NCBI GenBank assembly: GCA_001795615.1
Contig: MGKI01000014.1
Span: forward strand, 69,380-133,379
Reading direction: 5' to 3'
Length of the DNA stretch: 64,000 nt
Source: Candidatus Yanofskybacteria bacterium RIFCSPLOWO2_01_FULL_42_49
GTDB taxonomy: Bacteria > Patescibacteriota > Minisyncoccia > 2-02-FULL-40-12 > GWA2-44-9
In this document: in pieces, positions 1 to 64,000 of the stretch
Position numbering within the stretch: the stretch's first letter is position 1
Layout: the number at the start of each line of letters is the position of its first letter
Translations under genes and position numbers: made by a program
The notes under the pieces: model-generated
Told to the model about the DNA's origin: nothing
Seen by the model: only the letters and a program-made list of their open reading frames with translations
Databases searched by the model: none

Positions 1-236
1 GTAGGATACTCAAAAGACAAAAAGGAGACGAGCTTATTTCCGATCCTACAGATCCGGCTGTTTATGACAGGTTAAAGACCCTCTGGCAAAATATTGGGGT
101 AGATTTCCAATATCCCGGAGAAGATCATGTCGCTTACCTCCAATTCGACAGCGAAAAAAATAAACTCAAAAGAATTATTCCCAGAAAAGGAATGCGGGAA
201 ATCTTCAACCAAATTGAAAAAACATTGAGGTCATAA
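1..236 (+). CDS. 3' end of an upstream ORF (partial, function unknown)
   Basis: Open frame from the window edge to a TAA stop at 234-236 with no internal stop codons. The translation ends ...FNQIEKTLRS. No family is recognisable. Confidence 0.3.
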   Translation, partial: RILKRQKGDELISDPTDPAVYDRLKTLWQNIGVDFQYPGEDHVAYLQFDSEKNKLKRIIPRKGMREIFNQIEKTLRS

Positions 237-240
237 GAAA

Positions 241-900
241 ATGAACACATCCCTATCTCTCATTAAAGCTGTGGGGTTTGATCTGGACAGAACGCTTTAT
301 CCCAATACTCCGGAAATGAACGAGAGGGTAGCTCAAGAAATTTTTAAAGCCATTTTAAAACTCAAACCGGAATTAGAAACAGTAGAAAAAGTTAGAACAA
401 TTTACAAAAAGAGAGGTGAAGAACTTCGCAGTTGGTCAAGGGTCTTAGAAGAGATCGGGATGAAAAATCCCGGAGAAGTAGTAAAAAATTGTTTAGATTC
501 GGCTGACATTACCGATCTAATTAAAGAAGATAAAAAACTGGTCCGAATCATGGAACAGTTAAGCCAAAAATTTTTTCTTTTTTTGGTCACCAGGTCTACT
601 CAAGATCAGGCCACTAAAAAACTGGCCAAGATAGGGATCCGACCGGAACTTTTCCACCTCTCTTCTTTTGGAGACGACCCTCATTCTTTATCTGAAAAAT
701 TTGGCAAGAATTTCCAATATTTCTTGTTCCAGTCGCCTTATCAACCCTATGAACATATTTATATTGGAGATAACCCCCAAACAGATATAATCCCTCCAAA
801 AAATCTCGGCATGAAAACTATTATTGTCGGAAAATATTTAAAAGAAGCGGATTTTTCCGTCGCCAATATCCATGAAATCGAACAACTATTGCTTCCTTAA
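241..900 (+). CDS. HAD-superfamily hydrolase
   Basis: An N-terminal GFDLDRTLY motif (HAD motif I, DxDxT) is followed later by a GDNPQTD-like motif. Length is 219 aa and the gene is followed by a hairpin terminator. Confidence 0.7.
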   Translation: MNTSLSLIKAVGFDLDRTLYPNTPEMNERVAQEIFKAILKLKPELETVEKVRTIYKKRGEELRSWSRVLEEIGMKNPGEVVKNCLDSADITDLIKEDKKLVRIMEQLSQKFFLFLVTRSTQDQATKKLAKIGIRPELFHLSSFGDDPHSLSEKFGKNFQYFLFQSPYQPYEHIYIGDNPQTDIIPPKNLGMKTIIVGKYLKEADFSVANIHEIEQLLLP

Positions 901-923
901 TCCTCGCCAGACGAGGATTTTTA
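900..923 (+). terminator. Rho-independent terminator after the HAD gene
   Basis: A 7 bp stem ATCCTCG/CGAGGAT with loop CCAGA is followed by TTTTT. It overlaps the TAA stop. Confidence 0.6.
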
Positions 924-998
924 CTTTTATGACCTCATTGACAAAACCTAAATAAATTTATAAGTTTTCACGGGACTTTGAAATTTTGAAGGATTCCG

Positions 999-1952
999 GT
1001 GAAATACAGAAAACTGGGCGAGATAATGGTTTCTGAAATTGGGTTTGGAACTTGGGGCATTGGCGGATTAACGGAGGGTGCTTCCTCTTATGGTCCGACC
1101 GACGATTCTGTCTCTAAATTGGCAATTAGAACTGCCCTAGGTCGAGGAATTAATTTTTTCGAAACTTCTGAACTCTACGGCAATGGCCACAGTGAAGAAC
1201 TGCTCGGAGAAGTAATGCGCCAAGACAACTGTCGAGATTCAGCAGTCATAGCTACCAAAGGAGGCCTGACTAAATACCACGGGGATCGTGATCTTTCCAT
1301 AAAAGGCCTAAGAAATTCTCTAACCGGCAGTTTGAGAAGACTAAAGACTAATTATGTGGACCTTTACCAATTACATGATCCGCCGATTGAAATGATCGAT
1401 AAAGAAGTCATCGATACTTTGCAAGAACTTAGAAAAGAGGGATTGATAAAAGAATTCGGCCTTTCATTAAAATCTCCTAAGGATGGCGCTAGAGCCATCG
1501 CCCTAGGTTTTAAGATCTTGCAAATCAACTTCAATCTGGTTGATCAGAGGGCCTGGGACTGCGGATTGCTGGATGAAGCCAAGAGAAGAGAAGTTAAACT
1601 TATCGCCCGCACTCCTTTTTGTTTCGGTTTTTTAACCGGTAAAATAACCAGTTTGAACTTCCACGCCAGAGATCACCGGTCAAGTTGGCCCAAGGCCCAA
1701 TTAGAAAAGTGGCTTGAGGCCGCTGAAATGTTTGACCGAATTAATGAAAATAAGGACAGAGGACTAAACGTTTTGGCTCTTAAATTCTGCCTTATTTCAG
1801 AAGTGTTTTCTTCTGTAATTCCGGGAATACAAACCCCCGATGAGGCCTTGGAAAACGCCGCCGCTTCCCAATGGCCCGATCTGACCCCCGAAGAAATAAA
1901 AGCCATTCGGAACATTTATCAGAAAAATAATTTCCATATCACGGCGACCTAA
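999..1952 (+). CDS. Aldo/keto reductase family oxidoreductase
   Basis: The translation contains GFGTWGIGG and INFFETSELYGNGHSEELLGEVM, typical AKR N-terminal motifs. The track ORF starts at GTG 999; ATG 1026 (MVSEIGFG) is a more likely start. A TTGACA-N17-TAAGTT promoter-like sequence lies at ~939-967. Confidence 0.85.
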   Translation: MKYRKLGEIMVSEIGFGTWGIGGLTEGASSYGPTDDSVSKLAIRTALGRGINFFETSELYGNGHSEELLGEVMRQDNCRDSAVIATKGGLTKYHGDRDLSIKGLRNSLTGSLRRLKTNYVDLYQLHDPPIEMIDKEVIDTLQELRKEGLIKEFGLSLKSPKDGARAIALGFKILQINFNLVDQRAWDCGLLDEAKRREVKLIARTPFCFGFLTGKITSLNFHARDHRSSWPKAQLEKWLEAAEMFDRINENKDRGLNVLALKFCLISEVFSSVIPGIQTPDEALENAAASQWPDLTPEEIKAIRNIYQKNNFHITAT

Positions 1953-2015
1953 GGGTCGCTTTTGTTTTAATAATCTCATTGCTAATTTAATAAACATACT
2001 GTATGCTCATAAAAA

Positions 2016-2892
2016 TTGAACTTTAAAAATGAGGTTGATATGACAGTCTTGAAAGACAAAGCCAGGCAAATTAGATTGTTGGTTTTGGACATGATTTACC
2101 GCGCTAAAACCAGTCATATTGGAACAGCTTTTTCTTGTGCTGATATTTTAGCCGCCCTTTACTTTGGGAATGTCATGAACATACAACCAGAGTCACCATC
2201 TTGGCCCGAAAGAGACAGATTTATTTTAAGCAAAGGCCATGGCTGCTCCGCTTTTTACGCTGCTTTAGCGTTAAAAGGTTATTTTCCCTTAGAAATACTT
2301 GGACAATTTAGCCAGGATGGTTCAAATATTTCTTGTCATTCTACTCTGGGAGTTCTGCCCGGTATTGAAGCTACTGGCGGATCTGGTGGCCATGGTTTAA
2401 GCATCGGCGCGGGTATGGCTTTAGCGGCAAAATTAGATAGCAGAAGTTCTCAAATATTCGTACTAACCGGAGACGGAGAATGCCAGGAAGGTTCAATTTG
2501 GGAAGCAGCCATGTTTGCCGGGCAACATCAACTAAACAACCTAACCCTTATCGTAGATAACAACCAATTGCAAATTCTCGGTAAAACCAGAGAGATAATC
2601 AATCCGGAGCCGTTGCTAGATAAATTTAATGCTTTTAATTGGCAGATTAAACAAAATAAATATCAGGAAAGCCGTTTTTTCTCTTGAAGAACATAGTATT
2701 TACGGCGGTTTGGGAAGCGCGATTGCCGAAGTTATCAGCGAAGCCGGTTTTGAAGGAAAGCCGCCGGTTTTTAGAATGTTAGACGTCAAGGACAAATTCA
2801 CTTCTGTGATCGGTTCCGTAAGAACGCTTAGAAAAGACAATAATATAGACAGCGACAGTATCGTTAAAGAAATCTTACATTTAACGACCTAG
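2016..2892 (+). pseudogene. Transketolase remnant with an internal deletion and frame change
   Basis: ORF 2016-2687 encodes the N-terminal (TPP-binding) part, with GHGCSAFYAALALKGYF and TGDGECQEGSIWEAAMFAGQHQLNNLTLIVDNN. It stops early after FNAFNWQ. The overlapping ORF 2629-2892 in another frame encodes only the extreme C-terminal ~80 aa of the C-terminal subunit (EEHSIYGGLGSAIAEVISEAG...). The whole pyrimidine-binding domain (~250-300 aa) is missing. The likely original start is ATG 2040, with GAGG 7 nt upstream. Confidence 0.55.
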
Positions 2893-2894
2893 AG

Positions 2895-2918
2895 AGCAGC
2901 TTTTTCAGCTGCTTTTTA
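2895..2918 (+). terminator. Rho-independent terminator
   Basis: Stem GCAGCT/AGCTGC with loop TTTTC followed by TTTTT, immediately after the transketolase remnant stop. Confidence 0.5.
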
Positions 2919-2935
2919 TTTATAGAGCTGATGCC

Positions 2936-4003
2936 CTACCTACTTTCTATAAAATCTTTGACAATTTTATAATCAGCAAAATACTTTGATTCCGGCCTAG
3001 TGACATAGTCGGGGGGGTTGAATTTATAGTAGACCTTTTTAAGAAAGGGCTTATTTGAAGCAAAATGTTTCAGTTTTTTAAGTAGATCTAGTTCTGACCA
3101 AACAGACCCTGGTTTCGCAGAAGAAACGGGCTCTTTCTGCCCAATAGACAACCATGTTTTTTCTATAGAATATTGCTGGGCAAGATAAACAATGAACATC
3201 CCCCTAACGGCGAATCGGCTTTCTTTTTCTGATATGCCTTTTTTCCGTATAATTTCCGAGAATCCTTCTTCGCAAATTCTCCACTGCTCGCCGATAGACG
3301 GATGCATCAGAAAATCTTCCGTGAGACTGTGATCAAAGAAAGGCAGGTCGCTTCTTTGCATAATATATCCTAATTTATCAAGCACCTTGGCTTTGCCAGA
3401 AATTATCAGCATATCAAACAATAAAAATTCGAACATGTCCCCGGCTATGGCAAAGTGCTTTGTAATATTGCGTATTTCTCTCTCTGTTTCGGTTCTTGTG
3501 ACCGCAAAACAAATAAAATATTGGTCGGACCAGAAATTTTTTACCCGGGCAAGCATATTCTCGTCTTCAACTGATCTGCCGAATGGCCGAGTTTGTTTCT
3601 CAATAATACCAAAAGGGTTGTTATAATCCTCGCGTCGAAATCGAATATTGATCTGCTTGCCGGCGCAAGTCCCGTAATCGGGATTTTTTTCCAAAAAATC
3701 CGCGCATTCAGAGATGGTCTTTGGAATAATAATATCATCGTCGCATGACCGCACACAGTATTTTTCCTCTATAAAAGGCATCAGATTATATGTATGATCT
3801 TTCCCCGGAGGAGCCCATTGGTAAATTATCTTAAAATTTTTAAATTTCTTTATGCCATTCTTAAGCTTCTCGGCATTCTCCGGATTACTACTGTCTAGAA
3901 TATAAATCGGGTGAGGACTATTCATCAATTCATAGAACTCAAACTGCCTCAACATAAAATCAGGGCGGTTCATGGTGGAAATTATGATGGCCACTTTAAT
4001 CAT
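2936..4003 (-). CDS. Divergent GT-A fold (GT2-like) glycosyltransferase, paralog 1 of 3
   Basis: N-terminus KVAIIISTMNRPDF...PIYILDSSNPEN and a CDDDIIIP (DxD-like) motif. It shares strong protein and DNA similarity with the adjacent gene 3996-5156. Start and stop overlap that neighbour by 8 bp. Confidence 0.55.
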   Translation of the reverse strand: MIKVAIIISTMNRPDFMLRQFEFYELMNSPHPIYILDSSNPENAEKLKNGIKKFKNFKIIYQWAPPGKDHTYNLMPFIEEKYCVRSCDDDIIIPKTISECADFLEKNPDYGTCAGKQINIRFRREDYNNPFGIIEKQTRPFGRSVEDENMLARVKNFWSDQYFICFAVTRTETEREIRNITKHFAIAGDMFEFLLFDMLIISGKAKVLDKLGYIMQRSDLPFFDHSLTEDFLMHPSIGEQWRICEEGFSEIIRKKGISEKESRFAVRGMFIVYLAQQYSIEKTWLSIGQKEPVSSAKPGSVWSELDLLKKLKHFASNKPFLKKVYYKFNPPDYVTRPESKYFADYKIVKDFIESR

Positions 4004-5156
4004 TATGGTTTTTTTCTAAAAAATCTTTAACTACTTTAAAATCGTTAAAATATTTTGACTCCGGTCTGGTCGCATCGTTGGTGGGATGATATTTATAATA
4101 TATACTTTCAAGAAGCGGCCAGCGCGAAACAAAATATCTTGCTTTTTTAAACAAACCTCGTCCCAGCCGGGCAGATGTTGGCCGAGTAGGGGTAGATTTA
4201 AAATGACCGATCGTTTGGGTAACAGGCGGCCAATCGGTCTCCAAAGTAAACTGGCGCGCAAGATAAAGAACAAATATCCATTTGGCAATTTTTAATCCTT
4301 CTTCCTCTGTATACCCTTTTTCTCTTATGATTTCAGCGAATTCCTTATGGGCTATCGCCCATTGGCTGCTCATATTTGGATCTGTCACGACATCAACCGT
4401 TAAACTATGGGTAAAACTGTAACGGTTACTACTCTTTTGCATGACATACCCTAATTTGTCAAGCACTTTAAATTTACCGGAAATTACCAATATAGAAGTT
4501 GATAAAAATTCCAAGATATGTTCAGTCAAAGAAAAATACTTAGTAACATTTCGAATTGATTTTTCCAACTCAACGCTTCTAACCACGAAACAAATAAAAG
4601 CTACGTTTCTGATGGAAACTTCGGAGTTGTTAATCTTTAGATCAAACCAAAACTCCTTAACCCTGGCCAGCATATTATCATCTTCAAGCGACCTGCCATG
4701 CGGCAGTGTCTGACGCTCAATGATGCCGTAGGGCTTATTATAATTTTTCTTCTGAAAACTAAAATTAATCTGCTTTCCGGCGCAAGTTGCATAATCGGGA
4801 TTTTTTTCCAAAAAATCCGCGCATTCAGACATTGTACTGGGAATAAGAAGGTCGTCATCTCCCATCTGAATGCAGTACTTTTCTTTTACTTGGGGCAAAA
4901 GTTGATACAAACAATCTTTCCCCGGCGGAGCCCATTGATATATTATACTTAACTTCTTAAATTTCTTTATCTCTTTTTTTAACTTATCCGCATTCTCTGG
5001 ATTACTACTATCCAAAACATAAATCGGATGGGGACTATTCATCAATTCATAGAACTCAAACTGCCTCAATATAAAATCGGGACGGTTCATTGTTGGAATT
5101 AGGATGGCTACTTTAGTCATTGTTGAATGGTATAATTTGGGTACGATAAAGTCCAT
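3996..5156 (-). CDS. Divergent GT-A fold (GT2-like) glycosyltransferase, paralog 2 (tandem duplicate of paralog 1)
   Basis: TKVAILIPTMNRPDFILRQFEFYELMNSPHPIYVLDSSNPEN is near-identical to paralog 1, and the C-terminus ...TRPESKYFNDFKVVKDF is also conserved. Probable start is MTKVAIL at ~5120. Long nucleotide stretches are shared with paralog 1, for example around 3895-3990 and 5040-5100. Confidence 0.55.
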   Translation of the reverse strand: MDFIVPKLYHSTMTKVAILIPTMNRPDFILRQFEFYELMNSPHPIYVLDSSNPENADKLKKEIKKFKKLSIIYQWAPPGKDCLYQLLPQVKEKYCIQMGDDDLLIPSTMSECADFLEKNPDYATCAGKQINFSFQKKNYNKPYGIIERQTLPHGRSLEDDNMLARVKEFWFDLKINNSEVSIRNVAFICFVVRSVELEKSIRNVTKYFSLTEHILEFLSTSILVISGKFKVLDKLGYVMQKSSNRYSFTHSLTVDVVTDPNMSSQWAIAHKEFAEIIREKGYTEEEGLKIAKWIFVLYLARQFTLETDWPPVTQTIGHFKSTPTRPTSARLGRGLFKKARYFVSRWPLLESIYYKYHPTNDATRPESKYFNDFKVVKDFLEKNHND

Positions 5157-5175
5157 AGTTCTTGTTTATAACACC

Positions 5176-5206
5176 CGTTGATACCTTCTGACACTTTTTG
5201 ATACTG
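5176..5206 (+). promoter_or_regulatory. Phased TGAYAC direct repeats (x3, 10 bp spacing), a promoter/operator-like motif upstream of the HemN-like gene
   Basis: TGATAC at 5179, TGACAC at 5189 and TGATAC at 5199, separated by T-rich spacers. The region can also be read as TTGATA-N16-GATACT (sigma70-like). A GAGGGG SD precedes ATG 5279. The same motif recurs at 6711-6741 and 18454-18493. Confidence 0.5.
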
Positions 5207-5278
5207 ATACAAAGTACTGGACAATATCTGTTAAATTTATTATGATTTTGTCAAAGCTTCTTAAAAACGAGGGGTAAA

Positions 5279-6664
5279 ATGCTCAAGAATGTGAACCCAA
5301 ATATATTACAAATAACCAATGCCTTTATGTATACCGAATACCCCCACAAGAGTTTTTGGTCAACTGATATGGGAAGTGAAGATTGTCATTCGGCGCTACT
5401 TGAATTATTAACCGATGAGCCCAATGTCCCTCTTTTGCTCTATGTCCATATATTGTACTGCACAAAACTTTGCTGGTTCTGTAATTGTCACATAGGAGAG
5501 ATCACCCAAAGCCAAGACAAGAGAAAAGATTATCTTGAGCTTCTTTATTCAGAAATACGATTGTTTAAGAAACTTTTTGACAAACACTCTTTGGCTCCGA
5601 ATTTTACAGAAATACATCTAGGAGGCGGATCTCCTACGGATCTTAGCATGAATGACTTTAGCCGACTGGTAGAAAATTTGAGTTCAATCGTAGATATCAA
5701 AAACTTGAGTGAATTTTCTATTGAAATAGATCCAAGACACAGCAGCAGAGAAATGCTTAGATTTTACCATAACCAAGGAATAAACCGAATTTCCTTTGGA
5801 ATTCAGGACTTTGACCCTGGTGTCCAAAAAGCCATTAACAGAATCCAGCCGATAGAGCTTGTAGAAAAACTTATGGGGCCGGAAATTAGTGATCTTTTCC
5901 CCAATGGTATAAATTTTGACATTATTTGCGGCCTGCCTCATCAAACAACCGAAACAATCAAGAGAACGATGGATGAATGTGTCCGTCTTTCGCCGGATAG
6001 GATTTGCTTCAATTATCTCCACCAGGCTCCCGAATTTTCAAAACATCAGCGACTTATGTCTGACGGTAAATTTGGAAGACCAGATCATCTTCCGGATTAT
6101 TATGAGAGGAAAAAACTCTTCACTATAGCCATGGAAACATTGATTAAAGCCGGCTATATCCGCACCGGATATGACCATTTTGCCAAACCAACTGATGCCG
6201 TGGCCAAGGCGATGGCAGAAGGTAAAATGCAATGGAATGCATTGGGAGTTACTGCGGGAAGATACACCAGTATTATTGGCGTGGGAATCCAGAGTTTTAG
6301 CACAATCGGCAATTATTATTTTCAGAATTTTTATGACTTGAAAAAATACCGGGAATCTTTGAGACAAGGACAATTTCCGATTTTCCGCGGCCATCGGCAA
6401 AACCAAGATGATCTTATCAGAAGAGATGTTATTCAAACTTTAAGAAGTTTCTTTTCTATAGATTTCAGATGTATTGACGAAAAATACGCTATTAATTTTG
6501 AGGAATATTTCGATCCAGAACTTGTGGCATTAGATGATTATGTAAGGGACGGCCTGATAGAAATAAAAGACAGGTCGATTATTATTACTGAGAAAGGGCA
6601 TCAATTCGCTAATACTGTCTGTTATGTATTTGATAAATATAAAAAAAATCGGCCCAAATTTTAA
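5279..6664 (+). CDS. HemN-like radical SAM enzyme (coproporphyrinogen III oxidase-like / class C radical SAM family)
   Basis: CTKLCWFCNC gives the HemN-type CxxxCxxCxC cluster, and HLGGGSPT matches the HemN GGGTP-like motif. Length is 461 aa and a terminator follows. Confidence 0.8.
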   Translation: MLKNVNPNILQITNAFMYTEYPHKSFWSTDMGSEDCHSALLELLTDEPNVPLLLYVHILYCTKLCWFCNCHIGEITQSQDKRKDYLELLYSEIRLFKKLFDKHSLAPNFTEIHLGGGSPTDLSMNDFSRLVENLSSIVDIKNLSEFSIEIDPRHSSREMLRFYHNQGINRISFGIQDFDPGVQKAINRIQPIELVEKLMGPEISDLFPNGINFDIICGLPHQTTETIKRTMDECVRLSPDRICFNYLHQAPEFSKHQRLMSDGKFGRPDHLPDYYERKKLFTIAMETLIKAGYIRTGYDHFAKPTDAVAKAMAEGKMQWNALGVTAGRYTSIIGVGIQSFSTIGNYYFQNFYDLKKYRESLRQGQFPIFRGHRQNQDDLIRRDVIQTLRSFFSIDFRCIDEKYAINFEEYFDPELVALDDYVRDGLIEIKDRSIIITEKGHQFANTVCYVFDKYKKNRPKF

Positions 6665-6682
6665 AATTTGGGCCTTTTTATT
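6651..6682 (+). terminator. Rho-independent terminator
   Basis: A perfect 12 bp palindromic stem GGCCCAAATTTT/AAAATTTGGGCC is followed by TTTTTATT. An A-tract lies upstream. Confidence 0.6.
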
Positions 6683-6710
6683 AAAACTCGCCTATTCGGT
6701 TTACAGCGTC

Positions 6711-6741
6711 CGTTGACACTTTCTGACACTTTTTGATACTC
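6711..6741 (+). promoter_or_regulatory. Phased TGAYAC direct repeats (x3), a promoter/operator-like motif with very short leader to ATG 6752
   Basis: TTGACAC at 6713, TGACAC at 6724 and TGATAC at 6734 at 10 bp spacing. A TAAAAT -10-like hexamer sits at 6743-6748, only 4 nt before the ATG, so the message is leaderless or nearly so. Confidence 0.5.
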
Positions 6742-6751
6742 TTAAAATATC

Positions 6752-7852
6752 ATGGGCAATGAACAAAATACAAAAGTAGCCATATCAATATCCACAATGA
6801 ACCGGCCGGATTTCTTGGCTCGTACTCTTAATTATTACGCAAAATGTAAATCCCCCCACCCGGTCTATTTGTCCGATTCAAGTAGCCCTGAAAATGTTAA
6901 GATAATTAAATCAATTCTGAAAAAACTAGATAATAAATTAGAGATACATTACAACTGGCTCCCGCCCGGGTTAGAACCCCACGAAAGAACGCTTTCTGTG
7001 GTAAAAGAAAAATACGCCCTCATTAACGGAGACGACGACTACGAAATACCGTCCACTTTAACTAAGTGCGCAGAATTTCTAGAGAATAACCCGGACTATA
7101 CTGCAGCTGGGGGTCATGGCATATCTTTTCGACTTAAAACCAGTGGTCCATACGGAGAAATAAAAAGGTTGGCCGACTATCCTTTTTATCCAATTGAAGC
7201 AAATACGGCCTCTCAAAGATTAAATGATTTTTTAAAAAAATGTTTCGTCGTCACATCCGGAGTAAATCGAGTTGAACATTTGAAGAAGATCTGGGTCATT
7301 CCGTTGCCCATAATAAACACCTGGAGCGAACTATTTCAGATAAGCCATTGCGCCGTGTCCGGTAAAATAAAATTGCTGGACTGCCTGGGCATAGTTCGGC
7401 ACATTCATGACCAGCAATATTACCTGACAAGTATGGTTGATTGGCTGACCGAAAAAGAATTCTATAATTATTATACGATATTCCAAGACCACCTTGCTAA
7501 AACAATCGCAAAAATTGACAATGTTTCCATAGACCAGGCAAAACAAACTGTTAAAAACGCCTTCTGGGAATACCTGCAAGTATATATGGCAAACGAAAAA
7601 AAAGGATTGGGGGCTAACAATGAGGAGTTAAAGACAAGCTCCCCTACTTTAAAAACGTTAAGAGTAACGCTCGGAAAGACTTTTCCTGTTTTAAAAACCG
7701 CTTACCGTCAATACTTAAGACCCTTTATCTCTGATAAACAACAGATGCATTATGACGCGATGAACTCACGCTCTCCATATTTTAAAGAGTTTCAGTTTGT
7801 AATGGATTCGTTCACGGGAAAGGATATAAAAACACATGACCAACAACAATAA
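6752..7852 (+). CDS. Divergent GT-A fold (GT2-like) glycosyltransferase, paralog 3
   Basis: TKVAISISTMNRPDFLARTL...PVYLSDSSSPEN and NGDDDYEIP share the architecture of the two paralogs at 2936-5156. It is the first gene of a long + strand operon. Confidence 0.55.
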   Translation: MGNEQNTKVAISISTMNRPDFLARTLNYYAKCKSPHPVYLSDSSSPENVKIIKSILKKLDNKLEIHYNWLPPGLEPHERTLSVVKEKYALINGDDDYEIPSTLTKCAEFLENNPDYTAAGGHGISFRLKTSGPYGEIKRLADYPFYPIEANTASQRLNDFLKKCFVVTSGVNRVEHLKKIWVIPLPIINTWSELFQISHCAVSGKIKLLDCLGIVRHIHDQQYYLTSMVDWLTEKEFYNYYTIFQDHLAKTIAKIDNVSIDQAKQTVKNAFWEYLQVYMANEKKGLGANNEELKTSSPTLKTLRVTLGKTFPVLKTAYRQYLRPFISDKQQMHYDAMNSRSPYFKEFQFVMDSFTGKDIKTHDQQQ

Positions 7853-8981
7853 ACAAAACAAAAGAAGCGTGGGATTTATCCCCTACGGCCGACAATCAAT
7901 TGATAATGATGATATTAAGGCCGTCGTTAATGTCTTGCGTTCGGACTGGTTGACCCAGGGTCCTGCGGTAAAACAATTTGAAGAGTCGCTGGCTAAATAT
8001 TGCAACGCCAAATATGCCGTAGCCGTTTCAAACGGCACGGCCGCTCTTCATTTAGCGTATTTAGCCGCCGATTTAAGCGCCGGTGATGAAGTTATCACAA
8101 CCCCAAATACATTTGCCGCAACTTCAAACATGCTCCTGGCGGTTGGAGCAAAACCTATTTTCTGTGATATACGGCTTGATAACTATAATCTTGACGAAAC
8201 AAAAATAGAAAAACTTGTCACCTCAAAAACAAAAGCCATAGTTCCGGTCCATTTTGGCGGCCATCCGTGCAATATGGACAAAATATTAAGTATGGCCAAA
8301 AAACACAGCCTGCTCGTAATTGAAGATGCTTGCCATGCTCTAGGCGCCTCATTTAAGAATGAGAAGGTTGGCGGCATCGGTGATATGTCGGTTTTCAGTT
8401 TTCATCCGGTCAAATCAATAACTACCGGTGAGGGTGGGGCAATTCTGACAAATAATCCTAAATTTTATAAAAAACTGGCCCATCTCCGAACACATGGCAT
8501 AACCAAAGATGAGGGTGGATTCAATGTTATGACCGCACTAGGTTATAACTACAGAATTACCGATATTCAGACGGCCTTGGGAATAAGTCAGTTGAAGAAA
8601 CTGGATAAATTTGTAAAAGCTAGGCAGAAGATTTTCGATATCTATAAAAAAGAGCTGGCCGGTGTAAAAGAGGTCTTCACTCCCTCTCTGGCCAAAAACT
8701 CCGTTTCTTCAAATCATCTTTTTGTAATAAGGACAAAAGACCCAACAAAAAGAAATCCTCTTGCTAATTTTCTTAAACAAAACGGCATAGGCGTAAATTT
8801 TCACTATCCAACCGTTTATTCCCACCCTTATTACAGAAAAAATGGCTATAAAGATGTAAAACTAGCCAACGCCGATCTATATCATAACTCCTGTATCACG
8901 CTTCCGCTTTATGTAACACTAGAAAAGAGCCAAATAAAATACATATGCAATAAAATAAAGGAATTCTTTAAAAAAGTTTAA
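7836..8981 (+). CDS. DegT/DnrJ/EryC1/StrS-family PLP-dependent sugar aminotransferase (PseC/LegC-like)
   Basis: Contains DWLTQGP and SNGTAALHLA, the Schiff-base lysine context FHPVKSITTGEGGAI, and YNYRITDIQTALG. The ORF overlaps the upstream gene. Confidence 0.85.
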   Translation: MTNNNKQNKRSVGFIPYGRQSIDNDDIKAVVNVLRSDWLTQGPAVKQFEESLAKYCNAKYAVAVSNGTAALHLAYLAADLSAGDEVITTPNTFAATSNMLLAVGAKPIFCDIRLDNYNLDETKIEKLVTSKTKAIVPVHFGGHPCNMDKILSMAKKHSLLVIEDACHALGASFKNEKVGGIGDMSVFSFHPVKSITTGEGGAILTNNPKFYKKLAHLRTHGITKDEGGFNVMTALGYNYRITDIQTALGISQLKKLDKFVKARQKIFDIYKKELAGVKEVFTPSLAKNSVSSNHLFVIRTKDPTKRNPLANFLKQNGIGVNFHYPTVYSHPYYRKNGYKDVKLANADLYHNSCITLPLYVTLEKSQIKYICNKIKEFFKKV

Positions 8982-9090
8982 AGTAGAGAATTAAAAGTTA
9001 AAAATCAAAGTTACAAGTTAAAATTTTTTATATATAACTTTGAATTTAAAACTTTAACTTTCAACTTTACACTTTTAACTTTTTACTTAT
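8982..9090. repeat. Palindromic AT-rich AAGTTAAAAG / AACTTTCAACTT repeat element filling the intergenic gap (copy A)
   Basis: The left arm (AAAAGTTAAAAATCAAAGTTACAAGTTAAAA) and the right arm (AACTTTGAATTTAAAACTTTAACTTTCAACTTTACACTTTTAACTTTTT) are near reverse complements. It shares the k-mers AAGTTAAAAG, ACTTTCAACT and CTTTTAACTT with copy B at 60874-61005. Confidence 0.7.
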
Positions 9091-10950
9091 ATGCAAACAT
9101 ACCTACTTTTTGAGATAGCCAATTCCTGCGCTGGGTCGAGCAAATTGATAGAAAAGTTGATAGATTCCCTACCGCAAGAGGATAATTTTGGCATTAACCC
9201 CCACACTCACTTTAGATATAGCTCAAAGAGCCAAAAACTAAAGCAAGTTAAAGTGAGTGTGGGGGTAAAATTTCAAGTTTATAAGTATAACGAAATTGCC
9301 TTATCCGACTATGAATGGTATCCGGTTTATAAGCAAACCTTCATAAATGCGCAGAATTGGAAAAAGATTTTTGCTCATGCAAAGAGCAAGGGCTTTGATA
9401 TCTGGATAGATGTTTTTGATCTATATAGCGTAGAAGTTATTAAAGATAATCTGCCGTTGGTAACCGGAATAAAACTCCAGTCTTCTGTTTTGAATAACCT
9501 CAAGGTATTGACTGCATTATCTGAAGTAATAAAAAACGGAAAGATTACGGTGATGTTAAATGTTGCCGGCAGAGACCTATCAAACATCAAAGAGTTGCTT
9601 AAAGATATAAGATCAAATTATTTTGACAATAAAATTATACTTCAAGCCGGTTTTCAGGGATATCCCACCGATAAAGAAGATCTAACCGTAAGTAAGGTCC
9701 GGATCTTAAAATCCGAATTTCCTAGTACAATAATATCTTATGCCGATCATGTTGACGGCAGTTCGCCTCTTGCGTTTGATATTCCGGTTTTTGCCGTATT
9801 GGCCGGCGCCGAGCACATAGAAAAGCATGTCTGCTTAGACAGGAAAAATACAAAATACGACTTCCAATCAGCAATTGAGCCCTATGAATGTGATCTATTA
9901 ATTTACAAGCTTAATGAAGCCGAAAAAATATTGGGAACAAAGTTTATACCAGACAAGGAAGCAAATTACCTCAAAACAACAATAGAGAAACCAATCGCTT
10001 CAGTTCATTTGAGAGCCGGCGATATTATAAATTTCAAAAACTTTGACTTTAGAAGAACCGGGCAGGAGGGGCTGACTGTAGCTGAAATAAAAGAATATAT
10101 GGAAAAAAGGTACGTACTGAAAAATGATATAAAGCCCGGGAAACCGATAACAAAAAATGATCTGAAAAAAGCCAGAGTAGGCGTTATTATCGCCTGCCGA
10201 ATGAAGTCAACCCGCTTAAAACATAAAGCCATATTACCCATTCAAGGACTGGCATCAATCGAAAGATGTATTTTGAACGCTAAAAAAATTAAATCGGCTG
10301 ATGAGATAATTTTGGCAACTTCAACCCTTGAAGAAGATCAAATTCTAAAAAAATACGCCTTAAAGCATAGGATCCGTTTTTTTGCCGGAGACCCCGAGGA
10401 TGTCATACTCCGCTATTTAGGCGTAGCTGAAAAATATAATCTTGATGTTACAATCCGAGTTACCGGTGATTGCCCGATAGTGTCGTATGAGATGGCCAAA
10501 TTTTTACTGAAAAGACATTTTGAAAAAGGTAATGATTATACTGGCCCCAAAGAATATTGTACCGGACAAAATAGCGAAATATACAGTGTAAATACATTAA
10601 AAAGAATTATAAAGTACTTGGGTGATGCCAGACATTCCGAATATATGACTTGGTATATGCTTACTAATAAAGACATCTTCCAAGTAGATATGGCCGAATT
10701 GCCCAAAGAATGGATCCGCGCTTACCGGCTAACCCTGGATGTCCAAGAAGACCTTGATATGTTTAATGCCTTATTTGAAAAATTGGGCAAAAAAGAAGTA
10801 AGCATTAAAAATGTATTCGGGGTAATTGACAAGAATCCCTGGATTCACGAACTTAACGATGCCATGGTTCTTAAATACAAATCGGATAAAAAATTAATAG
10901 ACATGCTGAATAAAGAAACGAGGATAAATCCGCCCAAAATTAAAAAATGA
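9091..10950 (+). CDS. Fusion protein: divergent NeuB-like (sialic/nonulosonic acid synthase-like TIM barrel + SAF domain) fused to an acylneuraminate cytidylyltransferase-like domain (SpsE-SpsF-like)
   Basis: N-terminal ~340 aa: the order of blocks matches NeuB (...GIKLQSSVLNNLKVL..., ...ISYADHVDGSSPLAFDIPVFAVLAGAEHIEKHVCLD...) and is followed by a SAF-like segment (VHLRAGDIINFKNFDF). C-terminal ~250 aa: ARVGVIIACRMKSTRLKHKAILPI...ILATS...IRVTGDCPIV is typical of CMP-sugar cytidylyltransferases (NeuA/PseF/SpsF). Confidence 0.6.
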   Translation: MQTYLLFEIANSCAGSSKLIEKLIDSLPQEDNFGINPHTHFRYSSKSQKLKQVKVSVGVKFQVYKYNEIALSDYEWYPVYKQTFINAQNWKKIFAHAKSKGFDIWIDVFDLYSVEVIKDNLPLVTGIKLQSSVLNNLKVLTALSEVIKNGKITVMLNVAGRDLSNIKELLKDIRSNYFDNKIILQAGFQGYPTDKEDLTVSKVRILKSEFPSTIISYADHVDGSSPLAFDIPVFAVLAGAEHIEKHVCLDRKNTKYDFQSAIEPYECDLLIYKLNEAEKILGTKFIPDKEANYLKTTIEKPIASVHLRAGDIINFKNFDFRRTGQEGLTVAEIKEYMEKRYVLKNDIKPGKPITKNDLKKARVGVIIACRMKSTRLKHKAILPIQGLASIERCILNAKKIKSADEIILATSTLEEDQILKKYALKHRIRFFAGDPEDVILRYLGVAEKYNLDVTIRVTGDCPIVSYEMAKFLLKRHFEKGNDYTGPKEYCTGQNSEIYSVNTLKRIIKYLGDARHSEYMTWYMLTNKDIFQVDMAELPKEWIRAYRLTLDVQEDLDMFNALFEKLGKKEVSIKNVFGVIDKNPWIHELNDAMVLKYKSDKKLIDMLNKETRINPPKIKK

Positions 10951-11516
10951 CAACAATATACATACTGGGCGGATTTTTAAAAAAAAATCGTGACGGAAGC
11001 TACGGCAGTGATCAATTAAGTTACATAAGGGTTCTGGCCGGATATTATCTTTACAAAAAATTATCTGGAAAAAACAAGATCGAACTGATTGTTTCTGGAA
11101 GCAGAGGAATTTATAGAGGAACTCCGGGCATTCCTCGAGTGGCAATAGTAATGAAACGGGAGCTGATAGAATTAGGCCTAAGCCCAAAAGAAATAAAAAT
11201 AGATAAAACGGACTTTACTTACAAGGAACTTATCTGGCTAAAAAAATATATAGCTAAAAAAACTGGGAAAGCATTTATTGTATCTAATGCCTACCACTTA
11301 CCCAGGATTAAAACGATGATCGATATTCTTCCAGAATTGAAGGAATTAAAAAATATAATTAAATTAGTCCCCGCGGATAAAATAGCAATTAAATTCGACG
11401 AAAAATTAAAACCCAGAATTAAAAAAGCCAATAAAAGTTCGGAAATGAAAAAAATAATTTCTTCTGAAAAAGAGGGTATACGCGCATTAAGATCAGGTAA
11501 CTATAAATTCAGGTGA
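10947..11516 (+). CDS. DUF218/YdcF(ElyC)-like domain protein
   Basis: ELIVSGSRG, TDFTYKEL and IVSNAYHLPR match the conserved DUF218 blocks. Length is 189 aa and the ORF overlaps both neighbours. Confidence 0.55.
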   Translation: MTTIYILGGFLKKNRDGSYGSDQLSYIRVLAGYYLYKKLSGKNKIELIVSGSRGIYRGTPGIPRVAIVMKRELIELGLSPKEIKIDKTDFTYKELIWLKKYIAKKTGKAFIVSNAYHLPRIKTMIDILPELKELKNIIKLVPADKIAIKFDEKLKPRIKKANKSSEMKKIISSEKEGIRALRSGNYKFR

Positions 11517-12583
11517 TGGAAAAACTCATAGTAAAAATAGGGAATGAGAAAAGGGAGATCGGCCCTAACCAGCCGGCTTTTATAATTGCCGAAATGTCGG
11601 CTAATCATGGACATAACATCAGGAAAGCGTACAAAATAATCGACGAAGTAGCCAAAGCTGGTGCAGATGCAATAAAACTTCAAACCTATACTCCGGACAC
11701 GATAACCATTGATTCAAATAAAAAATACTTCCAAGTAGAAATAAATGATGCTTGGAAAGGTCAGACTCTTTACAGCTTATATAGCAAAGCATACACACCT
11801 TGGGAGTGGATGCCAAAATTAAAAAAATACGCTGAAGACAAGGGACTGGTATTTTTTTCCTCTGTTTTTGACAATACTTCAGTTGATTTTCTAGAGACAA
11901 TTAACGTACCGATCTATAAGGTGGCATCCTTTGAAGTGGTCGATATTCCCCTTCTTAAAAGAATAGGCAGAACAAAAAAACCAGTTATTATATCCCGAGG
12001 TATGTCTACCCTCTCCGAACTGAAGTTAGCTCTTAAAACGTTAAAAAATGCCGGTACTTCTTCAATCGCAATCCTTCATTGTGTAAGTTCTTATCCGGCT
12101 AAATTCGACGAAATGAATATTTATACAATTACCGATCTAATAAAAAAATTCAATCATGTCGTCGGTCTTTCTGATCATTCTCCCGGAGCAACGGCCTCAA
12201 TAGCTGCCGTGAGCTTGGGAGCAAAAGTTATAGAAAAACACATAATTTTGTCCCGTTCCGAAGGCGGACCGGACGCTGCTTTTTCTCTTGAGCCAAATGA
12301 ATTCAAAAAACTTGTTGACTCTGTCCGAAATACTGAGGCTGCGTTGGGTAAGCCTTTTTACGGCTCAGGAATAAAAGAGTCGGAAAATATTGTTTTTAGA
12401 AAGTCACTTTTTGTCGTTGAAAATATTAAAAAGGGTCAAAAATTTACAGCTCAAAATATCCGTTCAATCCGCCCCGGACATGGTCTTGAACCGAAATATT
12501 ATGAGCGGGTTATTGGAAAACTAGCCAAAGTTGACCTAGAAAAAGGCACACCGCTTAAATTAATCCACATAGAAAATGTCTAA
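11513..12583 (+). CDS. N-acetylneuraminate/pseudaminate/legionaminate synthase family (NeuB/PseI/LegI) with C-terminal SAF domain
   Basis: The N-terminus GPNQPAFIIAEMSANHGHNIRKAYKIIDEVAKAGADAIKLQTY is canonical NeuB. It also contains GLSDHSPG, LGAKVIEKH and GPDAAFSLEP, and ends with a SAF-like tail. Confidence 0.85.
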   Translation: MMEKLIVKIGNEKREIGPNQPAFIIAEMSANHGHNIRKAYKIIDEVAKAGADAIKLQTYTPDTITIDSNKKYFQVEINDAWKGQTLYSLYSKAYTPWEWMPKLKKYAEDKGLVFFSSVFDNTSVDFLETINVPIYKVASFEVVDIPLLKRIGRTKKPVIISRGMSTLSELKLALKTLKNAGTSSIAILHCVSSYPAKFDEMNIYTITDLIKKFNHVVGLSDHSPGATASIAAVSLGAKVIEKHIILSRSEGGPDAAFSLEPNEFKKLVDSVRNTEAALGKPFYGSGIKESENIVFRKSLFVVENIKKGQKFTAQNIRSIRPGHGLEPKYYERVIGKLAKVDLEKGTPLKLIHIENV

Positions 12584-13190
12584 AATTGGGGTAATCAACT
12601 ATGGCGTTGGCAATCTGCAATCCGTGAAAAACTCACTGGATTTTTTAGGCATTCCAAACGAAATTGTCGACAAGTCGCAGGAGATAAGTAGTTTTGACAA
12701 AATAATTCTGCCGGGAGTAGGCGCTTTTGGAGCCGCAATAAAAAAATTAAATGACCTTGGTTTTACTGAAGAAATAAGAAAATTCTCCAGCCAAAATAAG
12801 CCAATCCTCGGTATCTGTCTAGGTATGCAGCTTCTATTTGATGAGAGTTACGAACACGGCCACCACCAAGGTTTAGGATTAATAAAGGGAAGGGTTCTGC
12901 CTTTCAATGAAAAAATAAAAAACCTGCCTCTGCCTCAAATCGGTTGGAATAACATAACTAAAGTAGGCGTATCCCCTATTTTAAAAAATGTCGAGGATAA
13001 TTCTTGTTTTTATTTTGTCCATAGTTTTTATTGCGAACCAGAGAAAAAAACTGCCACAATAGCTAGTTCTGATTATGGCATAAAATTTGCGGCAATTATT
13101 AACGAAAATAATATCTTCGGCTGCCAGTTCCACCCGGAAAAAAGCCAGTCGGCCGGACTTCATATATTAAAGAATTTCTCTAGCCTATGA
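12576..13190 (+). CDS. HisH-like glutamine amidotransferase subunit (glycan-associated, WbuY/PseA-partner type)
   Basis: Class I GATase motifs: ILPGVGAFG, GICLGMQLL and the FHPEKS triad. It sits next to HisF-like and PP-loop amidotransferase genes rather than his genes. Confidence 0.8.
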   Translation: MSKIGVINYGVGNLQSVKNSLDFLGIPNEIVDKSQEISSFDKIILPGVGAFGAAIKKLNDLGFTEEIRKFSSQNKPILGICLGMQLLFDESYEHGHHQGLGLIKGRVLPFNEKIKNLPLPQIGWNNITKVGVSPILKNVEDNSCFYFVHSFYCEPEKKTATIASSDYGIKFAAIINENNIFGCQFHPEKSQSAGLHILKNFSSL

Positions 13191-13972
13191 TTAAACGACG
13201 CTTAATACCAGTACTTTATATTAAGAATGGCCTTATCGTAAGAAGCGAGGGATTTTCTTATCACCACAATATAGGCAACGTGGTAAAAGAAGCTGCTCGC
13301 TATAATAGCTGGGATGTTGACGAGTTAATTTATATAGACATAAGTCGAGAAAAACACTACGATCTCCGCCGTGACGATTATAATGTAAACGCCTACAACT
13401 CAATCGGATCCATCATTAAAGAAATATCCAAGGTTTGCTTTATGCCCTTAACCTTTGGAGGGGGCATACGAACTATTGATGATGTCAGTTTCAGGATACA
13501 AAATGGGGCTGATAAAATAACCTTAAACACCGGCGCACTTGAAAATCCAAAATTAATAACTCAAGCAGCTGAGAGATATGGTTCACAAGCCGTGGTGATA
13601 TCTATTGATTATAAAATTATTGAAAACCAACCAATCGTATTCACTGATTTTGGCCAAAAAAATACGAGCAAATCTGTTTACAACTGGGTCAAAGAATGCG
13701 AAAATCTAGGTGCTGGAGAAATATTTATTAACTCGATTGACCGAGATGGAAAAGCCAACGGCTACGATATTGAAACAATCAATAAAACCGTCGCATCTAC
13801 TAAATTACCCACTATCGCTTGCGGCGGAGCTGGAAATCTTGAAGATTTTGTTGAACTGGCGAAACAAACAAATGTTTCAGCCGTAGCCGCTGGAAACATA
13901 TTTCACTTTACCGAGTTAAGTTATCCAAGATCAAAAATATTGCTTAAAAAAAATAATTTAAATTTCCGTTAA
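13187..13972 (+). CDS. HisF-like cyclase subunit (glycan-associated, WbuZ-type)
   Basis: (beta/alpha)8 HisF-like blocks: RLIPVLYIKNG, LTFGGGIRT and IACGGAGNLEDF. Its position fits the acetamidino-sugar trio. Confidence 0.8.
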   Translation: MIKRRLIPVLYIKNGLIVRSEGFSYHHNIGNVVKEAARYNSWDVDELIYIDISREKHYDLRRDDYNVNAYNSIGSIIKEISKVCFMPLTFGGGIRTIDDVSFRIQNGADKITLNTGALENPKLITQAAERYGSQAVVISIDYKIIENQPIVFTDFGQKNTSKSVYNWVKECENLGAGEIFINSIDRDGKANGYDIETINKTVASTKLPTIACGGAGNLEDFVELAKQTNVSAVAAGNIFHFTELSYPRSKILLKKNNLNFR

Positions 13973-13973
13973 C

Positions 13974-15173
13974 ATGACTAAGATAACATACTGCACAAAG
14001 TGCGTTTATCCCTCAAGTTCTGCTGTTCCCCTTGCCTTTGATGAAAAAGGGTTGTGTTCCGGCTGTAGAACCAGCGGAGAAAAAGCACAGATAGATTGGG
14101 ACGATCGCAAGAAAAAATTTGAGGATATTATTGAAGAATACCGCAATAAAGACGGCACTGGTTATGATCTAATAATTCCAGTTTCCGGAGGCAAGGACAG
14201 TTACTTTCAAGTCCATCTTATGAAAAAAATTTATGGACTTAATCCGCTTCTGGTAACCTACAACGGCAACAACTATACTCCGACCGGAATGGAAAATCTC
14301 ATTAACATGAGAAATGTTTTTGGAGTTGATCATATTTTCTTCACGGCCAACATTGATGTGCTGAAAACATTAAATCGCCTCGGTGTCCAAATTTTGGGTG
14401 ATATGCAGTGGCACTACGCTTCGGGCATCTACACATACCCAATAAGGGTAGCCGTAGAGACCAAGACGCCCTTGATGCTCTGGGGCGAACACGGGCATAT
14501 GGATCTTGGCGGAATGCACTCATATAATGACTTGGTGGAATTTACATACAGATATCGGCACGAACATGTAATTCGAGGATACGAGTGGACTGATTTTTTA
14601 AAAAGAGCGCCAGAATTCGGCGAAAAACTAACTAAACAACAACTAATCCCTTGGATGTATCCTTCAGATGAGGAGATAGCTAGTGTTGGTGTTCGGGGTA
14701 TTTATACCGCTAATTATTTTAAATGGGATGCCAATATCCACGGGCCAATGGTAATGGAAAAATACGGTTTTAAGGTACCCGATGAACCTTTTGAAAGGAC
14801 TTATAGAAAGATGTCAAACTTAGACGATATGCATGAGAATGGCGTACATGATTACCTAAAGTTTATAAAATTTGGCTATGGTCGAGCAACTGACCATGTT
14901 TGCAAAGATATCCGATCGGGCATTATGACCCGTGAACGAGGAATTGAATTAGTTAAAAACATGGACCACCTCAAACCAAAAGATACCCAGCGATGGTTAA
15001 AATATGTCGGTTGGACAGAAGAAAAATTTGATAAAATTGCCGATACTTTCCGCGACCAGCGAGTTTGGTGGATCAAAGACGGCCAGTGGTGGAAAGACAA
15101 TCTTTGGAGGGAACCATCTGCTTACGGAAAGGTCCACTTGGACCCGAAACAACAGAAAAAATACTTATTGTAA
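13974..15173 (+). CDS. N-acetyl sugar amidotransferase (PP-loop ATP pyrophosphatase; PseA/WbpG/WbuX-like)
   Basis: An N-terminal Cys-rich segment CTKCVYPSS...CSGCR is followed by the PP-loop SGGKDS. Length is 399 aa and it follows the HisH/HisF homologs. Confidence 0.8.
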   Translation: MTKITYCTKCVYPSSSAVPLAFDEKGLCSGCRTSGEKAQIDWDDRKKKFEDIIEEYRNKDGTGYDLIIPVSGGKDSYFQVHLMKKIYGLNPLLVTYNGNNYTPTGMENLINMRNVFGVDHIFFTANIDVLKTLNRLGVQILGDMQWHYASGIYTYPIRVAVETKTPLMLWGEHGHMDLGGMHSYNDLVEFTYRYRHEHVIRGYEWTDFLKRAPEFGEKLTKQQLIPWMYPSDEEIASVGVRGIYTANYFKWDANIHGPMVMEKYGFKVPDEPFERTYRKMSNLDDMHENGVHDYLKFIKFGYGRATDHVCKDIRSGIMTRERGIELVKNMDHLKPKDTQRWLKYVGWTEEKFDKIADTFRDQRVWWIKDGQWWKDNLWREPSAYGKVHLDPKQQKKYLL

Positions 15174-15231
15174 ATTTTACTTTTAACTCATTCATGCTAT
15201 CATCCTGTTAGTTTTTCAATACCGAGTAAAC

Positions 15232-15672
15232 ATGGGACTAATCATCAGACCAGCACAACTTGATGACGCACAAAGAATTTGGGAGATTAGGAATGAACCC
15301 CAAGCCAGGGCTGTTGCGGCCAACTCAGACGTAATTCCCCTCGCCCAGCATATTAGCTGGTTCGAGAACAAATATTTTAAACCCGAGGGTGATTCTTGTT
15401 TTGTGGCTGAAATTGACGGGAAAGTTATCGGTTATTGCCGTTTTGATTCGGAAGGAGATCATTACTTAAACTCAATCGCCGTTACTTCATCAATGCATGG
15501 CAAGGGAATCGGCACTATCCTACTCGGCCAATCAATAAAACAACTGAAAACAGACAAGCCGATCCACGCTGAGGTAAGGAGATATAATCTAGCATCTGTG
15601 AAAATATTTGAAAGAAACGGTTTTAAGAAAGTGTCCGAAGACAAAAAAAATATATATTATCAATTAACATAA
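15232..15672 (+). CDS. GNAT-family N-acetyltransferase (PseH-like)
   Basis: 146 aa with the GNAT acetyl-CoA pocket block HGKGIGTILL...RNGFKK. It is located inside the nonulosonate module. Confidence 0.7.
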   Translation: MGLIIRPAQLDDAQRIWEIRNEPQARAVAANSDVIPLAQHISWFENKYFKPEGDSCFVAEIDGKVIGYCRFDSEGDHYLNSIAVTSSMHGKGIGTILLGQSIKQLKTDKPIHAEVRRYNLASVKIFERNGFKKVSEDKKNIYYQLT

Positions 15673-15674
15673 AA

Positions 15675-15691
15675 GACCCCGAGAAGGGGTC
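15675..15691. terminator. Bidirectional hairpin between convergent genes
   Basis: GACCCC-GAGAA-GGGGTC. On the - strand it is followed by TTTTATG. It overlaps the stop codons of both flanking genes. Confidence 0.5.
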
Positions 15692-16761
15692 TATCGCTTA
15701 TAGTAATTTAAGACAGCTTGAGCAACACGCTCACCATTAAGCCCGTCTGCCTGAAAATATTTCTGCTGGGCTTGCAGCATAGCCGCTGTATCGCCGACAA
15801 GTATTCTCTTTAAACAGTTCCTGACTTCTTCTATGCTTTCTGCTTTTAAAGATGCGCCGAGATTAGTAATTGGCCATTCGGTCATAATGTTACTTCTTGC
15901 TTCTGAAAGCAATTGACCGATTTCAGGAGTCCAAATAGTAATTAGTGGTTTCCGTAAATAACACGCCTCAACCGTCATGGTTGAATATATTCCGACAACA
16001 ATGTCCGAGCCTGCCATAATTTCGCCGCTGGTAAGACCGCTGGGATTAACAACCTTGCCCATCCGTAAACAACTTAATTCCTTCCGATATTCTAAATAAA
16101 TCTTTTTAAACTCTTCTGTTGCCCCAGAAGAAACAACAGATGGATGATCTGCTAAGATAAGATAGATCGGATTATCAAAATTATTCACGGCCTCGACAAA
16201 CATTTTGACAGCTTTGGGCATTCCCCAAGCTTGACCGGCAAAAAATACCACCGGCCAGTTTTCTCTAAGCCTCAAAACATCATGTAATGCATATCGTGCA
16301 ATTTCAGTTTCAACTTCGGCATACTTATCAAAAAAAGGCATACCGGTTACATGAATATTAGATTCTGGATAGTTGGGCCACGACCTAAGAATCAGGCATT
16401 TCGCAAATTCATCCACGACGCAAACACCGTCCGGCAAGATATCCCACTTAAACGAAGCATGCCCTCCCCATACCTCCTCGACCAGAACGGTCGGCAGATT
16501 TCTTTGTTTAGCTTCTTTATTTAAACCTATTGGTATAGACCCGCCCTTGATAGCAACCGTTAAAATGACCAATGACGGCCCGAGGGAATTGAGTAAATCA
16601 CTTATTTTTTGTTCAGGAAAGAATAAAAGCTTGTCTTTCAAATATTCGGGCGCCAATCCTTCAGCATAAACAGATACTGGAATTCCTTTATCTTTAAGTA
16701 TGTTTATCACCGATAGACAAGCATTTACAGAACCGGTATCCCGTAACCCGAAAAGAACCAC
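15691..16761 (-). CDS. GT-B fold protein, candidate UDP-sugar hydrolase/2-epimerase of the nonulosonate pathway (PseG/NeuC-like)
   Basis: 356 aa with two Rossmann-like halves and a C-terminal G-rich loop ...AGSDIVVGIYSTMTVEA.... The assignment rests mainly on context and fold-level resemblance. Confidence 0.4.
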   Translation of the reverse strand: MVLFGLRDTGSVNACLSVINILKDKGIPVSVYAEGLAPEYLKDKLLFFPEQKISDLLNSLGPSLVILTVAIKGGSIPIGLNKEAKQRNLPTVLVEEVWGGHASFKWDILPDGVCVVDEFAKCLILRSWPNYPESNIHVTGMPFFDKYAEVETEIARYALHDVLRLRENWPVVFFAGQAWGMPKAVKMFVEAVNNFDNPIYLILADHPSVVSSGATEEFKKIYLEYRKELSCLRMGKVVNPSGLTSGEIMAGSDIVVGIYSTMTVEACYLRKPLITIWTPEIGQLLSEARSNIMTEWPITNLGASLKAESIEEVRNCLKRILVGDTAAMLQAQQKYFQADGLNGERVAQAVLNYYKR

Positions 16762-16829
16762 AAAATACTACCTTTTCAAGGAACTTTGAGCAATAATACC
16801 TCAATCGCCTAAAATAGCAATTTTAGAGA

Positions 16830-17306
16830 TTATCTAGCCTTTACTGACCAAACATCGCCCCATTTGTAAGGGTCGAAGCGCTTGTCATCTTTAAGAGACT
16901 CCTGGGTAGTGGAGGTTGAAGCGCAGATGAGAATTGTATCATCGGAAAGAGAAACCCAGCCATTGGCATAGAATGGGGGTATTATTATGAGATTATTTTT
17001 TCTTACCGAGCTGACGAATTGGAATTTATCGTCTGGTTTATCAGGATCTAATGCGACAAATTTAGCCGAACCGGACACGATAACAAAAAATTTCCATTCT
17101 TTTTCGTGATAATGAAACCCGCGGACAACCTCCTTGCTATCGTTACAAACATAATACATTCTCTTAATAACGCCTGCCTTGGGAGCTATTTCTTCCAAAC
17201 CATTTATAAACGGGGCAAAAGTCCCCCGATCATCGGCAAAAACAGGATATTCAACGGCTCGAGGTTGATTGTGATTCACTTTTTTCATTCTTTTTGTTTG
17301 CTTCAT
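16830..17306 (-). CDS. Cupin-fold sugar-nucleotide isomerase/epimerase (FdtA/WxcM C-terminal domain / RmlC-like)
   Basis: Cupin motif RGFHYHEKEWKFFVIVSGSAKF, of the form G-x-H-x-H...E...G. Length is 158 aa. Confidence 0.5.
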   Translation of the reverse strand: MKQTKRMKKVNHNQPRAVEYPVFADDRGTFAPFINGLEEIAPKAGVIKRMYYVCNDSKEVVRGFHYHEKEWKFFVIVSGSAKFVALDPDKPDDKFQFVSSVRKNNLIIIPPFYANGWVSLSDDTILICASTSTTQESLKDDKRFDPYKWGDVWSVKAR

Positions 17307-17315
17307 GTGGGATTT

Positions 17316-17436
17316 ATCCCGTTAGAGGTCCGACCCGCCTGAAAGGCGTGGTTCTCGGAGTGTGGGCATCCCCACTCCTGGGGAACTCTGTCGGCAGACG
17401 ACCCCGACTTGAGTCGGGGCGTCTTACCTCTAACGG
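17316..17436. ncRNA. GC-rich highly structured intercistronic element (candidate cis-regulatory RNA / sRNA / attenuator)
   Basis: A closing helix of 12 perfect bp (CCCGTTAGAGGT ... ACCTCTAACGGG) encloses CCGAC/GTCGG, a CGCC-TGAAA-GGCG hairpin, a GGAGTG/CACTCC hairpin and an AGACG-[CCCCGAC-TTGA-GTCGGGG]-CGTCT stem. The region is roughly 60% GC against AT-rich flanks. On the - strand it lies between the SDR stop (inside the helix) and the cupin start codon 11 nt away. On the + strand it is followed by ACCATATTTTTTT. Confidence 0.35.
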
Positions 17437-18443
17437 GACCATATTTTTTTATTATCCTTCATCAAACCCGCCAAATGTTTTTCGTTAAAGTGAACTGTCT
17501 CTTCTGAGGATGTTCTATTAAAACTGGCTAAAGATGCCATTTCTTTTATGCCATGGTCTAAATTATACCTCAACCCCTTAAGGAGTCCTGCTCTTTTTGC
17601 CTTATCTGCATTAACATGATAATTGCGCTCGTCTTGAAATGGCTGTTCAGTTGACTCAACTTTACAGTTTGTTAATTTGCTAACTCTGTCCGCCAAGTCC
17701 TTTATTTGAGAATTTTCGGTGACAAGATTGTAAATTCCTTTTGCGCTGTTATCAAGACCGTTAACAAAAGCCATGGCAATATCTTTCACATGAATAAATG
17801 GCCTCCACTGGGTACCGCCAAAGTAAGTTAGCTTACCCTCACCAATGGCCTTAAAACTCAAGAAGTTAACGGCTAGATCCAGACGGACCCTGGAGTGACT
17901 ATCGGAAATACCATAGGCAGTACCGATCCGATACATTAAAACATTCGGATGTTTAATGAGGAACGATTCTACTTCCAGCTTGCTTCTGGCGTAAAGCGAG
18001 AGTGGATTTGTCGGCGATGATTCAGTAAGCATTGAATCGCTCTTGCCATAAACAGAACAAGTTGAAGCAAAAAGTATCCGTCCTTTGTAATTTTTTACCA
18101 GCCACTTAACGGGTTCGACATTGACTGCCCTGGTCATCCATTCATCTATCTGGCAGCCCGGATCGCCGACAATTGCCGCTAGCCAAATAATGTGAGTATA
18201 TTTAGGCAATACGGACTTGAGTTTCTTATAATCCCTAACGTCACCATATACAAAATCAACCGGTTTTAAATACTGATGCTCGTAAACAAGCTTGTCGTAA
18301 ACGCTAAAAGGAATTCTTTTGGCAACCAAAATATCGGTTATAGCACCGCCAATATAACCGGCTCCACCGACAACAAGAACTTTGATTTTGCTGTTGTTTC
18401 CCATATAATTTTTATATAATAACAAAGATAAGCTGTAATGCAA
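17430..18443 (-). CDS. NAD-dependent sugar-nucleotide dehydratase/epimerase (extended SDR; PseB/LegB candidate)
   Basis: Rossmann motif VLVVGGAGYIGG and catalytic YARSK (YxxxK). Probable start is MGNNSKIKVL at ~18404. Confidence 0.8.
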   Translation of the reverse strand: MHYSLSLLLYKNYMGNNSKIKVLVVGGAGYIGGAITDILVAKRIPFSVYDKLVYEHQYLKPVDFVYGDVRDYKKLKSVLPKYTHIIWLAAIVGDPGCQIDEWMTRAVNVEPVKWLVKNYKGRILFASTCSVYGKSDSMLTESSPTNPLSLYARSKLEVESFLIKHPNVLMYRIGTAYGISDSHSRVRLDLAVNFLSFKAIGEGKLTYFGGTQWRPFIHVKDIAMAFVNGLDNSAKGIYNLVTENSQIKDLADRVSKLTNCKVESTEQPFQDERNYHVNADKAKRAGLLKGLRYNLDHGIKEMASLASFNRTSSEETVHFNEKHLAGLMKDNKKIWSR

Positions 18444-18453
18444 TATCTATTAT

Positions 18454-18493
18454 GTTGATATCTGTTGACACCTTTTGACATCTTTTGATACTC
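18454..18493 (+). promoter_or_regulatory. Phased TGAYAY direct repeats (x4, exact 10 bp spacing), promoter/operator-like
   Basis: TGATAT at 18456, TGACAC at 18466, TGACAT at 18476 and TGATAC at 18486, with CTTTT spacers. An AGAGG SD lies ~10 nt before ATG 18521. Confidence 0.5.
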
Positions 18494-18520
18494 TTTATGT
18501 AGGTCAGAGGTCAAAACTTT

Positions 18521-19414
18521 ATGCTAATAAGTACCGTCCAAAAACTCAAAGCCATTCCAAGTTATCTTTACAGGAATTATGCCGCTCCTAAATTTTACAG
18601 TATCCGAGACAGAATGATCCTGTCAAGAAATTTGGAACTTAAAAATAAATATGTCGGCCGGCGTTGTTTTATTCTTGGCGCCGGACCCTCTATAGCTGAC
18701 ACTGATCTTTCGCGGCTGAGACAAGAGCATGTTTTTGTAGTTAACGAGTTTGAGAAGAATAAACAGCATCGCTCTTTAACGCCGACATTTCACATCATAT
18801 CGGAATCAAATTATTTTAACGAAAACGGACCGGAGTATTGGCGCAACCGCTTTAAGGAAAAGAATAAATACATATCTGCCGACACAACTATTATAACCAA
18901 CTTGGCAGCAATACCATTCATTCAGAAACATGACTTGTTTAAAGAGCATAGGATATACTATACAGGCACACAGGGAATTTTCAGCAATAATCTGCCTTTT
19001 AGTATAGATCTTAATCACTATGTTCCCAATCCCAAAAATTCAATTTTAATGTGCATGATTGCGGCCACTTGGATGGGTTTTAATAAAATTTATCTTCTTG
19101 GCTGCGAACACAGTTTCCTGGCTCAACCTTTGGGTAAAAATAAATCTCTCGGGTTCGGTCATAGCTATGAAGATGAAACATCTAGCCTTGATAATGCCGA
19201 CAATGCAACCCTGAAGAAATATATTGATGCCAAAGAACTGAATTTTACCTACGAGATGAGCATCGCCAACATATTGCAATTATTTAAAAATTACCGCTTA
19301 TTTTACTCTAAAGCGCGCAGAATCCATCCAGATTTACAAATATTCAACGCCACGCCTAATAGTTTTCTGGATGTTTTTCCTATGATAAATTTTGAAGATA
19401 TAATGGGACTATGA
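18521..19414 (+). CDS. DUF115 / motility-accessory-factor (Maf)-like protein, candidate nonulosonic acid transferase
   Basis: FILGAGPSIADTDL...VFVVNEF and a C-terminal ...IYLLGCEH... resemble the MptE-like/Maf family. It is the first gene downstream of the shared promoter motif. Confidence 0.4.
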   Translation: MLISTVQKLKAIPSYLYRNYAAPKFYSIRDRMILSRNLELKNKYVGRRCFILGAGPSIADTDLSRLRQEHVFVVNEFEKNKQHRSLTPTFHIISESNYFNENGPEYWRNRFKEKNKYISADTTIITNLAAIPFIQKHDLFKEHRIYYTGTQGIFSNNLPFSIDLNHYVPNPKNSILMCMIAATWMGFNKIYLLGCEHSFLAQPLGKNKSLGFGHSYEDETSSLDNADNATLKKYIDAKELNFTYEMSIANILQLFKNYRLFYSKARRIHPDLQIFNATPNSFLDVFPMINFEDIMGL

Positions 19415-20136
19415 AACATATCCGATATAACAATATAGAGGTTGTATATAAAGAAAAGCTACATGGCGGAGGAATTAGATTCGGACAGCAATTTATTCCC
19501 ATAGTAAAGGAAAGGTTCGGCCATGTTGGCCACATATTTGAATTTTGTGCTGGACCTGGATTCATCGGATTTTCACTGCTTGCAAATAATCTCTGCGATA
19601 AATTAACTGTGGCCGATATAAACCCGGAAGCTGTTAAGGTGTTAAGTGAGACGGTCAAAAAAAATGGCCTAGAGTCAAAGGTTGCCGTCTATCTTTCCGA
19701 CTGTCTGGATAGCATACCTGAGACAGAAAAGTGGGATCTGGTCGTCAGTAACCCACCTCATGTTTTTTGCGCAAATGAAGATGAGCACAAAAAAAATATA
19801 ATTTTATTTGACCCTAATTTTAACATACATAAACGATTCTATAGGGATATCAAAAAATTTTTAAAGCCAACCGGTTCAGTGCTGCTTCAGGAACACACAG
19901 AATCAACAAACATAGACGATTTCAAAAGTATGATAGAAGAGAACGGGCTTAAAATAGTTGATGTTTTTACATATACTTCCCCAGTTAAAGTTATCGGCCC
20001 TAAAAACACTCTCGGTTTTAACTTTCCAACTCTGCGCAAAATTTTTAATCCGTTTAAAGTTTATAGGGCCGCAAAAAGACGGCTCTGGCCGAATAAGCCC
20101 AGGAACTATTATTTTATCCACGCTAAAATAGCATGA
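19411..20136 (+). CDS. Class I SAM-dependent methyltransferase
   Basis: FEFCAGPGFIG (motif I-like), DINPEA and VVSNPPH (NPPY-like motif IV). Confidence 0.7.
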   Translation: MKHIRYNNIEVVYKEKLHGGGIRFGQQFIPIVKERFGHVGHIFEFCAGPGFIGFSLLANNLCDKLTVADINPEAVKVLSETVKKNGLESKVAVYLSDCLDSIPETEKWDLVVSNPPHVFCANEDEHKKNIILFDPNFNIHKRFYRDIKKFLKPTGSVLLQEHTESTNIDDFKSMIEENGLKIVDVFTYTSPVKVIGPKNTLGFNFPTLRKIFNPFKVYRAAKRRLWPNKPRNYYFIHAKIA

Positions 20137-21983
20137 AGATTTTAGGTTTAAAAATTATTGACCACGACACGGGTGCCGCTCTCTTGGTGGATAACCAGGT
20201 AATAGCCATATCTCAAGAACGTCTAGATAGGAAGAAGTATTCCATGGCATTCCCGAAAGAATCTATTGATTACTGTTTGTCTGCGGCTGGCATAAAAAGT
20301 ATCGATGAAATAGATTCAGTCGCAGTTGAGCAAATAGATGCAACGCCTGCATCATTAATAAACCTGCTTAAACAACATGACTTGTGGGATAAGATCGCTC
20401 ACAAAACTATATTTGTTAACCATCATGATGCTCACGCAGCCAGTGCCTTTTTTTGTTCACCATTTGATGACGCGGCGGTTATGGTAGTTGATAGCGCCGG
20501 CCAAAAGGAAAAATTAGCAACGGGATTAATAGGCGTAGAGACGGAAACATTTTACAAAGGTAATAAAAATGGACTGTATCGGATCGTCCGCAATCATGCG
20601 CCAGTTAACCAATTTACCGGCCGGCTCTTGGATTTTTCCGGGATCGGCAATTTGTATTCACAGGTCACTTATTTTCTCGGGTTCGGCAAACATGAAGAGG
20701 GTAAAACAATGGGCCTAGCACCTTACGGAAAAGGTAGGTTAATTTCAGAGATTCCGGAAGAACAGTTCTTAAAAAAGGTAGACCAATTCCGTTATATCTT
20801 CCCTACTCGCCTAGAACCACACTCAGACATGGGCCTAAAATATCTCTTCAAAAAAACATCCTATTCCAGAAAATCTGCCCTAGTCAGAAAAATAAAATTA
20901 ATTATGCATTCTTTTTCTAAAAAGGGCTTGGCTTATGAAAAACCAGCACATTTCCCAAAGACGCCAGAGATTTTCTTTAAACACCCACGCGCAAATAAAA
21001 ATATCAAGCTTCCAGACAACTTTTACCCCCACACCCAGCCAGCGAATATTTATGATCGCCAAGAAGGCAATCGCCGGCTAGGTGTGGGGGTTTATACGGA
21101 ATTGGCTTACTGGGCACAGTTCTATTTAGAAAAAGTTATGACTGACTACGCTATATGTTTACACAATGTCACAAATTCAAAGAATCTTTGTATCGCCGGA
21201 GGCGTAGGCTTAAACAGTGTGGCCAACAAAAAGATCCTGGACAATACTCCTTTTGAAAATATTTTCATCCAACCCGCTTCCGGCGATTCCGGCTTGGCAT
21301 TGGGAGCAGCTTTGTGGGCCAATCACCAGTTCAATAAAAATCCGGTTGAGTGGAAAATGGATAACGCCTATCTTGGCAGAGAATATGGAGAGAAAGAAAT
21401 ATTGAATACCATCCAAGGATATCAATATGAAAAATTATCAAGTCCAGCCCAAACAGCGGCAAAATTACTGGCAGACGGAAAAATAATTGGCTGGTTTCAG
21501 GGTAAAAGTGAGCATGGCCCCAGAGCCTTGGGCAATAGAAGCATCCTATGCTCTCCCATTCCGCCCGGAATGAAAGACAAGCTGAACGCACAAGTAAAGC
21601 ATCGCGAATCATTTCGCCCATTTGCTCCAGCATGCCTCGAAGAATCTGCCGATGAATATTTTGAGCTTGATTGTCCAAGCCCGTTCATGCTTCTTGTTGC
21701 TAAGGTAAAAAAGGATAATATTCCCGCAGTAACCCACATAGACGGGACCGCCCGCGTCCAGACCGTCAATAGTAGTCAAAATCCGAAATTTTATTCGCTT
21801 ATAAAAGAATTCCAAAAACTAACCGGCGTACCAGTTGTATTAAATACATCGTTCAATGACTCTGGCGAACCCATTGTTGAAACGCCTGAAGACGCGATAA
21901 AAACTTTCAAATCCACAAACATTGACGCTCTCATCATCGGCGGCTATCTTCTCTTGCCGAACAATGACAAAATTAATACATAA
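20133..21983 (+). CDS. Carbamoyltransferase (NodU/CmcH family)
   Basis: N-terminal MKILGLKIIDHDTGAALL and FVNHHDAHAASAFF, and a C-terminal HIDGTARVQTV motif. Length is 616 aa. Confidence 0.85.
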   Translation: MKILGLKIIDHDTGAALLVDNQVIAISQERLDRKKYSMAFPKESIDYCLSAAGIKSIDEIDSVAVEQIDATPASLINLLKQHDLWDKIAHKTIFVNHHDAHAASAFFCSPFDDAAVMVVDSAGQKEKLATGLIGVETETFYKGNKNGLYRIVRNHAPVNQFTGRLLDFSGIGNLYSQVTYFLGFGKHEEGKTMGLAPYGKGRLISEIPEEQFLKKVDQFRYIFPTRLEPHSDMGLKYLFKKTSYSRKSALVRKIKLIMHSFSKKGLAYEKPAHFPKTPEIFFKHPRANKNIKLPDNFYPHTQPANIYDRQEGNRRLGVGVYTELAYWAQFYLEKVMTDYAICLHNVTNSKNLCIAGGVGLNSVANKKILDNTPFENIFIQPASGDSGLALGAALWANHQFNKNPVEWKMDNAYLGREYGEKEILNTIQGYQYEKLSSPAQTAAKLLADGKIIGWFQGKSEHGPRALGNRSILCSPIPPGMKDKLNAQVKHRESFRPFAPACLEESADEYFELDCPSPFMLLVAKVKKDNIPAVTHIDGTARVQTVNSSQNPKFYSLIKEFQKLTGVPVVLNTSFNDSGEPIVETPEDAIKTFKSTNIDALIIGGYLLLPNNDKINT

Positions 21984-22818
21984 AACGACTAAGAACCTCT
22001 TGCGCAAACTGCCCATTTTCCTTCCAGCTAAAAAACTGCATTATTTAGCGCGCAGATTCATATTTAAAATTTATAACGCTCTATTCCCAACCGCAACGAT
22101 ACTTCTTTACCATCGGATATCAGATTCAAAAAATGACCCTCATCGGCTTTGCGTATCGCCGGAAAATTTCCGCGAACAGATAAAATTTTTAAAAGAAAAT
22201 TTCCGCGTTATACCCCTGGTCCAGCTTGTCAGGGAAGTTCGTTCTAAAAAATTAAAAAGCAAGACCGTGGTCATTACCTTTGATGACGGCTATTCTGATA
22301 ATCTCCACAATGCCTTACCGGTTCTCCAAGAACTCGACATCCCAGCCACCATATTTTTTACGGCCGGTTATGTTGGCTCGAATAAGCTCTTTTATTGGGA
22401 CTTATATGCACAAACAGGCGAAAATACGCCCCCAGAAGACCAAGGTAGGCCATTGACCCTAGATGAGGCTAAAACCCTCTCTACGGCCCGTATAATCGAA
22501 ATTGGAGGCCATACTATAAACCACCCCAAACTAGCTAAAATACCCCCAAATGAGCAGTTTGTGGAAATATTCAAAGGGAAAATAATCGTTGAAGAAATGC
22601 TTGATATTCCCCTTTTAAGTTTTGCCTATCCGTTTGGAGGCAGGGACAGCTTTGATAAAAACACAATTGAACTGGTCAAAAAAGCCGGATTCCAATACGC
22701 TTGCTCCAACACACACAAAAGAGTGACAAATAATTCTAATATATATGCCTTACCCCGTTATGTGGTAAGAAATTGGAATTTAGAAGAATTTAAGAAAGAA
22801 TTCACTAAATTTATTTAA
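21922..22818 (+). CDS. Polysaccharide deacetylase (NodB-homology domain, CE4)
   Basis: TFDDGY, HTINHP and a later ...YPFGG... block. Likely start is MTKLIHK at ~21964, which overlaps the upstream stop. Confidence 0.8.
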   Translation: MTLSSSAAIFSCRTMTKLIHKTTKNLLRKLPIFLPAKKLHYLARRFIFKIYNALFPTATILLYHRISDSKNDPHRLCVSPENFREQIKFLKENFRVIPLVQLVREVRSKKLKSKTVVITFDDGYSDNLHNALPVLQELDIPATIFFTAGYVGSNKLFYWDLYAQTGENTPPEDQGRPLTLDEAKTLSTARIIEIGGHTINHPKLAKIPPNEQFVEIFKGKIIVEEMLDIPLLSFAYPFGGRDSFDKNTIELVKKAGFQYACSNTHKRVTNNSNIYALPRYVVRNWNLEEFKKEFTKFI

Positions 22819-22830
22819 TATTTACTCGGG

Positions 22831-24027
22831 ATGAATATTATCCAAATCAACACAATAGATAAAAAGGGTGGGGCAGCAATGGTTGCTTATTCTTTACAAC
22901 AAGAACTGGGAAAAAGGGGCCACACAATATCGATGTTTGTCGGGAGAAAGTATTCTGAGGAGAGTAATATTAAATTGCTTAACGACATGCGTTCTATCTC
23001 AGGTAAAGTCCGACGGAAACTTGCTTACTGGCTAGCTAATGACATCGATGTTTTTTCTTCTGACCACATTTTAAAAACTCCGGAATTTAAAAATGCCGAT
23101 ATCGTTCATTGCCACAATCTGCATAGCAACTACTTCAATCTGGGAACCTTGGAAAAAATGTCTCGCCTTAAGCCGGTTGTTTGGACATTCCATGATATGT
23201 GGCCGATTACCGCCCATTGTGGCCACGCTTTTAACGGTAAAATCAACAAGAATGGTTTTTTTACTTGTCCGGCCTTAAATATACCACCGGCTATCGCCTG
23301 GCACAACGAAAAATACCTAGAGAATAAAAAAACAAAAATATACAAAAACTCAAACTTTCACATTGTCACTCCCTCAAAATGGTTGGCGGAAAAAGTGGGT
23401 CAAAGTATTTTAAAAAATAAACCAATATCAATTATTTATAACGGCATTAACACAAACGCATTCAGCCCCTTACCCAAAGAGCAATGCCGCAAAGAACTAA
23501 ACCTGCCCTTGAACAAGAAGATTATTTTATCTGTTATTAAAAAACAAGATGACCAATGGAAAGGATGGGCGTTCGTAGTTGAAACTGCTGAACAATTCAA
23601 AAACAACAAAGATATTGTTTTTATAAACATCGGCAGAATCACCAGCAATAAGAACAATTTATTAGGACTTCCACCCATTAGCGAAGAAGGAGTGTTGAAA
23701 AAATACTATTCCGCCACCGATATTCTTCTCTATCCTTCAATAGCCGACAACTGTCCCTTGGTAGTCTTAGAAGCGATGGCTTGCGGTTTACCGATTGTCT
23801 CATTTAACACCGGCGGCATACCGGAGTTGATAGAACATAAAGCAAACGGATATATAGCCAAACATAAAGACACTGACGATCTCAAAAACGGTATAGAGTA
23901 TTTACTAAACTTGTCTAATCAAGAGTCAGAACAAATGAGACAACATTCAATAAAAAAAATAAAAAATGGATTTACGACGGAGAAAACGACTAACGAATAT
24001 ATTGAGCTTTACAATCACATCTTATAG
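22831..24027 (+). CDS. GT4-family (GT-B) glycosyltransferase
   Basis: C-terminal EAMACGLPIVSFNTGGIPELIE, with an E-x7-E-like donor-binding region. Confidence 0.8.
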   Translation: MNIIQINTIDKKGGAAMVAYSLQQELGKRGHTISMFVGRKYSEESNIKLLNDMRSISGKVRRKLAYWLANDIDVFSSDHILKTPEFKNADIVHCHNLHSNYFNLGTLEKMSRLKPVVWTFHDMWPITAHCGHAFNGKINKNGFFTCPALNIPPAIAWHNEKYLENKKTKIYKNSNFHIVTPSKWLAEKVGQSILKNKPISIIYNGINTNAFSPLPKEQCRKELNLPLNKKIILSVIKKQDDQWKGWAFVVETAEQFKNNKDIVFINIGRITSNKNNLLGLPPISEEGVLKKYYSATDILLYPSIADNCPLVVLEAMACGLPIVSFNTGGIPELIEHKANGYIAKHKDTDDLKNGIEYLLNLSNQESEQMRQHSIKKIKNGFTTEKTTNEYIELYNHIL

Positions 24028-25521
24028 ATTGTGCGGCTGTATTTCTTTAAATTTATATGGTTCTTGAAAAGAGGACCAGTAAATTTTATTGGGCAGTAGT
24101 CCTAATTCGGTTCCGAAATATTGGTCAAAAATAAAACGAAAAGTGTTTACATTAGAAACACTCTTGGACAATATGTTTTTTGACTTCCCCGGCAGATAAA
24201 ACGCGCTGAAATTTGAAACCATGGTCAAGGGGTCAACCGATTCCGGATTAAATCCATGATCGGATTGAATAATAATGACTGGCGGAATTTCCGAGTTTGA
24301 AATTATCAACTCAACAGTCTCCATTATTTTTCTGTTTGTATATTGCAATTGGCCCAGGTAATACTCTTTTTCTTTAACTAAATCCATTTCTTCCGTGTCA
24401 GAAAATTTAGCGGCAACTTTTTCTCCGTTAGGACCGAATAAATACGGCCAGTGCGGAACAGGCAGATGAGCATAAATAAATTTAGGACCCCCCAAATTAA
24501 GTTCCGGCATTTCTCCCAATCTTTTAAAAGCAAGGTCAATAACCGTTCTCATTCTATAATTTAAATAATCCCTAAATATGTTGCGACGATTACTAACCAA
24601 TCTGATCAGGGTTGAGTCTAACAATTTATAACTAAATTCGCCAACAGGCGGTCGTCCTATTTCTGCATCAACGTTAGAGATCGGCCAGCCAACACGAAAA
24701 CTAACTATTTTATAACCCCGCTGTTTCAAAAACCCCACAACCTTGTTTTTTCGTATCATGTCCAACAGAAACCTTGTGTCGGCTTGGGATTCCAGCAACA
24801 TTCCGTCTCCCAAGTATTTCATGTTAAGGACCGAGGGCAAAGAAAGAAGTGTTTGGGAATAGTTGCTCCGGCTTTCATCGGAAATTATAAAACCTTTTTC
24901 TTCAAGAAAGTCCGAAAATTCTTTATTGTCATAGCCGAAAAAATTTTTTAAAATTCCATTGCCCGCATATCTGTCCGGGATAATGTAATAAATATCCGGT
25001 AAATTAGCAGTCGCACTGTTTCCCTTGTCGATAGTTTGTAAAATGTCAGTTTTTATCCCTCCAACCCCACCAATCCCATATATAACTATGCTTATAAGCG
25101 GTATCAGCACAAGAACAACCGATGACAGATTAAGAATTTTTGTAAACGGTAACAGATATTTTTTAGTTTTGAGAACAAAAAACCCACCCGACAAAATCAT
25201 AACGAACCACACCGGAAATAAAAATTTGTGTCTTCCGACCAAAAGATCGGCCATTTTAACGCCATGAAAAATATCGTAAAAAATGCCGTAATAAAGGAAA
25301 AAAACAACGACGAGAGAGCTTATTATGCCAGCTTTATGACAGTCCGGAATTAACATTTTTAAAACAAAAAAGGCCGTGGCCGCAAATAAAAGAGCAACGA
25401 ATATCGGTACTAAAACTACATCAAATGCGATATGATTTCCAAGTTCACTAATGTTGTGAGCAAATAAAAAAACAATGAAAGAAACAGAAAGCAAAAAGGG
25501 GTGGAAAATGTATTTAGCCAC
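24022..25521 (-). CDS. Membrane-anchored sulfatase/alkaline-phosphatase-superfamily protein (LtaS/MdoB-like), tandem paralog A
   Basis: About 5 N-terminal TM helices, then an extracytoplasmic domain with LPDIYYIIPDRYAG and IIIQSDHGF (sulfatase-type metal/substrate motifs). It is paralogous to 25525-27096. Confidence 0.55.
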   Translation of the reverse strand: MAKYIFHPFLLSVSFIVFLFAHNISELGNHIAFDVVLVPIFVALLFAATAFFVLKMLIPDCHKAGIISSLVVVFFLYYGIFYDIFHGVKMADLLVGRHKFLFPVWFVMILSGGFFVLKTKKYLLPFTKILNLSSVVLVLIPLISIVIYGIGGVGGIKTDILQTIDKGNSATANLPDIYYIIPDRYAGNGILKNFFGYDNKEFSDFLEEKGFIISDESRSNYSQTLLSLPSVLNMKYLGDGMLLESQADTRFLLDMIRKNKVVGFLKQRGYKIVSFRVGWPISNVDAEIGRPPVGEFSYKLLDSTLIRLVSNRRNIFRDYLNYRMRTVIDLAFKRLGEMPELNLGGPKFIYAHLPVPHWPYLFGPNGEKVAAKFSDTEEMDLVKEKEYYLGQLQYTNRKIMETVELIISNSEIPPVIIIQSDHGFNPESVDPLTMVSNFSAFYLPGKSKNILSKSVSNVNTFRFIFDQYFGTELGLLPNKIYWSSFQEPYKFKEIQPHNL

Positions 25522-25524
25522 AGT

Positions 25525-27096
25525 TTATAACAGGCCCCATGGAACCTGTTTTATATTTTTAAAATCTGAGTGATTCTTTAAAAGCAAATAATCATAATAC
25601 TTATAAATCTTATCCTCCAAGAGATCATAATCGGCATTAAAATAGTTCTTAAAAATAAAACGGAAAGTGTTTACATTTGTGAGATTATCCGGCAAAAGCG
25701 TCTTTTTGCCGCCCGGTAAATAGAGTGCGCTAAAATTCTTGCCGCTTGCCCTAGTTGCTGTGGTAAATGTTTCTAACTCAAAAAAACGGTCGGACAAATC
25801 GTTCATCCAAAATACATAACCATGATCTGACTGAATTATAATAATAGGTTCCGTTTTAGACTTAGCTAATATCTCGTCAACAACCAAACTCAACTGTTTA
25901 TTTGCAAAGATAAGCTGGTCCAGCCAAAAACGACCATACTCCTCTTCTGTTAAAATAGAGGCCTCTTCAACGTTTACTTCTTCACCGTTACGATCGAATA
26001 AAAACGGCGGATGTGGAAGGAAAAGATGAAGAAAGACAAATTTGGGTCCGCCAACATCCAACTCTGGAATTTCTTTTAACTTCTCAAAACTGTATAAAAT
26101 TCTTTTTCTTTCCTCGTTATTTATGCTAAATCCAAAAAACTGTCTTTTGCTTACAAAGTATTTAAGCAATGAAGTTTCAATTATCCGATGGGAAAAATTA
26201 TTAAGACGACTTGGATTAAATCTTATATCGGCATACTTGTTATAGCTTGTTATGCCTAGGCCGGAATCAAACTGTATAATTTTATAACCCTGTGCCTTGA
26301 GAAATTGCTGAACACGGTTATTGTGGATTAGATTCGCTATGTCGTTCTTCTCTATAGTTTCAGGAAGCAGGTTATCCAAATAATCCATATTCATCGTTGC
26401 GGGTATGGACAGAACGGTATTTTGATAATTTGAATGGTTTTTCGAAAGAACCGAAAACCCTTTTTTCTTTAAAAAATTAATGAACTCACTATTGTCGTAA
26501 TTATGTACTTCTTTAAGTATATCCACGCGAGCATATGAGTCAGGAACAATATAATAAATATCGGGCAAATTTTGGTCTTGATTTAAACCTGTTTGAACCG
26601 CACCATCTTCAAAAACAACACTGCTTCGGCTATTTGAATAAGCGCTGAAACCAATACTTACAAAAGAAAAAGCAATTAACGCAAATCCAGCGGTTCTAAA
26701 AAACTTATATACAGCTCCCAAATCCTTGGATCTCATAATAAAATAGCTGGCCGATATAAAAGAAAAAATTCCCAAAGGATATAAATATTTGTCCCTGACA
26801 ATGCCTATATCTATCAGCCATCCAACAGAAAGAAGCAGTTCTTTAAAATTCCCGTATGACAGAAAAACTATAAAAAACAAAGAAAGAATCAACCCCGACT
26901 TTATATAATCTTTAACAAAGATACTTAAAATAATGGTAAAAACCAGAACTATAAAAGTAACAATGAAAAGAGGCAACCACAGCATCTCATACTTCAATTC
27001 GCTTATATTGTGGGCAAAAAGAAAAAGTATGGGAAAAATTCCATACAATAACGGCAGATATGGGATATTTTTGATAAAATCTTTAATTTTTATCAT
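25525..27096 (-). CDS. Membrane-anchored sulfatase/alkaline-phosphatase-superfamily protein (LtaS/MdoB-like), tandem paralog B
   Basis: Same architecture as paralog A: LPDIYYIVPDSYAR, IIIQSDHGY and N-terminal TM helices. Confidence 0.55.
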   Translation of the reverse strand: MIKIKDFIKNIPYLPLLYGIFPILFLFAHNISELKYEMLWLPLFIVTFIVLVFTIILSIFVKDYIKSGLILSLFFIVFLSYGNFKELLLSVGWLIDIGIVRDKYLYPLGIFSFISASYFIMRSKDLGAVYKFFRTAGFALIAFSFVSIGFSAYSNSRSSVVFEDGAVQTGLNQDQNLPDIYYIVPDSYARVDILKEVHNYDNSEFINFLKKKGFSVLSKNHSNYQNTVLSIPATMNMDYLDNLLPETIEKNDIANLIHNNRVQQFLKAQGYKIIQFDSGLGITSYNKYADIRFNPSRLNNFSHRIIETSLLKYFVSKRQFFGFSINNEERKRILYSFEKLKEIPELDVGGPKFVFLHLFLPHPPFLFDRNGEEVNVEEASILTEEEYGRFWLDQLIFANKQLSLVVDEILAKSKTEPIIIIQSDHGYVFWMNDLSDRFFELETFTTATRASGKNFSALYLPGGKKTLLPDNLTNVNTFRFIFKNYFNADYDLLEDKIYKYYDYLLLKNHSDFKNIKQVPWGLL

Positions 27097-27102
27097 CCTT
27101 AT

Positions 27103-28500
27103 TTATAACCCCTGGATCTTCCTCATAAGATAGAGCACTCTGTTGGAGTCTTCGATCTGATGCACCTTTTCGATTTTAAAATATAGGCTGAATGTTTTTT
27201 CAAACGATTCTTTGTCGTAATTAAAAAATACATCTTTTCGCGTAGAAAGCAATCTCTGAACCTGGGAATCTTCTTTCGACACAAATTCAATAATAAGCGA
27301 GTTGCCTATCCGGCTGAAGAATTCGGCGATAATCGAAAACGGCAAATTATTTGAAATGGCTAAATGGTGAACTAGCGCCAACGCAAAAACAACATCTGCC
27401 GGACCTCTTTCAACCAAAGACATTCTTTCTTTTAGTGCCCAGCCAATGGCAGGCGAGGGATTAAACAAGTCCGCGATAAGAGGCAAAATATTTTTTTCTT
27501 TGTTTTTTCGTAATCCAATATAATTCTGTTCAACTGCCGCAGGATCAATGTCAAATGCTATAGTAAAAATGTTATTGTCGGAAGCGAGACGACTAAACAG
27601 GCCATTATTAGCCCCAAGATCCCAAACCGAATTTGGTTCAATAATCTTCAAAAATTCAGATATCGTCCTTTTCTTATCTTCAAACCCTCTAACGGAGTAA
27701 TTAGTCTTGTCGTAGTAATCAGCCCATTCCGTATTTTTCGCTTCCCATTTAAACCCTTTAATGGCACGCTCCAAGTTATCAATTAGCACCAACAATCTCT
27801 GACGGCTTAAATAAACCTTTTTATCCTTCAGGGTCTTGTTTGAAAAATATTTCTGGGTTTTAGCGTGAAGATGAATGTGAGATAAAATGGAAAGAATAAA
27901 ACGGGTTTTTAGCGGCAATAATGAACTTGCCAAATCCAGAGGAACGCCGTCTATATAAATCCTGAACAGCTGGCTCAGTCGGACATCTCGATAACTCATA
28001 AGGGCAAGCGGGGCAAGAAAGTGCTGGCAGAATTGCTTATAAGCAACCCAGGGCTCTCCTTCCTTATACTTTTCAAAAGAAAGCGTATCAATTAAAATCG
28101 GCTTGCTGTCTTTAAACTGGATATTATAAGCACTGGCATCTTTCAAGGACATACCGAATTCAAGCGCCTTTTTCTGAATTTTAAGAGTTAGCAGGGCCGC
28201 GTCTTTTAACTGACTAAAGCACCACTCGTAGGGATAAGAAATAAAGGGTACTAATTCTGGTTTTATTATTTTATATCCCCCTTTAGACATCGGGACTCCC
28301 TCAGCAATCTCTTCGTGGCCTATTATAAAATCATCATTTAAAAGAGCCCCATAGAGGCCAGAGGATAAAAAATAATCAAAATTATCTTTGTGGGAAAGAT
28401 TAATTTGACGCAAAAGTGTTCTTTCGCTATAAAAAATGAATCCGCTTGGATCCCTAAAAGAGCTAGACAATTTGTCATTGTTAGCTTTATCGTTCTCCAT
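27103..28500 (-). CDS. Protein with C-terminal class I SAM-methyltransferase domain and uncharacterised N-terminal domain
   Basis: The C-terminal half contains VWDLGANNGLFSRLA...IAFDIDPAAV (motif I / post-I). The N-terminal ~250 aa (FRDPSGFIF...) match no family recognisable by eye. Confidence 0.5.
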   Translation of the reverse strand: MENDKANNDKLSSSFRDPSGFIFYSERTLLRQINLSHKDNFDYFLSSGLYGALLNDDFIIGHEEIAEGVPMSKGGYKIIKPELVPFISYPYEWCFSQLKDAALLTLKIQKKALEFGMSLKDASAYNIQFKDSKPILIDTLSFEKYKEGEPWVAYKQFCQHFLAPLALMSYRDVRLSQLFRIYIDGVPLDLASSLLPLKTRFILSILSHIHLHAKTQKYFSNKTLKDKKVYLSRQRLLVLIDNLERAIKGFKWEAKNTEWADYYDKTNYSVRGFEDKKRTISEFLKIIEPNSVWDLGANNGLFSRLASDNNIFTIAFDIDPAAVEQNYIGLRKNKEKNILPLIADLFNPSPAIGWALKERMSLVERGPADVVFALALVHHLAISNNLPFSIIAEFFSRIGNSLIIEFVSKEDSQVQRLLSTRKDVFFNYDKESFEKTFSLYFKIEKVHQIEDSNRVLYLMRKIQGL

Positions 28501-28696
28501 CTTTATTTCGTTTAAAAAACTTGTTCTGAAAATGCTGGATTTTACTTTTAAATTTAGTCCAGTAAATTTTTGTTGAAAATAAAAATCCGGCCATAGTAGC
28601 TATTATTATTTGAATAATAAAACTGCCGGTACCCGGATCAAGATAGGCATGAGTATTAAAGGGAATGATAAGCAACACAATAACTATAATTATCAT
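28487..28696 (-). CDS. Small hydrophobic protein (possible membrane peptide)
   Basis: 69 aa with two predicted hydrophobic segments. It overlaps the start of the downstream gene by 14 bp and a TATAAT sits ~15 nt upstream on the - strand. It could be spurious. Confidence 0.3.
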   Translation of the reverse strand: MIIIVIVLLIIPFNTHAYLDPGTGSFIIQIIIATMAGFLFSTKIYWTKFKSKIQHFQNKFFKRNKDGER

Positions 28697-28758
28697 AAAT
28701 ATAATTTATCATTATAGTCCCATGCATGCAAGGGGTTTCCTGATTAAAATTTGAACAT

Positions 28759-28790
28759 AAAAAAAATAAAAACCCTCTAATCTGAGGGTT
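28759..28790 (-). terminator. Rho-independent terminator of the radical SAM gene 28789-30369
   Basis: On the - strand, AACCCTCAGATTAGAGGGTT is followed by TTTATTTTTTTT. It overlaps the stop codon. Confidence 0.65.
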
Positions 28791-30369
28791 ACATATTCCG
28801 CTGTTTGGGCACCATTGAGCGAATAATATCAATCCTTTCCGGCTTATTTAAATACTCCCAAACTTTTCTGGAAACAAATTCCAGATAATTAGGGTCGACC
28901 CGTGTTTGAATGGATGGGTGCAACCAGTCCAAATCCGCTATATCAATTCCCGGCAGAAGTAAATTATTTTGAATAACATAGTCGTAGAGAACTGTGCCCG
29001 GAAAAGGAGTTACTATGGTAAAATTAACATATTCAGAACCGGCATCCATATGTTTTTTGGCAACCAAGATCGTCATTAGTAATTCTTCATAGGTCTCATC
29101 CGGATAACCAATGAGATAGCAACTGGAGACCAGAATGCCCAACGAATTTGCTTTTTTTATTAAAGCAGATATGTCATAGGTTTCATGGCTAATTTTACCG
29201 GCAGCCCACTTATCTATAATCCTTTGGGAACCGGACTCGACGGGGAATGAAAGCCGATTAAATCCGGCCTCGGCCATTGTTTCCAGCATCTCATCATCTA
29301 TTACTATCCGGCCAGTGCCGTCATTTTTGTGCAGATGTGATAAATTTACTCCATTAACATCGCCCAGCTTGAATCCAAATTTTATAAACATCTTAAAAAT
29401 GGCCAATGCTCTTTTTTTCTTGGCTAAAAGAGAATCGTCTTCAATATAAATATATTTAGCACCAAGCTCTTTAATGGCTAACGCTTCTCTTTCAACACGC
29501 TCGACTGATTGATATCGGAATTTTCCAATATTACCCATGGGCGAACCTTCTATCTCTGTGGAAATATGACAAAAACTGCAATCATAAGGACAACCCCTGG
29601 ATGTCGTTAATGATACATATGGTTGCGGCTTGTTTAGTTGGCCAACCCTGAGAACACTGCCGTGAGGACGATTTATTTCTGCAATACGATCCATGGGTAG
29701 TAAGTCTCTGGCTGGAATTGGTAGCCTATCTAAATCGTTATCAATTAGCCCCATTGGGTTGATTTTAATTCTACCATTACGCATAAAAGCAACGCCTGAT
29801 ATGTTTGAGAAATCGTGGCTTCCCCGGCGAAGAACATTACCAACTTCAACAATCGTTCTTTCCGCTTCTGAAAGACAAATGAGGTTAGCGCCGGCATCAA
29901 AAAATCTCTTCATCTGTGTCCTGGCATTTATGCCGCCCATCATAATAAATTTATCAGGATAGGCTTCCGAAATTGATCTAACCGTTTCTTCAACCATATA
30001 TGTCTGGGGGGTGAAGATAGAGCTTATGCCGATAACATCAAATTCTCGAGCTTCTTTGAGAATCATTTCTGGCGCAAGACCAACCCTCACCTTGCCAGCA
30101 GAAAGAGGAGTAACACGGTTAAAAGCTTCCTCCATCGTGTGGTGTTTACTGCCAATACAACAATCGAGAATATCTACCTCAAAACTATTTTCACGCAAGG
30201 CGGCAGCCAGATAGAGATTACCCAAAGATACTTCCGGTTTAACCGCACCATATTTTGGATCATGGCGTTGAGGCGAATACATCAGAAGAAATTTGGGGTC
30301 TTTGATATTTTTTATCAATGGCGGTGATTCTTGCTTTTTTTGTATCTTAATACCCGTCTGTATTTCCAT
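28789..30369 (-). CDS. B12-binding domain radical SAM protein (class B radical SAM family)
   Basis: The N-terminal Rossmann-like B12-binding region LLMYSPQ...LGNLYLAAAL...ILDCCIGS is followed by CPYDCSFC (CxxxCxxC). Length is 526 aa. Confidence 0.8.
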   Translation of the reverse strand: MEIQTGIKIQKKQESPPLIKNIKDPKFLLMYSPQRHDPKYGAVKPEVSLGNLYLAAALRENSFEVDILDCCIGSKHHTMEEAFNRVTPLSAGKVRVGLAPEMILKEAREFDVIGISSIFTPQTYMVEETVRSISEAYPDKFIMMGGINARTQMKRFFDAGANLICLSEAERTIVEVGNVLRRGSHDFSNISGVAFMRNGRIKINPMGLIDNDLDRLPIPARDLLPMDRIAEINRPHGSVLRVGQLNKPQPYVSLTTSRGCPYDCSFCHISTEIEGSPMGNIGKFRYQSVERVEREALAIKELGAKYIYIEDDSLLAKKKRALAIFKMFIKFGFKLGDVNGVNLSHLHKNDGTGRIVIDDEMLETMAEAGFNRLSFPVESGSQRIIDKWAAGKISHETYDISALIKKANSLGILVSSCYLIGYPDETYEELLMTILVAKKHMDAGSEYVNFTIVTPFPGTVLYDYVIQNNLLLPGIDIADLDWLHPSIQTRVDPNYLEFVSRKVWEYLNKPERIDIIRSMVPKQRNM

Positions 30370-30440
30370 TTTTAAAGAACCCTCTTAAAAATAAGTACTT
30401 GGGTCAAAAATAGCAAAAAGAGCTCTAAATAACAATCCAC

Positions 30441-30465
30441 ATAAAAAGCCCTGATTATAGGGCTT
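30441..30465 (-). terminator. Rho-independent terminator of the radical SAM gene 30485-32614
   Basis: On the - strand, AAGCCCTATAATCAGGGCTT is followed by TTTATGTGG. Confidence 0.6.
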
Positions 30466-30484
30466 GTACGGCCGCCTGTTTAAA

Positions 30485-32614
30485 TTAGTGATGGCCGGCA
30501 ATTTCTATATAAGGATTTTTACTGCCATACAGATATGCTCCGCGGCGGTTACAATACCAAACCATTTTTTGGCACCACTCTTCCCATGAATCCCATCTTT
30601 CGGTCGTACGGTCTATGCAGTAGCTATAATTTCCGGGTTTATAATCAGCAGTTCCGCCAAGTAATACGGTACGATAAACATCCCAAATATTGTAATTCAG
30701 TTCAAGATTTAAATCTTCATTTTTAAAAGGTAACTTAATAAGAGATCGGTTCAACTTCAGTGAGTCAAGGAGAACGTCAACCGGTTTATCGGAAGTCATA
30801 AACTGCATCATTACCATTTCCGCTTCCCGATAAAAAGCTTCCAGCTTATTTTCAGCGCAAAGTTTGATAAGTATATATTCTTCCGGCGGCCAATAAATGT
30901 TGAGCCATTCCTCAGAATGAAAATATTCTCCGGAACATCCCGCCTGTATGTCACGGGCCAAGTTAGCAAAAAATCTGTAAATCTCGGATAAAATGGGTAA
31001 CTCCCCGGAACAACTTGAATTTTTTACAAATGCTTCGAGCGCCTGACCATATGACACACCATAATATTCGTGCAGAGTCATGATGGGTATTTGTAAAAGC
31101 TTGTTAAAGTAGATGAGGCTGGTCATCCAGCAAAATACCCAAGCCTTGATCCATTCTTCTTTGGGCATAGTGTTGGTGGCTACAACCAGTTCCTGATATT
31201 CTTCCACGCCGCTGATAGAATCGTTGCGTTTGCCGTGATGACTGATCATTTTTGTACGAACTATCTCATATCCATAACGTTCCTGATATTCCGGATTACC
31301 CATCTCCGTATTGCGTAGAATGGTGAGAAAGTTGAGTTGGATATGATTATGCTGACCATTAGTGATGAGTGTAGAGGTTCCGTCAACAATGCTTTGATAT
31401 GTTTCTTCAGGCATCGGGAGAATAATATCAGTCATAGTATAAACACCTTCTGCGGCCAGCTGTTTCTGCATTACATAATATTCATCGAGTTTCATATTAT
31501 CCCTGCGCACCGCCTTAAGTGTCGCTGGGTTTAAAGACTGTTGAGACATAACTGTAACCCTGTTTAAACCGGCCTTGGCAAGAATTTTAAGAGCTTCAAT
31601 GGTATGCTTTTTGGGATTCTTGGAATTTTGAGTAGAGACTGCTTCCAGATAACCATACTTCGCCCTTGTTTCGGCGAAATATTCGGCGATCTGAATGTCC
31701 CGCTCAAGAATTCCAAAATTGGCATTACACAGAAATATATACGGAATCCTGTGTTCACCGACCCACATGATATCGCCGTAAATTTGTTCTAGTAAAAACC
31801 TGCTAACCCTGTCTTCGGTGGCTCCTCCCCAATCGCAATATGTACATTGAAAGGGGCAGCCCCGATCAGTTTCATACATCAGAACCCATTTTTGATCAGG
31901 AAAAACAGTCATGAGTTTGTCAAAGACACCGGTTGTAAACGGCGACGGAGCCTGGGCTAGCTCTTTGTCATTCATTCTTTCAACCTTAGGATTGAAATGA
32001 AAAATACCATTAGCGTCAACATAGCTGGCCGAGGGAATTAGACTTTTATCGTGGCAACTATCGATAGCCATCTGTTCAAGAATATATTTGAACACTCTTT
32101 CGCCTTCTCCGTGTACACAAATATCAATTTCCGGATTTAAATGGTGGAAATCCTCAGTGAAATTCATCCGCTTGCGCAGACTTTCCTTGGAACTCAAATC
32201 GACAGTTCTAACTCTTCTGAACTGTTTTTTGCTGTCAGGCACTTGCGGGCCGCCAAAAACAATAACAACCTCCGGTTTTCTCCTCTTTAGCTCCCGGGCA
32301 ATATCTAGAGAGTTCTCAAAATTCCACATGTATATACTGAAACCAACAATATCTGCATCACTGAGAAATTCAGCAGCCTCTTGAATGCGCATGAATGTAT
32401 AAATAGGCGCAAAAAATTCATAATCATCAGAGTGAGTCAAATGCTTTTGGGCATAAGCCTGGAGCATTCCCACCGAAAGAGGCAAATAGCACTGGCCGGA
32501 GAAACTGTTATTGATCTGGACAAAACCTATTTTTATTTTCTTATCAGGTTTTTTTGATTTAAACTCTAGTAAATTATCGTTTATAGTCCTAAGCGAAATT
32601 ATTCCCAAACTCAT
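30485..32614 (-). CDS. B12-binding domain radical SAM protein with long C-terminal extension
   Basis: The N-terminal B12-like region IKIGFVQINNSFSGQCYLPLSVGML is followed by GCPFQCTYC (CxxxCxxC). The protein is 709 aa, with ~300 aa of uncharacterised C-terminal region. Confidence 0.8.
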   Translation of the reverse strand: MSLGIISLRTINDNLLEFKSKKPDKKIKIGFVQINNSFSGQCYLPLSVGMLQAYAQKHLTHSDDYEFFAPIYTFMRIQEAAEFLSDADIVGFSIYMWNFENSLDIARELKRRKPEVVIVFGGPQVPDSKKQFRRVRTVDLSSKESLRKRMNFTEDFHHLNPEIDICVHGEGERVFKYILEQMAIDSCHDKSLIPSASYVDANGIFHFNPKVERMNDKELAQAPSPFTTGVFDKLMTVFPDQKWVLMYETDRGCPFQCTYCDWGGATEDRVSRFLLEQIYGDIMWVGEHRIPYIFLCNANFGILERDIQIAEYFAETRAKYGYLEAVSTQNSKNPKKHTIEALKILAKAGLNRVTVMSQQSLNPATLKAVRRDNMKLDEYYVMQKQLAAEGVYTMTDIILPMPEETYQSIVDGTSTLITNGQHNHIQLNFLTILRNTEMGNPEYQERYGYEIVRTKMISHHGKRNDSISGVEEYQELVVATNTMPKEEWIKAWVFCWMTSLIYFNKLLQIPIMTLHEYYGVSYGQALEAFVKNSSCSGELPILSEIYRFFANLARDIQAGCSGEYFHSEEWLNIYWPPEEYILIKLCAENKLEAFYREAEMVMMQFMTSDKPVDVLLDSLKLNRSLIKLPFKNEDLNLELNYNIWDVYRTVLLGGTADYKPGNYSYCIDRTTERWDSWEEWCQKMVWYCNRRGAYLYGSKNPYIEIAGHH

Positions 32615-32691
32615 ACTGTCATATTTACCTTTTAAGTTTTTAATGTTCTTACTGTTAGTTATAAACTAATAATTTATTTCTTACAATAAAA

Positions 32692-33741
32692 CTATAGTTG
32701 CTTCACCCTGTCTAGTAAATTTTTGGCTAAAATATGAGATTTCAAATAACTTTGATATAGCCTATAACCATTTTCAGCCACCCTTTCAGAGATTGAATAA
32801 TTATTCTTAACCCATAAGATCTTATTGGCTAAAGATCTGAAATCAGCCGGCTTACAAGTAATACAAGTTTCTCCATCCTTTAAAAGCTCGAGAATGCCAG
32901 TATTTGCAGCTGTCAGATATGGCAACTTCATAGCCAACGATTCGTAGGCCTTATGGGGAATAGTCCGCTGAAGACGTTCGTGGTCAGATAATTGGCCTAA
33001 ACTCACATGGCATTTCCCCATTAATATTCTTAGTTCTTCGGTCGGTAAAAAATCAAAAAAATATTCAATGTTATTTGGCCTTAATTCTTCGATCAAAACT
33101 TTTAGCTTACCGACCAGCTGACCGCCTACATGCATGATAAATCTTACGTCTTCTCCTTTAAGTAGTTCGGCTGCTCGAACCACATATTCTGCGCCGGTTT
33201 CAGGCTGTAACGCTCCCCGGAACAAAACTGTGAATTTATCAGGCTTATTTATGATTGGATCATAAAAAAACTTATCTTCATCAACGCCAATCCAACTTCT
33301 AAAAATTTTATTTTTAGAAACCTTAAATAACTTTTTAAAATACTCGGCTTGATTATATGACTCCACAACAGTTAAATTTGCAAAATGTACAGCCGCAAAA
33401 TCAAGCAGCCAATAATAAATAGCTTTCTTCGAAAAAGGGGAAGCTAACTCTCTGGAAACTATTAAACCTTCATATAATGAGCGAAATGCAACATAAATTA
33501 TTTTTTTATTGCAAAATGGGCGCATAAAAATTACCAGCAATGGACTGTCAAAGCCAATAAAAACATAATCTGTATCTGATTTATTTTTTCTAAAAAAACT
33601 TAGGGCCTCAAGATACCCGCGAACACCCCCGGATGCAACTCTGAACGACTCGACCCTGACACCATTCTCCTTCAATCCTTTTATATAAACGACATTTAAA
33701 GACGAGCCAACTCTAGTTCTGCTTATATATAATATTTTCAT
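32692..33741 (-). CDS. GT-B fold glycosyltransferase (GT4-like)
   Basis: The C-terminal block ...HKAYESLAMKLPYLTAANTGILELLKDGETCI is a GT4-type donor-binding region. It overlaps the upstream gene by 4 bp. Confidence 0.6.
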   Translation of the reverse strand: MKILYISRTRVGSSLNVVYIKGLKENGVRVESFRVASGGVRGYLEALSFFRKNKSDTDYVFIGFDSPLLVIFMRPFCNKKIIYVAFRSLYEGLIVSRELASPFSKKAIYYWLLDFAAVHFANLTVVESYNQAEYFKKLFKVSKNKIFRSWIGVDEDKFFYDPIINKPDKFTVLFRGALQPETGAEYVVRAAELLKGEDVRFIMHVGGQLVGKLKVLIEELRPNNIEYFFDFLPTEELRILMGKCHVSLGQLSDHERLQRTIPHKAYESLAMKLPYLTAANTGILELLKDGETCITCKPADFRSLANKILWVKNNYSISERVAENGYRLYQSYLKSHILAKNLLDRVKQL

Positions 33742-34514
33742 CTATTTTGTTTTAACAAACTCAACTCTTTCTGCCAATTATAATCCCCCCAATGTCTATA
33801 TCTCATCTTAATGTCCTCGTTTCTGTGGCCCGGATGACAACCAAGTTCAACAATTTTATCTGAATGTTCTTCGGCTAATTTTTTAGCTTTATCTATGTCT
33901 TTTTTGCCTAATTTACCGGCATTCACAAAACCGACAAAGTAATCGTTGCACTGCAGACCAGCCCTGCGTATCTTGTTCTTCGCCGCCGTTGACAAGAAAT
34001 TTAAAAATAACAGTTGAAGTTTTCTAAACAACTTGCCACCAGACAAATTAAACGGTTCATTAACAACTCTTATATACGGGATATTATACTCTATGGCCAA
34101 TTTTATGCATATATTCATGATCCCCGGCAACAAGTGCAAATGTTGATTGCCGTTTATAAAAGTTGGCTTTATTCCGGCCTGAATAACTTTTTTAATCTGC
34201 GCCTCAAGCTCTTGCCGAATATGATCTTTTTTAACCAGCCCTAAAATATATTTTAGAAAAAAAACACGATGATTTTTATACATTAACCCCCCAGAAACGA
34301 TCGACCTTTGTTCAACTAGATTTAAATGGGCTCCGATATTCTCAAGTCTCGCATCTAGAATTTGTTGGACGGCATCGTCAAACGCTTCCCCGTTAGCCAT
34401 TAAAGATGCCCCGCTGATTTTATTTTCTTTCAATAAAAAAATTATTCCGTCGTTAACGGACTCGTGGAGACCAAGGTCGTCAGCAATAATTTTTAAATTA
34501 GGGGGTTCGATCAT
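33738..34514 (-). CDS. YdjC/ChbG/HpnK-family carbohydrate deacetylase (NaxD-like candidate)
   Basis: N-terminal IIADDLGLHESVNDGI (ADDxG), and later LHLLP and CHPG blocks. Length is 258 aa and it overlaps the GT2 gene upstream. Confidence 0.7.
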   Translation of the reverse strand: MIEPPNLKIIADDLGLHESVNDGIIFLLKENKISGASLMANGEAFDDAVQQILDARLENIGAHLNLVEQRSIVSGGLMYKNHRVFFLKYILGLVKKDHIRQELEAQIKKVIQAGIKPTFINGNQHLHLLPGIMNICIKLAIEYNIPYIRVVNEPFNLSGGKLFRKLQLLFLNFLSTAAKNKIRRAGLQCNDYFVGFVNAGKLGKKDIDKAKKLAEEHSDKIVELGCHPGHRNEDIKMRYRHWGDYNWQKELSLLKQNR

Positions 34515-35484
34515 TCTCTAGATTTTTAGTTTCAGAAACTATATATACCGGGCGGCCTTTTATTTCGTTGAACATTTTATATAAGTACTCACCCATAATA
34601 CCAATGACCATAAGTTGAATACTGCCCAACGCCAGAACAACAATCGTTAAAGAAGAAAGACCCTCAATAAGATGTTCCGGATACAAGTATTTTTCTATAA
34701 CAACGGATAAGCCATAACCGATGCTCCCCAGAAAGATTACCAAACCTATCCAAAAAGAGATTCGGAGAGGAAAGGCGGAAAATGAGGTTACTCCGTTCAA
34801 AATAAAACTAAATAACCTTTTAACGGAGATTGGCTGGCCATATTTGCGGGCCCTTACTGCGTAAGGAACGTATTTTTTCTTAAAACCGACCCATTGAGCC
34901 AATCCTCTGAAAAATTTCTCTCTCTCGGGTAATTTTTTAATCACATCAACAACCCGTCTTTTATACAAAACAAAATCGCTGGCGTTTTTAAATTCAAGTC
35001 CTGTCATAGTGCTTAAAAATTTATAGATAGCCCTGCCCGCGACTTCCCTGAAAAAAGAATTTTGTTCATTGGTTATCCTCTCTCCGATAACAATATCGTG
35101 TCCTGCTTCGGCTTGTTTTATGAATTCTGAAATTACTTGTGGTGGATGCTGTAAATCGCTATCCATAGTTACCACCATTTCTCCGCTTGAAGCATCTATT
35201 CCGGCGCTTAAAGCCGCTTGATGCCTGAAATTCCTTGAAAAACGGATGATCTTGACCCTTGGGTCCTTGTCTGCGTATTCGTTCAAGATTTCCGAGGTTC
35301 TATCGCGAGAACAGTCGTCAACAAAAATTATCTCATAACTTTTACCGATAGAATCGCAAACAGAGTAAAGCTCCTTCATCAATTCCGGAAGGGACTTTTC
35401 TTCATTGAAAATAGGCAAAACTACCGATAAATAGATGGCCTTTGGTTGACTAATCATTTGTATAATTATACATAGCCAACCCAA
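34498..35484 (-). CDS. Polyprenyl-phosphate glycosyltransferase (GT2; ArnC/GtrB/FlmF2/DPM1-like) with C-terminal TM helices
   Basis: LSVVLPIFNEE, FVDDCSRDRT and MDSDLQHPP (DxD / QxxRW-region equivalents), plus two C-terminal hydrophobic helices. Confidence 0.8.
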   Translation of the reverse strand: MGWLCIIIQMISQPKAIYLSVVLPIFNEEKSLPELMKELYSVCDSIGKSYEIIFVDDCSRDRTSEILNEYADKDPRVKIIRFSRNFRHQAALSAGIDASSGEMVVTMDSDLQHPPQVISEFIKQAEAGHDIVIGERITNEQNSFFREVAGRAIYKFLSTMTGLEFKNASDFVLYKRRVVDVIKKLPEREKFFRGLAQWVGFKKKYVPYAVRARKYGQPISVKRLFSFILNGVTSFSAFPLRISFWIGLVIFLGSIGYGLSVVIEKYLYPEHLIEGLSSLTIVVLALGSIQLMVIGIMGEYLYKMFNEIKGRPVYIVSETKNLENDRTP

Positions 35485-35494
35485 GATTGTCTAG

Positions 35495-37192
35495 TCAGTT
35501 TATAGTCAGAGAACGGCAGTCAAAGATGTATGAATCTATATATTTATCAGTGAATTTTTTGTTCAGTTCGCATCTGGATATTAATTTCCAATACAAGCTG
35601 TTTTTGTCAATAGCCGGAAAATCAACTATCATATAGTACCCCCTGTGATAAGTGAGTCTTTGGCTGTAATCACGAGAAGGAGCTGTGTAAAATCTTCCTG
35701 TGTACTTATCTGCTATTTTTAAATAATAGACTCCCGCGTCATAATATGTAACAACATCGTTAATCTCTTCATCATTGACCACGCGCTCAACAGACGCTTT
35801 AGTAATATTGTTTACGCTACCATAAAAAGCGCCCATTAAATTTTCACTTGAAAGCAGGAGATTATAACCAACACCGAAAACAACAAAAAAGGCAATCGCT
35901 AATTTTTTCTTATTAAACAAAAGCCACAGAAAACCCACAGCCCATATCCACAAAACAAACTGCGCTGAAACATAAAATCCTATCGGCCCCGAACCTCCTG
36001 TCATAGGAATAAGAAAGTTAAAGTCCAGATCTTTGACTTTTTGCACATAGGCCTCCTTTGGGTTAAGGGGCACAATGTCGTGAGCGATAAAAAGAGTAAA
36101 GGCCAAAAGAACCGCAAAACCTAATATACTTAATAAAAGTCGTTTCTTGTCCAACCCTGAAAGCAATGAATAAATGACATGGCCGCTTATAATAACCGCC
36201 GGCGCTATTATGAACATAAAGTATCTCTCTATCGGAAGCCGGGCAAAGTCAAAAATTACAAGATAGAAAATAAAATTGAATAAAGTATAGATATACCAAA
36301 TACGATATTTTATGAAAAAATCTTTTTTTCCGCCGACGGAGACCCGGCTATGCACGGGTCCCTCTCCAGGCAAAGCGGATCCGCCTCCAGCAGAGAATAA
36401 TCCATACACCATCGGCAAAAATAAAAGCGGAGAGAACCAGATAAAAAACTTAACTAGGCGGAGAAGCAACTCAAAATAAGCTCTTGATGCAAAATCAAAT
36501 ATCTTAAAGTTGGTAGAATACTCTACAAATCTCGGATCGGTCTTTCCGTAAAATAAATAGAGCCCGGCAATAAAAACTCCTGAAATACCCAGGATCAGAC
36601 CCGCTCTTTTTATCTCCTGTGTAAATTTGCCCTTATCATACAAAGTCCACAGATACTCGATTGCCAACGCTCCGACAAAAATCACAAAACTCAACTTCGT
36701 TAACAAACCGGCAATTATCACCACGGCCAGCGGCAGAATAAATTTTTTATCGCCGTCCTTAACTGTTCTGATGTAAAAATAGTATGTTAAAAGAACAAAA
36801 AACGGCAAAACGGCGCCGTCAATGTCTATCATCAGGTTGGCGATAAGACCATAAACACTGATAACATAAAGACCCGATGAAAGATAAGCGATCTTTCTGT
36901 TATCGGTGATCTTTAGAGAAACCGCATAAATAAGAAGAAGATTTAAAATACCAAAAACAAAAGGTACTACCCTCAAGTTATCATAGCCAAACATCTTGCC
37001 GACCAGCGAAAGAGTACTCTGCATTATCGGCGGATGGGGAGAGTCAACTTCGCCGAATTCTGCCGTATATACTTGAGAAACCCACCTGTATTCATCCTGA
37101 TGATATAACTGGTCCAAGCCCAAAAATCTAGTGGCGATAAACAACAAAACCAACAGCCAAAGCCAGTAATTATTTTTTAGTATTACTGTCAT
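35495..37192 (-). CDS. GT-C fold polytopic membrane glycosyltransferase (ArnT/PMT/FlmK-like)
   Basis: 565 aa with more than 10 predicted TM helices. An acidic DE motif sits in the first extracytoplasmic loop (LYHQDEYRW), as in the GT39/GT83 families. Confidence 0.55.
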   Translation of the reverse strand: MTVILKNNYWLWLLVLLFIATRFLGLDQLYHQDEYRWVSQVYTAEFGEVDSPHPPIMQSTLSLVGKMFGYDNLRVVPFVFGILNLLLIYAVSLKITDNRKIAYLSSGLYVISVYGLIANLMIDIDGAVLPFFVLLTYYFYIRTVKDGDKKFILPLAVVIIAGLLTKLSFVIFVGALAIEYLWTLYDKGKFTQEIKRAGLILGISGVFIAGLYLFYGKTDPRFVEYSTNFKIFDFASRAYFELLLRLVKFFIWFSPLLFLPMVYGLFSAGGGSALPGEGPVHSRVSVGGKKDFFIKYRIWYIYTLFNFIFYLVIFDFARLPIERYFMFIIAPAVIISGHVIYSLLSGLDKKRLLLSILGFAVLLAFTLFIAHDIVPLNPKEAYVQKVKDLDFNFLIPMTGGSGPIGFYVSAQFVLWIWAVGFLWLLFNKKKLAIAFFVVFGVGYNLLLSSENLMGAFYGSVNNITKASVERVVNDEEINDVVTYYDAGVYYLKIADKYTGRFYTAPSRDYSQRLTYHRGYYMIVDFPAIDKNSLYWKLISRCELNKKFTDKYIDSYIFDCRSLTIN

Positions 37193-38093
37193 TTTTTTGG
37201 AGAATCAATTCTAACTCATCTTTAAGATTAGGCATTTTAAGGCCAAGTTTAGCGGCTTTATCAATATTAAACCACATCTCCTTGGGCCGAGCAGCAAAAT
37301 TTCCAGGCATATTATCAACAGAGATTATCTTGGCTTCACCAGAAAAATTAGGAAATTTACTAATAACCACCTGCCCTATTTCAGCTTTGGACAATCGATC
37401 CCTGCTTCCGATATGAAGAATCCCTTTTGACAGAACTTCTGGGACTTTTAACAACAGTCCTGCGAGAGTTTTAGCGCTTATCGCGTTAATATATACATCG
37501 CTAAAAAGGTTGAACGACCTATTGTTGCTAACTGAATCCACAAGCCACTCTATAAAATTAGCTTGGGGTCGGCCAATACTGTGAATACCAATGGGTACGA
37601 CCCTGACCACTATTCCTTGATTGTAAGCTAAAACAGCTTCTTCTCCCAACAACTTGGTCCATGAGTAAAAATTTTTAGGATCCGGCGTGTCGCTTTCTTT
37701 ATAGTTCCCTTTCACTCCAGAAAAAACGGAACCAGTTGATATGTATATTAATTTCGCCCCCTGCTTCTTTGCCAATTCGGTAATATTTCTCGTCCCCACA
37801 ACATTGACTCGCCAACAATCCTCTCTGTTTTTCTCGCACTTATCAATATTTGTCATTGATGCACAATGAAATATCGTATTGATTTTACCTATTTTCTTAT
37901 CTAAAAAATTAACGGCTTTGGCGACACCAATGTCGCATTTTAAGTTTACATAATCCTTATCAGTTAAATTTGGATTCTCGTTATAAGTACCGATCACACC
38001 ATAACCGCTTTTCTTGGCGCAACGAGTCAACTCCAAACCCAAAAGACCGCTTGCTCCGGTTACTAAAATTTTATTTTTTGTTGATCTTTTCAT
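37170..38093 (-). CDS. RmlD-like NAD(P)-dependent sugar-nucleotide reductase (dTDP-4-dehydrorhamnose reductase family), paralog 1
   Basis: KILVTGASGLLG Rossmann motif, length ~300 aa, and a conserved C-terminal block shared with 43949-44845. Confidence 0.6.
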   Translation of the reverse strand: MKRSTKNKILVTGASGLLGLELTRCAKKSGYGVIGTYNENPNLTDKDYVNLKCDIGVAKAVNFLDKKIGKINTIFHCASMTNIDKCEKNREDCWRVNVVGTRNITELAKKQGAKLIYISTGSVFSGVKGNYKESDTPDPKNFYSWTKLLGEEAVLAYNQGIVVRVVPIGIHSIGRPQANFIEWLVDSVSNNRSFNLFSDVYINAISAKTLAGLLLKVPEVLSKGILHIGSRDRLSKAEIGQVVISKFPNFSGEAKIISVDNMPGNFAARPKEMWFNIDKAAKLGLKMPNLKDELELILQKNDSNTKK

Positions 38094-38259
38094 TAAAAAA
38101 GTATTATCCGAATATTACTGTAAAAACTAAATTTTATCAACTGACAGAGAGAGACGCCGCTAAGGTATTGAGCCCGTTAAAGGAGCATGTGACAAATATA
38201 GTTAGTTATGTTAGAGTAATTCGAAATCGTTCTTAAACAACAAGGCGGAAAGGATAGCT

Positions 38260-39273
38260 ATGAAAAAAGACGTTCCGTCAATTTTGCTTGTTGGTGTAGG
38301 GTGGTGGGGCGGAAACCATTTGCGAATTTTGCTCAAGTTGCAAGCCATGAAGCTTTGCCGCTTGGTGGGCGTTCAGGCTAATAATCAGAACGTACTCCAA
38401 TACGTTGGCGGAGAATTTGGGGTCAAGACATTTTGCAATGATCAAGGACTAGAAGAAGCTGACGCTGTTGTTATCGCAACTCCAACGCACAACCACTTTG
38501 CAATAGCAGAGAAAGCGTTATTGGCAGGAAAAGATGTGCTTATAGAAAAACCACTGACCCAAACCCTAGAAGAAGCGTATAAGCTCAAAAAAATTCATGC
38601 CAATTCCTCGCAGATATTTATGGTGGGCCACACCTTTCGCTATAATCCGGCTGTGGATTGTGTCAAGAAACTTCTGTCAGATGGGGAAATAGGAAACATC
38701 CGATTTTTCCGAGGGCATTTCATGGGTCTTAGATCCAAAGAACAAGACGCTGGAATTCTCGCCACGGTTGCAATTCATTTTATTTACACATCAAATTATT
38801 TCATAGGCAGACTTCCAAAAAAGGTGTGGGCAAAAACAAATTACTTTCTGGATTCAAAACTAGAAGACCATTGCCTTGTACGGCTTGATTATAATCCGGA
38901 ATTTAGTCTTATTGAATCGGACTACTTTACTCCGGGCAAGTGGAGAACGTTTGATATCATCGGAACACAGGGAGCCATCTTCCTAGACGCACTTAACCAA
39001 AAAGTAGAATTGCACCAAAAAAGACACATATACACGGAATGTGGGTTTGAAGTATATGACGGAAATACAATGTATCCTAATTTAGAGTTTCAAGAACCCC
39101 TATATTTGGAACTTAGCCACTTCGTGAAATGTGTCCAACAAAGGACAGAACCTCTTACTGGGATTGAAGAGAGTATAAATGTTTTGGAAATTATTGAAGC
39201 AGCTTACGAATCGTCCCGTTCCGACCAAACAGTAATACTTGACACCCGGCCAACAACAGAAAGGAGAAGGTAG
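38260..39273 (+). CDS. Gfo/Idh/MocA-family NAD(P)-dependent oxidoreductase
   Basis: N-terminal ILLVGVGWWGGNHLR Rossmann fold and the EKPL motif (LIEKPLTQT). An AAAGGA SD precedes the start. Confidence 0.75.
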   Translation: MKKDVPSILLVGVGWWGGNHLRILLKLQAMKLCRLVGVQANNQNVLQYVGGEFGVKTFCNDQGLEEADAVVIATPTHNHFAIAEKALLAGKDVLIEKPLTQTLEEAYKLKKIHANSSQIFMVGHTFRYNPAVDCVKKLLSDGEIGNIRFFRGHFMGLRSKEQDAGILATVAIHFIYTSNYFIGRLPKKVWAKTNYFLDSKLEDHCLVRLDYNPEFSLIESDYFTPGKWRTFDIIGTQGAIFLDALNQKVELHQKRHIYTECGFEVYDGNTMYPNLEFQEPLYLELSHFVKCVQQRTEPLTGIEESINVLEIIEAAYESSRSDQTVILDTRPTTERRR

Positions 39274-40506
39274 ATGTCAAAGAAAAGCGTTCGTTGTCAA
39301 ATATGTGAAAGCACCACAAAGCAATTTTTAGACCTAGGCGAACATCCTCCATGCAACTTTCTAAACGAGCACGAACTGCAGCAGGAAATTTTGTACCCCA
39401 TGGTAGTCCATTTTTGCCCAGTGTGCAGTCTCGTACAATTAGGCAAACCTGTTAACCAGGAAGCGCTTTTTTTGCCTCATACTGGCTATCACCATATAGC
39501 CGCATTGTCATCAAGCTTCTCAAAACACCTTGATGTTCTGGCTTCTAAAACAGCAAAGAAATTTAATCTTAAGCCAAAAGATCTGGTAGTTGAGATCGGA
39601 GCAAACGACGGCGCCTTGCTTGAAGCGTTCCAAAAGAAAAATGTAAGAGTACTAGGAGTTGATCCGTCTGATATTGCCGAAATCGCCGCCAATAGAGGAC
39701 TCCCCGTCTTAAAGAAGTTCTTCAATGAGGAAATTGCATCTGAAATAGTCGACACCTGTGGCCAAGCAAGAATTATGACTGCATTAAATGTTTTTGCCCA
39801 CTTATCTTCGCTTCACTCTGTTGTAAGAGGAATTGAAAAATTACTTACCGCTGATGGAGTTTTTGTCAGTGAAAATGGTTACATATTGGATCTGATCAGA
39901 GATATGCAGTATGACTTCATCTATCAAGAACATCTGCGTTATTATTCCTTGCATGCATTAATTTACTTGTTTAACATGTCTGGTATGGATGTGTTTGATG
40001 TAGAACGGATCCCTGAACACGGCGGTTCCATAAGAGTATTTGCCTGCAAAAAAGGTGCTTATCGGATCTCGAATTCGGTAACAGTTCTCCTTAAAGAAGA
40101 GGTGCGATTCGGACTTAATACATTTGACACTTATATGGAATTTTCCAAAAAGGTCAAAGATCATCGAAAAAGTTTAAGAAAGATGTTGGAAAAAATTCGA
40201 GCAGAAGGCGGAACAATTGCCGGTCTTACATTTCCAGCCAGAGCAGAAACGCTTCTTACTTATTGCGGAATTGGTCCAAAAATAATTAGTTATGTTACCG
40301 AGTGGAGCGACATTAAAATTGGCAAGTTCACTCCGGGAACCCACATCAAGGTTGTGGACCAGGACATACTCTTCGGCGACAAAGCACCAGACTATGGCCT
40401 CATGCTATCCTGGCACATTCAAGAAGAGCTTATAGCTCGCTTTAGGAAAAACGGTTTCAAGGGAAAATTCATTATCCCCTTGCCGACACCGGCTATTATA
40501 TCCTGA
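39274..40506 (+). CDS. NDP-hexose C-methyltransferase (TylC3/Methyltransf_13-14 architecture)
   Basis: An N-terminal Cys4 zinc-ribbon CQIC...CNFL...CPVC is followed by the SAM motif VVEIGANDGALL and the family-typical C-terminal domain. Confidence 0.7.
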   Translation: MSKKSVRCQICESTTKQFLDLGEHPPCNFLNEHELQQEILYPMVVHFCPVCSLVQLGKPVNQEALFLPHTGYHHIAALSSSFSKHLDVLASKTAKKFNLKPKDLVVEIGANDGALLEAFQKKNVRVLGVDPSDIAEIAANRGLPVLKKFFNEEIASEIVDTCGQARIMTALNVFAHLSSLHSVVRGIEKLLTADGVFVSENGYILDLIRDMQYDFIYQEHLRYYSLHALIYLFNMSGMDVFDVERIPEHGGSIRVFACKKGAYRISNSVTVLLKEEVRFGLNTFDTYMEFSKKVKDHRKSLRKMLEKIRAEGGTIAGLTFPARAETLLTYCGIGPKIISYVTEWSDIKIGKFTPGTHIKVVDQDILFGDKAPDYGLMLSWHIQEELIARFRKNGFKGKFIIPLPTPAIIS

Positions 40507-40508
40507 TA

Positions 40509-40556
40509 TAAAACATCACCCCCACTCCACGAAACGGATCAGGGGGTTTTATGTTT
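40509..40556. terminator. Bidirectional hairpin between convergent genes
   Basis: AAAAC-ATCA-CCCCC...GGGGG-TTTT. The loop is long, so this is a weaker call. Confidence 0.4.
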
Positions 40557-40572
40557 ATATTGGCTCCGATAT

Positions 40573-41514
40573 TTATTCGCCTGCCGACATCTTCTTTATC
40601 TTCTTTCTTGCAATATCTATGCCATAAGCAAAGAAGTCATATCTCCTGGGGCTTGTAAAATGTTTCATAACTGTGTTTTCACCGGGCCTACCTTTAATTA
40701 TATATGTGTCGACTGGAAAAAAATCAAAATTAACCTGAGATATTAATGACCCCCAACCGGACATACCCACAAGATAGTCTTTAACTTCTCTTTTTGTGTT
40801 TCTAAAATAATTTACGAACATATCCAGCGTAAATTTTTTTCTATTAATTAATATGAGTCCGGAGTTCATAAAATCAGCATGCTTTTCTATTAACTGATGT
40901 CTTTGCTCATATTCCTTACTAACCATTAAATCATAGACCCCCTGACGAGAAACCAGGGCATCAAATTGACTTTTTCCGTTAACAAAATTGATAATCTCAT
41001 CGGGCCTCTTGAAGAAAAGTATATCCGTATCGCATATCATTACTTTTTTAGCGCTACTTAACAAGAAGAGGTCAAAAAACTCCAATATTACCGCATGCCC
41101 ACCACCCCTATACTTTCTTATATCGTCCGGCAAGCCGGGATATTTTTCAATAAGCCGATCCGCCTCAACCTTGAATAAAACCTTCAAATTTCTAAACCTC
41201 TTCTCTAAAACAGAAGCTGATTTTTTATTAAATGACCCGTCGTCGTGGACAATAATATTAGGGCATAATTTAGAAAAATACAAAAAAGATTTCAATGCCC
41301 ACTCCAACATTCTAATATCACTTTTTTGACACAGAACATGGATTTCAAAACCAGGATCAGCGGAACATTCCTGTCCGAGCAACTTGGGCAGAAACAGATG
41401 ACTAAAGAGTTTATTCTTAAAATAGTTGAAATAATCTATGGCATGATATTTCTGACTAAACAACCTCCTTATAAAAAAGAGCTCTATCTTTATTTTTTTA
41501 AATATAGCTAACAT
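40573..41514 (-). CDS. Uncharacterised protein, possibly a GT-A-like nucleotide-sugar transferase
   Basis: 313 aa. The call rests on an IVHDDGS segment resembling a GT2 DxD region. No other family signature was recognised. Confidence 0.3.
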   Translation of the reverse strand: MLAIFKKIKIELFFIRRLFSQKYHAIDYFNYFKNKLFSHLFLPKLLGQECSADPGFEIHVLCQKSDIRMLEWALKSFLYFSKLCPNIIVHDDGSFNKKSASVLEKRFRNLKVLFKVEADRLIEKYPGLPDDIRKYRGGGHAVILEFFDLFLLSSAKKVMICDTDILFFKRPDEIINFVNGKSQFDALVSRQGVYDLMVSKEYEQRHQLIEKHADFMNSGLILINRKKFTLDMFVNYFRNTKREVKDYLVGMSGWGSLISQVNFDFFPVDTYIIKGRPGENTVMKHFTSPRRYDFFAYGIDIARKKIKKMSAGE

Positions 41515-41605
41515 CGTTATTATTATTAAATATTTATTATTTTACTTGATTTGTTGTCTTCCCTTTGATACCATGCCACCATATCACAAGATTACATTTA
41601 AATAA

Positions 41606-42808
41606 ATGACCGGCATTACAACGGCGGGGAATGTCACTAAAATGGTAGATAAACATAAAAAAAACAACGATGTTAAGATCCTTAGAGATAACCCTAAACA
41701 AGTTGTCGGCATTATTGGGGGTGGTATTTTTGGAATTCTAACAGCTCTCGAAGTGGCGAAGAAGGGCTATTCAGTTATTATTTTTGAAAAAGAAAAAGAT
41801 GTCATAACGGGAGCATCGCTTGTCAACCATTGTAGGGTTCATATGGGCTATCATTATCCCAGAGATAAAAAAACTGTCACACAAAGCTTAAAAGCTAAAA
41901 CACCATTTGAAAATTTCTTTGGTAAATCGATAGTAAGAAAAATAAATAATTACTATATGGTCGCGAAGGAAGGAAGCATGACCGACCATAGAGATTTCTT
42001 GTCATTTTGTAAAAAAACAAACTTGCCACATAAAATATCATGGCCTTCTGGCTTAAAAATATCGAAAGAAAAAATAGCCGTTAGCGTCAAGGTGCCGGAA
42101 AAAGTTTTTGATGCTAACAGAAAAAGAGATTTTCTTCTTAAAAAAATATCGAGGGAAAAAAATATCACCCTACTGACAGATGCGGAGGTTGTAGACATCA
42201 AAAAAAGTAACGACGGATTTGTAGTAAGCCACGGATTAGGTGAAAACAAAAAAATTACCAACTGCACAGCCTTGGTAAATGCAACATACAGCGCGATAAA
42301 TCATATTAACAATCTGCTTGGCTTGCCGCTCCAAACATTTCAGTATGAGCTATGTGAATTGCCTGTGGCCCTTGCACCGTGGAAAGGTACCGGTTGGATG
42401 ATTATGGATGGACCGTTTTTCAGTGCAATGCCTTTTGGTTACTCAAAAAACCATCTTTTTTATGATGTTGAACTTTCTGTTTTAGAAAGAACCATCGGCA
42501 AAACTCCAAATTTCAAATTCGGAATAGATTACTATGATACTAAAAAAAGAAGGCTGGAAAGATTCAATAAATACAAAGAAAAGTGGAAATATTGGATTGG
42601 AGAAATTAAGGGTTGCAGATATCTTTATTCCATGTACACCACAAGGGTTGTTTTACCAAAAGTAGAAAAAACAGACATGCGCCCTACCATAATAAAAGAA
42701 CTTATGCCCGGTTTTTGGCAGATTTTTTCTGGAAAAGTTACTACCAGTGTACCAGGATCAATAGAAATTAGTAACAAAATCGATAGATTCCTAAAAAGAA
42801 AGTCCTAG
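41606..42808 (+). CDS. FAD-dependent oxidoreductase
   Basis: N-terminal dinucleotide-binding VVGIIGGGIFGILTALEVAKKGYSVIIFEKE. Length is 400 aa. Confidence 0.6.
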   Translation: MTGITTAGNVTKMVDKHKKNNDVKILRDNPKQVVGIIGGGIFGILTALEVAKKGYSVIIFEKEKDVITGASLVNHCRVHMGYHYPRDKKTVTQSLKAKTPFENFFGKSIVRKINNYYMVAKEGSMTDHRDFLSFCKKTNLPHKISWPSGLKISKEKIAVSVKVPEKVFDANRKRDFLLKKISREKNITLLTDAEVVDIKKSNDGFVVSHGLGENKKITNCTALVNATYSAINHINNLLGLPLQTFQYELCELPVALAPWKGTGWMIMDGPFFSAMPFGYSKNHLFYDVELSVLERTIGKTPNFKFGIDYYDTKKRRLERFNKYKEKWKYWIGEIKGCRYLYSMYTTRVVLPKVEKTDMRPTIIKELMPGFWQIFSGKVTTSVPGSIEISNKIDRFLKRKS

Positions 42809-43945
42809 GTAAGCTCCGATTCTTTCTGCTCTTTTCTGCCAAGTATAATTCTTAACATCTTCAAGCCCTTTGGCAGATATCTGATTACATATATCCTGAT
42901 GTTCTAGAGCCTTTATTATGCCATTGGATAAGTCTAAGTTATCATCCGGTTTTACTAAAATAGCATTGTTTTGATTCAAAATTTCTCCTATCGACTCAAG
43001 GTTAGATGCAACTATTGGTCTCCCTGAAGCCATATATTCGAAAAGTTTAAGCGGCGAGGTGTAGCTTGATATCTTATTACTGGCCGAATTAGGTAGAACC
43101 AAAATGTCGGCTGCTTTCAAAAATAACGGCATCTCTTTGTGTGGTTTCTGTCCCAATATCAAAGTGTTGCTCAGGCCTTCAGCTTTTTTTTTAAATTGTT
43201 TTAGGTCATATTCCGTCCCTCCAACAAAAACGAACAGAATGCCTCCTTTTTTCTCAAAATCAGAAATTCTAAATTCAAAATTACGCGCTACTTCTAGCAG
43301 CACATCAGCCCCCTTCCAATCAAATAAATGTCCGGCATACATAATGATCTTCTGATCTTTTGGTAAATTAGTTTTTGACCGAGCTTCTTCTTTGGGAATG
43401 TCCACATCAAATAAGTCCATATCAACGCCGTCATGGGCAACCAAAATACTTACCGGAAAACCAAACTTAACAAAATCTTTTTTTATTGCTTCTGAGATAA
43501 CTACGACCCTAACGCCTTTTTTCTTAAATCGATTGTAAAAAGATTTTCTCTTTGGTGAAAATCTGTGCGCTTCAAAAATTAAGTTGTTTTTAAAAAAACT
43601 CAAAAAATATATCGGCCATTCATCGCGGGAATAGATAAAATCGGCACCAGAAAATAAACCATAAAAAGCTAGAAAAAGGGCAGAGATAAAACTTTTCACG
43701 ACAACTGAAATTTTATCTAAAGAACCAGACAAATAAAAATCAACGGCCGGAATTACTTTAATTTTAAAATTCTTTTTGATACCATAATAATTAAAAAAAT
43801 CTCTATGGGGATTTTTCCTATAGGGATATGCTAGTAAAACCTCCAAACCGATGCCAGCAAAAGCCGAACACATTTCCGCAATTTGAATGCCATATGCTTT
43901 TTCTGTCGGTAATCGCAAATTTGATAAATAAAGAAGTTTTTTCAC
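42791..43945 (-). CDS. GT4-family glycosyltransferase
   Basis: C-terminal EYMASGRPIVASNLESIGEIL. Confidence 0.75.
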   Translation of the reverse strand: MKKLLYLSNLRLPTEKAYGIQIAEMCSAFAGIGLEVLLAYPYRKNPHRDFFNYYGIKKNFKIKVIPAVDFYLSGSLDKISVVVKSFISALFLAFYGLFSGADFIYSRDEWPIYFLSFFKNNLIFEAHRFSPKRKSFYNRFKKKGVRVVVISEAIKKDFVKFGFPVSILVAHDGVDMDLFDVDIPKEEARSKTNLPKDQKIIMYAGHLFDWKGADVLLEVARNFEFRISDFEKKGGILFVFVGGTEYDLKQFKKKAEGLSNTLILGQKPHKEMPLFLKAADILVLPNSASNKISSYTSPLKLFEYMASGRPIVASNLESIGEILNQNNAILVKPDDNLDLSNGIIKALEHQDICNQISAKGLEDVKNYTWQKRAERIGAYLGLSF

Positions 43946-43948
43946 TTT

Positions 43949-44845
43949 TTAATTATTCGAAATTTCCTTTAAAACTAGCCCCACTTCATCTTTCCAATCT
44001 GGCAAAGAAAAACCCATATCAGTAGCTTTTTGTACATTTAACCACATCTCATGCGGACGCAAAGCAACCTTTCCGGCTTGAGTTTTATTCACGCTTAACC
44101 TAGTTACTTTGCCGGAATAATTTGGAAACAGTTTTACTACCTCTTCCCATATTTGTGCCTTATTAACTCGGTTTTTGCTGCCTAAATGCAAAACGCCAGG
44201 CCTGAAATTATTAATAACATCGCCGATAATCAAAGCCAGAGTTGCAGTACTAATCGGATTTATCACCACATCCGTAAATAAGCTGAATGAGCGATTGTTT
44301 GACGCCATATCAACAAACCACTGCATAAAACTGGGATGAGCGCCCAGTGGTCGTTTGCCTATGGGATTTGCCCTTAAAACAAGGCCCTTTTTATATTTTA
44401 TGACAATTTTCTCCGCTTCATTTTTAGTTTTACCGTAATAGTTAACCGGATCAGTTTTATCATTTTCAACATAGTTGCCTTTTTTCCCAGAAAACACCAT
44501 CGGCGTAGAAATATAAATAAAATGAGCACCTAAAGATTCAGCCAAATCTAACAAATTTTCAGTTCCATAAATATTTACTTTACGGCAAATAGATTTGTTT
44601 AATTCGCAAAAATTAACATCTGTAACTGCGGCGCAGTGAATTATGGTTTGGATATTTTTAAACCAGCGGGGATGTACTTTTTCAGTTATATCAAGGCTAA
44701 CCTTGCTAATGTGTTTGCCGCTAGGAACAAATTCTTCGTTGGAATTATAAGCCGCCAGAACAGGAAATCCTTTTCTGGCTAAAATATCTGAGATTTTAGA
44801 GCCCAGCATTCCGCTGGCCCCGGTAATTAATATTTTTTGTTTCAT
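43949..44845 (-). CDS. RmlD-like sugar-nucleotide reductase, paralog 2
   Basis: KILITGASGMLG. It shares its architecture and a C-terminal block with 37170-38093. Confidence 0.6.
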   Translation of the reverse strand: MKQKILITGASGMLGSKISDILARKGFPVLAAYNSNEEFVPSGKHISKVSLDITEKVHPRWFKNIQTIIHCAAVTDVNFCELNKSICRKVNIYGTENLLDLAESLGAHFIYISTPMVFSGKKGNYVENDKTDPVNYYGKTKNEAEKIVIKYKKGLVLRANPIGKRPLGAHPSFMQWFVDMASNNRSFSLFTDVVINPISTATLALIIGDVINNFRPGVLHLGSKNRVNKAQIWEEVVKLFPNYSGKVTRLSVNKTQAGKVALRPHEMWLNVQKATDMGFSLPDWKDEVGLVLKEISNN

Positions 44846-46023
44846 AAAGAATTAAGGAACTTCTCCATCCGTTCAGCCGTAGAACGATGGCTAAAATGTT
44901 CAACAACATATTTTCTACCCGCCTTACCCATGGTTTCTCTCAAATTATCATCCATAATAATTTTTTTCATCGCTCTATAAATATCATCGGGCTCGCTTTT
45001 TTCCACTAATATTCCTGTCTTACCATCTAAAACAGTTTCTTCTAGTGACCCGGTTTTGCTTGTAATAACCGGGGTGCCGCAAGCTTGTGCTTGAAGCATC
45101 AAAAGCCCCCACTGTTCCTCCCAACCCTCAAAAGGAACTGATGGGTGAACCATTATATCCGATTGGGCATAAATGGGAGCCAATTCATTTAGTGGCTGCC
45201 AAGGTAGCAGTGTAACCCTGTTTTTAATACCAGATTCTTCTATTATCTGCCTGACCCTGGATTCTAATTCGCCGGTTCCTATAATTACTAAATGGGCATC
45301 GATAATCTCTCTAGAAAGCATCTTGAATGCTTCAATGGTTTGTAAAGTTCCCTTCCTAGATGTAAATGTGGCTGAATAGGTAATAACTTTTTTGCCAATT
45401 AGACCGTATTTTACTCTAAAATCATTTTCGGCTTCTGGATTAAAGGTGTCCGTATCCACTCCGGCTTGGTTGAATACAGCAATTTTTATATTTGGATTAT
45501 ATCTTTCGAAATAATCTTTATGTATCTCATACGCTTTCTGCATTCCGCAAACTCCGGCTGCACTTAATTCTATATTCTTTTTTAACAACCACTCTATTAA
45601 TTTCAACTTAAAACCTGATAGCCGGCCGCGATAAGGAACATTCTGCCAAGTAAAAAAAACATGTTTAAGCTTTAAATTTTTAGCAATAAGACCATAAATA
45701 TATGTAACCAGCAGATTTGGCTCATAGGCACTAAAAAAAATATCGCCTGGCCTTGATTCCTTTTTTAATATAAACCAAAGCATCGGCATCCAACCCTTCA
45801 ACTGTCCTCTGATAATCGGGTACTTAGAATGATAAAATAATGTCGAAGCGGAAATAACTTTGATGTTTTTTAATTTTGGAGAAAAGACCGTCTTTTTACT
45901 ACCCTTGGTTGATTTCCATTTTTTAGGCACAACCAAGACAAGGTTGTTTTTGTTTATAAAGTAATCAAAGACTCGGTAATTATGGTCGTATATGTAAGTA
46001 TAGGAAGTAGAAAAAATTCGCAT
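44842..46023 (-). CDS. GT4-family glycosyltransferase
   Basis: C-terminal QAQACGTPVITSKTGSLEETV. Confidence 0.75.
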   Translation of the reverse strand: MRIFSTSYTYIYDHNYRVFDYFINKNNLVLVVPKKWKSTKGSKKTVFSPKLKNIKVISASTLFYHSKYPIIRGQLKGWMPMLWFILKKESRPGDIFFSAYEPNLLVTYIYGLIAKNLKLKHVFFTWQNVPYRGRLSGFKLKLIEWLLKKNIELSAAGVCGMQKAYEIHKDYFERYNPNIKIAVFNQAGVDTDTFNPEAENDFRVKYGLIGKKVITYSATFTSRKGTLQTIEAFKMLSREIIDAHLVIIGTGELESRVRQIIEESGIKNRVTLLPWQPLNELAPIYAQSDIMVHPSVPFEGWEEQWGLLMLQAQACGTPVITSKTGSLEETVLDGKTGILVEKSEPDDIYRAMKKIIMDDNLRETMGKAGRKYVVEHFSHRSTAERMEKFLNSL

Positions 46024-46041
46024 GTGTGTCGAGGATTAATT

Positions 46042-46668
46042 TTAGGACCGCTTTGGTTTTAAATAAAAACAAACCTGAAAACCGAAAAGATTTGGCCAAA
46101 TATCACGCAATATTTTTCTTCCATTGGAAGAACATATCTCTTTTACCTCAAACCCAGAGTTTTCAGCGGTTTTTATAAAATCATTGACTGACCAGTATCT
46201 TAGATGCTCTTCTGGGGCAATTGCCCATTGCTTAGGAAATTTACCCGATAAAAGCTGGAGACGGAATTTCCAATAAGCAATGTTGGGTATTGATATCAGA
46301 ACACCTTTTTTAGCTATTCGGCCAACAACCCTAAGGACTTCCTCTGAATTAGGAATATGTTCAATAAATTCGGACATAATCACAAAATCAAAACTTTCTG
46401 GGTCAAATTTGCTTATATCGCTTGAAGCGTCAAGTTGAATAACTTTCAAACCCCGGCTTCTGGCTGAATTTAGAGCGGTTTCAGAAATATCAGCACCAGT
46501 ATAATCTACTTTTTTGTTACTAACCAAAAATTCCCCGAAATATCCATCGCCACAGCCAATGTCAAGAACTTTTGAACCGGATGGCATCCAATTAGAAAAA
46601 ATATGATAACGGGGTCGATTGCCTGATTTTCCTCTTTTTCGCCAATAATTCTCGTAGAAAATTTTCAT
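46042..46668 (-). CDS. Class I SAM-dependent methyltransferase
   Basis: VLDIGCGDGYFG (motif I). Length is 208 aa. Confidence 0.75.
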   Translation of the reverse strand: MKIFYENYWRKRGKSGNRPRYHIFSNWMPSGSKVLDIGCGDGYFGEFLVSNKKVDYTGADISETALNSARSRGLKVIQLDASSDISKFDPESFDFVIMSEFIEHIPNSEEVLRVVGRIAKKGVLISIPNIAYWKFRLQLLSGKFPKQWAIAPEEHLRYWSVNDFIKTAENSGFEVKEICSSNGRKILRDIWPNLFGFQVCFYLKPKRS

Positions 46669-47708
46669 CAGATTAACTTTTCAGTCCAAGTTTTAGGAGT
46701 TTTAGGGTGTTCAAGCTCTAAACTTTTCAAATAAAAAAACGGTTGCTTGCCTATAGATTTAGCCCATTTCATCATTTTTTCAACTCCATTTGACAAATCG
46801 ACTTTGGGCCTAAATCCTAAGAGTTTCTCAGCCACTTTATGCTCACAATAAGCATATTTAACCTCACGGGGTCGATCGGGTACATTCTTGGGAAGAATCG
46901 TTTTAGGAACATTTTTCATATCGCCATAAAATGTTTTTAATACAATTTCGGCTAATTCCTTTAAGGTTACTGGTTTATCAGAACCAATATTTATAATCTT
47001 GCCTTCGCATTCTTTTTTAAAAGCAGCTTTTACGGTAGCCGGCGCCACATCATCAATATAAGAAAATGCTCTTTTTTGCATCCCGTCACCATAAATATAA
47101 AAATTCCGACCGTGAAGTAAACTGTTAATAAAAATTCCGACAACATTTCTGTAGGGATCGGACAAATTTTGTCTGGGACCATACACATTATGTGGCCTGA
47201 TAATGACATATTTAAAACCATAAACATCAGACAAGACATGAGTCGTCTTTTCCATGGACATTTTAGAAATACCATAAATATCTTCCGGCTGAGGTATCAT
47301 ACTCTCCCTGAATGGAACTTGCTGCGCTCCGTATACACTCATTGAGCTGGTCAATATAATTTTCTTCAAACCGTGTTTGATGGCCGGAACGAGAAGATTT
47401 ATATAAGCGACAATATTTCTATCAATAGCGCTGAATGGGGTAAACTGGCTTCTGCCCTCGGTTGCGTCGGCAGCAAAATGAAAAATGATGTCTGGCTTTA
47501 GTTTTGCAATATAATTTGCAGTTTTTATTCGATCTCGTAAATCAAGTTTCGTGAAGAATTTTTTTTGCGAAACATTTCTCATAAATCCTCCCGAGAGATC
47601 ATCCACTCCATAAACTCGACAACCCATATTAAAAAGCAGATCATAGACATGACTCCCTATAAAACCAGCCGAACCGGTGACTAAAATTTTTGGTTTATTC
47701 AAGCTCAT
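46668..47708 (-). CDS. NAD-dependent sugar-nucleotide epimerase/dehydratase (extended SDR)
   Basis: ILVTGSAGFIGSH and YGISK (YxxxK). Confidence 0.8.
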   Translation of the reverse strand: MSLNKPKILVTGSAGFIGSHVYDLLFNMGCRVYGVDDLSGGFMRNVSQKKFFTKLDLRDRIKTANYIAKLKPDIIFHFAADATEGRSQFTPFSAIDRNIVAYINLLVPAIKHGLKKIILTSSMSVYGAQQVPFRESMIPQPEDIYGISKMSMEKTTHVLSDVYGFKYVIIRPHNVYGPRQNLSDPYRNVVGIFINSLLHGRNFYIYGDGMQKRAFSYIDDVAPATVKAAFKKECEGKIINIGSDKPVTLKELAEIVLKTFYGDMKNVPKTILPKNVPDRPREVKYAYCEHKVAEKLLGFRPKVDLSNGVEKMMKWAKSIGKQPFFYLKSLELEHPKTPKTWTEKLI

Positions 47709-48738
47709 TAATTATATCTTTGAACTTTCCACCCAATATAAGCGGGGAAGCATTATTTTTAAACTTCTCATAACCATTAGCGGCTATTTTATTCATTAGT
47801 GCTGGATCTTGTTTCAGGCGTAAAATAGCATCGGCCAAAGATTCTGGATTTGCCGGTTCCACCAATATTAAATCTCCTTCATTAAACAACTCTCTCACTG
47901 CCGGTGTATTAGCCGTAACAATCGGTTTCTTCATAGCCAAACACTCATAGACTTTATTAGGAATAACTCTCTGCGTTTTTTGAGTATTACCAAATATCCC
48001 TAGACAAACATCGGCCTTGGCAATATTTTCTCTTATCCATTCCTGGCTCATAAAATCCGTGAATTCGACATTTTTTAAACCAAGTTTATCAGACAACTCT
48101 ACCATCTTTTTTTTCTCTTGTCCATCCCCAATAATAAGGAATTCGATGTCGTCTTTTTGGCATATTTTTGCCGCTCTTAAAATATACTCGATCCCCTGCA
48201 GGGGTATAAACGACCCATGAAAAACAATGAGAAATTTACCAGAATTTAACTGTGGCATAGGATAAAACACGCTATCCCTTGCCCCTATCCATATTCTTCT
48301 AAACTTTCTTGTTTTTATTCCAAATTCTTCCGATGCATATTGGATATGCTGATCAGTATCAAATAAAACGATATCAGCCAGTCGCATAGACAGCCAATCT
48401 AAAACCCAATAATAAAAAGCTCTTAGGGAACCCGCCCTTACTGTTTTACGGTCAAAGACATTTGAGTCATAAAGGGATAGGAACGCATCAAAAACAATAG
48501 GCTTTCTTGAGATCAGCTTTGCAAAAGGCACAATTTGCTGCCCTAAAAAACCGACCACCATCACATCATATTTATTTTTTAATCGTCTATGTTTTTGGTA
48601 AAGTTTTATGAATTTACCAATTCCGGGTGAATCATCCCTACACTCAATTACCTCAACATCATTCTGCTTTAAGCCATCTATCAAAACTCTATTTCTGGAA
48701 TAATCCGGATTGTACGATCCAAAATATAAAACTCTCAT
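47695..48738 (-). CDS. GT-B fold glycosyltransferase (GT4-like)
   Basis: The C-terminal block ...NKVYECLAMKKPIVTANTPAVRELF... and overall architecture resemble 32692-33741. Confidence 0.65.
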   Translation of the reverse strand: MRVLYFGSYNPDYSRNRVLIDGLKQNDVEVIECRDDSPGIGKFIKLYQKHRRLKNKYDVMVVGFLGQQIVPFAKLISRKPIVFDAFLSLYDSNVFDRKTVRAGSLRAFYYWVLDWLSMRLADIVLFDTDQHIQYASEEFGIKTRKFRRIWIGARDSVFYPMPQLNSGKFLIVFHGSFIPLQGIEYILRAAKICQKDDIEFLIIGDGQEKKKMVELSDKLGLKNVEFTDFMSQEWIRENIAKADVCLGIFGNTQKTQRVIPNKVYECLAMKKPIVTANTPAVRELFNEGDLILVEPANPESLADAILRLKQDPALMNKIAANGYEKFKNNASPLILGGKFKDIINELE

Positions 48739-49796
48739 GACATTATCATCTCACTGATTTTATCAATTAACTTATAGAGATTATGATTTTCTATAACATA
48801 ATTTCTTAGGTCTGGATTAGCTTGCTGTTTGGCTATAATAACTATTTTATCGGCCAAATCCATCGGATTATTTTCAAATAAAAACAATCCTGTCGACATA
48901 AAAGCTCGAGCAGCGTCACTTGAACTTAGAATTTTCATACCACACGAGATAGCCTCAAGCATAGTTTTGTCTAAACTACCGGTTTTGCTTAAGTGGATAA
49001 ACAAATCATGGGACTGATAATATCGAGGCAAATCGTCATGACCTACTTTACCTAAAAATTTAAAACAGCTTTCCAGTCCCAGACTCTTTATTTTTGATTT
49101 TAAATCTTTTTCATAAGTTTTATCTTCTTCAAGTGCGGGCTCACCAATCATTGTAACTTGAAAATTTATATTCCAACCTTTGAGCAATTTGCATGCATCT
49201 ACTAATATTTCATAATTTTTGACTGGCGCTATTCTACCCACGCTTAGTATTTTGAGTTTTTCAGGTTCTAGTTTTGGCCGATTGCTTGGCTTAAATAATT
49301 CTGTATCAATTCCATGACCAGTAACAATAACTTTATTTGATTTCAAGCGGAAGCTTTCGGGAGAAGCGGTAAAAATAGTATCCGCAAACTTTTCAGCCCA
49401 CCTTAACTGAAATGTCACTCCTCCACTCGTATACCAAAAAAAACTTCTCTTGCCCAATAACTTCCATAACATACCGCCCGCTATCATCCAGATAGGATTC
49501 ATGTGGACAAAGACCGCGTCGTATTCACGACGACGAGTAGAGAGTAGGAAGTATAAAGTATAAAGTTGTCGAATCTTTGAATGGCCTTTATCTTTACCTA
49601 AACTTAGAACTTCAACATTTTCTGGTAAATTAAAACCGCTTTTTTCAAGACAAAAAACGGTCACTTTTTCAAACTTCTTTGAAAATAATCTTATCCACTC
49701 AATGAAAAAACCGAGCAACTGGTCGTTTTCATCGACGGTTTTAGTTGTAATTAAAAGATTCATTGTTGCATTGCCGTATTGCTGAATTGCTAACAA
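48735..49796 (-). CDS. GT-B fold glycosyltransferase (GT4-like)
   Basis: C-terminal ...LEAISCGMKILSS.... The track start is a TTG; ATG at ~49763 (MNLLITTK) is more plausible. The gene contains a degenerate 7-nt periodic tract at 49537-49564. Confidence 0.6.
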   Translation of the reverse strand: MLAIQQYGNATMNLLITTKTVDENDQLLGFFIEWIRLFSKKFEKVTVFCLEKSGFNLPENVEVLSLGKDKGHSKIRQLYTLYFLLSTRRREYDAVFVHMNPIWMIAGGMLWKLLGKRSFFWYTSGGVTFQLRWAEKFADTIFTASPESFRLKSNKVIVTGHGIDTELFKPSNRPKLEPEKLKILSVGRIAPVKNYEILVDACKLLKGWNINFQVTMIGEPALEEDKTYEKDLKSKIKSLGLESCFKFLGKVGHDDLPRYYQSHDLFIHLSKTGSLDKTMLEAISCGMKILSSSDAARAFMSTGLFLFENNPMDLADKIVIIAKQQANPDLRNYVIENHNLYKLIDKISEMIMS

Positions 49797-49830
49797 TGTA
49801 ACAATTTAACAATATAACAATTTTAAGATT
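49764..49830. repeat. Leader region with 8-nt periodic ATTGTTAN x4 and CAATNCNN x3 repeats upstream of gene 48735-49796
   Basis: Read on the - strand: AATTGTTATATTGTTAAATTGTTACATTGTTAGCAATTCAGCAATACGGCAATGCAACAATG. Confidence 0.7.
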
Positions 49831-51018
49831 TCAGTCCTCTAAAATCTTGAAGAGTTTATCAGCATAATTCTTGACCATAATTTTCCTCTCAAACTTACTG
49901 GCAAGTTCGACTCCAGTTGCCGATAACCTCTCTCTTTCTTCGCCATTTTCTAAAAGTTCTCTGGCTTTTTGGGCGATATCTTCGGCATTCCAGTCAATTA
50001 TTTTGGCCACATTCTTTTCGGCAAAATCAGGTATCAAGCCGACATTAGTCGCTAAAACCGGCACGCCACAAGCCATTGCTTCTAAAATAACTCTCGGTCC
50101 GCCTTCGTTGTAGGAGGGCATAATTAGAATTTTGGACTTATTCATAAGTTCGGCTATTTCTTTCTGGTCTTTCGCCCAGCCGTAATTGGTAATTGGTAAT
50201 TGGTAATTGGTAATTTGCGATTGTACCCAATCACGAAGTGCTCCATCCCCAACAACTAAACATTTGATTCTTGATTCTTGATTCTTGAAATTTCTTATCA
50301 CTTCAAGCAATAAGGTGATCCCTTTGTTATTTTCTAGCCGACCAACAAATATCAGATCGTATTCTTTGAATAAACTTAAAGGTTTAAAAATGTCCAAATC
50401 AATATACATTGACGGGATATAAACAATTTTTTCTTTTGGCACACCTGATTTTATAAGAAATTCAGGAACCTGAATTTGATTTACCACCCTAACCGCTAGT
50501 GCCCTTGAAACATCAAATTTTGTAAACCACCTCATTAAATTCCGATAAACGCTTTCTTTAAAACTTGCTGCTTTAGGGTATCCGGGAATGTGATGAATTT
50601 CTAAAACATATGGCACACGGATTTTCCACCACAACAACCTCGCCCCGATACCGTTATAAAACGGGGGGAATTCGTGAACTGTCATCAGGTCAAATTTTTG
50701 TTCTTTGTAAATCTCCAGGCTCTTTTTTAAAAACCAAAACGGATGAAAAATTAACGGCCACGGAGAAATGTGGACATAAACGTTTCCGAATAAGTTTATA
50801 ATTTGAGATTTGGTCCGCCAGTTGGCGGATTGAATTTGTTTAGAGTTTAGAGTTTCGAGTTTAGAGTTTCCCGAATTGATATTATTTGTTTTGGGACAAA
50901 TAATATCAATTCGGGTCCAGTATTTGCTAAACTCTTCCAGAGTATTATAAAATGCCCCTTTCCTGCCGGAAGCTAAGTCTCTCGCACTGCCTAAACCGGT
51001 TATCATGAGCAGTTTCAC
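49831..51018 (-). CDS. GT4-family glycosyltransferase containing three in-frame heptanucleotide tandem-repeat tracts
   Basis: C-terminal EAMACGVPVLATNVGLIPD. The coding sequence contains (GTAATTG)x4, (TTGATTC)x3 and (GTTTAGA/GTTTCGA)x4. Confidence 0.75.
   Translation of the reverse strand: MKLLMITGLGSARDLASGRKGAFYNTLEEFSKYWTRIDIICPKTNNINSGNSKLETLNSKQIQSANWRTKSQIINLFGNVYVHISPWPLIFHPFWFLKKSLEIYKEQKFDLMTVHEFPPFYNGIGARLLWWKIRVPYVLEIHHIPGYPKAASFKESVYRNLMRWFTKFDVSRALAVRVVNQIQVPEFLIKSGVPKEKIVYIPSMYIDLDIFKPLSLFKEYDLIFVGRLENNKGITLLLEVIRNFKNQESRIKCLVVGDGALRDWVQSQITNYQLPITNYGWAKDQKEIAELMNKSKILIMPSYNEGGPRVILEAMACGVPVLATNVGLIPDFAEKNVAKIIDWNAEDIAQKARELLENGEERERLSATGVELASKFERKIMVKNYADKLFKILED
50183..50217. 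repeat. Heptanucleotide tandem repeat (GTAATTG)x4 plus partial unit, inside the GT4 coding sequence
   Basis: Perfect copies at 50183-50210 encode ...ITNYQLPITNY... on the - strand. The unit length is not a multiple of 3. Confidence 0.85.
50264..50284. repeat. Heptanucleotide tandem repeat (TTGATTC)x3 inside the GT4 coding sequence
   Basis: Perfect copies, about 45 nt from the GTAATTG tract. Confidence 0.8.
50838..50868. repeat. Heptanucleotide tandem repeat (GTTTAGA)x4, one variant unit, in the 5' coding region of the GT4 gene
   Basis: GTTTAGA GTTTAGA GTTTCGA GTTTAGA GTTTCCC. Confidence 0.8.
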
Positions 51019-51077
51019 TGCTTAATGTACAATTTACAACATACAATATACAATCTTTTATTGTTGATTGTCGATTG
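51019..51077. repeat. Leader region of GT4 gene 49831-51018 with 7-nt periodic repeats (ATTGTAN x4; CAATCNA x3)
   Basis: On the - strand: ...CGATTAACAATCGACAATCAACAATAAAAGATTGTATATTGTATGTTGTAAATTGTACATT.... Confidence 0.75.
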
Positions 51078-52241
51078 TTAATCGTTAGTTAGTATCTTTA
51101 TTGTTTCCTCTACCATTCTATTCGAACTGAATCTGGCAACGGTGTCTTTGCCTGACTCCGTAAGTCCTTCTTTAAATTCAGGGTTTTGCCAAATTGTTTT
51201 AATCGCCTCCACCAGATTAAATTCGTCATTATATTTAACTAAAAAGCCGTTATCTCCTTGCGTTATTAACTCCCTGTTACCGCCCACCGCAGACGCAATC
51301 ACCGGTATGCCGCAGGTCATTGCTTCCAAAATCTGATGGGAAAAGCCCTCATAGCCGCTATTAAGAACAAACATATCTGCAGCCGCCAGATATGTGGCAA
51401 GTTCCTCTCTTGGTTTTTTTCCGGCCAGAAAAACTTTTTTGTCCAAATTCAAATTGTTAATCATCAAGTTCAGGGATTCCCGATCCGGACCATCACCGAT
51501 AATTACAAGGCGCGCAAATTGATTTAAATTCAGAAGTTGAGGCATTATTTTTATAAGCATCCTGAAACCTTTCCACGGAACCAGCCGACCGACCGAAAGA
51601 ATTATGTTACCATGAATGCCAATCTTGCTCCTTGCTTCTTCTTTTGACAAATCTGACGGCTTAAAATCAACGCCGTTATAAACGATTTTGATTTTGGTTT
51701 CCGGCACCCCCCAGCCCTTCACAATACCGTTTAAATATTTCGAGGGAACAATTACCAAATCCGATTTTTTACAAACCCAACCCTGTAATTTATACAAAAG
51801 GCCAATCCAACCCTTTTTCTTGGATTCCTGGAAATCATCAATAAGAAGCTTCACCTTACCATTCCCCACTCCAACTTCCCAGGCATAATCGCCAACGATC
51901 CTTACAATGAATTTTTTTCTGAGGATTTTAGAAACAACCAGGGACGGAAACCCCGCACTCCAGACATTCAGGGCAAGAATAATATCACTCTTTCGGGCTA
52001 GCCCCAGAAGCTTAATCCCAAAAATAAAATGTTTAATCCAAATCGGCCACTTTCCCCAGACACGAACAATCTTAAATTTGTATTTAGAATCGAAATTGCT
52101 AGTTCTAAATTTTCTTGAATAAGTTAACACGCCAACATTAAATCCCCTGCCATTTAAAGCACCGGCCATAAACCCGGCATAAGACGCCGGACCGCCTATG
52201 TCGGGAGGGAAAATTCCCGTTGTAATTAAAATTTTATTCAT
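51078..52241 (-). CDS. GT4-family glycosyltransferase
   Basis: EAMTCGIPVIASAVGGNRELI. Confidence 0.75.
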   Translation of the reverse strand: MNKILITTGIFPPDIGGPASYAGFMAGALNGRGFNVGVLTYSRKFRTSNFDSKYKFKIVRVWGKWPIWIKHFIFGIKLLGLARKSDIILALNVWSAGFPSLVVSKILRKKFIVRIVGDYAWEVGVGNGKVKLLIDDFQESKKKGWIGLLYKLQGWVCKKSDLVIVPSKYLNGIVKGWGVPETKIKIVYNGVDFKPSDLSKEEARSKIGIHGNIILSVGRLVPWKGFRMLIKIMPQLLNLNQFARLVIIGDGPDRESLNLMINNLNLDKKVFLAGKKPREELATYLAAADMFVLNSGYEGFSHQILEAMTCGIPVIASAVGGNRELITQGDNGFLVKYNDEFNLVEAIKTIWQNPEFKEGLTESGKDTVARFSSNRMVEETIKILTND

Positions 52242-53077
52242 TTTCGGATAAATAAATTGTATCTGATTATATGATAAATCGCCGCAATTCCATCCTTCCA
52301 GTTTATTTTCTTTCCTTCCTCATAAGTCCGACCCTCATAAGAAACAGGTACTTCAACTATTTTTAAATCCAATTTTCCAACCCAAGCGGTCAGCTCCGGA
52401 TCAATACCAAATCTTTTAGAATCAAGGCGGGGATAAATCTGGTTGATTGCCTCTCTGGTAAATACTTTATAGCAAGTATACATGTCTGTTAACCAAATAC
52501 CGCTTAAAAAATTAGACAGCCAATTTAATATCTGACTAACAATATAACCTTGCTTATAAACGATTTTATTCCCCAGCCTTGGATCAAGAAACCGCGAACC
52601 GTAAACGACATCAGCCTTGCCGTCCAAAATCGGTTTTATTAAAGTTGGATAATCTTGCGGATTGTATTCTAAATCAGCGTCCTGAATAAGCACAACATCT
52701 CCTGTCGCCTCCTGAAAGCCTTTTTTAACTGCCACCCCTTTGCCCATATTCTTATCTAAAAACAAAACCATGATCTCTTGTGAGAGGTTGTGTGGAGGGG
52801 CATCCTCCACACTTTTGGAAATGTGTTGTAGTATTTCCCGCGATCCGTCAGTTGAACAATCGTCCACCATTATTATTTCTTTATCCAATGATATTTCAAT
52901 TTTTCTTATTGCGGCCAAAATTGCCGGGATAGTCTTCCTTTCGTTAAATACGGGAATTATTATGCTTAACTTTTTGTGTGATTCACTGTTCATTGTTCGA
53001 AGCCTCCAGATATAATTCTCTAAATTTATCAGATATTTTATCCCAAGTATATTTCGCTTCCACCAGTTTACGACCAT
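52238..53077 (-). CDS. GT2 polyprenyl-phosphate sugar synthase-like (DPM1/Ppm1-like, soluble type)
   Basis: LSIIIPVFNERKTI, MVDDCSTDGSREIL and a later DxD block IQDADLEY. No C-terminal TM helices. Likely start is MNSESHKK at ~52993. Confidence 0.7.
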   Translation of the reverse strand: MVVNWWKRNILGIKYLINLENYIWRLRTMNSESHKKLSIIIPVFNERKTIPAILAAIRKIEISLDKEIIMVDDCSTDGSREILQHISKSVEDAPPHNLSQEIMVLFLDKNMGKGVAVKKGFQEATGDVVLIQDADLEYNPQDYPTLIKPILDGKADVVYGSRFLDPRLGNKIVYKQGYIVSQILNWLSNFLSGIWLTDMYTCYKVFTREAINQIYPRLDSKRFGIDPELTAWVGKLDLKIVEVPVSYEGRTYEEGKKINWKDGIAAIYHIIRYNLFIRK

Positions 53078-54143
53078 TTGTTATTAATCTGTTCCTTAGG
53101 TTGTCATCGGACAATATCGTATTTATTTTTTCTGCGATATCTTCCGGATCGCCTACCTTGCAGAAAAGGCCCGTCTCGCCATCTTTAAGAAAGTCGGGAA
53201 TACCACCGACTGGCGTGGCGACAACCGGTAAACCGGCCGCCATTGCCTCTAAAAATGCTATGCCTAGGCCTTCGGAAAGAGATGGGCGGACAAAAATACT
53301 TGCTTTGGCTAAATACTGGGGCAGTAAGTCATTTGGAACCTCACCTATAAATTCAATGTTGTTTTCTAATCCCAGCAACGACGATTTTGTTTTTAATTCT
53401 TTTGCTTGTTCTCCGCTGCCGACAACAAGAAGTTTAATATCGGGAACTTCTTTTTTAACTACAGCAATCGCGTCAACCAAGTCCCCTATACCGTTCTTTT
53501 TAACCAAACGGGAGCTTGTGATAATAACTTTCGAATTATGCTCACCTTCCGGCTTAAATTTACTAACATCAACTCCGTTTGGAATTATTGATATCGGCAC
53601 CTTTGAATTTTGAGACCTAACATACTGCGCCAAATAGTTGCTGATAACAGTAATGACATCGGCTTTTCTAAAAATAAAATGCCTTAAAAATCTCATAAGC
53701 CACGGCTGCCTGTTTAAATCTTTGCCCTCCTGGATTGTCAGTAAAAAAGGGGTTTTTGGATAAACCCACTTCAATAACCATCCCCCTCCCGCTGCCTGTG
53801 AGGCTTGGTAGGCGTGTATGACATCATAGTGCCCCTGTTTGCGTATCAGTTTTACTGCTTTCAAAAAAACAGAGATGGGAAAGAAGTTTTTGGGCAACAA
53901 AAAAGAAGAGAGGCCCATTATTTCGCCAACGCGATAGACATTTACATCGCCGATCCTTTCATATTCTGGAACGTCTTTAGACAACTGGGATGTTATCAGA
54001 TCAAACTTAATTTCCGGCAAACGATCTGTGGTATTTTTTATAGCAAGTTCTGAACCACCAATCTGGGGCAAATAAGCCGTGGTAAGTATCAAAACCCTTG
54101 TTTTTTCTAGCATTTGTGCTATTATGTTAACAAAAATGGACAC
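52983..54143 (-). CDS. GT4-family glycosyltransferase
   Basis: LEAMAAGLPVVATPVGGIPDFL. The track start is GTG at 54143; ATG at ~54113 (MLEKTRVLIL) is more plausible. Confidence 0.75.
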   Translation of the reverse strand: MSIFVNIIAQMLEKTRVLILTTAYLPQIGGSELAIKNTTDRLPEIKFDLITSQLSKDVPEYERIGDVNVYRVGEIMGLSSFLLPKNFFPISVFLKAVKLIRKQGHYDVIHAYQASQAAGGGWLLKWVYPKTPFLLTIQEGKDLNRQPWLMRFLRHFIFRKADVITVISNYLAQYVRSQNSKVPISIIPNGVDVSKFKPEGEHNSKVIITSSRLVKKNGIGDLVDAIAVVKKEVPDIKLLVVGSGEQAKELKTKSSLLGLENNIEFIGEVPNDLLPQYLAKASIFVRPSLSEGLGIAFLEAMAAGLPVVATPVGGIPDFLKDGETGLFCKVGDPEDIAEKINTILSDDNLRNRLITNGRKLVEAKYTWDKISDKFRELYLEASNNEQ

Positions 54144-55407
54144 TCAAATCAATGCCCCAGAACACAATACTATAGACTCCAAACAAAAGGTTTTATTTGT
54201 GATAACTCAGTCCGAACTCGGAGGTGCTCAAAGGTTTTTGCGCACATTGGTTAATCGTTTAGACAAGAACCAATACAAGCTGCTCGTTGCCGCAGGACCG
54301 ATCTACACAGGACACAGGATACAGGACACAGAACACAAAAGTTACGATTTATTAGATCAACTAGAAACAGAGGGGCTTAAAACAGCCAGATTAAGACACC
54401 TTCACAGAGAAATAAGACCCCTTTCTGACTTAAGAGCCATTTTAGAACTAAGAAAAATAATAAAAGAATTCAAGCCAGACACGCTTTTCCTCTTAAGCTC
54501 CAAGGCCGGCTTCATTGGCTCTCTAGCCGCTCGAAATATCAAAATACCTGTCCGTCCGGCAGGCGAGTCGAAATATCGAAATATCGAGGTCGTCTATCGT
54601 ATCGGCGGCTGGACCTTCAACGACCCGTGGCCGGCATGGAAGAAAAAATTATGGGTATTTTTGGAAAGAATAAGCGCAAAATGGAAAGACGTGATAATCG
54701 TTAACAATAAGCACGACCTAGAACAAGCACACGAATTAAAAATAAAACCGAGAAAAGAAATAAAACTAATTCACAACGGTCTCGATGTTTATAAAATAGA
54801 TTTCCTGCCCAAAGAAGAAGCAAGGCTAAAATTATTCGAAAAAGCATCAAGACAATCCGGAAGAATATTCAACGCCGGAATAATCGTGGGCACTGTCGCA
54901 AATTTTTATCCGACTAAGGGCCTTGAATATCTCATTAGCGCGGCAGAACATTTCAAAAATAATGACGACATTACTTTCGTTGTTATTGGTGACGGAACAG
55001 AACGGTCCCATCTTGAACATTTAATCGCTGACAAGGGCCTTGATAAAAAAGTCCTCTTGTTGGGCCAGTTGCCTGATGCCTACCGGGTTATCCCGGCATT
55101 TGATATTTTCATCCTGTCTTCGGTAAAAGAAGGCTTTCCGTGGGCTGTAATTGAAGCCATGGCTGCGAAAGTGCCGGTTATCGCTACGAGAGTCGGAGCA
55201 ACACCGGAAATCATAGAAGATGATAAAAACGGCATGCTTGTAGAACCAGGCCGGCCAGAACAAATAGCCAAGAAGATACAAGAACTGGTGGCCAACGAAC
55301 ACCTAAGGCAGGAACTGGGCATACAAGCCCACCAAACGGTTTTGTTTAAATTTTCACTCGACAAGATGATAAAAGAAATCGAATCGGCAATGAGCAATAA
55401 TCAATAG
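54079..55407 (+). CDS. GT4-family glycosyltransferase
   Basis: IEAMAAKVPVIATRVGATPEII. Probable start is ATG 54124 or 54136. It diverges from 52983-54143 with almost no spacer. It contains a heptamer tract at 54306-54340. Confidence 0.75.
   Translation: MVSIKTLVFSSICAIMLTKMDTQINAPEHNTIDSKQKVLFVITQSELGGAQRFLRTLVNRLDKNQYKLLVAAGPIYTGHRIQDTEHKSYDLLDQLETEGLKTARLRHLHREIRPLSDLRAILELRKIIKEFKPDTLFLLSSKAGFIGSLAARNIKIPVRPAGESKYRNIEVVYRIGGWTFNDPWPAWKKKLWVFLERISAKWKDVIIVNNKHDLEQAHELKIKPRKEIKLIHNGLDVYKIDFLPKEEARLKLFEKASRQSGRIFNAGIIVGTVANFYPTKGLEYLISAAEHFKNNDDITFVVIGDGTERSHLEHLIADKGLDKKVLLLGQLPDAYRVIPAFDIFILSSVKEGFPWAVIEAMAAKVPVIATRVGATPEIIEDDKNGMLVEPGRPEQIAKKIQELVANEHLRQELGIQAHQTVLFKFSLDKMIKEIESAMSNNQ
54306..54340. 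repeat. Degenerate heptanucleotide tandem repeat (CACAGGA-like x5) in a GT4 coding sequence
   Basis: CACAGGA CACAGGA TACAGGA CACAGAA CACAAAA, encoding ...YTGHRIQDTEHK.... Confidence 0.75.
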
Positions 55408-55462
55408 AAAATCCGCCCCACAAGAGCGGATTTTCTATCTTTATGATTGTCCTGTTTCTTAA

Positions 55463-57724
55463 TTACAATTCTCTCCCCAAACTTCTTAAAAACATCCTGG
55501 CATCCGGTTCAAAAGACGGATCAACTTGAACCGCTTTGCGAGCCATAGCCACCGCGTCATCAATTCTTCCTAAATTGGCATATGCAGCGGCCAGTGAAGC
55601 ATAATGTTGAGGATCTCTCGGATTTACGGCAATAAGTCGTTCAAATGTTCGAGCTATATTAGGACGGTCATTTAATTCGACATAAACAGAAAGCATCCTT
55701 GAATATTCCTGTTCGCTCGGCATGTATCTGTTTTTAACCTCCAGAGACCTCTCCAGGTTCTTAATCCCGCTTTTATCGCCAGCCTGAAGTTTAGCCACCC
55801 CCAAATACCAATGAGATATTCCAGTATCAGGATTTAAGTCAACGGCTCTTTGGAAATATTCTATGGCCTTAACAAGATCTTTCTTGTTAAGATATGCTTG
55901 GGCTATTTCAAAATAAGTCCTGACAAAAGTTGGCGATAGTTCAAGAGCTTTAAGAGAATATTCAAGAGACTTATCGTTATATAATGACTCGGGATCATGC
56001 TGACCAAGCATAATATTTAACCTCGAACCGTATAAATAGGGCAGATAATCAATCGAGTTTTCTCTAATATTTTTGTCGATTTCTTCCAAAACATAAAGAT
56101 AGATCTGTCTGACCTTTTCTTCTTTCACGCTTGGGCCGCCCGCACCAACCAAGTATTGTGCAAGACGGTGTCTATAGTCATATTTACCAGGCACATCATA
56201 TAACAAGGATTCTTTATATTTATTAATAGCTCCATCAAAATCACCCTGCCAGCCCCTAACAATAGCTCTTGTGGTCGCATAGTTGGCTTTGGCTGGCAAA
56301 ATATTCGTTTTATATATCAACCATGGAATAAATATAACCAAAACTATCACAATAGTATTAAATAGGATTTTATTTGGTTTTCTAAGATTTTTAATTCGTT
56401 GCGTCTGCGCATCATTCGTATTATATCCACGCGCAAGCGCGGAAATAAGGCCCAAAATAGTAAAGAAAATAATAAAATTAGCCGAAGTATCGAAGATAAA
56501 AGAGTTATGAATTATATAGGCAACAACCAGCGGTATAAAACCGACCCCATAAATTACAAGTTCCGAATTTCTTAACCATCTGCGCAAATAAATAAACATC
56601 GCCGTGAAAATACCGAGATAAGACAGAAGGCCGGTCAGTCCCATTGTTACAAGAACCTCTACAAACATATTGTGAGCTCTGTCGAACAGTGTCTCCGCTC
56701 CCTGCCCGGCGTAAAATTTGGGGTTAAAGTATTTGGAAAACGGAATATTGAAATTCTCCGGCCCCCAACCGAGAAGAATAGTTTTAGGGCTGTCGGTCCA
56801 ACCCTTGAGTCCCGCTTCCCAGGCCCAAAAACGGGTTTCAGTTGTTTGTGATCTTAAGGACAGATCGGTTATCCTGCTCAAATATTTTGACTTTTCTATA
56901 AATTGGGAGTTCCCAAAAAGAAGCGAAAAAATAATAAAAAGAGCCGCAAAGCCAATTAAATAACTAAATGCCAATCGTCCAAAACGAGATTTCTTGTATA
57001 CTCCCCATAAAAACGCAAAAACCGTGATCCCGACCGCGTAGGCCAAAACAGACCCCCTGACTGCAGTCATTAAAGCGGCGATAGAAGTAACGGCAAAAGC
57101 AAACGCGTAGAATATTTTACGATTCTTGGTATTTTGGGAACTGAAAAATAGCGTAAGAGACAGAAATACCGCGAAAAGCTGGGAACCAGCAAATAAGGCC
57201 GCATTGCCGGTAGTACCGAATATTCTTGTCCTGTTACCGGACCCGACAAAAAACTCAATATCAGTTTTTTGTCCAAACCCATAAAATGCCGACAATACCC
57301 CGGCAACAATGGTAATGTCCAAAATTCTTTGCCAATGCTCCTTTTTTGTTAATACGGAGGTTAAGATTATATAAAATAGAAAATAGTGCCAGAATGTCCA
57401 AAGTCCGCCCATTCTTTCAAGTGTTCCCCAAAAACTAGGATATCTTAAAACACTGGTAGTGGTGGTTAAAGTAAATGCCGCGACAAAAAACAAAAACGCC
57501 CAGAATATCTTATCCCGGCGCGGTAAATAAGACCTGTCTTTCAATATCAGAATAAGATAAGCCGCTCCCAGAATTTCTATTAAACTCCTGAATACGACAA
57601 CTTTCCCGAAATGAAACGGGGAGATAAAATCCTTAAATATCACAAGCGGCACTAAAGCCGTCAGATATATACCAAAACGTAAAAATTTTATTAAACCTGA
57701 TTCTTTTTGATTGCTTCTCTCCAT
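55463..57724 (-). CDS. O-antigen ligase/Wzy_C-like polytopic membrane protein with C-terminal TPR repeats
   Basis: About 12 TM helices with a large external loop in the N-terminal ~450 aa. C-terminal TPR-like repeats follow (AQAYLNKKDLVKAIEYFQRAVDLNP...). Confidence 0.6.
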   Translation of the reverse strand: MERSNQKESGLIKFLRFGIYLTALVPLVIFKDFISPFHFGKVVVFRSLIEILGAAYLILILKDRSYLPRRDKIFWAFLFFVAAFTLTTTTSVLRYPSFWGTLERMGGLWTFWHYFLFYIILTSVLTKKEHWQRILDITIVAGVLSAFYGFGQKTDIEFFVGSGNRTRIFGTTGNAALFAGSQLFAVFLSLTLFFSSQNTKNRKIFYAFAFAVTSIAALMTAVRGSVLAYAVGITVFAFLWGVYKKSRFGRLAFSYLIGFAALFIIFSLLFGNSQFIEKSKYLSRITDLSLRSQTTETRFWAWEAGLKGWTDSPKTILLGWGPENFNIPFSKYFNPKFYAGQGAETLFDRAHNMFVEVLVTMGLTGLLSYLGIFTAMFIYLRRWLRNSELVIYGVGFIPLVVAYIIHNSFIFDTSANFIIFFTILGLISALARGYNTNDAQTQRIKNLRKPNKILFNTIVIVLVIFIPWLIYKTNILPAKANYATTRAIVRGWQGDFDGAINKYKESLLYDVPGKYDYRHRLAQYLVGAGGPSVKEEKVRQIYLYVLEEIDKNIRENSIDYLPYLYGSRLNIMLGQHDPESLYNDKSLEYSLKALELSPTFVRTYFEIAQAYLNKKDLVKAIEYFQRAVDLNPDTGISHWYLGVAKLQAGDKSGIKNLERSLEVKNRYMPSEQEYSRMLSVYVELNDRPNIARTFERLIAVNPRDPQHYASLAAAYANLGRIDDAVAMARKAVQVDPSFEPDARMFLRSLGREL

Positions 57725-57774
57725 TCAAAATATCATACCACTATTTTCCCTTAATTCCTAGAAAATAAATAATA

Positions 57775-59589
57775 CTAAAATTCCCCCAAAATAACCACCT
57801 CAGACCCCTCGAATGTTCTAATAAAATCCTCCATGCTTGTTTTTGGGTCTTTAACTTGCTCAAAATATCTGTACGCTGATTCTTTGTCTCCCTTATTAAA
57901 GTAGGCCCACCCTAAGGCAAATCTAAGCTCTTTCTGCTGAGGGTTATCGCCAAAATGTTTATGAATAAGCTCAATTGCCTCCTCCGGTTTTTCAAGGCTC
58001 ACTTTTGTCAAAGCTAAAAATAAAACTTCCGACCACCGCGGATAAATATCAACGGAATCAACTAAGACATTCTCAGCCGATTCAAAATATCCGTTTTCAT
58101 AATATAAAACTCCTAAACTTAAATAAGCCCTCAGGTAGTCAGCCCTTAACTCTATGGCTTTCTTCCACAATTCTTCCGACTTTTGGAGCTGACCTAATTT
58201 TTTGTAATTCTGTCCGGCAAGATTGAGAGCGGGAACATGTTCCGGGGCCAAATACAGTATCTTGTTTAATATCTCCTCTGCTTCCATGTACTTACCGGCT
58301 TTAAATTCCAAGTAGGCTTTGTTAGTCTGATTTACAATGCTATCAGGAGCCGCGGCATATGCGCTTTCGTATAGATTAGCGTCATTAAGCCAGTCTCGAT
58401 TCCTGTCTAGTATCAAGAACCCATAAAAAACCAAAATTATTGACACACATCCATATAAAACACGGGTATTTTTGACCCTAGGACCCAGCCACACAAAAAC
58501 AGCTCCAATCATAAAAGCAAGGCCAAGCGAGGGCATATAAAGCAACCGTTCCGCCATTATTGTGCCAGTTTTAAAAACCCAGTTGGAGATCACGAAATAA
58601 GAAGACAGGAAAATTATAATCCCGGATCGCATTAAAATATCTTTTCCCCTAAAGAGCAGCAGAACAACCAAACAGAATATAGCGATTCCCAGCATTGCTT
58701 CAAGCGAAGCAACGAGAGTTTTCACTGGTGGTATTTGGCCGAAAGAATAGTCGCTGGAAAGGTGAATCGGGAAAAAGGTCTTCACAAGATATAGATAAAA
58801 AACTTTAAACGATGTCCAAAGTCCGCTGAAAAAAGACGCAAATTTAATAGGATTGTAGACCGCCGTTGCGTCATTCTTCAAAAAATGTTCTCCCAAAGCT
58901 ATATAACGCAGGACGGCATAAAAAATAACAGATGGGATAAAATAATAAATATTTTTTACGGCTTTTTGGAAGCCAGGCTTCCAGCTGGAAGCCTGGCTTC
59001 CGGAACTAAATAATTCTAGGAACAAAAATATCGGCAAAAACGCTACGGCCATTTCCTTGCTCAATAAGCCAAGGAAGAACAAGGTAGAAGCAAAAATATA
59101 CCTTTGTTTAAGAGCAAGCAGCAGCGCTCCGATAACGAAAAGCAGAGAAAGAATCTCGGCCCTGCCTACTATTGATGTCACTGCTTCAGTATGGATCGGC
59201 AGAAACATAAAAAATAAAAAGCCGGCGAAGGCGGCTATTTTTGAAACGCTCAAACGATATAACAGAACAAACGCTAAAAAAGAAGTAAGGGCGTGAAGAA
59301 AAATATTGACAACATGAAAACCGACCGGAGAAGAGCCAAGTACAAAAGCGTTTAGAGAATAACTGGCAATAGTTAATGGCCTATAAAGCCCCGGGTGTGG
59401 CTGATAGGCGAAATAGGGGGTAATAAAAATCTTCCCAAACCCACCAAGCTGTCCGTCAATAAAAGGATTACCGACAATTACAATAGTATCGTCAAAAACA
59501 AAATCACCCCCTATCCCGTTGCCGAAAAGGACAAATGATAAAATAAGAGCCAAAACGGCAGCTAAAATTAGATCCTTAGTTCTGCCCAT
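57775..59589 (-). CDS. TMTC/PMT-like GT-C membrane glycosyltransferase with C-terminal TPR repeats, paralog A
   Basis: N-terminal GNGIGGDFVFDDTIVIVGNPFI (loop-1 acidic DD motif), ~11 TM helices, and a C-terminal TPR array (AYLEFKAGKYMEAEEILNKILYLAP...). Confidence 0.6.
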   Translation of the reverse strand: MGRTKDLILAAVLALILSFVLFGNGIGGDFVFDDTIVIVGNPFIDGQLGGFGKIFITPYFAYQPHPGLYRPLTIASYSLNAFVLGSSPVGFHVVNIFLHALTSFLAFVLLYRLSVSKIAAFAGFLFFMFLPIHTEAVTSIVGRAEILSLLFVIGALLLALKQRYIFASTLFFLGLLSKEMAVAFLPIFLFLELFSSGSQASSWKPGFQKAVKNIYYFIPSVIFYAVLRYIALGEHFLKNDATAVYNPIKFASFFSGLWTSFKVFYLYLVKTFFPIHLSSDYSFGQIPPVKTLVASLEAMLGIAIFCLVVLLLFRGKDILMRSGIIIFLSSYFVISNWVFKTGTIMAERLLYMPSLGLAFMIGAVFVWLGPRVKNTRVLYGCVSIILVFYGFLILDRNRDWLNDANLYESAYAAAPDSIVNQTNKAYLEFKAGKYMEAEEILNKILYLAPEHVPALNLAGQNYKKLGQLQKSEELWKKAIELRADYLRAYLSLGVLYYENGYFESAENVLVDSVDIYPRWSEVLFLALTKVSLEKPEEAIELIHKHFGDNPQQKELRFALGWAYFNKGDKESAYRYFEQVKDPKTSMEDFIRTFEGSEVVILGEF

Positions 59590-59592
59590 CTT

Positions 59593-60180
59593 TTAAAAAC
59601 TGATTCTTACTTCAGCTTGGCCGGAACAGTTGACTTCTTTTACTTTTAAGTCCCCCCCCATAAACTGGCCATAAGTAACCGAAGCAGTAAGCAAATATGT
59701 CTTTGAAACTGGTTTTTCCGGCAAACGAATAGTCAAATTTTCATATTGTCCGTCAGGGACGATTAGATTGGCAAATAGATTCGGCCCGATGATCAAACTG
59801 TCATTCGGGATGATACGCCAATTTATTAAACGGCCTTGACTGTCTACATTCTGCCAGGATATTTTAGTATTAGAGGAATATAATCTGGGTTCAGAGAATT
59901 CAGCTTCGCCACTTACTTGGCAAGTGGCCGGTGACTTTATGCCATTAGGCCCAATGAAGGGTTCCCCTGTCGTAGCTGTTGGTTTTATTGTCATAGCAGG
60001 TGTCAAGGTAGGGATAGGCGCTGAAGAAGAACTTTGAACAACGTTTGGTCCGGTTGTGGGTTCAGCTGTTTGTTCAATATACTCCGCCGGTTTCGCAAAG
60101 TAAACAACCGAAATAATTCCTAGCACAAGGACCGCTACACTCCCCCACAACATAAAATTTCTCTTATTTTCCATCTCCAA
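59593..60180 (-). CDS. Signal-anchored secreted protein with Ser/Thr/Pro-rich linker
   Basis: N-terminal TM (LWGSVAVLVLGIISVVYF), a linker SSSSAPIPTLTPAMTIKPTATTGEP, then a ~130 aa beta-rich domain with 2 Cys. It lies 3 nt from the paralog A GT-C gene. Confidence 0.45.
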   Translation of the reverse strand: MEMENKRNFMLWGSVAVLVLGIISVVYFAKPAEYIEQTAEPTTGPNVVQSSSSAPIPTLTPAMTIKPTATTGEPFIGPNGIKSPATCQVSGEAEFSEPRLYSSNTKISWQNVDSQGRLINWRIIPNDSLIIGPNLFANLIVPDGQYENLTIRLPEKPVSKTYLLTASVTYGQFMGGDLKVKEVNCSGQAEVRISF

Positions 60181-60216
60181 ATACTATCAAATATGACCAA
60201 TTAAATCAACTTCGGC

Positions 60217-62055
60217 TCAGATATCTATGTTAAATATTTTTGTACTCTTTAAGTTCCAAAAGAACGCATCTTCAGACAAAGCCGGATCCTTCAATCCCAA
60301 AAGCAGTTCTCTCGCCCTTAAATCATCGTCTAGCTTTAAATACGCTACACCGAGGATAAATCTTAATTCATATATTTTAGGTTTTATGCCGAATTTTTCT
60401 TCAATCAAACTTATGACTTCACGGTATTCTCCTAAACCAATCTTATTAAAGGACAGGAGAGTGGTCACATTTGGAGTATCGTACATTTCTTTTGCCTTAT
60501 GGAGTATTTCTTTACCAGATCCAAAGTCACCTCTTTTATAATATAATGCCCCCAAACTAAGATACGGATAGAGATAATCCGGTTGAGCTATGGTTGCTTT
60601 CCGCCACCATTCTTCGGCAATTTTATCTTCGCCTATTCTTTTATAAATTTGTCCGCCCAGGTGTAGCGTTGGGCTGTTTTTTGGTTCAATCTCTAGGGCC
60701 TTGTTTATTTTTTCCAACGCTTCTTCGTTTTTGCCCTCTCGAAAAAGTATACTTGCCACATTGGTTATATTTACAACACTATTAGGCGCTACTGCATAGG
60801 CGCTCTCAAAAAGATTCTTTTCATTAAGCCAATCTCTGTTCCGGTCAATAATCACATATCCATACCAAACAAATAAAGTTAAAAGTGGAAAATATAAAGT
60901 TAAAAGTGAAAGTTTTAAGTTAAAAATTTTAAACCTTGAGCTTTGATTTTCCCTCGACCTGAGCTCGGGACGAAGGTTAACTTTTAACTTCAAACTTTCA
61001 ACTCCAGCTGCTATCAGCATAACCAGCCCTAGTGATGGCATATACATCAGCCGTTCGGCCATTATCGTGCCGATTTTGACAAATAAGTTGGAAACGACTA
61101 GATAAGAAAATAGGAAAATCGTTGCTCCTAACCCAACCAAACTATTGTGTTTTGATATGGACAGATAACCAATGGCCACAAAAATGCCAATTCCCGCCAG
61201 CGCTTGCCACGAATCAAATAAATTGTTTACAGCAGTGATCTGGTTGTAGGAGTAATCAGATGAAAAATAGATCGGAAAAATGATCTTCTGAGCATAAAGA
61301 CAGGCGACCTTAAAGGCCGTCCATAAACCTGGCAGAATATCCATCGCCGCAATAGGATTAAAGAAGGAGTAGGTGTTAGTGTTGATAAAGTATTCAAAGC
61401 CCAACGCATTATACCGAAGCACCGCATAAACAGCCAACGACGGAATAAAATACACGATTTTTTTAAACAAACCCATGACCGATTCTTTTCTCTGCACAAA
61501 TTCAAAGAATAAAAATATCGGAATAAAGGCAATGCCGGTTTCTTTGCTCAACAAAGACAGAAAGAAAAAAACGGCAGCTGTCTTATAATAACCCTTCTTG
61601 ATTGATAAAAACGAGGCCAAGAAAAATAAGAACATCAAAAGTTCGCTCCTACCGGCAATCGAAGTCACTGCCTCAACATGAATAGGTAAAAATAAAAACA
61701 ACAACGAACTGACAATGGCCGTCGTTCTGTTTTTAAATCCTGACACGATTAAATAGATTAAAAATGAGGCGACGGCGTGAAGAAATATGTTAACCAAATG
61801 AAAACTTTGAGGTTGTCCGGGGGAAATACGCCAATTTAAAACATAACTGGCTATAGTTAGGGGACGATAAAGCCCTGATTGAAGCCGATCATAGTGATAA
61901 GGATGTAAAAAGGTCTTAAATACTCCAACAGAATCTTCCATTAGCGGATTGTCGGTAACTACCGAATGATCGTCAAACACAAAATCGCCATTAATACCGT
62001 TGCCGAAGAGAACAAGTGACAGAACAATAATAAGCGAGAAAATTAATTTATCCAT
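60217..62055 (-). CDS. TMTC/PMT-like GT-C membrane glycosyltransferase with C-terminal TPR repeats, paralog B
   Basis: GNGINGDFVFDDHSVVTDNPLM, ~11 TM helices and a C-terminal TPR array. It carries an in-frame ~22 aa insertion relative to paralog A, encoded by repeat copy B. Confidence 0.6.
   Translation of the reverse strand: MDKLIFSLIIVLSLVLFGNGINGDFVFDDHSVVTDNPLMEDSVGVFKTFLHPYHYDRLQSGLYRPLTIASYVLNWRISPGQPQSFHLVNIFLHAVASFLIYLIVSGFKNRTTAIVSSLLFLFLPIHVEAVTSIAGRSELLMFLFFLASFLSIKKGYYKTAAVFFFLSLLSKETGIAFIPIFLFFEFVQRKESVMGLFKKIVYFIPSLAVYAVLRYNALGFEYFINTNTYSFFNPIAAMDILPGLWTAFKVACLYAQKIIFPIYFSSDYSYNQITAVNNLFDSWQALAGIGIFVAIGYLSISKHNSLVGLGATIFLFSYLVVSNLFVKIGTIMAERLMYMPSLGLVMLIAAGVESLKLKVNLRPELRSRENQSSRFKIFNLKLSLLTLYFPLLTLFVWYGYVIIDRNRDWLNEKNLFESAYAVAPNSVVNITNVASILFREGKNEEALEKINKALEIEPKNSPTLHLGGQIYKRIGEDKIAEEWWRKATIAQPDYLYPYLSLGALYYKRGDFGSGKEILHKAKEMYDTPNVTTLLSFNKIGLGEYREVISLIEEKFGIKPKIYELRFILGVAYLKLDDDLRARELLLGLKDPALSEDAFFWNLKSTKIFNIDI
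60874..61005. repeat. Palindromic AAGTTAAAAG / ACTTTCAACT repeat element (copy B) located in-frame inside the GT-C gene
   Basis: AAAGTTAAAAGTGGAAAATATAAAGTTAAAAGTGAAAGTTTTAAGTTAAAAA ... GGTTAACTTTTAACTTCAAACTTTCAACTCC, with inverted-repeat arms around a GAGCTC-centred core. It is related to copy A at 8982-9090. Confidence 0.7.
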
Positions 62056-62078
62056 TTAAACAAAATACAAAAAAACAA

Positions 62079-62113
62079 ACTAAAATAAAAGGCTCATCGT
62101 GATAAGCCTTTTA
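62079..62113. terminator. Hairpin terminator downstream of - strand gene 62133-63374
   Basis: AAGGCT-CATCGTGATA-AGCCTT flanked by A-tract/T-tract on both sides. Confidence 0.45.
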
Positions 62114-62132
62114 TTATTCAAATTTTTAGTTT

Positions 62133-63374
62133 TTAGATCTTTTCCAAATAATCACCATGAACCCACCCTTCTTTGCCCTCAAATGTTATCTTGTGCCATA
62201 AACCACTTTTGCCCAAACTCGTTACTTTGTCGCCAGCATCAAGCTGTCCCAAAATTGAACCTGCGGTACTAGCCGATGATCTGACGTTAAGGAACCCAAC
62301 ACTAGAAACAATCTTGTACTGATTGGCTGTTGATACGGTAGTTCCAGAAGATGCAGTTCCAGAAGATGAGGTAGCTTTTCTTGTATAATCGGGTATTTGA
62401 TTTACGGAAGTATAATCAGATCCCTTTGGGTACCAATTAAACTCTTTAGTATTTATACAGAAAACCTTTTTAAAGAAATTGGGATCGTCGGCAACAGCTT
62501 GCGCTCCGGTAGTGTTAACCCAGTGAAGTTTCCCTGTATCTTCGCCGGTGGTTTCCACACCATAAACTTTTACATCATTAGTTTCGCAATTTCTGAAAAG
62601 ACCAGAGGTTACGAACACATCCCTCGTCGTAGATGTAGCGCTTTTAATCTTGGAAAATCCGCCAAGATGGCCATAGAATCCAAATATCGCAGGATTTAAG
62701 AATAACCTTTTATAACCATGCGGGTTAACTATATAAACATCGGGGTCACTTGAACCGGCGGCACTAATGACATCACCGTCTTTTAAGCTTACGGCCGCCA
62801 AGCTGACGAACCCTTGTGAGGCCGGGGTTGGCTTGCTTGTTGAAACAGATGTGGGCGACACAGTCGGGGTCGGCGTCACTGAAACCGCCGGACTCACTGT
62901 CGGAGTTGGAGTCGGAGTTGGAGTTGCCGTAGTCGTGGTCGTGGTTGTAGTTGTGGTCGTTCCGCCTCCACCACCACCTCCACCACCACTATTTCCTGCG
63001 GTACCGCAAGCATTCGAGCTGGGTGTTATTATTACCGTTTTTGTAGAACTAGGAGCTATCGTCAATTCCGACTTATCGCTGAAACATTCGTATTCAAAAG
63101 CGCTGTCATTGGTCAACAATTTCCTATCAGACGATCGAAGCTTAAATGTCTGACCAGAGGTAATCTCAATGGTTATGGTGGTATTGGTAGTTATTATCGA
63201 ATTTACCACGGAACCGTCTACTATCGTCATGTTTCCCACATCAAGAGCAACAGTTGTGTCTCCAGTAGAAGTGGCGGTTGTAGCATTGGTTTTGTTTACT
63301 CCGACCAATAGCAGTCCTGCCATTAAAACAATAACGAGTAACGGCAGAAAAAAGTTAGTTTTTAATAATTTCAT
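62133..63374 (-). CDS. Secreted protein with Gly9-Thr11-(Thr-Pro)n linker and C-terminal SH3b-like domain
   Basis: Signal peptide MKLLKTNFFLPLLVIVLMAGLLLVG, then the linker GGGGGGGGGTTTTTTTTTTTATPTPTPTPTVSPAVSVTPTPTVSPTSVSTSKPTP. The C-terminus ...GFLNVRSSASTAGSILGQLDAGDKVTSLGKSGLWHKITFEGKEGWVHGDYL is SH3_3-like. Confidence 0.6.
   Translation of the reverse strand: MKLLKTNFFLPLLVIVLMAGLLLVGVNKTNATTATSTGDTTVALDVGNMTIVDGSVVNSIITTNTTITIEITSGQTFKLRSSDRKLLTNDSAFEYECFSDKSELTIAPSSTKTVIITPSSNACGTAGNSGGGGGGGGGTTTTTTTTTTTATPTPTPTPTVSPAVSVTPTPTVSPTSVSTSKPTPASQGFVSLAAVSLKDGDVISAAGSSDPDVYIVNPHGYKRLFLNPAIFGFYGHLGGFSKIKSATSTTRDVFVTSGLFRNCETNDVKVYGVETTGEDTGKLHWVNTTGAQAVADDPNFFKKVFCINTKEFNWYPKGSDYTSVNQIPDYTRKATSSSGTASSGTTVSTANQYKIVSSVGFLNVRSSASTAGSILGQLDAGDKVTSLGKSGLWHKITFEGKEGWVHGDYLEKI
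62860..63000. repeat. Low-complexity tandem repeats in DNA encoding the Thr/Pro linker and poly-Gly
   Basis: GTCGGAGTTGGAGTCGGAGTTGGAGTTGCC, GTCGTGGTCGTGGTTGTAGTTGTGGTCGTT and CCGCCTCCACCACCACCTCCACCACC on the + strand. Confidence 0.8.
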
Positions 63375-63394
63375 TTGTGGTGATTAGATTATTT

Positions 63395-63802
63395 TTATTT
63401 TTGTTGCTGAATACTCTGAATCGTTTTGACAACTTGAGAGTCAAGCCTCATATTTTCCCAAAATAGAACTTGATCTTGGTTTACTATCATTTCGTCCTTA
63501 GGGCCATGAGGCTCGCCTACGCCAAGCTTAACAAGTTGGCCAGCGCCACTTTCATTTATCTTAACATAATAAACATCGGATAAGATCAAATAATCTGAAC
63601 TGATATTCTTCAAGCGTCCAAAGTATATCTGGTCATTTGTTAAGAACACTGCTTGGTATGTATCCGAATCAATAAATTTACTTCTATCGTAACTGTCATA
63701 CTTTAACCAATTGGTTAGAAAAGATGATCCAATAACACCGACAACAAATCCGACTACAACCAAACCGACAGTGACAATTGGAACATACTTAATCTTAGGC
63801 AT
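63395..63802 (-). CDS. Small signal-anchored protein of unknown function
   Basis: 135 aa. N-terminal TM helix VPIVTVGLVVVGFVVGVIGSSFL, then a soluble beta-rich domain. Confidence 0.4.
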   Translation of the reverse strand: MPKIKYVPIVTVGLVVVGFVVGVIGSSFLTNWLKYDSYDRSKFIDSDTYQAVFLTNDQIYFGRLKNISSDYLILSDVYYVKINESGAGQLVKLGVGEPHGPKDEMIVNQDQVLFWENMRLDSQVVKTIQSIQQQK

Positions 63803-63820
63803 GGACTATGTTTCAATTAA

Positions 63821-64000
63821 TTAATGGCATCGAACAGTACTGAGGGTCGGCGTGGTAGAACCTTGATTAAAGCGCATATATATCCATGCTCCTGTTGAAG
63901 ATTTCAATTGAAAACAAGTGCCTAGAGTCGCAGTATTCCCGCCGCCGAAGTAAAAACTAGCCGTACCCGTACCAGGACCAACAAACTGCGCAGTATAACC
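63821..64000 (-). CDS. 3' end of a - strand ORF running off the window (partial; Gly/Thr-rich secreted-like C-terminus)
   Basis: Open frame ending at stop TAA (63821-63823 on +). The translation reads ...GYTAQFVGPGTGTASFYFGGGNTATLGTCFQLKSSTGAWIYMRFNQGSTTPTLSTVRCH. Confidence 0.3.
   Translation of the reverse strand, partial: GYTAQFVGPGTGTASFYFGGGNTATLGTCFQLKSSTGAWIYMRFNQGSTTPTLSTVRCH

Follow-up and report, generated by a model that had tools for sequence, protein, structure and literature searches.

A HemN-derived radical SAM subfamily in surface-glycan loci, probably a sugar-tailoring enzyme beside TIGR04440 glycosyltransferases

What does a gene named coproporphyrinogen III oxidase in the databases (NCBI, UniRef) do between glycosyltransferase genes of an uncultured groundwater bacterium, Candidatus Yanofskybacteria (CPR/Patescibacteria)? 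The stretch of DNA analyzed here (the window, 64 kb) is as a whole one glycan island, belonging to a surface-glycan biosynthesis island of very large size, and a search of these 64 kb found no heme genes. The features concerned are as follows.

2936-4003, minus strand: GT1, predicted GT-A glycosyltransferase of the TIGR04440 family, 355 aa (ORF; TIGR04440, 133 bits)
3996-5156, minus strand: GT2, predicted GT-A glycosyltransferase of the TIGR04440 family, 386 aa (ORF; TIGR04440, 135 bits)
5164-5225, plus strand: hemN upstream element in which TGAYAY recurs three to four times every 10 bp; it forms the first copy of a direct repeat of 62 nt (repeat and promoter-like scans)
5279-6664, plus strand: HemN-like radical SAM protein of the glycan-locus subfamily, 461 aa (ORF; TIGR00538; 1OLT match; model)
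6651-6682, plus strand: intrinsic-terminator-like hairpin that overlaps the stop of hemN (10-bp stem, five GC pairs, T-run)
6699-6760, plus strand: element upstream of the GT3/pse operon; it forms the second copy of the 62-nt repeat and contains TGAYAY three times (TTGACA-16-GATACT)
6752-7852, plus strand: GT3, predicted GT-A glycosyltransferase of the TIGR04440 family, 366 aa (ORF; TIGR04440, 135 bits)
7836-15672, plus strand: nonulosonate operon (PseC, NeuB-like::cytidylyltransferase fusion, DUF218, PseI, GATase and HisF-like pair, WbuX-type amidotransferase, GNAT)
18456-18491, plus strand: third copy of the motif (TGAYAY four times), upstream of an MptE/Maf-like gene (18521-19414)
28789-32614, minus strand: genes of two B12-binding radical SAM proteins, one of 526 aa and one of 709 aa

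The HemN-like protein scored 364 bits against the TIGR00538 HemN equivalog profile (cut-off 325) and matched 1OLT over its full length (E 1.4e-75), and its model (pLDDT 92) superposed on that structure with TM 0.86/0.91. The HemN machinery is complete, comprising the [4Fe-4S] cysteines Cys61/65/68, the fourth cysteine (Cys70), the first-SAM contacts, the second-SAM-stacking Tyr, GGGSP at residues 115-119, the N-terminal trip-wire (YTEYP) and the HemN_C domain. The first-pass annotation, which had read the protein as HemN-like from its CxxxCxxCxC and GGGSP motifs, was right about both the motifs and the likeness. However, six near-invariant positions of canonical HemN are replaced (R22M, R308W, F310A/S, Q311L, Y313V, and I329Y/F), two of them being arginines that became Met and Trp. 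The replacements are conserved: M22 and W308 occurred in all 116 sequences at ≥51% identity, and L311 in all with one exception, whereas R22, R308, F310, (Q/M)311, Y313, and I329 were kept in more than 100 of approximately 112 lower-ranked 50%-cluster representatives as well as in E. coli HemN. F310, Q311, and I329 reportedly contact the second SAM in HemN (Layer et al., 2003/2005). Judged by the replaced residues, the window gene belongs to a distinct HemN-derived subfamily, which comprises at least 116 sequences.

Twelve distinct loci with this subfamily, from CPR bacteria and other phyla, were examined (the window, L019, L020, L022, L024, L025, L027, L028, L029, L030, L032, and L033). All 12 were glycan loci, and none contained a tetrapyrrole gene. 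Because heme genes are absent from the window and from these loci and invariant residues are replaced, the protein is not plausibly a heme-pathway enzyme; CPR bacteria are also not known to have respiratory chains or most cofactor pathways, which counts against an ordinary HemN as well. The usual neighbors were B12-binding radical SAM proteins of ∼625 aa and ∼714 aa, PhyH, NUDIX, DegT, and NDP-sugar epimerases. B12-binding radical SAMs were present in 11 of the 12 loci (L027 has the HemN-like gene and none of them) and PhyH in seven, and one protein, P0032, is a HemN-like::PhyH fusion. The ∼625-aa enzyme lay directly upstream of the HemN-like gene in seven of eight CPR loci, and in L032 the two overlap in a manner that suggests translational coupling; it is this enzyme, not the glycosyltransferase, that is the most constant neighbor. 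The tightest linkage of the HemN-like gene is to a cobalamin enzyme, which a cofactor-handling role would fit too. In the window, the 709-aa enzyme at 28789-32614 is a KedN5-like paralog of the ∼714-aa partner found elsewhere, and two further B12-binding radical SAMs, of 625 aa and 709 aa, sit just upstream of where the window starts (L001), 6.6-8.8 kb upstream of hemN and only 80 bp apart.

The three putative transferases are real ORFs sharing the signature and conserved C-terminus described in the first pass: KVAI.I.TMNRPDF, SPHP.Y..DSS.PEN, DDD, and C-terminal S.YF..F..V.D, with 93 invariant columns in the protein alignment. Each far exceeded the 70-bit cut-off of the NCBIfam profile TIGR04440 (E ∼1e-38 to 1e-39), a similarity far above chance, and none matched Pfam PF00535. 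The GT3 AlphaFold (AF2) model (pLDDT 90.4) retrieved SpsA, TarS, TarP, and WrtF (PDB 1H7L, 5TZE, 6H1J, and 9OMN) with Foldseek probability 1.00. Like these enzymes, the window proteins have a Rossmann-like, GT2-like N-terminal catalytic domain with the DxD (D94-D96 in GT3) at the end of strand 4, D94, D95, and D96 being invariant across 45 sequences; in contrast, sequence identity is only 10-16%, and a family-specific, all-helical C-terminal domain of ∼140 residues with a conserved S-x-Y-x-x-D/E-F motif sets the window proteins apart. Profile and model together identify GT1-GT3 as predicted metal-dependent GT-A glycosyltransferases, consistent with the fold first proposed, and place them in a named but uncharacterized family, on which we found no literature, rather than in a well-characterized one with a known product.

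GT1 is the second gene of the GT2-GT1 pair; its start overlaps the stop of GT2, as had been noted, and the overlap is 8 nt long. The two had also been described as recently duplicated in tandem, with long stretches of nearly identical nucleotides; tandem duplication is upheld, but the recent date and the near-identical runs are not. GT1 and GT2 share 56-58% amino acid and 67.7% DNA identity, with a longest exact run of 38 nt and a best 300-nt stretch that is 78% identical (GT1 and GT3 share 31-33% amino acid identity). In a related Yanofskybacteria genome (L007), orthologs of GT1 and GT2 were 62% and 64% identical to them, compared with 53-54% across paralogs. Since each has its own ortholog there, the duplication is older than that speciation, and the pair is an old tandem duplicate. 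At the other end, the GT3 stop (7852) overlaps the PseC start (7836), and PseC (460 bits, cut-off 423.5) and PseI (455, cut-off 340) both exceeded their thresholds, so that GT3 heads a pseudaminic-acid-type operon, in agreement with the initial description.

The transferase genes do flank the radical SAM gene in position, as the image of a module wrapped around it implied; however, hemN has a promoter-like motif of its own and a strong predicted terminator, and is predicted to form a transcription unit by itself, not co-transcribed with either GT here. Its TGAYAY element also reads as a sigma-70-like TTGATA-16-GATACT, and the 31-nt core of the element is matched twice within the window, where chance would give 0. 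The 62-nt copies are 77% identical; the upstream element of GT3/pse with its three TGAYAY repeats ends 12 nt 5' of the GT3 start codon, the motif recurs upstream of the GT3 ortholog in L007, and the hairpin at 6651-6682 separates hemN from GT3.

It had further been claimed that the HemN-like gene is tightly paired with a private GT-A family, and this was not borne out. A TIGR04440 gene occurred within 5 kb of the HemN-like gene in seven of 12 loci, and directly downstream (46-91 nt) in four independent genomes (the window, L022, L030, and L033), all scoring above the family cut-off. Conversely, none of 12 other TIGR04440 loci had a HemN-like gene within 10 kb, including the closest relative, L007, which carries the same GT trio with ∼108 bp at the hemN site; L007, L010, L012, and L013 have the B12-radical SAM/PhyH/TIGR04440 set without it. 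Linkage in relatives is therefore partial, with the glycan-locus placement kept across phyla, and the pairing is facultative.

These absences, the promoter-like motif and terminator belonging to hemN, and the direct repeat flanking it would suit a rearrangement accident, in which the HemN-like gene belongs to a B12-radical SAM/PhyH cassette, the transferases to the nonulosonate operon, and no specific function couples them. We consider this unlikely, though it is the alternative that survives best. The three further genomes with the transferase directly after the HemN-like gene are well diverged (HemN identity 54-73%, transferases only 36-40% identical to GT3), and one is non-CPR; in L010, L013, and L016, a TIGR04440 gene follows the ∼714-aa B12-binding radical SAM. 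Such recurrence indicates that TIGR04440 serves as the transferase arm of the cassette that also holds the HemN-like gene.

The best explanation of the whole is probably that the HemN-derived subfamily supplies a sugar-tailoring enzyme to the surface-glycan island, beside TIGR04440 transferases. The enzyme would then act in a nucleotide-sugar or sugar-substituent pathway and not as a coproporphyrinogen dehydrogenase. HemN-family enzymes use a two-SAM radical relay with Tyr56 stacking (PMC10114718, PMC13266988); here, the first SAM would be cleaved to the 5'-deoxyadenosyl radical, the radical relayed via the second SAM's methyl group, and the resulting methylene radical would act on a substrate that is less anionic and not a tetrapyrrole. 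Granted a sugar role, a HemN-type hydrogen abstraction that ends in an O2-independent oxidation, either desaturation or oxidative decarboxylation, is tentatively favored, with somewhat less than even confidence, and a one-carbon transfer of the class C type is possible with less confidence still. The modified sugar may then be installed by the neighboring GT3-type transferase. In this genome, hemN seems to have moved away from its usual place between the two B12 radical SAMs, now 80 bp apart, and become a monocistronic cassette between the divergent GT2 and GT3 genes, where it is equipped with a terminator of its own and a copy of the promoter element of the GT3 type. The conserved glycan setting and the altered residues point to a so far undescribed radical step during the modification of sugars. 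Several observations speak against sugar tailoring: the HemN equivalog cut-off is passed, heme biosynthesis genes are reported in some CPR MAGs (PMC12577380), the HemN-like gene is facultative in relatives and here not co-transcribed with either GT, and its tightest linkage is to a cobalamin enzyme.

A class C radical SAM enzyme, either a methyltransferase (as suggested at the outset) or a cyclopropanase, seems rather improbable; it would take a one-carbon unit from the second SAM and add it to an sp2 carbon in a sugar intermediate. The HemN-like fold, the conserved SAM-II-stacking Tyr, and the abundance of methylation functions in subfamily loci are in its favor, and class C enzymes routinely receive the name HemN by mistake (PMC10114718). 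Nevertheless, the scores do not indicate this function (HemN 258 bits against 60 for NocN; ChuW/HutW 135, cut-off 400), the HemN-specific trip-wire that NocN lacks is kept, the cassette already holds two to four B12-dependent radical SAMs and several class I methyltransferases, and the usual targets, non-nucleophilic sp2-hybridized carbons (PMC13266988), are uncommon in sugar intermediates.

Still less probable is a HemW-like tetrapyrrole- or corrinoid-handling protein that delivers or conditions scavenged cobalamin for the adjacent B12 radical SAMs and does not act on sugar. The constant B12-dependent neighbor agrees with it, tetrapyrrole binding is common to all heme-related HemN relatives (PMC10114718), and the change from arginine to hydrophobic residues would suit a corrinoid with amide side chains. 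But the same B12 enzymes occur without the HemN-like gene in four loci and the gene without them in L027, the window hemN lies kilobases from its nearest B12 radical SAMs, and the score against HemW was only 112 bits (cut-off 205). The fourth Cys and the trip-wire are kept, neither of which HemW is known to have, and no corrinoid-handling chaperone of this kind is known, which also weighs against it. Finally, that the protein is a plain oxygen-independent coproporphyrinogen III dehydrogenase (HemN/CgdH) lying in the glycan island by chance, with its heme genes elsewhere, is very hard to credit: the profile score, full-length superposition and database name favor it and heme biosynthesis genes are reported in some CPR MAGs (PMC12577380), but the residue replacements and the 12 glycan loci stand against it, and the PhyH fusion and the coupling to a B12 radical SAM would be senseless for heme synthesis.

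Compared with known systems, the sugar-tailoring candidate has the full architecture and fold of E. coli HemN/CgdH at 33-38% identity, sharing CxxxCxxCxC, GGG(S/T)P, Tyr56, His58, Glu145, Gln172, Arg184, Asp209, the YTxYP trip-wire, and HemN_C; it differs in the six replaced positions and in the glycan loci of its subfamily, which occurs in CPR bacteria and is sometimes PhyH-fused or coupled to a B12 radical SAM. The class C enzymes and their relatives (NosN/NocN, TbtI, C10P, YtkT, and ChuW/HutW) are likewise HemN-derived and recruited outside heme synthesis, with two SAM sites and the stacking Tyr (PMC10114718, PMC13266988), yet are distant in sequence. A 2022 review of HemN-like enzymes lists no function on a carbohydrate pathway (PMC10114718), and we found no such case in the literature. 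HemW, the heme chaperone (TIGR00539), is a HemN homolog that retains cluster and SAM binding and has lost coproporphyrinogen dehydrogenase activity; the setting of the window protein is glycan, not heme. Radical SAM tailors of sugars include DesII, BtrN, and the B12-dependent C-methyltransferases GenK/GenD1, and the diol dehydratase AprD4 (PDB 6FD2) similarly acts on sugar/aminoglycoside intermediates from within a sugar gene cluster. Unlike the window protein, none of these is of the HemN (two-SAM) type, and in the one CPR glycan island studied here as many as five radical SAMs, of three types, stand together.

We regard it as fairly probable that the HemN-like protein of the window is a tailoring enzyme of a sugar-modification cassette with multiple radical SAM enzymes, whose product is installed by GT-A glycosyltransferases of the TIGR04440 family; what is said here of function beyond fold, family and genomic context, we infer. 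The four open reading frames (ORFs) of the first-pass annotation were all present at exactly matching coordinates. They comprise three paralogous glycosyltransferases (GT1, GT2 and GT3) and the gene of the 461-aa HemN-like radical SAM protein (hemN), and lie among the following features:

2936-4003, minus strand: ORF, GT1, 133.1 bits on TIGR04440
3996-5156, minus strand: ORF, GT2, 135.3 bits on TIGR04440
5178-5205: hemN promoter-like element TTGATA-16-GATACT, with a GAGGGG ribosome-binding site
5279-6664, plus strand: ORF, radical SAM gene (hemN)
6651-6674: terminator with a 10-bp stem, downstream of hemN
6713-6740: GT3 element TTGACA-16-GATACT, ending 12 nt before the GT3 ATG
6752-7852, plus strand: ORF, GT3, 134.9 bits on TIGR04440

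The HemN-like protein scored 364.3 bits on the HemN equivalog model TIGR00538, above the cut-off of 324.95, and three relatives from its subfamily (P0032, P0047 and P0091) scored 382-414 bits. It aligned end-to-end with E. coli HemN (1OLT; residues 17-458 to 22-447, E 1.4e-75), and its structural model (pLDDT 92.1) superposed on 1OLT with TM 0.86/0.91, bearing out the HemN-like fold expected at first; no other solved structure was close to the model. The three-part HemN architecture was intact, comprising the N-terminal trip-wire, the radical SAM core and HemN_C (PF06969 match). Scores were far below the cut-offs of HemW (TIGR00539, 112 vs 205.4 bits) and ChuW/HutW (TIGR04107, 135 vs 400 bits), the HemZ cut-off likewise lay far above the score obtained, and NocN (9P2U) matched over the core only, with 59.9 bits. 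Membership of the class C radical SAM methyltransferases, which the first-pass annotation had raised, was thus not borne out by any above-cut-off match to the characterised members (TIGR04107 and NocN). The tyrosine that stacks at the second SAM (Tyr56 of HemN, Tyr34 of NocN; PMC13266988) corresponds to the invariant Tyr55 of the query; it is common to class C methyltransferases, HemN and the query and is therefore non-discriminating. A 263-aa fragment that falls into the 90%-identity cluster of the query comes from a 1.8-kb contig filed with a Nitrospirae MAG (OGW68559.1), probably through a binning error.

The subfamily, defined here as 116 full-length sequences with at least 51% identity to the query, is a coherent group. 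In E. coli numbering, the cluster and first-SAM residues Y56, H58, C62/66/69/71, GGG, E145, Q172, R184 and D209 were invariant in all 116, and CxxxCxxC, the fourth Cys and GGGxP were also intact in these and in the query; a second alignment gave the same invariance. R22 was invariantly replaced by Met and R308 by Trp, Q311 was Leu in all sequences except one, F310 was Ala/Ser, Y313 mostly Val and I329 Tyr/Phe. The query itself carries M, W, A, L, V and F at R22, R308, F310, Q/M311, Y313 and I329, departing from the canonical HemN pattern. An exhaustive search over 1.84 billion cluster representatives confined this pattern to the top few, and more than 100 lower-ranked full-length matches, at the same distance from the query as E. 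coli HemN, kept R22, R308, F310, Q/M311, Y313 and I329. The signature rests on the invariance of F310/Q311/I329 in canonical HemN, not on an assigned role in second-SAM contact; A243L was dropped as a signature position, since the result varied with the alignment. M22/W308/L311 versus R22/R308/(Q/M)311 offers a simple rule for separating the subfamily from canonical HemN. Judged from these residues, the subfamily retains the two-SAM radical engine of HemN and class C enzymes (PMC10114718, PMC13266988), with a pocket that seems to be re-lined at the most constrained positions of canonical HemN and with two arginines gone. The changes may reflect a shift to a less anionic, non-coproporphyrinogen substrate.

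Contexts of the HemN-like gene were gathered from exact-protein look-ups, and 12 distinct loci were examined; a metagenome scan with a single HemN-like protein added one locus only. Eight belong to CPR (Patescibacteria) clades (the window's own locus L001, L019, L020, L022, L024, L025, L029 and L030), with 70-78% identity to the query, the window itself aside, and four are more distant (L027, L028 (Elusimicrobia), L032 and L033), with 54-59% identity. A TIGR04440 glycosyltransferase lay within 5 kb in 7 of the 12 loci, and in the window, L022, L030 and L033 it followed directly downstream on the same strand, at 46-91 nt. These neighbouring transferases all scored above the family cut-off, with 133-147 bits in L022, L030, L029 and L025. 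The HemN-adjacent transferases share no more than 36-40% identity with GT3, so that their place next to the HemN-like gene was either kept or regained while the sequences diverged considerably. The downstream transferase of L033 (11354-14091) is split by a DDE transposase into an N-terminal part (11357-11878) and a C-terminal part (13606-14085).

The reverse test gave a different picture: in 12 TIGR04440 loci taken from species-representative genomes, a HemN-like gene never occurred within 10 kb. The linkage seen in the first-pass annotation therefore stands as a directly downstream transferase in four loci, whereas its private character does not. The set of B12-binding radical SAM (B12-rSAM) genes and PhyH immediately adjoins a TIGR04440 gene in L007, L010, L012, L013 and L016, with the HemN-like gene absent; L007, the closest relative of the window, has the same divergent GT3 / GT2-GT1 trio, with only ~108 bp at the position of hemN. 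The HemN-like enzyme is a frequent but optional cassette member, and TIGR04440 looks like the transferase arm of the cassette and not like a partner private to HemN. In the window genome, only 80 bp separate the 625-aa and 709-aa B12-rSAM genes, which are found 6.6-8.8 kb upstream of hemN, indicating that hemN has left its usual slot. The slot between the two B12-rSAM genes holds in L007 a second PhyH paralogue (14449-15162), translationally coupled to a 622-aa B12-rSAM, and in L010 an epimerase; PhyH as an aerobic equivalent replacing the HemN-like enzyme would fit L007 but not L010, and was retained as no more than a weak hint. That hemN adjoins the glycosyltransferase trio by accident is a possible but unlikely reading, which would be compatible with the proposed tailoring role for GT1 and GT2, less so for GT3.

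All 12 subfamily loci were glycan loci. A B12-rSAM gene of ~625 aa stands directly upstream in seven of the eight CPR loci, counting the ORFs of L022 and L029 truncated at contig ends, and overlaps the start of the HemN-like gene in L032; a KedN5-like B12-rSAM of ~714 aa is usually nearby. PhyH occurs in 7 of the 12 loci, and in the metagenomic protein P0032 (742 aa) a subfamily HemN-like part, scoring 382 bits on TIGR00538, is naturally fused to a PhyH dioxygenase domain at the C-terminus. Other frequent neighbours encode NUDIX, a ~455-aa radical SAM protein, DJ-1, DegT, SDR/epimerases, an E1/transketolase pair and HAD. In L013 (4894-6003) and L028 (3427-5147 and 21359-21446), the cassettes carry either genes of GmhA-like SIS and GmhB-like HAD phosphatase type or genes for a GHMP kinase, a cupin and a nucleotidyltransferase; such genes hint that the cassette may act on a backbone of NDP-heptose type. 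Phosphonate chemistry was rejected, as the 625-aa B12-rSAM and PhyH only weakly resemble P-methyltransferases and PhnY*, with scores of 117 and 27 far under the cut-offs of 575 and 500, and a PEP-mutase-type gene is listed in no locus. A corrinoid-handling helper serving the neighbouring B12 enzymes is an improbable alternative to sugar tailoring. A genuine heme-pathway HemN is highly improbable: the TIGR00538 equivalog cut-off is passed, but the signature residues are replaced and heme or tetrapyrrole genes occur in none of the 12 loci (the window and the other 11).

The glycosyltransferase paralogues share the signature recognised at first, with 93 invariant columns in a full-length alignment that include the N-terminal motif, DSS-PEN, DDD and the C-terminal motif, and the stop of GT2 overlaps the start of GT1 by 8 nt as described. 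Their reading as divergent GT-A enzymes proved correct. All three exceed the curated cut-off of 70 bits of TIGR04440, an NCBIfam 'domain'-type glycosyltransferase model, over an N-terminal domain of ~215 residues, and had no Pfam match at E <= 0.01, PF00535 (Glycos_transf_2) included; some relatives match PF00535 weakly. A literature search found no paper mentioning TIGR04440. In an AlphaFold2 model of GT3 (45-sequence alignment; pLDDT 90.4, pTM 0.88), the GT-A domain spans residues ~8-220 and was matched best by structures of the GT2 enzymes SpsA (E 1.6e-11), TarS, TarP, WrtF, AvpGT, K4CP and RmlT, all at probability 1.00, and residues 228-366 form a family-specific helical domain. D94-D95-D96, invariant in the 45 family members and directly following strand 88-93, occupies the classical DxD position in the model. 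By analogy with other GT-A/DxD enzymes, the donor is predicted to be an NDP-sugar and not a CMP-nonulosonate; transfer of a nonulosonate is more plausibly assigned to the MptE/Maf-like gene at 18521.

By contrast, GT1 and GT2 are not the recent tandem duplicate that had been proposed: they share 56-58% amino acid and 67.7% DNA identity, with a longest exact run of 38 nt. Since L007 holds separate orthologues of GT1 (62%) and GT2 (64%), compared with 53-54% across paralogues, the duplication predates the split from that genome.

The hemN and GT3 promoter-like elements are parts of a 62-nt direct repeat with 77% identity, and in each the TGAYAY unit recurs three to four times at an exact spacing of 10 bp. 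This pattern occurs at only three sites in the window, against a chance expectation of none. The third of them precedes the Maf-like gene, and the pattern is also intergenic in seven other CPR loci:

Window: 5169-5204, 6714-6739, 18456-18491
L007: 8789-8814
L008: 8873-8898
L009: 9927-9952, 12151-12176
L010: 12317-12342
L012: 14933-14958
L022: 4471-4496, 9459-9484
L025: 15977-16002

In several CPR lineages, Saccharibacteria included, operons of glycan loci begin 10-75 nt downstream of such a site, which could serve them as a common promoter or as the operator at which a direct-repeat-binding regulator acts. Because the motif precedes other operons, the 62-nt repeat is primarily a shared promoter/operator; a transposition footprint was rejected, as the same motif precedes other operons both here and in other CPR genomes, and only the extra flanking similarity suggests local duplication. 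With its own promoter-like element and terminator, and with GT3 carrying its own element, hemN is monocistronic; it is probably regulated in common with the GT3/pse and Maf-like operons, without being co-transcribed with the glycosyltransferases. The position of the GT3 element implies a near-leaderless transcript.

GT3 does head the nonulosonate operon, which is of pseudaminic-acid type, as its stop overlaps the start of the PseC aminotransferase gene. PseC scored 460 bits (cut-off 423.5) and PseI 455 (cut-off 340), and the operon also holds a NeuB-like::cytidylyltransferase fusion, DUF218, a GATase/HisF-like pair, a WbuX-type amidotransferase and GNAT. The fusion (9091-10950, 619 aa) joins a divergent NeuB-like domain, with 80 bits on Pfam NeuB and far under the NeuB and PseI equivalog cut-offs, to a CMP-sugar cytidylyltransferase domain; it lies two genes upstream of the genuine PseI (11513-12583) and is kept in L007 and the compared locus L008 at 75-84% identity.

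The entire 64-kb window is a glycan island, with more than 12 GT4/GT2 transferases, NDP-sugar epimerases/dehydratases, methyltransferases, a carbamoyltransferase, deacetylases, and PMT-like and O-antigen-ligase-like membrane proteins; no tetrapyrrole or heme gene was found in it. Two B12-binding radical SAM genes lie at 28789-32614 (28789-30369 and 30485-32614). Together with L001 1-3413, at least four large genes of this kind occur within ~45 kb of glycan genes, which is striking for a CPR bacterium, presumably unable to make cobalamin. Sizeable ORFs without Pfam match lie at 15691-16761, 25525-27096, 27103-28500, 40573-41514 and 59593-60180, one with only faint similarity to BFO_1060-type glycosyltransferases. 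A decayed, split transketolase at 2016-2892 consists of a 223-aa N-terminal TPP-domain ORF overlapping an 87-aa ORF that keeps only the Transketolase_C tail (E 0.0015), the pyrimidine-binding domain being absent; its identical state on six independent contigs indicates that it is fixed in the population. Composition gave no sign of recent horizontal transfer around hemN, the GC content of 2001-8000 (0.376-0.399) being inside the window range (0.353-0.420). The exact proteins are present in two NCBI MAGs of Candidatus Yanofskybacteria and in many groundwater metagenome contigs, and the nearest glycosyltransferase loci are from Yanofskybacteria, Paceibacterota and Saccharibacteria.

If the HemN-like protein does act on a sugar, the favoured option, at slightly less than even chances, is that HemN-type hydrogen abstraction drives an O2-independent oxidation or oxidative decarboxylation; class-C-type C1 transfer would be a somewhat less favoured possibility. 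Oxidation is preferred because every class C enzyme is far more remote from the protein than HemN is, the trip-wire is kept, the cassette already holds several methylases, and a dioxygenase gene accompanies the HemN-like gene and in one case is fused to it. We give even chances to a broader proposal, in which an unrecognised pathway widespread in CPR, Elusimicrobia and other anaerobe lineages would use a HemN-type two-SAM enzyme, two or three cobalamin-dependent radical SAM enzymes and PhyH to build a heavily modified sugar, installed on the cell surface by TIGR04440 as a dedicated GT-A family. A conserved cassette joining a HemN-type enzyme to several B12-dependent radical SAM enzymes would point to surface sugars of unusual chemistry on the ultra-small CPR bacteria whose glycan islands carry it; such sugars matter because these bacteria rely on cell-cell attachment to hosts.

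The proposal also bears on annotation. Subfamily members exceed the NCBIfam HemN threshold and are named 'coproporphyrinogen III oxidase' (so the query in NCBI and UniRef), which can yield false inferences of heme biosynthesis from metagenome-assembled genomes; if the proposal is true, the curated HemN 'equivalog' model gives the wrong label to an entire isofunctional subfamily and makes reports of heme biosynthesis in CPR genomes too numerous. Mis-annotated subfamily members may be among the 'heme biosynthesis' genes that one study describes from CPR MAGs (PMC12577380).

Literature searches on HemN-like enzymes with sugars or glycosyltransferases, HemN in Patescibacteria, coproporphyrinogen oxidase in O-antigen clusters, and CPR with pseudaminic acid and radical SAM returned nothing relevant. 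HemN-like proteins are a source of unexpected radical chemistry, including methylation, cyclopropanation, heme degradation and chaperoning, and their non-heme roles are well known. A carbohydrate-pathway member appears neither in the 2022 review of HemN-like proteins (PMC10114718) nor in the literature searched, and the HemN equivalog model at present takes in the subfamily. If the proposed role is true, it would make this protein the first of the HemN family with a demonstrated action on a sugar.

Follow-up and report, generated by a model that had tools for sequence, protein, structure and literature searches.

A putative cell-surface glycosylation locus in Candidatus Yanofskybacteria and its possible role in modifying secreted proteins

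Among described systems, the O-oligosaccharyltransferases WsfB and PglL carry a Wzy_C domain with C-terminal TPR repeats, and the slg clusters of Geobacillus adjoin S-layer genes (PMC2943079). The TMTC glycosyltransferases are defined by motifs that include M1, M2 and M4 (PMC7801869), NaxD offers a precedent for an amino-sugar lipid-carrier module (PMC11279074), and a published Parcubacterium genome encodes 20 glycosyltransferases in total (PMC5220378). Here, a 64-kb window (the whole stretch of DNA analyzed) was examined from Candidatus Yanofskybacteria (CPR/Patescibacteria; locus tags A2651_*), an uncultivated host from Rifle aquifer groundwater. Its sequence was taken as genuine because 12-kb overlaps at each end are 100% identical to independent long assemblies (contigs of 188,658 and 141,381 bp); the same locus is also present in GCA_001794105.1. 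Beyond the window, coverage reached about 19 kb on the upstream side and 16.6 kb on the downstream side; the outermost parts (-9 to -19 kb and 73.4-80.6 kb) were read not from the same contig but from contigs assembled from other samples, which are 99.8-99.9% identical. Sugar genes were traced upstream as far as -19 kb and GT-C/TPR genes downstream to +73.9 kb, so that the region spans ~93 kb and passes both window edges. The preliminary description had it run from 2.9 kb to the window end; the dense glycan gene content is borne out, but a start at 2936 is arbitrary because g01-g03 form the tail of a sugar-modification cassette that continues upstream. The locus holds up as genuine and, for so small a genome, is very large; it is assembled from enzymes of known kinds. 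With somewhat better than even confidence, we regard the window as the middle portion, two thirds in all, of a super-locus for cell-surface glycosylation that spans ~93 kb or more.

Fifty-five ORFs tile the window (Table 1), each scanned against Pfam and NCBIfam, and with a coding fraction of 95.8% and a largest gap of 288 nt they are packed too tightly for any gene to have been overlooked. Between 2936 and 63802, 48 of the 52 genes (g04-g55) are glycan-related, in keeping with the ~60-kb supercluster of at least 45 glycan genes first proposed; the other four are g36, which has no family assignment, and g52, g54 and g55, which are secreted or membrane-anchored. The earlier tallies also hold: ten GT4 enzymes (g23, g29, g38, g40, g43, g44, g45, g46, g48, g49), three TIGR04440 GT-A paralogs, two GT2 (g31, g47), four GT-C or ligase-like proteins (g32, with PMT_2 above its gathering score; g51 and g53, TMTC-like with TPR; and the single Wzy_C plus TPR protein, g50) and three radical SAM enzymes (HemN-like g06, B12-binding g27 and g28). 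At least five methyltransferases had been counted as well, but only four classical ones were found (g20, g26, g35, g41; g26 is weak), and a total of five or more requires counting the radical SAM enzymes too. Two weak candidate transferases (g16, g19), two LtaS/EptA-like membrane paralogs with a sulfatase fold (g24, g25) and about 22 other sugar-nucleotide or tailoring enzymes were also found.

Table 1. Features of the window. Coordinates of g47-g49 are gene-caller output; "in" marks a gene lying within the span given.
Gene	Assignment	Position	Strand	Basis
g01	HAD hydrolase	241-900	+	Pfam
g02	Aldo-keto reductase	999-1952	+	Pfam
g03	Transketolase, N-terminal half only	2016/2040-2687	+	Pfam
g04	TIGR04440 GT-A-type glycosyltransferase	2936-4003	-	NCBIfam
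g05	TIGR04440 GT-A-type glycosyltransferase	3996-5156	-	NCBIfam
g06	HemN-like (class C) radical SAM	5279..6664	+	Pfam Radical_SAM, HemN_C
g07	Third TIGR04440 paralog	6752..7852	+	NCBIfam, 135 bits
g08-g15	Nonulosonate (pseudaminic-acid-type, acetamidino) operon	7836..15672	+	Pfam/NCBIfam
g08	PseC aminotransferase	in 7836..15672	+	PseC 460 bits vs 423.5
g09	NeuB-like/CMP-sugar cytidylyltransferase fusion	in 7836..15672	+	
g10	DUF218	in 7836..15672	+	
g11	PseI synthase	in 7836..15672	+	PseI 455 bits vs 340
g12	HisH-type amidotransferase	in 7836..15672	+	HisH 234 bits vs 105
g13	WbuZ/HisF-like	in 7836..15672	+	WbuZ 255 bits, below cutoff 300
g14	WbuX N-acetyl-sugar amidotransferase	in 7836..15672	+	WbuX 325 bits vs 203
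g15	GNAT (PseH-like)	in 7836..15672	+	PseH 45 bits, below cutoff 93
g16	GT-B-like	in 15691..18443	-	
g17	Cupin (RmlC/FdtA type)	in 15691..18443	-	Pfam/NCBIfam
g18	SDR epimerase/dehydratase	in 15691..18443	-	Pfam/NCBIfam
g19	DUF115/MptE-like (Maf-like, weak)	in 18521..24027	+	MptE-like 26.4 bits, below gathering score 34.6
g20	MTS-type methyltransferase	in 18521..24027	+	
g21	NodU/CmcH-type carbamoyltransferase	in 18521..24027	+	
g22	Polysaccharide deacetylase	in 18521..24027	+	
g23	GT4	in 18521..24027	+	
g24, g25	LtaS/EptA-like phospho-substituent transferases	in 24022..28500	-	
g26	Putative SAM methyltransferase	in 24022..28500	-	
g27, g28	B12-binding radical SAM (class B)	28789..32614	-	Pfam B12-binding, Radical_SAM; NCBIfam
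g29	GT4	in 32692..38093	-	
g30	YdjC deacetylase	in 32692..38093	-	YdjC 167 bits
g31	GT2 polyprenyl-phosphate-sugar synthase, 2 C-terminal TM helices	in 32692..38093	-	
g32	PMT_2 GT-C, 11 TM helices	in 32692..38093	-	PMT_2 35.7 bits vs 26.1
g33	RmlD-like reductase	in 32692..38093	-	
g34	GFO/IDH/MocA sugar 3-dehydrogenase-like	in 38260..42808	+	Pfam GFO_IDH_MocA; NCBIfam
g35	Sugar C-methyltransferase	in 38260..42808	+	Pfam Methyltransf_14 142 bits, Methyltransf_13
g36	ORF without family assignment	in 38260..42808	-	
g37	FAD oxidoreductase	in 38260..42808	+	Pfam DAO
g38, g40	GT4	in 42791..47708	-	
g39	RmlD-like reductase	in 42791..47708	-	
g41	MetW-like methyltransferase	in 42791..47708	-	
g42	SDR epimerase/4,6-dehydratase-like	in 42791..47708	-	
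g43-g46	GT4	in 47695..55407	-	Pfam
g47	GT2, Dpm1/AglJ type	52238-52993	-	Pfam
g48	GT4	52983-54113	-	Pfam
g49	GT4	54124-55407	+	Pfam
g50	Wzy_C (O-antigen-ligase family) membrane protein, C-terminal TPR	55463..57724	-	Pfam
g51	TMTC-like GT-C, C-terminal TPR	57775-59589	-	TMTC_DUF1736 E 0.008, below gathering score
g52	Membrane-anchored secreted protein, Ser/Thr/Pro-rich linker	59593-60153	-	Sequence; between g51 and g53
g53	TMTC-like GT-C, C-terminal TPR	60217-62055	-	PMT_2 22.8 bits, below gathering score
g54	Secreted protein	in 62133..63802	-	
g55	Small membrane-anchored protein	in 62133..63802	-	
	319-aa secreted Thr/Gly/Ala-rich protein, 3' end	63821..64000, runs to ~64780	-	Called on 100%-identical scaffold

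Genes for cytoplasmic enzymes that make several activated sugars lie side by side, and the four sub-pathways named at the outset are all recovered at the family level. Upstream of the window is a heptose-like or branched-sugar cassette, whose B12-radical SAM/aldo-keto reductase adjacency, split transketolase and epimerases recur in Rhodospirillales loci. The TIGR04440 paralogs g04, g05 and g07 have no Pfam match and score 133-135 bits (g04 133, g05 135; cutoff 70); g04 and g05 (UniRef "Glycosyltransferase 2-like domain") are 56% identical and g07 is 31-33% identical to them, a mutual range of 31-56%. Although g06 matches TIGR00538 (364 bits, cutoff 325), it sits among these paralogs and probably tailors sugars instead of acting on haem. 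In the acetamidino nonulosonate operon, the matches to PseC, PseI, WbuX and HisH exceed curated cutoffs; PseB and PseG were not identified in Pfam/NCBIfam scans of the window ORFs. Candidate substitutes for PseB are g17 and g18, and g16, which UniRef names "Lipid-A-disaccharide synthase", is a candidate nonulosonate transferase or PseG, with a weak local match (28.6 bits) to the BFO_1060 nonulosonate-transferase family (PMC5420450). The neighboring g19 is named "DUF115 domain-containing" in UniRef. Together with the radical SAM enzymes of the B12 and HemN types, g33-g42 form a set for C-methylated or deoxy/amino hexoses; the C-methyl deoxysugar pathway is represented by the Methyltransf_14 enzyme g35, RmlD-like g33 and g39, and dehydratase-like g42. 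Both g27 and g28 are probable C-methyltransferases; g28 is KedN5-like and 56% identical to a paralog upstream of the window. The adjacent GT2-YdjC-PMT_2 trio (g31-g30-g32) resembles the ArnC/NaxD/FlmK amino-sugar lipid-carrier module, the best matches of g31 being PgfS (236 bits) and ArnC (179 bits), and the O-mannosylation-like enzymes are g51 and g53.

No ORF in the window matched Wzx/MOP, Wzz, ABC or Bac_transf/Glycos_transf_4 families in Pfam or NCBIfam, and a TM scan found only g24, g25, g32, g50, g51 and g53 to be polytopic. The absence of Wzx and Wzz reported earlier therefore stands and extends to the flanks: the ~100 kb between -19 and +80.6 kb, which stop ~50 kb short of the upstream end and 39 kb short of the downstream end of the 188-kb scaffold, yielded no match to Wzx, Wzz, an ABC exporter or a priming phosphoglycosyltransferase, and an exporter set that would mark a conventional O-antigen or capsule locus was thus not seen just beyond the window. 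A lipid-linked oligosaccharide route depends on a priming phosphoglycosyltransferase together with a flippase or ABC exporter, so this result counts against such a route. If the ten GT4 enzymes do build a lipid-linked oligosaccharide, both functions must be encoded somewhere.

From g43 onwards, the right third is a lineage-conserved block: the order from g50 to g43 is kept in three other Yanofskybacteria contigs (35-74% identity), and 11 or more related loci share the syntenic combination of surface protein, GT-C/TPR genes and g50. The best matches of g47 are AglJ/Dpm-type enzymes. Eleven TM helices are predicted for g50, which scores 56.6 bits for Wzy_C (cutoff 31.7); its AF2 model (pLDDT 86) matches WaaL 7tpg_B in Foldseek (E 6.6e-5, target-normalized TM-score 0.63), and its orthologs across Parcubacteria are 53-86% identical. 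In Wzy_C plus C-terminal TPR architecture it agrees with WsfB and PglL, and it is a candidate O-oligosaccharyltransferase or ligase. Across an alignment of 67 sequences of the g51/g53 family (AF2 model pLDDT 90.9), the DD, YRP and KE motifs do not vary, and they match TMTC motifs M1, M2 and M4; distant homologs carry PF08409 and PF13231. Just downstream of the window lie two more TMTC-like proteins (622 and 601 aa), which bring the block to four TMTC-like GT-C/TPR enzymes with these motifs, and a PMT_2 protein (557 aa); among them is a 719-aa TPR membrane protein whose membrane domain has no family match. With g32, g51 and g53, the downstream TMTC-like and PMT_2 proteins make up an array of extracytoplasmic, lipid-donor-dependent transferases.

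Candidate acceptors are encoded in the same block. The secreted protein g54 has a Gly9-Thr11-(Thr/Pro)n linker, a 150-aa domain and a C-terminal SH3_3 domain, the 150-aa domain being 65% identical to a 1249-aa Thr/Ala/Gly/Val/Ser-rich secreted surface protein of the conserved block. Ser/Thr/Pro-rich linkers also occur in g52 and the 319-aa protein, and those of g52 and a 709-aa ComEA-like protein are like the poly-Thr/(Thr-Pro)n linker of g54. Both g54 and g55 may be substrates of glycosylation or accessory proteins, and the linkers together with the gene neighborhood point circumstantially to a protein acceptor. The TMTC motifs, the g50 architecture and the synteny with secreted proteins lend context to the protein side of the early leaning toward protein or cell-wall glycosylation, with protein as a putative acceptor. 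A serious rival is that the product is a cell-wall glycopolymer or lipoglycan. The LtaS-like g24 and g25 (five and three predicted N-terminal TM helices followed by a sulfatase-fold domain; Pfam Sulfatase matched in g24, to which g25 is 36% identical over 499 aa) and a nucleotidyltransferase upstream of the window would suit such polymers equally, and a Wzy_C protein could just as well be a polymerase or a ligase that acts on lipid acceptors; g50 itself has a weak match (21 bits, cutoff 40) to TIGR04370, a family of repeat-unit polymerases.

O-glycosylation of the bacterium's own secreted surface proteins is our best reading of the locus, and the super-locus and surface-glycoprotein explanation as a whole falls a little on the likely side of even. 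The GT4 and GT-A enzymes would assemble at least one lipid-linked oligosaccharide on the cytoplasmic face, started and exported by a priming transferase and flippase that may be encoded elsewhere or be unrecognizable. Outside the membrane, the TMTC-like and PMT_2 enzymes would add single sugars to protein Ser/Thr or to the growing glycan, using polyprenyl-phosphate donors that g31 and g47 supply and including a de-N-acetylated amino sugar by way of g30, and g24 and g25 would attach phospho-substituents. The outcome, if so, would be an S-layer-like coat of heavily decorated surface glycoprotein. The 64-kb window alone encodes 19-21 glycosyltransferases, as against 20 genome-wide in the published Parcubacterium, and the proposed transfer by g50 of glycan en bloc to Ser/Thr of neighboring surface proteins would proceed as in WsfB, PglL and PilO.

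The window is filled by 55 packed ORFs (g01-g55, numbered left to right) in twelve same-strand gene runs, with a coding fraction of 95.8% and a biggest gap of 288 nt. Enzyme family names used here are annotations, drawn from a Pfam scan of every window ORF and an NCBIfam scan of most of them. The preliminary description had claimed at least 45 glycan-related genes, and 48 of the 52 genes within 2936-63802 (g04-g55) were counted as such, the other four being g36, which received no assignment, and three secreted or membrane-anchored proteins. Its tallies of GT4, GT-A paralogs, GT2, GT-C or ligase-like proteins and radical SAM enzymes agree with the scans, but its five or more methyltransferases came down to four classical ones, a count of at least five being reached only if radical SAM enzymes are included. 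For comparison, 20 glycosyltransferases make up the full set of a curated Parcubacterium genome (PMC5220378). Neither the Rfam scan nor the tRNA scan of the window gave a match, and no papers on TIGR04440, the family of the three GT-A-type paralogs, were found in the literature. A reading of g20 as the housekeeping protein PrmC was rejected at 64 bits against a cutoff of 199.

Features of the locus and of related contigs. Positions are window coordinates, with minus values upstream of the window start; L labels are retrieved contigs in their own coordinates.
Feature	Genes	Position	Content or basis
Upstream sugar set		-19 to 0 kb; L054 1-9918, L005 28-9238
B12 radical SAM enzymes upstream		about -12.3 to -1.3 kb; L054 6723-8252, L005 3607-7693
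Aldo-keto reductase	g02	999-1952
Transketolase half with the ORF and gap 3' of it	g03	2016-2935
87-aa ORF 3' of g03		about 2631-2894
TIGR04440 GT-A-type paralogs, three	g04, g05, g07		missed by Pfam
Radical SAM enzymes, three	g06, g27, g28	5279-6664 (g06); 28789-32614 (g27, g28)	g06 HemN-like; g27, g28 B12-binding
Nonulosonate operon		7.8-15.7 kb	Pfam/NCBIfam
Weak candidate transferases, two	g16, g19	15691-16761 (g16)
LtaS/EptA-like membrane enzymes, two	g24, g25
GT4, ten	g23, g29, g38, g40, g43-g46, g48, g49
GT2, two	g31, g47
GT-C-type proteins, three	g32, g51, g53
Wzy_C+TPR protein, one	g50
Sugar-nucleotide/tailoring enzymes, about 22	within g04-g55
GT block	g43-g49		four GT4, Dpm1/AglJ-like GT2, two GT4
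GT-C/TPR array and secreted proteins	g50-g55 and beyond
C8/G8 tract	g52	59652-59659
Linker protein	g54	62133-63374
319-aa secreted protein		downstream flank
622-aa TMTC-like+TPR protein		downstream flank
GSDH-type dehydrogenase		downstream flank
557-aa PMT_2 protein		downstream flank
719-aa TPR membrane protein		downstream flank
601-aa PMT_2+TPR protein		ends +73.9 kb
1249-aa secreted protein		beyond +73.9 kb; L009 2851-6600	Thr/Ala/Gly/Val/Ser-rich
ORF-free stretch		about 77.75-78.45 kb; L009 2151-2850
709-aa protein		beyond +73.9 kb	(Ser/Thr-Pro)n linker, ComEA-like domain, beta-propeller
Strain variant past its breakpoint		L003 18741-19502
Extra ORF in two related Yanofskybacteria		L055 12729-16331; L056 12722-16009

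The source is a CPR/Patescibacteria organism from the Rifle aquifer, and the window proteins are identical to entries of Candidatus Yanofskybacteria bacterium RIFCSPHIGHO2_01_FULL (names beginning A2651_, GCA_001794105.1) and of a twin bin (A2918_). Because the overlapping 12 kb at each window end is 100% identical on independently assembled contigs of 188,658 and 141,381 bp, the window is not an assembly artefact. It is very improbable that the region is a chimeric metagenomic assembly, or a mobile island recently acquired and stitched from several donors: identical sequence was recovered from the independent assemblies of several samples and in two NCBI bins, GC (38.7 +/- 2.4%) and GC3 (37.3 +/- 3.4%) are even over all 55 genes when these are compared with one another, no integrase, transposase, tRNA or repeat boundary was seen in the window, and the synteny of its right third (g43 onwards) is kept in related species. 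GC3 is 47-50% in the two non-glycan surface proteins. On the side of such an origin are one strain variant that departs from the window inside g49 and the B12-binding radical SAM enzyme g28, whose nearest species-level relatives, about 42% identical and flanked by a cassette of similar make-up, belong to Rhodospirillales; this indicates an old horizontal exchange of at least one module.

The preliminary description placed the locus within about 60 kb. A sugar locus is present there, but it is larger, extending from -19 kb to +73.9 kb and so covering at least about 93 kb. Upstream sequence was read from a contig of 100% identity as far as -9 kb and from one of 99.9% identity on to -19 kb, the outermost flanks coming from contigs of other samples at 99.8-99.9% identity. 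The genes tabulated for the downstream side, from the 319-aa to the 601-aa protein, are all encoded on the minus strand. The 19 kb before the window encode SDRs, Gmd-like and GDP-fucose-synthase-like epimerases or dehydratases, a DegT aminotransferase, an RfaE-domain-II-like nucleotidyltransferase, a kinase, HAD phosphatases, a cupin, two NUDIX proteins, a full transketolase, PhyH and three further B12 radical SAM enzymes. Genes g01-g03, omitted in the preliminary description, are part of this upstream cassette. Parcubacteria genomes are typically about 1 Mb, and in a genome of that size roughly a tenth would be one contiguous glycan locus.

Several observations attach to the flanks. The upstream set resembles a (6-deoxy)heptose pathway, and in related cassettes elsewhere (L070, L071) the SDR-epimerase-PhyH-B12 radical SAM genes are paired with E1-type TPP enzymes, a pairing that suggests branched-chain sugar chemistry. 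Gene g03 encodes the N-terminal thiamine-diphosphate half of transketolase only; where the C-terminal half is expected on its 3' side there are an 87-aa ORF and a 248-nt gap, and the full-length transketolase lies about 14 kb upstream. Gene g03 may be a remnant or the partner of a distant subunit. Downstream, the 700 nt between the ComEA-like gene and that of the 1249-aa surface protein contain no ORF of at least 80 aa, which is unusually long for so compact a genome; this stretch could hold a strong promoter or a leader for the 1249-aa protein.

An acetamidino nonulosonate pathway had been proposed for the left part of the window, and it stands in its central enzymes. The aminotransferase PseC (g08; TIGR03588, 459.9 bits against a cutoff of 423.5), the synthase PseI (g11; TIGR03586, 454.7 against 340.25), WbuX (g14; 325 against 203) and HisH (g12; 234 against 105) all score above their cutoffs, and WbuX with its HisH- and HisF-like partners forms an acetamidino trio of contiguous genes. 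The pathway is not canonical, however: g13 best matches WbuZ at 255 bits, just below the equivalog cutoff of 300, the GNAT protein g15 reaches 44.7 bits against the PseH cutoff of 93.1, no window or flank protein comes near the PseB cutoff (TIGR03589; best 40 bits against 408), and PseG has no family match in window or flanks. Genes g18 with g17, and g16, are candidates for the PseB and PseG roles. The g09 protein joins a divergent NeuB-like domain to a C-terminal CTP_transf_3 domain, the latter with 78 bits and so over the gathering score of Pfam. A role of g12 and g13 in histidine biosynthesis was rejected given their place between PseI and WbuX and the best match of g13. UniRef names g16 'Lipid-A-disaccharide synthase', though the organism should be without LPS; its sole family signal is a weak local match to a Tannerella nonulosonate-transferase family (28.6 bits against a cutoff of 200). 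A new nonulosonate transferase and a stand-in for PseG are both possible roles for it. The Maf-like candidate g19 (DUF115-containing in UniRef) scores 26.4 bits as MptE-like, below the gathering score of 34.6, and no flagellin gene was found in the region.

Two further sub-pathways of the preliminary description were recovered. The amino-sugar lipid carrier corresponds to g31-g30-g32, contiguous and co-oriented on the minus strand: g31 (Glycos_transf_2, 123.7 bits, 2 C-terminal TM helices) best matches PgfS and ArnC, g30 is a YdjC deacetylase (167 bits), and g32 scores 35.7 bits as PMT_2 with 11 TM helices. No lipid A genes were seen in the region. A C-methyl deoxysugar pathway is represented within g33-g42 by a Methyltransf_14 sugar C-methyltransferase, two RmlD-like reductases, a dehydratase-like SDR, a 3-dehydrogenase-like enzyme and an FAD oxidoreductase, together with the B12 radical SAM enzymes g27 and g28.

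Counting the upstream flank with the window, six radical SAM enzymes lie amid the sugar pathways, five B12-dependent and one HemN-type. The five B12-binding enzymes fall within about 45 kb of sugar genes; cobalamin synthesis is not expected in CPR bacteria. The HemN-type enzyme, g06, passes the NCBI equivalog cutoff for oxygen-independent coproporphyrinogen III oxidase and is so named by NCBI, but its genomic context, among three glycosyltransferase paralogs and near the nonulosonate operon in a lineage not known for haem synthesis, makes a haem enzyme doubtful. The name is probably a mistake, and modification of sugars by a class C radical SAM enzyme may be its true role. A search for g28 relatives in a representative collection of 185,579 species, in which the source organism's own genome was not among the matches, returned Rhodospirillales/Ferrovibrio proteins as the species-level matches closest to g28 and to its upstream paralog (40-42% identity, 56-68% GC; L058-L068). 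In those loci the radical SAM gene is directly followed by a g02-like aldo-keto reductase, and the pair sits near split transketolase halves, epimerases, NUDIX and DegT genes. This neighbourhood has the look of a sugar-modification cassette, so far without a name, that the two lineages share through an ancient transfer between phyla.

The reported lack of Wzx and Wzz extends over a much longer stretch, and no Wzx, Wzz or ABC set was found in the 19 kb upstream or the 16.6 kb downstream that adjoin the window. Between -19 and +80.6 kb, Pfam and NCBIfam gave no Polysacc_synt/MOP match (Wzx), no Wzz/PCP chain-length regulator, no ABC_tran or ABC2_membrane match (Wzm/Wzt) and no priming phosphoglycosyltransferase (WbaP/Bac_transf or WecA/Glycos_transf_4). 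By TM scan polytopic proteins of the window are limited to g24, g25, g32, g50, g51 and g53, none of its unassigned proteins has 10-14 TM helices, and its coding density leaves no space for missed genes. A conventional Wzy- or ABC-dependent capsule or exopolysaccharide locus, with g50 as Wzy polymerase and the export, priming and chain-length genes farther along the chromosome, is improbable for these reasons, the absence of Wzx, Wzz, Wza, Wzm/Wzt and a priming transferase reaching far past the usual span of such loci. Polysaccharide genes are sometimes divided among loci, g50 does belong to the Wzy_C family, and about 50 kb upstream and 39 kb downstream on the 188-kb scaffold lie beyond the stretch searched. 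Wzy polymerases are typically hypervariable, however, whereas g50 is a conserved core gene with 53-86% identity across Parcubacteria, and a TPR-bearing GT-C array is foreign to classical capsule loci.

The membrane proteins of the right third point to transfer outside the membrane. Gene g50 scores 56.6 bits for Wzy_C against a gathering score of 31.7 and has 11 predicted TM helices with TPR repeats at about residues 580-750. The WaaL ligase 7TPG was matched by its AF2 model (pLDDT 86) at E 6.6e-5 and a target-normalised TM-score of 0.63, while the g50 score for TIGR04370, a polymerase family, is 21 bits where 40 is the cutoff. Wzy_C with C-terminal TPR is the architecture of the O-oligosaccharyltransferases (O-OTases) WsfB and PglL (PMC2943079), and g50 is a candidate O-OTase, though neither its sequence nor its predicted fold tells O-OTases apart from ligases and polymerases. 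The claim of O-mannosylation-like enzymes is supported by TMTC-type DD, YRP and KE motifs in g51 and g53. An alignment of 67 sequences of the g53 family has D28-D29, G61-L62-Y63-R64-P65 and K171-E172 invariant, matching TMTC motifs M1 (DD), M2 (…YRP) and M4 (KE…) as defined in PMC7801869, a paper that mentions prokaryotic TMTC homologs without an account of their function. The 622-aa neighbour has DD and YRP, the 601-aa neighbour DE and YRP. Pfam TPR families score in g51 and g53, and in an AF2 model (pLDDT 90.9) the helical membrane domain at the N terminus reaches about residue 410, with some 14 TPR helices after it.

Because PMT_2 and TMTC_DUF1736 family-model scores for g51 and g53 fell below threshold, these proteins are termed TMTC-like on motifs and predicted architecture, not on fold. 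Searches of PDB sequences returned nothing useful for g04, g16, g19, g25 and the 1249-aa protein and TPR matches only for g50 and g51, and a PDB profile search with the g53-family membrane domain had no match even at E 10. Aligning that profile by hhalign to g32 and the 719-aa protein gave probabilities below 1%, single-sequence targets being uninformative. Putatively, the TMTC-like proteins move a sugar from polyprenyl-phosphate-sugar to protein Ser/Thr; their context, with the Dpm1/AglJ-like g47, the PgfS/ArnC-like g31 and adjacent Ser/Thr/Pro-linker proteins, is no more than supportive.

On balance, the locus probably serves to O-glycosylate surface proteins, by a mechanism pieced together from its gene content. 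Activated sugars would come from the cytoplasmic pathways, and one or more lipid-linked oligosaccharides would be assembled by the GT4 and GT-A enzymes, started and exported by a primer enzyme and a flippase encoded elsewhere, and moved by g50 onto Ser/Thr of secreted proteins. Polyprenyl-phosphate monosaccharides would be supplied by g31 and g47, one of them de-N-acetylated by g30, and would be used outside the membrane by g32, g51, g53 and three downstream homologs, on protein or glycan; g24 and g25 would add phospho-substituents. The 1249-aa protein and g54 are candidate acceptors, as further are g52 and the 319-aa protein. A Gly9-Thr11-(Thr/Pro)n low-complexity linker is present in g54, as is a 150-aa domain 65% identical to the N terminus of the 1249-aa protein, a shared domain with no Pfam family match. 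The only long G/C homopolymer of the window lies in the secreted-protein gene g52, C8 on the plus strand and G8 on the coding strand, and is a possible slipped-strand site.

The main rival to protein glycosylation, unlikely yet a serious contender, is that the product is a glycopolymer linked to the wall or a lipoglycan anchored in the membrane, resembling teichoic acid or LTA/LAM. A glycolipid or lipid-linked chain would be built by GT4 enzymes and extended outside the membrane by GT-C enzymes from polyprenyl-phosphate sugars, as with mycobacterial Emb/Aft/PimE; g24 and g25 would add glycerol-phosphate or phosphoethanolamine, and g50 would polymerise the chain or ligate it to its anchor. GT4 takes in many glycolipid synthases, g24 and g25 have the N-terminal TM helices and extracellular sulfatase fold of LtaS/EptA-type enzymes, and a cytidylyl/adenylyltransferase-family gene lies upstream. 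The Wzy_C family includes ligases as well as polymerases, consistent with the WaaL-like fold and weak TIGR04370 match of g50, and CPR cells have peptidoglycan and are without LPS (PMC5220378). Against such a polymer, the search of about 100 kb turned up neither a primer of TagO/WecA type nor an LCP ligase, and no Wzx, TagGH or other ABC exporter, the TMTC-type motif set with C-terminal TPR is that of protein O-glycosyltransferases, Wzy_C with C-terminal TPR is the WsfB/PglL architecture, and synteny with the secreted Ser/Thr/Pro-linker proteins is conserved.

This conservation is extensive. The order ComEA-like, 1249-aa, TPR/GT-C genes, 319-aa, g55, g54, (GSDH/PMT_2), g50 occurs in at least 11 related metagenomic loci, across which the 1249-aa protein is 49-87% identical, and on three other Yanofskybacteria contigs orthologs of g49, g48, g47, g46 and g45 come in turn after that of g50 (67-82% identical), the run extending to g44 and g43 in one of them. 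Since gene order recurs in both sets, the right third is a lineage-conserved core. Past g43 the content differs in the one relative reaching that far, and the left two thirds may be the variable part. Local differences were also seen. The contig of a co-occurring strain (scaffold_1416), followed leftward from window position 64000, agrees completely with the window as far as 54635 and then departs inside g49, with a 238-aa GT4 fragment beside an Exo_endo_phos_3 gene near the contig end, which reads as evidence of a strain-level rearrangement at the edge of the GT block. Two related Yanofskybacteria have, between their g50 and g49 orthologs, an additional ORF (1,095-1,200 aa) that matches no family; in the window this interval is a gap of only 55 nt.

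A more specific version of protein glycosylation is put forward tentatively, as somewhat doubtful: Yanofskybacteria and related Parcubacteria would have a coat formed by a giant, conserved surface protein, and its O-glycosylation outside the membrane would be the work of the tandem TMTC-like GT-C array acting on polyprenyl-phosphate monosaccharides, so that no Und-PP-oligosaccharide flippase would be needed, with the Wzy_C-TPR O-OTase alongside. If true, bacteria would have their own equivalent of eukaryotic ER-lumenal O-mannosylation, and there would be a first mechanistic handle on CPR cell-envelope construction. CPR/Patescibacteria make up a very large and mostly uncultivated share of bacterial diversity, and their envelope is still described as unclear (PMC5220378). 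As these bacteria live attached to other cells, it is probably their surface chemistry that decides how hosts are recognised and how susceptible the cells are to phage. Should protein glycosylation be the right reading, there would be named candidate substrates (the 1249-aa protein, g54, g52 and the 319-aa protein) and enzymes (g50, g51, g53), and bacterial TMTC homologs would gain a function; failing that, the locus keeps its use as a catalogue of unusual sugar chemistry. Public since 2016, the sequence is annotated mostly as 'hypothetical protein'. In the literature no account of a comparable CPR locus was found, and essentially none of CPR or Yanofskybacteria glycosylation clusters.

Among known systems, the S-layer glycan (slg) clusters of the Gram-positive Bacillales Geobacillus stearothermophilus (wsa) and Paenibacillus alvei (wsf) likewise have consecutive nucleotide-sugar, glycosyltransferase and glycan-processing genes and a Wzy_C-family O-OTase, the C-terminal TPR of WsfB recurring in g50, and the organism here is likewise monoderm-like and without LPS. 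In Geobacillus the S-layer target gene is close by (PMC2943079); here secreted-protein genes are, as acceptor candidates only. Unlike this locus, with neither in about 100 kb, slg clusters have a Wzm/Wzt ABC exporter and a WbaP-like primer (WsaP/WsfP), whereas the GT-C array with four TMTC-like members, the nonulosonate pathway and several radical SAM enzymes belong to this locus only. The O-glycosylation locus of Tannerella forsythia and other Bacteroidetes shares an acetamidino Pse/Leg-type nonulosonate, methyltransferases, many glycosyltransferases and, weakly, the g16 match. It differs in having a Wzx flippase and a glycan that also bears a carbamoylated sugar. Tannerella is a diderm, and evidence of a D(S/T)(A/I/L/V/M/T)-type sequon was not seen here. 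Two reports on that system describe S-layer and other surface proteins as glycosylated (PMC5420450; PMC6120980).

Large O-antigen/rfb loci are alike in size and in co-localising many glycosyltransferases and sugar pathways, but have Wzx, Wzy and often Wzz and decorate LPS, whereas here exporters were not found and the organism is without LPS. The Leptospira rfb locus spans tens to about 100 kb. With eukaryotic TMTC1-4/PMT, g51 and g53 (and less completely the 622- and 601-aa proteins) share an N-terminal multi-TM domain, DD after TM1, YRP in the same loop, KE and C-terminal TPR, but these are bacterial proteins of predicted activity, their donor would be a bacterial polyprenyl-phosphate sugar, and the DUF1736 loop is marginally detected. 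The adjacent, co-oriented g31, g30 (as NaxD) and g32 resemble ArnC/ArnD/ArnT (L-Ara4N), FlmF2/NaxD/FlmK (GalN) and LgmA/LgmC/LgmB (GlcN), modules in which a polyprenyl-P-HexNAc is made, de-N-acetylated and then transferred outside the membrane (PMC11279074). Those systems modify lipid A; because CPR bacteria are without LPS (PMC5220378), the acceptor here would be another glycan or a protein. All individual enzyme families are already known, and the closest analogues are the Bacillales slg clusters and the Tannerella general O-glycosylation locus. Apart from both, this locus has no exporter or primer in about 100 kb, a GT-C array with four TMTC-like proteins bearing TPR, a very large size for a small CPR genome and six radical SAM enzymes.

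Follow-up and report, generated by a model that had tools for sequence, protein, structure and literature searches.

We identified a phased repeat array, present three times in a 64,000-nucleotide stretch of Candidatus Yanofskybacteria DNA (the window), that probably forms the operator of an autoregulated BldC-like HTH_17 factor. This factor, likely a repressor, would co-control the nonulosonate and Maf-like glycan operons. The observed arrays are real and non-random, and across relatives they accompany one small DNA-binding gene, a member of which lies on the same contig. The window matches ENA contig ERZ27254842:k141_1244754 (141,381 bp) at 100% identity, window position 1 being record 69,426. 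The same locus is also present in NCBI assembly GCA_001794105.1 (record MGJE01000048.1). The bacterium is uncultivated and ultra-small and belongs to the CPR/Patescibacteria.

Phased direct repeats and predicted core promoter elements in the window

Direct reading and pattern search located TGAYAY hexamers at an exact 10-bp spacing at three + strand sites (5169-5204, 6714-6739 and 18456-18491), which bears out the near-identical phased blocks described in the initial annotation. Array 1 (5169-5210, +) is flanked by two divergently oriented genes, the paralog gene 3996-5156 (- strand) and the HemN-like radical SAM gene 5279-6664 (+ strand), and occupies the intergenic stretch that separates them. 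It reads TAACAC-CCGT-TGATAC-CTTC-TGACAC-TTTT-TGATAC at 5169-5204, with an imperfect first copy, and an extra TGATAC abuts it directly at 5205-5210, outside the 10-bp phase series. Array 2 (+) reads TGACAC-TTTC-TGACAC-TTTT-TGATAC, its hexamers occupying 6714-6719, 6724-6729 and 6734-6739. Array 3 (+) reads TGATAT-CTGT-TGACAC-CTTT-TGACAT-CTTT-TGATAC, with hexamers from 18456, 18466, 18476 and 18486; its start is 13 nt away from position 18443, where a divergent epimerase gene is annotated to begin. The copy numbers given earlier, four at site 3 and three at site 2, hold, and site 1 gains the additional imperfect fourth copy.

The three-hexamer pattern matched the window 4 times, whereas 100 dinucleotide-preserving shuffles gave an expectation of 0.00, a three-hexamer array being seen in 0/100 shuffles. 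The two-hexamer pattern had 7 matches against 0.07 expected, and all of them (7/7) fell within the three sites. When three mismatches were permitted, the window yielded just two additions, a weak match and the fourth, imperfect hexamer at site 1. No inverted copy (GTGTCA) was found inside the three arrays; the repeats are direct and have no dyad symmetry. None of the more than 20 other regions that head operons in the window carried the array. Across about 102 kb of the contig (all of it apart from records 1-31,131 and 51,405-59,665), just four places came within two mismatches of the three-hexamer pattern, namely the three window sites and a regulator gene. Such scarcity, at operon starts as well as along the contig, speaks against the concern raised with the initial annotation that the motif might be a generic promoter.

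All three sites can be read as TTGACA/TTGATA-N16-GATACT, as had been proposed, and their sigma70 consensus scores were 9-10/12. At site 2, array and core promoter span 6713-6742 (+), with the -35 element TTGACA at 6713-6718. By consensus match, the -10 element is either GATACT at 6735-6740 (N16) or TG at 6734-6735 with TACTCT at 6737-6742 (N18). The ATG at 6752 lies 9 nt after TACTCT and 12 nt from the last hexamer of the array, in keeping with the 4-12 nt from the putative -10 that had been estimated before. The predicted 5' UTR is thus only about 2-4 nt, that is, near-leaderless. A terminator-like, bidirectional hairpin (6651-6674; 10-pair stem, T runs on both strands) sits at the end of the HemN-like gene, and array 2 therefore opens a new transcription unit.

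At site 3, array and core promoter span 18456-18494 (+), with TTGACA at 18465-18470 and, again by consensus match, GATACT at 18487-18492 (N16) or TG with TACTCT at 18489-18494 (N18). The ATG at 18521 has GAGG ahead of it, and a leader of about 20 nt carrying this GAGG is predicted. A - strand TTGACA-N16-GATACT at 18626-18599 was rejected as a chance match, being intragenic and lacking the middle hexamer.

Site 1 differs in its promoter reading. TTGATA (5178-5183)-N16-GATACT scores 9/12, and TACTGA is poor as a -10, with A at position -7, which is T in 82% of 66 homologous sites. An alternative sigma70-like promoter, TGGACA-N17-TATGAT (5218-5246, +; 10/12, consensus match only), lies 14 nt downstream of array 1 and before the HemN-like start codon. 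Were it used, array 1 would be placed roughly 49-84 nt upstream of the start site. Because its own -10 is poor and a better promoter follows 14 nt downstream, array 1 may be an upstream or divergent operator rather than a promoter; the start codon of the divergent gene 3996-5156 (-) is 13 nt from the array.

We also found that a 62-nt block is duplicated between the two sites (5164-5225 and 6699-6760, 77% identity) and extends past the array on both flanks, which suggests that part of the likeness of sites 1 and 2 comes from recent duplication. Within this block, ATGGGCAAT marks the start of gene 6752 at site 2; the letters aligned with it at site 1, CTGGACAAT, appear to be a vestige of that gene start. 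Such a vestige points to site 1 as the copied promoter-operator block. Site 1 thus probably arose by copying of this block, a simple route of regulon expansion.

The operon downstream of array 2 (6752-15173, +) encodes the uncharacterised paralog 3, a DegT aminotransferase, a NeuB-cytidylyltransferase fusion, a DUF218 protein, a NeuB/SAF protein, HisH-like GATase and HisF-like proteins, and an unknown 399-aa protein; it is a modified nonulosonate pathway. The operon downstream of array 3 (18521-24027, +) encodes an MptE/Maf-like protein, a methyltransferase, a carbamoyltransferase, a polysaccharide deacetylase and a GT4 glycosyltransferase. In two other Yanofskybacteria (L045, L085), the orthologous Maf-like genes carry the array 15 nt from the ATG. 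A Pfam scan of 40 window ORFs, combined with precomputed annotations for both window ends, showed that all window proteins with a Pfam assignment are consistent with surface-glycan biosynthesis. They include DegT, two NeuB-type synthases (one of them fused to a cytidylyltransferase), the HisH/HisF-like amidotransferase pair, the Maf/MptE-like protein, carbamoyltransferase, deacetylase, methyltransferases, several GT2 and GT4 transferases, B12-radical SAM enzymes, and PMT_2, Wzy_C and TPR membrane proteins.

The HTH_17 gene and its array across relatives

The fourth array on the contig is located about 28 kb upstream of the window, on the same strand as the window sites, and precedes P0084, an 81-aa HTH_17 gene (record 41,159-41,404). 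TTGACACCTTTTGACACTTATTGATAC sits 10 nt before the P0084 ATG, and the upstream stretch of the gene reads gggaTTGACACCTTTTGACACTTATTGATACgcttagttttATG. An alternative gene call for P0084, P0091 (90 aa), starts within the array. An ABC exporter follows P0084, and the surrounding cluster holds heptose-type and other sugar-nucleotide genes. No copy of the HTH_17 gene was found in the window itself by tblastn.

A contig scan with TGAYAYNTNNTGAYAYYTTTTGAYAY, using one genome per species, matched at least 119 stretches, and the matches listed were strongly enriched for Patescibacteria; the genome of the window was not among the matches listed. Of those listed, about 30 CPR matches precede the gene of a single conserved protein (about 81 aa), at distances of 9-190 nt. 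The other array-bearing CPR genes among the listed matches encode DegT, cytidylyltransferase, GT4, Maf-like and HisF-like proteins, an epimerase, a HAD hydrolase, and a pyruvate-kinase/ATP-sulfurylase/APS-kinase (PAPS-synthesis) fusion. Many non-CPR matches were simple (TGATATTTTT)n tracts or unrelated repeat families.

We then examined 80 metagenomic loci picked by homology to the HTH_17 protein alone, 75 of which had at least 60 nt of upstream sequence. A perfect array was present within 200 nt upstream in 52 of the 75 loci and an array with one mismatch in a further 14, giving 88% (66/75); the remaining 9 had two or more mismatches. In the 625 kb of these loci, 54 of 56 perfect arrays precede the HTH_17 gene, and 20 shuffles gave 0. 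One of the two exceptions lies before an ABC-exporter-like gene and the other before an unknown gene. This unknown gene carries the array in another genome too.

The position matrix of the 66 sites reads T-TGACAC-C-T-t-T-TGACAC-y-T-T-T-TGATAC-n-a-T. Positions that the search left unconstrained are 73-86% conserved, with T at -1 reaching 86% and spacer positions being C or T in 76-85%, and information drops to about 0 bits in the flanks, right outside the array. The middle hexamer and the T-rich spacers are thus kept in dozens of diverged genomes, which sustains the earlier claim that the spacer is conserved beyond what sigma70 needs. The outer hexamers coincide with promoter elements, and part of the conservation could stem from promoter selection.

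Distances from array to start codon peak sharply at 9-10 nt (27/66 sites). Since a start codon 9-10 nt after the array is 6-7 nt past the -10, this is the geometry of a leaderless mRNA, implying leaderless or near-leaderless transcripts for most regulator genes, as predicted from these positions. Two promoter classes can be distinguished. In the first, the initial hexamer with its preceding T forms TTGACA, and the last hexamer, TGATAC, with nnT forms an extended -10 (TG-n-TAC-n-n-T). At short-distance sites (up to 12 nt to the ATG), the last hexamer was TGATAC in 32/32, doubling as TG-n-TAC..T. Judged by their predicted promoter elements, sites 2 and 3 fall in the first class. Sites ending in TGACAC were all long-distance (15/15); those of them read by eye have a separate TATAAT 5-7 nt downstream, often 6-7 nt before the ATG. 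In this second class, the second hexamer is the -35 element, and the intact array lies about one repeat farther upstream of the -10. The array register is fixed while it shifts against the -10, and the middle unit lies in the promoter spacer; sigma70 contacts alone therefore seem insufficient. The intact register across both classes is our main argument for a separate, predicted reader of the repeats.

A Pfam scan of the gene directly after the HTH_17 gene at 74 loci found an ABC exporter (ABC_membrane) at 21 loci, an NDP-sugar epimerase/dehydratase at 14, an ABC-2 permease at 12, a flippase (Polysacc_synt_3) at 6, a cytidylyltransferase-like protein at 3, a GHMP kinase at 2 and a dTDP-sugar isomerase at 2, while PEP mutase, deacetylase and others were found at 1 locus each. 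The ABC exporter was considered as a fixed partner of the HTH_17 gene and rejected, as it occurs at only about a third of the loci; more broadly, what comes after the HTH_17 gene is a glycan operon. The HTH_17 gene thus typically heads a glycan synthesis or export operon. The domains of these next genes and the other array-bearing genes point to surface-glycan production as the predicted regulon. This comparative evidence backs the core of the initial annotation, which read the blocks as a shared promoter with a same-face factor array that would co-regulate the nonulosonate and Maf-like operons.

The protein itself is about 81 aa long, with the motif MPEIKPNEVYTT..LLKIS.STIKRLLKKGLIRANKVGGQYRILGKE.L....KINKW. 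PF12728 (HTH_17) matched above the curated Pfam cut-off, and MerR matches were weak. Its 875 homologues are named only 'hypothetical', 'helix-turn-helix domain-containing' or 'excisionase family DNA binding protein'. An AlphaFold model built from 49 homologues (pLDDT 86) consists of a strand-helix-helix-hairpin wing (beta-H-H-beta-beta) followed by a long helix at 48-80. The top Foldseek match in the PDB was BldC on DNA (6ama_B, probability 1.00, rmsd 1.9 A over 51 columns), followed by RacA, the MerR-type NmlR, TorI, GlnR and mycobacteriophage (Pukovnik) Xis; the E-values were weak (0.03), as expected of a 50-residue domain. Neither BldC chains nor any useful solved protein was detected by sequence when phmmer and a 49-sequence profile were run against all PDB sequences. 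The model thus suggests a BldC/Xis-like winged-helix fold to which a basic C-terminal helix (about 25-33 residues), not present in BldC, is added; there is no effector domain. The invariant Ser56-Pro57 may kink this helix. Were the modelled helix to act as a symmetric dimeriser, which it could, this would suit direct repeats less well. In a subfamily with a variant wing (GKQYR..GHE; 7 loci), the spacers are A-richer (0.30 vs 0.09). This covariation of wing and spacer speaks weakly for direct reading of the DNA and may only reflect phylogeny.

Proposed regulation and competing explanations

We propose that each block would be a sigma70-type core promoter fused to 3-4 head-to-tail 10-bp units (consensus TTGACAC-Y-T-T), and that the cognate factor would be the winged-helix HTH_17 protein encoded upstream of the window. 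Each repeat would take one protomer, on the same helix face and head to tail. The resulting filament would stretch from the -35 hexamer across the spacer and over the extended -10, thereby competing with RNA polymerase. The predicted outcome is autorepression together with co-repression of the 6752-15173 operon, the 18521-24027 operon and the HemN-like gene. With the factor absent, the sites would act as strong promoters, giving leaderless or near-leaderless mRNAs from 6752 and from most regulator genes. The binding of P0084 to the array is predicted from linkage (guilt by association); the stoichiometry and the start sites are likewise predictions.

The position of the array and the near-consensus promoter elements favour repression, and we infer that it is somewhat more probable than activation as the sign of regulation. 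Activation by the same factor on the same array, through MerR-like spacer remodelling or polymerase recruitment and especially at site 1, is possible though not probable. By fold, the protein falls in the MerR-like wHTH group, the reading of the first promoter class gives an 18-nt spacer, and array 1 is upstream of TGGACA-N17-TATGAT. However, a classical MerR activator has a palindrome in a 19-20 bp spacer, whereas the operator here consists of direct repeats without a palindrome, and the promoter spacers are 16-18 nt. In addition, polymerase should need no help at a near-consensus -35 and extended -10, and sigma region 4 would face competition from a factor bound at the -35.

A second explanation is that the block is merely a strong housekeeping promoter that was copied between operons, its repeats having no dedicated reader. 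The sigma70 scores of the three sites, the 62-nt block shared by sites 1 and 2, and the identity of the outer hexamers with the -35 and extended -10 would all agree with this. It is nevertheless unlikely, because conservation of the middle hexamer and of the spacers equals that of the outer hexamers in at least 60 diverged genomes, and second-class sites keep an intact array about one repeat upstream of a separate TATAAT. The operon-leading window regions that lack the array, and the concentration of perfect arrays before a single gene family, argue in the same direction.

We consider it quite unlikely that the array is bound by an OmpR/PhoB-type response regulator or another factor encoded elsewhere, with the HTH_17 gene being just a member of the regulon. 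Direct repeats phased at 10-11 bp over the -35 are typical of OmpR/PhoB sites (PMC5859096), and the cognate factor proposed here is a candidate. However, no Response_reg, Trans_reg_C or histidine kinase domain was found in the 40 scanned window proteins, in the precomputed annotations of the window ends and contig flanks or among the genes after the HTH_17 gene; within this genome, the search was confined to these regions and omitted ORFs 48735-49796 and 49831-51018. The hexamer is also a perfect -35 consensus, unlike pho-box promoters, and the single DNA-binding gene that accompanies the array, in 88% of the sampled loci, is the HTH_17 gene. The response-regulator-type site offered as an example in the initial annotation thus gives way to a BldC/Xis-like one, as no such regulator is encoded among the annotated genes and the array tracks the HTH_17 gene. 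LexA is likewise an unlikely reader, given that the array goes with glycan genes as well as with the HTH_17 gene.

That the HTH_17 protein is an excisionase, with the repeats as architectural sites for inversion or excision in glycan phase variation, is hardly credible: HTH_17 is an excisionase-type domain and some homologues are named accordingly, Xis proteins bind phased direct repeats (PMC5859096), the Foldseek matches include TorI and Pukovnik Xis, and a 44-nt inverted similarity flanks 5118-6769, yet no integrase or recombinase lies beside the HTH_17 gene in annotated loci or among the next genes of 74 loci (one PD-(D/E)XK nuclease, zero integrases), and arrays always face a start codon at promoter distance. 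An invertible promoter was also rejected, as the inverted repeats (about 5074-5117 and 6770-6813) are paralogous N-terminal coding sequence and all six independent assemblies of the locus agree in orientation.

Significance and relation to known systems

To our knowledge, next to nothing is known of how CPR/Patescibacteria regulate their genes. Their genomes are tiny, regulators are few, and the cells live attached to those of a host; surface glycans are therefore probably central to their lifestyle. The present analysis puts forward a candidate regulator and operator, for which it defines a consensus and predicts both a regulon and a leaderless extended -10 architecture. With belief and doubt about evenly balanced, we suggest that one BldC-like, filament-forming factor would serve as the master switch of cell-surface glycan synthesis and export in much of the CPR, from Saccharibacteria to Parcubacteria, that regulator and polymerase would compete for the same -35/extended -10 letters on leaderless promoters, and that the Yanofskybacteria regulon would have grown by copying the block before the nonulosonate and Maf-like operons. 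If true, BldC-type head-to-tail binding would extend to a new protein family and phylum, and the arrays would provide well-defined native promoter/operator parts for CPR genetics. Saccharibacteria MAGs contain members of the HTH_17 family, and genetic manipulation is feasible in some cultivated Saccharibacteria (PMC10633639), which makes the hypothesis testable.

We found no published description of the HTH_17 family, the array motif or the regulon in the literature searched, which included Patescibacteria papers. A small BldC/Xis-like winged helix that reads direct repeats is an already known kind of system. What appears to be new is the family, its putative operator, the fusion with leaderless promoter elements and the link to glycan loci across CPR lineages.

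In their place at the 5' end of surface-polysaccharide loci, where a small regulator or element coordinates long glycan operons, Bacteroides UpxY/UpxZ and enterobacterial RfaH/ops offer a comparison. These systems act on elongation and antitermination (NusG-like), not via a repeat operator in the core promoter, and UpxY/UpxZ and RfaH are unrelated in fold to the CPR HTH_17 protein. The boxes of OmpR/PhoB-family response regulators, such as pho boxes, share direct repeats, 10-11 bp phasing, one DNA face and a position over the -35 of several co-regulated operons. Unlike these boxes, the CPR array has no linked response regulator, it retains a -35 consensus that is not replaced, and it reaches through the spacer into the -10, suggesting occlusion rather than recruitment.

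Xis-type directionality factors (lambda Xis, Pukovnik Xis, TorI, RdfS) bind cooperatively to phased direct repeats and can form filaments, and RdfS binds its own promoter too (PMC11963761). The CPR protein shares the HTH_17/winged-helix fold with them. In contrast to them, its gene has no linked integrase, att site or mobile element in the annotated loci and 74 next genes; it is the conserved first gene of glycan operons, and its arrays lie at promoter distance.

The best structural match, BldC of Streptomyces, forms a head-to-tail oligomer on variable numbers (2-4) of direct repeats and is structurally close to Xis (PMC5859096). Like BldC, the CPR protein is a small, stand-alone winged helix without an effector domain, and its predicted targets in promoter regions are 3-4 short direct repeats with a spacing of roughly one helical turn. 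Unlike BldC, with which it has no detectable sequence similarity, it carries the extra basic C-terminal helix. The repeats also differ, being TTGACACYTT (10 bp) in CPR and AATTNNNNC (9 bp) for BldC, and in the CPR operator they merge with the -35 and extended -10 of predicted leaderless promoters. Finally, the predicted CPR regulon comprises surface-glycan genes, whereas that of BldC comprises developmental genes.

Duplication around the first two arrays

The first two of the three arrays of 10-bp-phased TGAYAY hexamers in the window lie in a direct duplication of 62 nt with 77% identity (5164-5225 versus 6699-6760), which includes flanks on either side of array 1 (5169-5204) and array 2 (6714-6739). 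We found that CTGGACAAT in the site 1 copy aligns to ATGGGCAAT, the beginning of gene 6752. From this duplication and alignment, site 1 looks like a copied promoter-operator block whose start codon has decayed.

The neighboring genes also carry a similarity. Three paralogous proteins are encoded at 2936-4003 (-), 3996-5156 (-) and 6752-7852 (+), with identities of 55% and 31-33%, and their N-terminal coding regions give rise to a 44-nt inverted similarity (5074-5117 versus 6770-6813). The initial annotation had labeled these proteins as GT-A, which was not confirmed. No Pfam match was found for any of the three. A bidirectional terminator-like hairpin (6651-6674), with a perfect 10-bp stem and T runs on both strands, separates array 2 from the HemN-like gene.

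Start site and subfamily of the proposed regulator gene

The array-preceded gene of the small, putative HTH_17 regulator is also recorded as P0091, a 90-aa protein (L141, the contig region upstream of the window, 10001-10273; contig record 41,132-41,404). P0091 starts at a TTG within the proposed operator; for P0084, the conserved version of 81 aa, the start is the ATG that lies 27 nt downstream of this TTG. Comparable N-terminal over-extensions were found in loci L046 and L072. In the Wolfebacteria locus L012 (881-1580), a 23S rRNA-intervening-sequence protein gene (PF05635) separates the array from the regulator gene.

One regulator subfamily (L171, L172, L182, L198, L201, L205, L208) has the wing motif GKQYR..GHE rather than GGQYR..GKE, and the spacers of its operators contain A (CTAA, CCAA, CTAT). 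The changed wing motif and the A-containing spacers may represent co-variation between protein and operator.

Glycan genes and a putative array-linked target

We found that about 100 kb of contiguous DNA, covering the whole window together with L141, L225 and L138 (contig records 31-51 kb and 60-141 kb), is devoted nearly entirely to glycan synthesis, modification and export. CPR genomes typically total about 1 Mb, and this is a very large share of such a genome. Encoded in this stretch are five B12-binding radical SAM enzymes (the window accounts for two), numerous GT2/GT4 transferases, along with large PMT_2, Wzy_C and TPR proteins. Within the window, the gene at 9091-10950 encodes a protein of 619 aa in which a NeuB-like domain is fused to a CMP-sugar cytidylyltransferase domain. 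Two genes further downstream lies the gene of a second synthase, which is a canonical NeuB/SAF protein (11513-12583).

In two CPR genomes (L123, 3290 onward, and L019), a pyruvate-kinase-like/ATP-sulfurylase/APS-kinase gene, whose product has 905 aa in L123, is preceded by the array. This hints that sulfate activation belongs to the proposed array regulon, and so possibly sulfated glycans do too.

Look-alike repeats

TTGACA-N16-GATACT at 18599-18626 (-) was judged a chance match; it lacks the middle hexamer and falls within the Maf-like gene, antisense to it. A different conserved element is found in Omnitrophica, Ignavibacteriales and other MAGs (L033, L070, L105, L117), where no HTH_17 gene adjoins it. 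It begins with (TGATACCTTT)x3, continues as ...CTTCTGTCAGTTCTCGTGTCAG...CTGCCAAA..CCTGACAC..GGGTATCAAA, and includes an inverted TGATACC/GGTATCA. Further lineage-specific families of TGAYAC-type 10-bp repeats with conserved flanks were identified in Desulfuromonadales and Deltaproteobacteria MAGs (L042, L059, L119) and likewise in Coleofasciculus (L022, L037, L049, L065, L082, L107, L115). These families may each represent either an unrelated system of repeat binding or a set of dispersed repeats.
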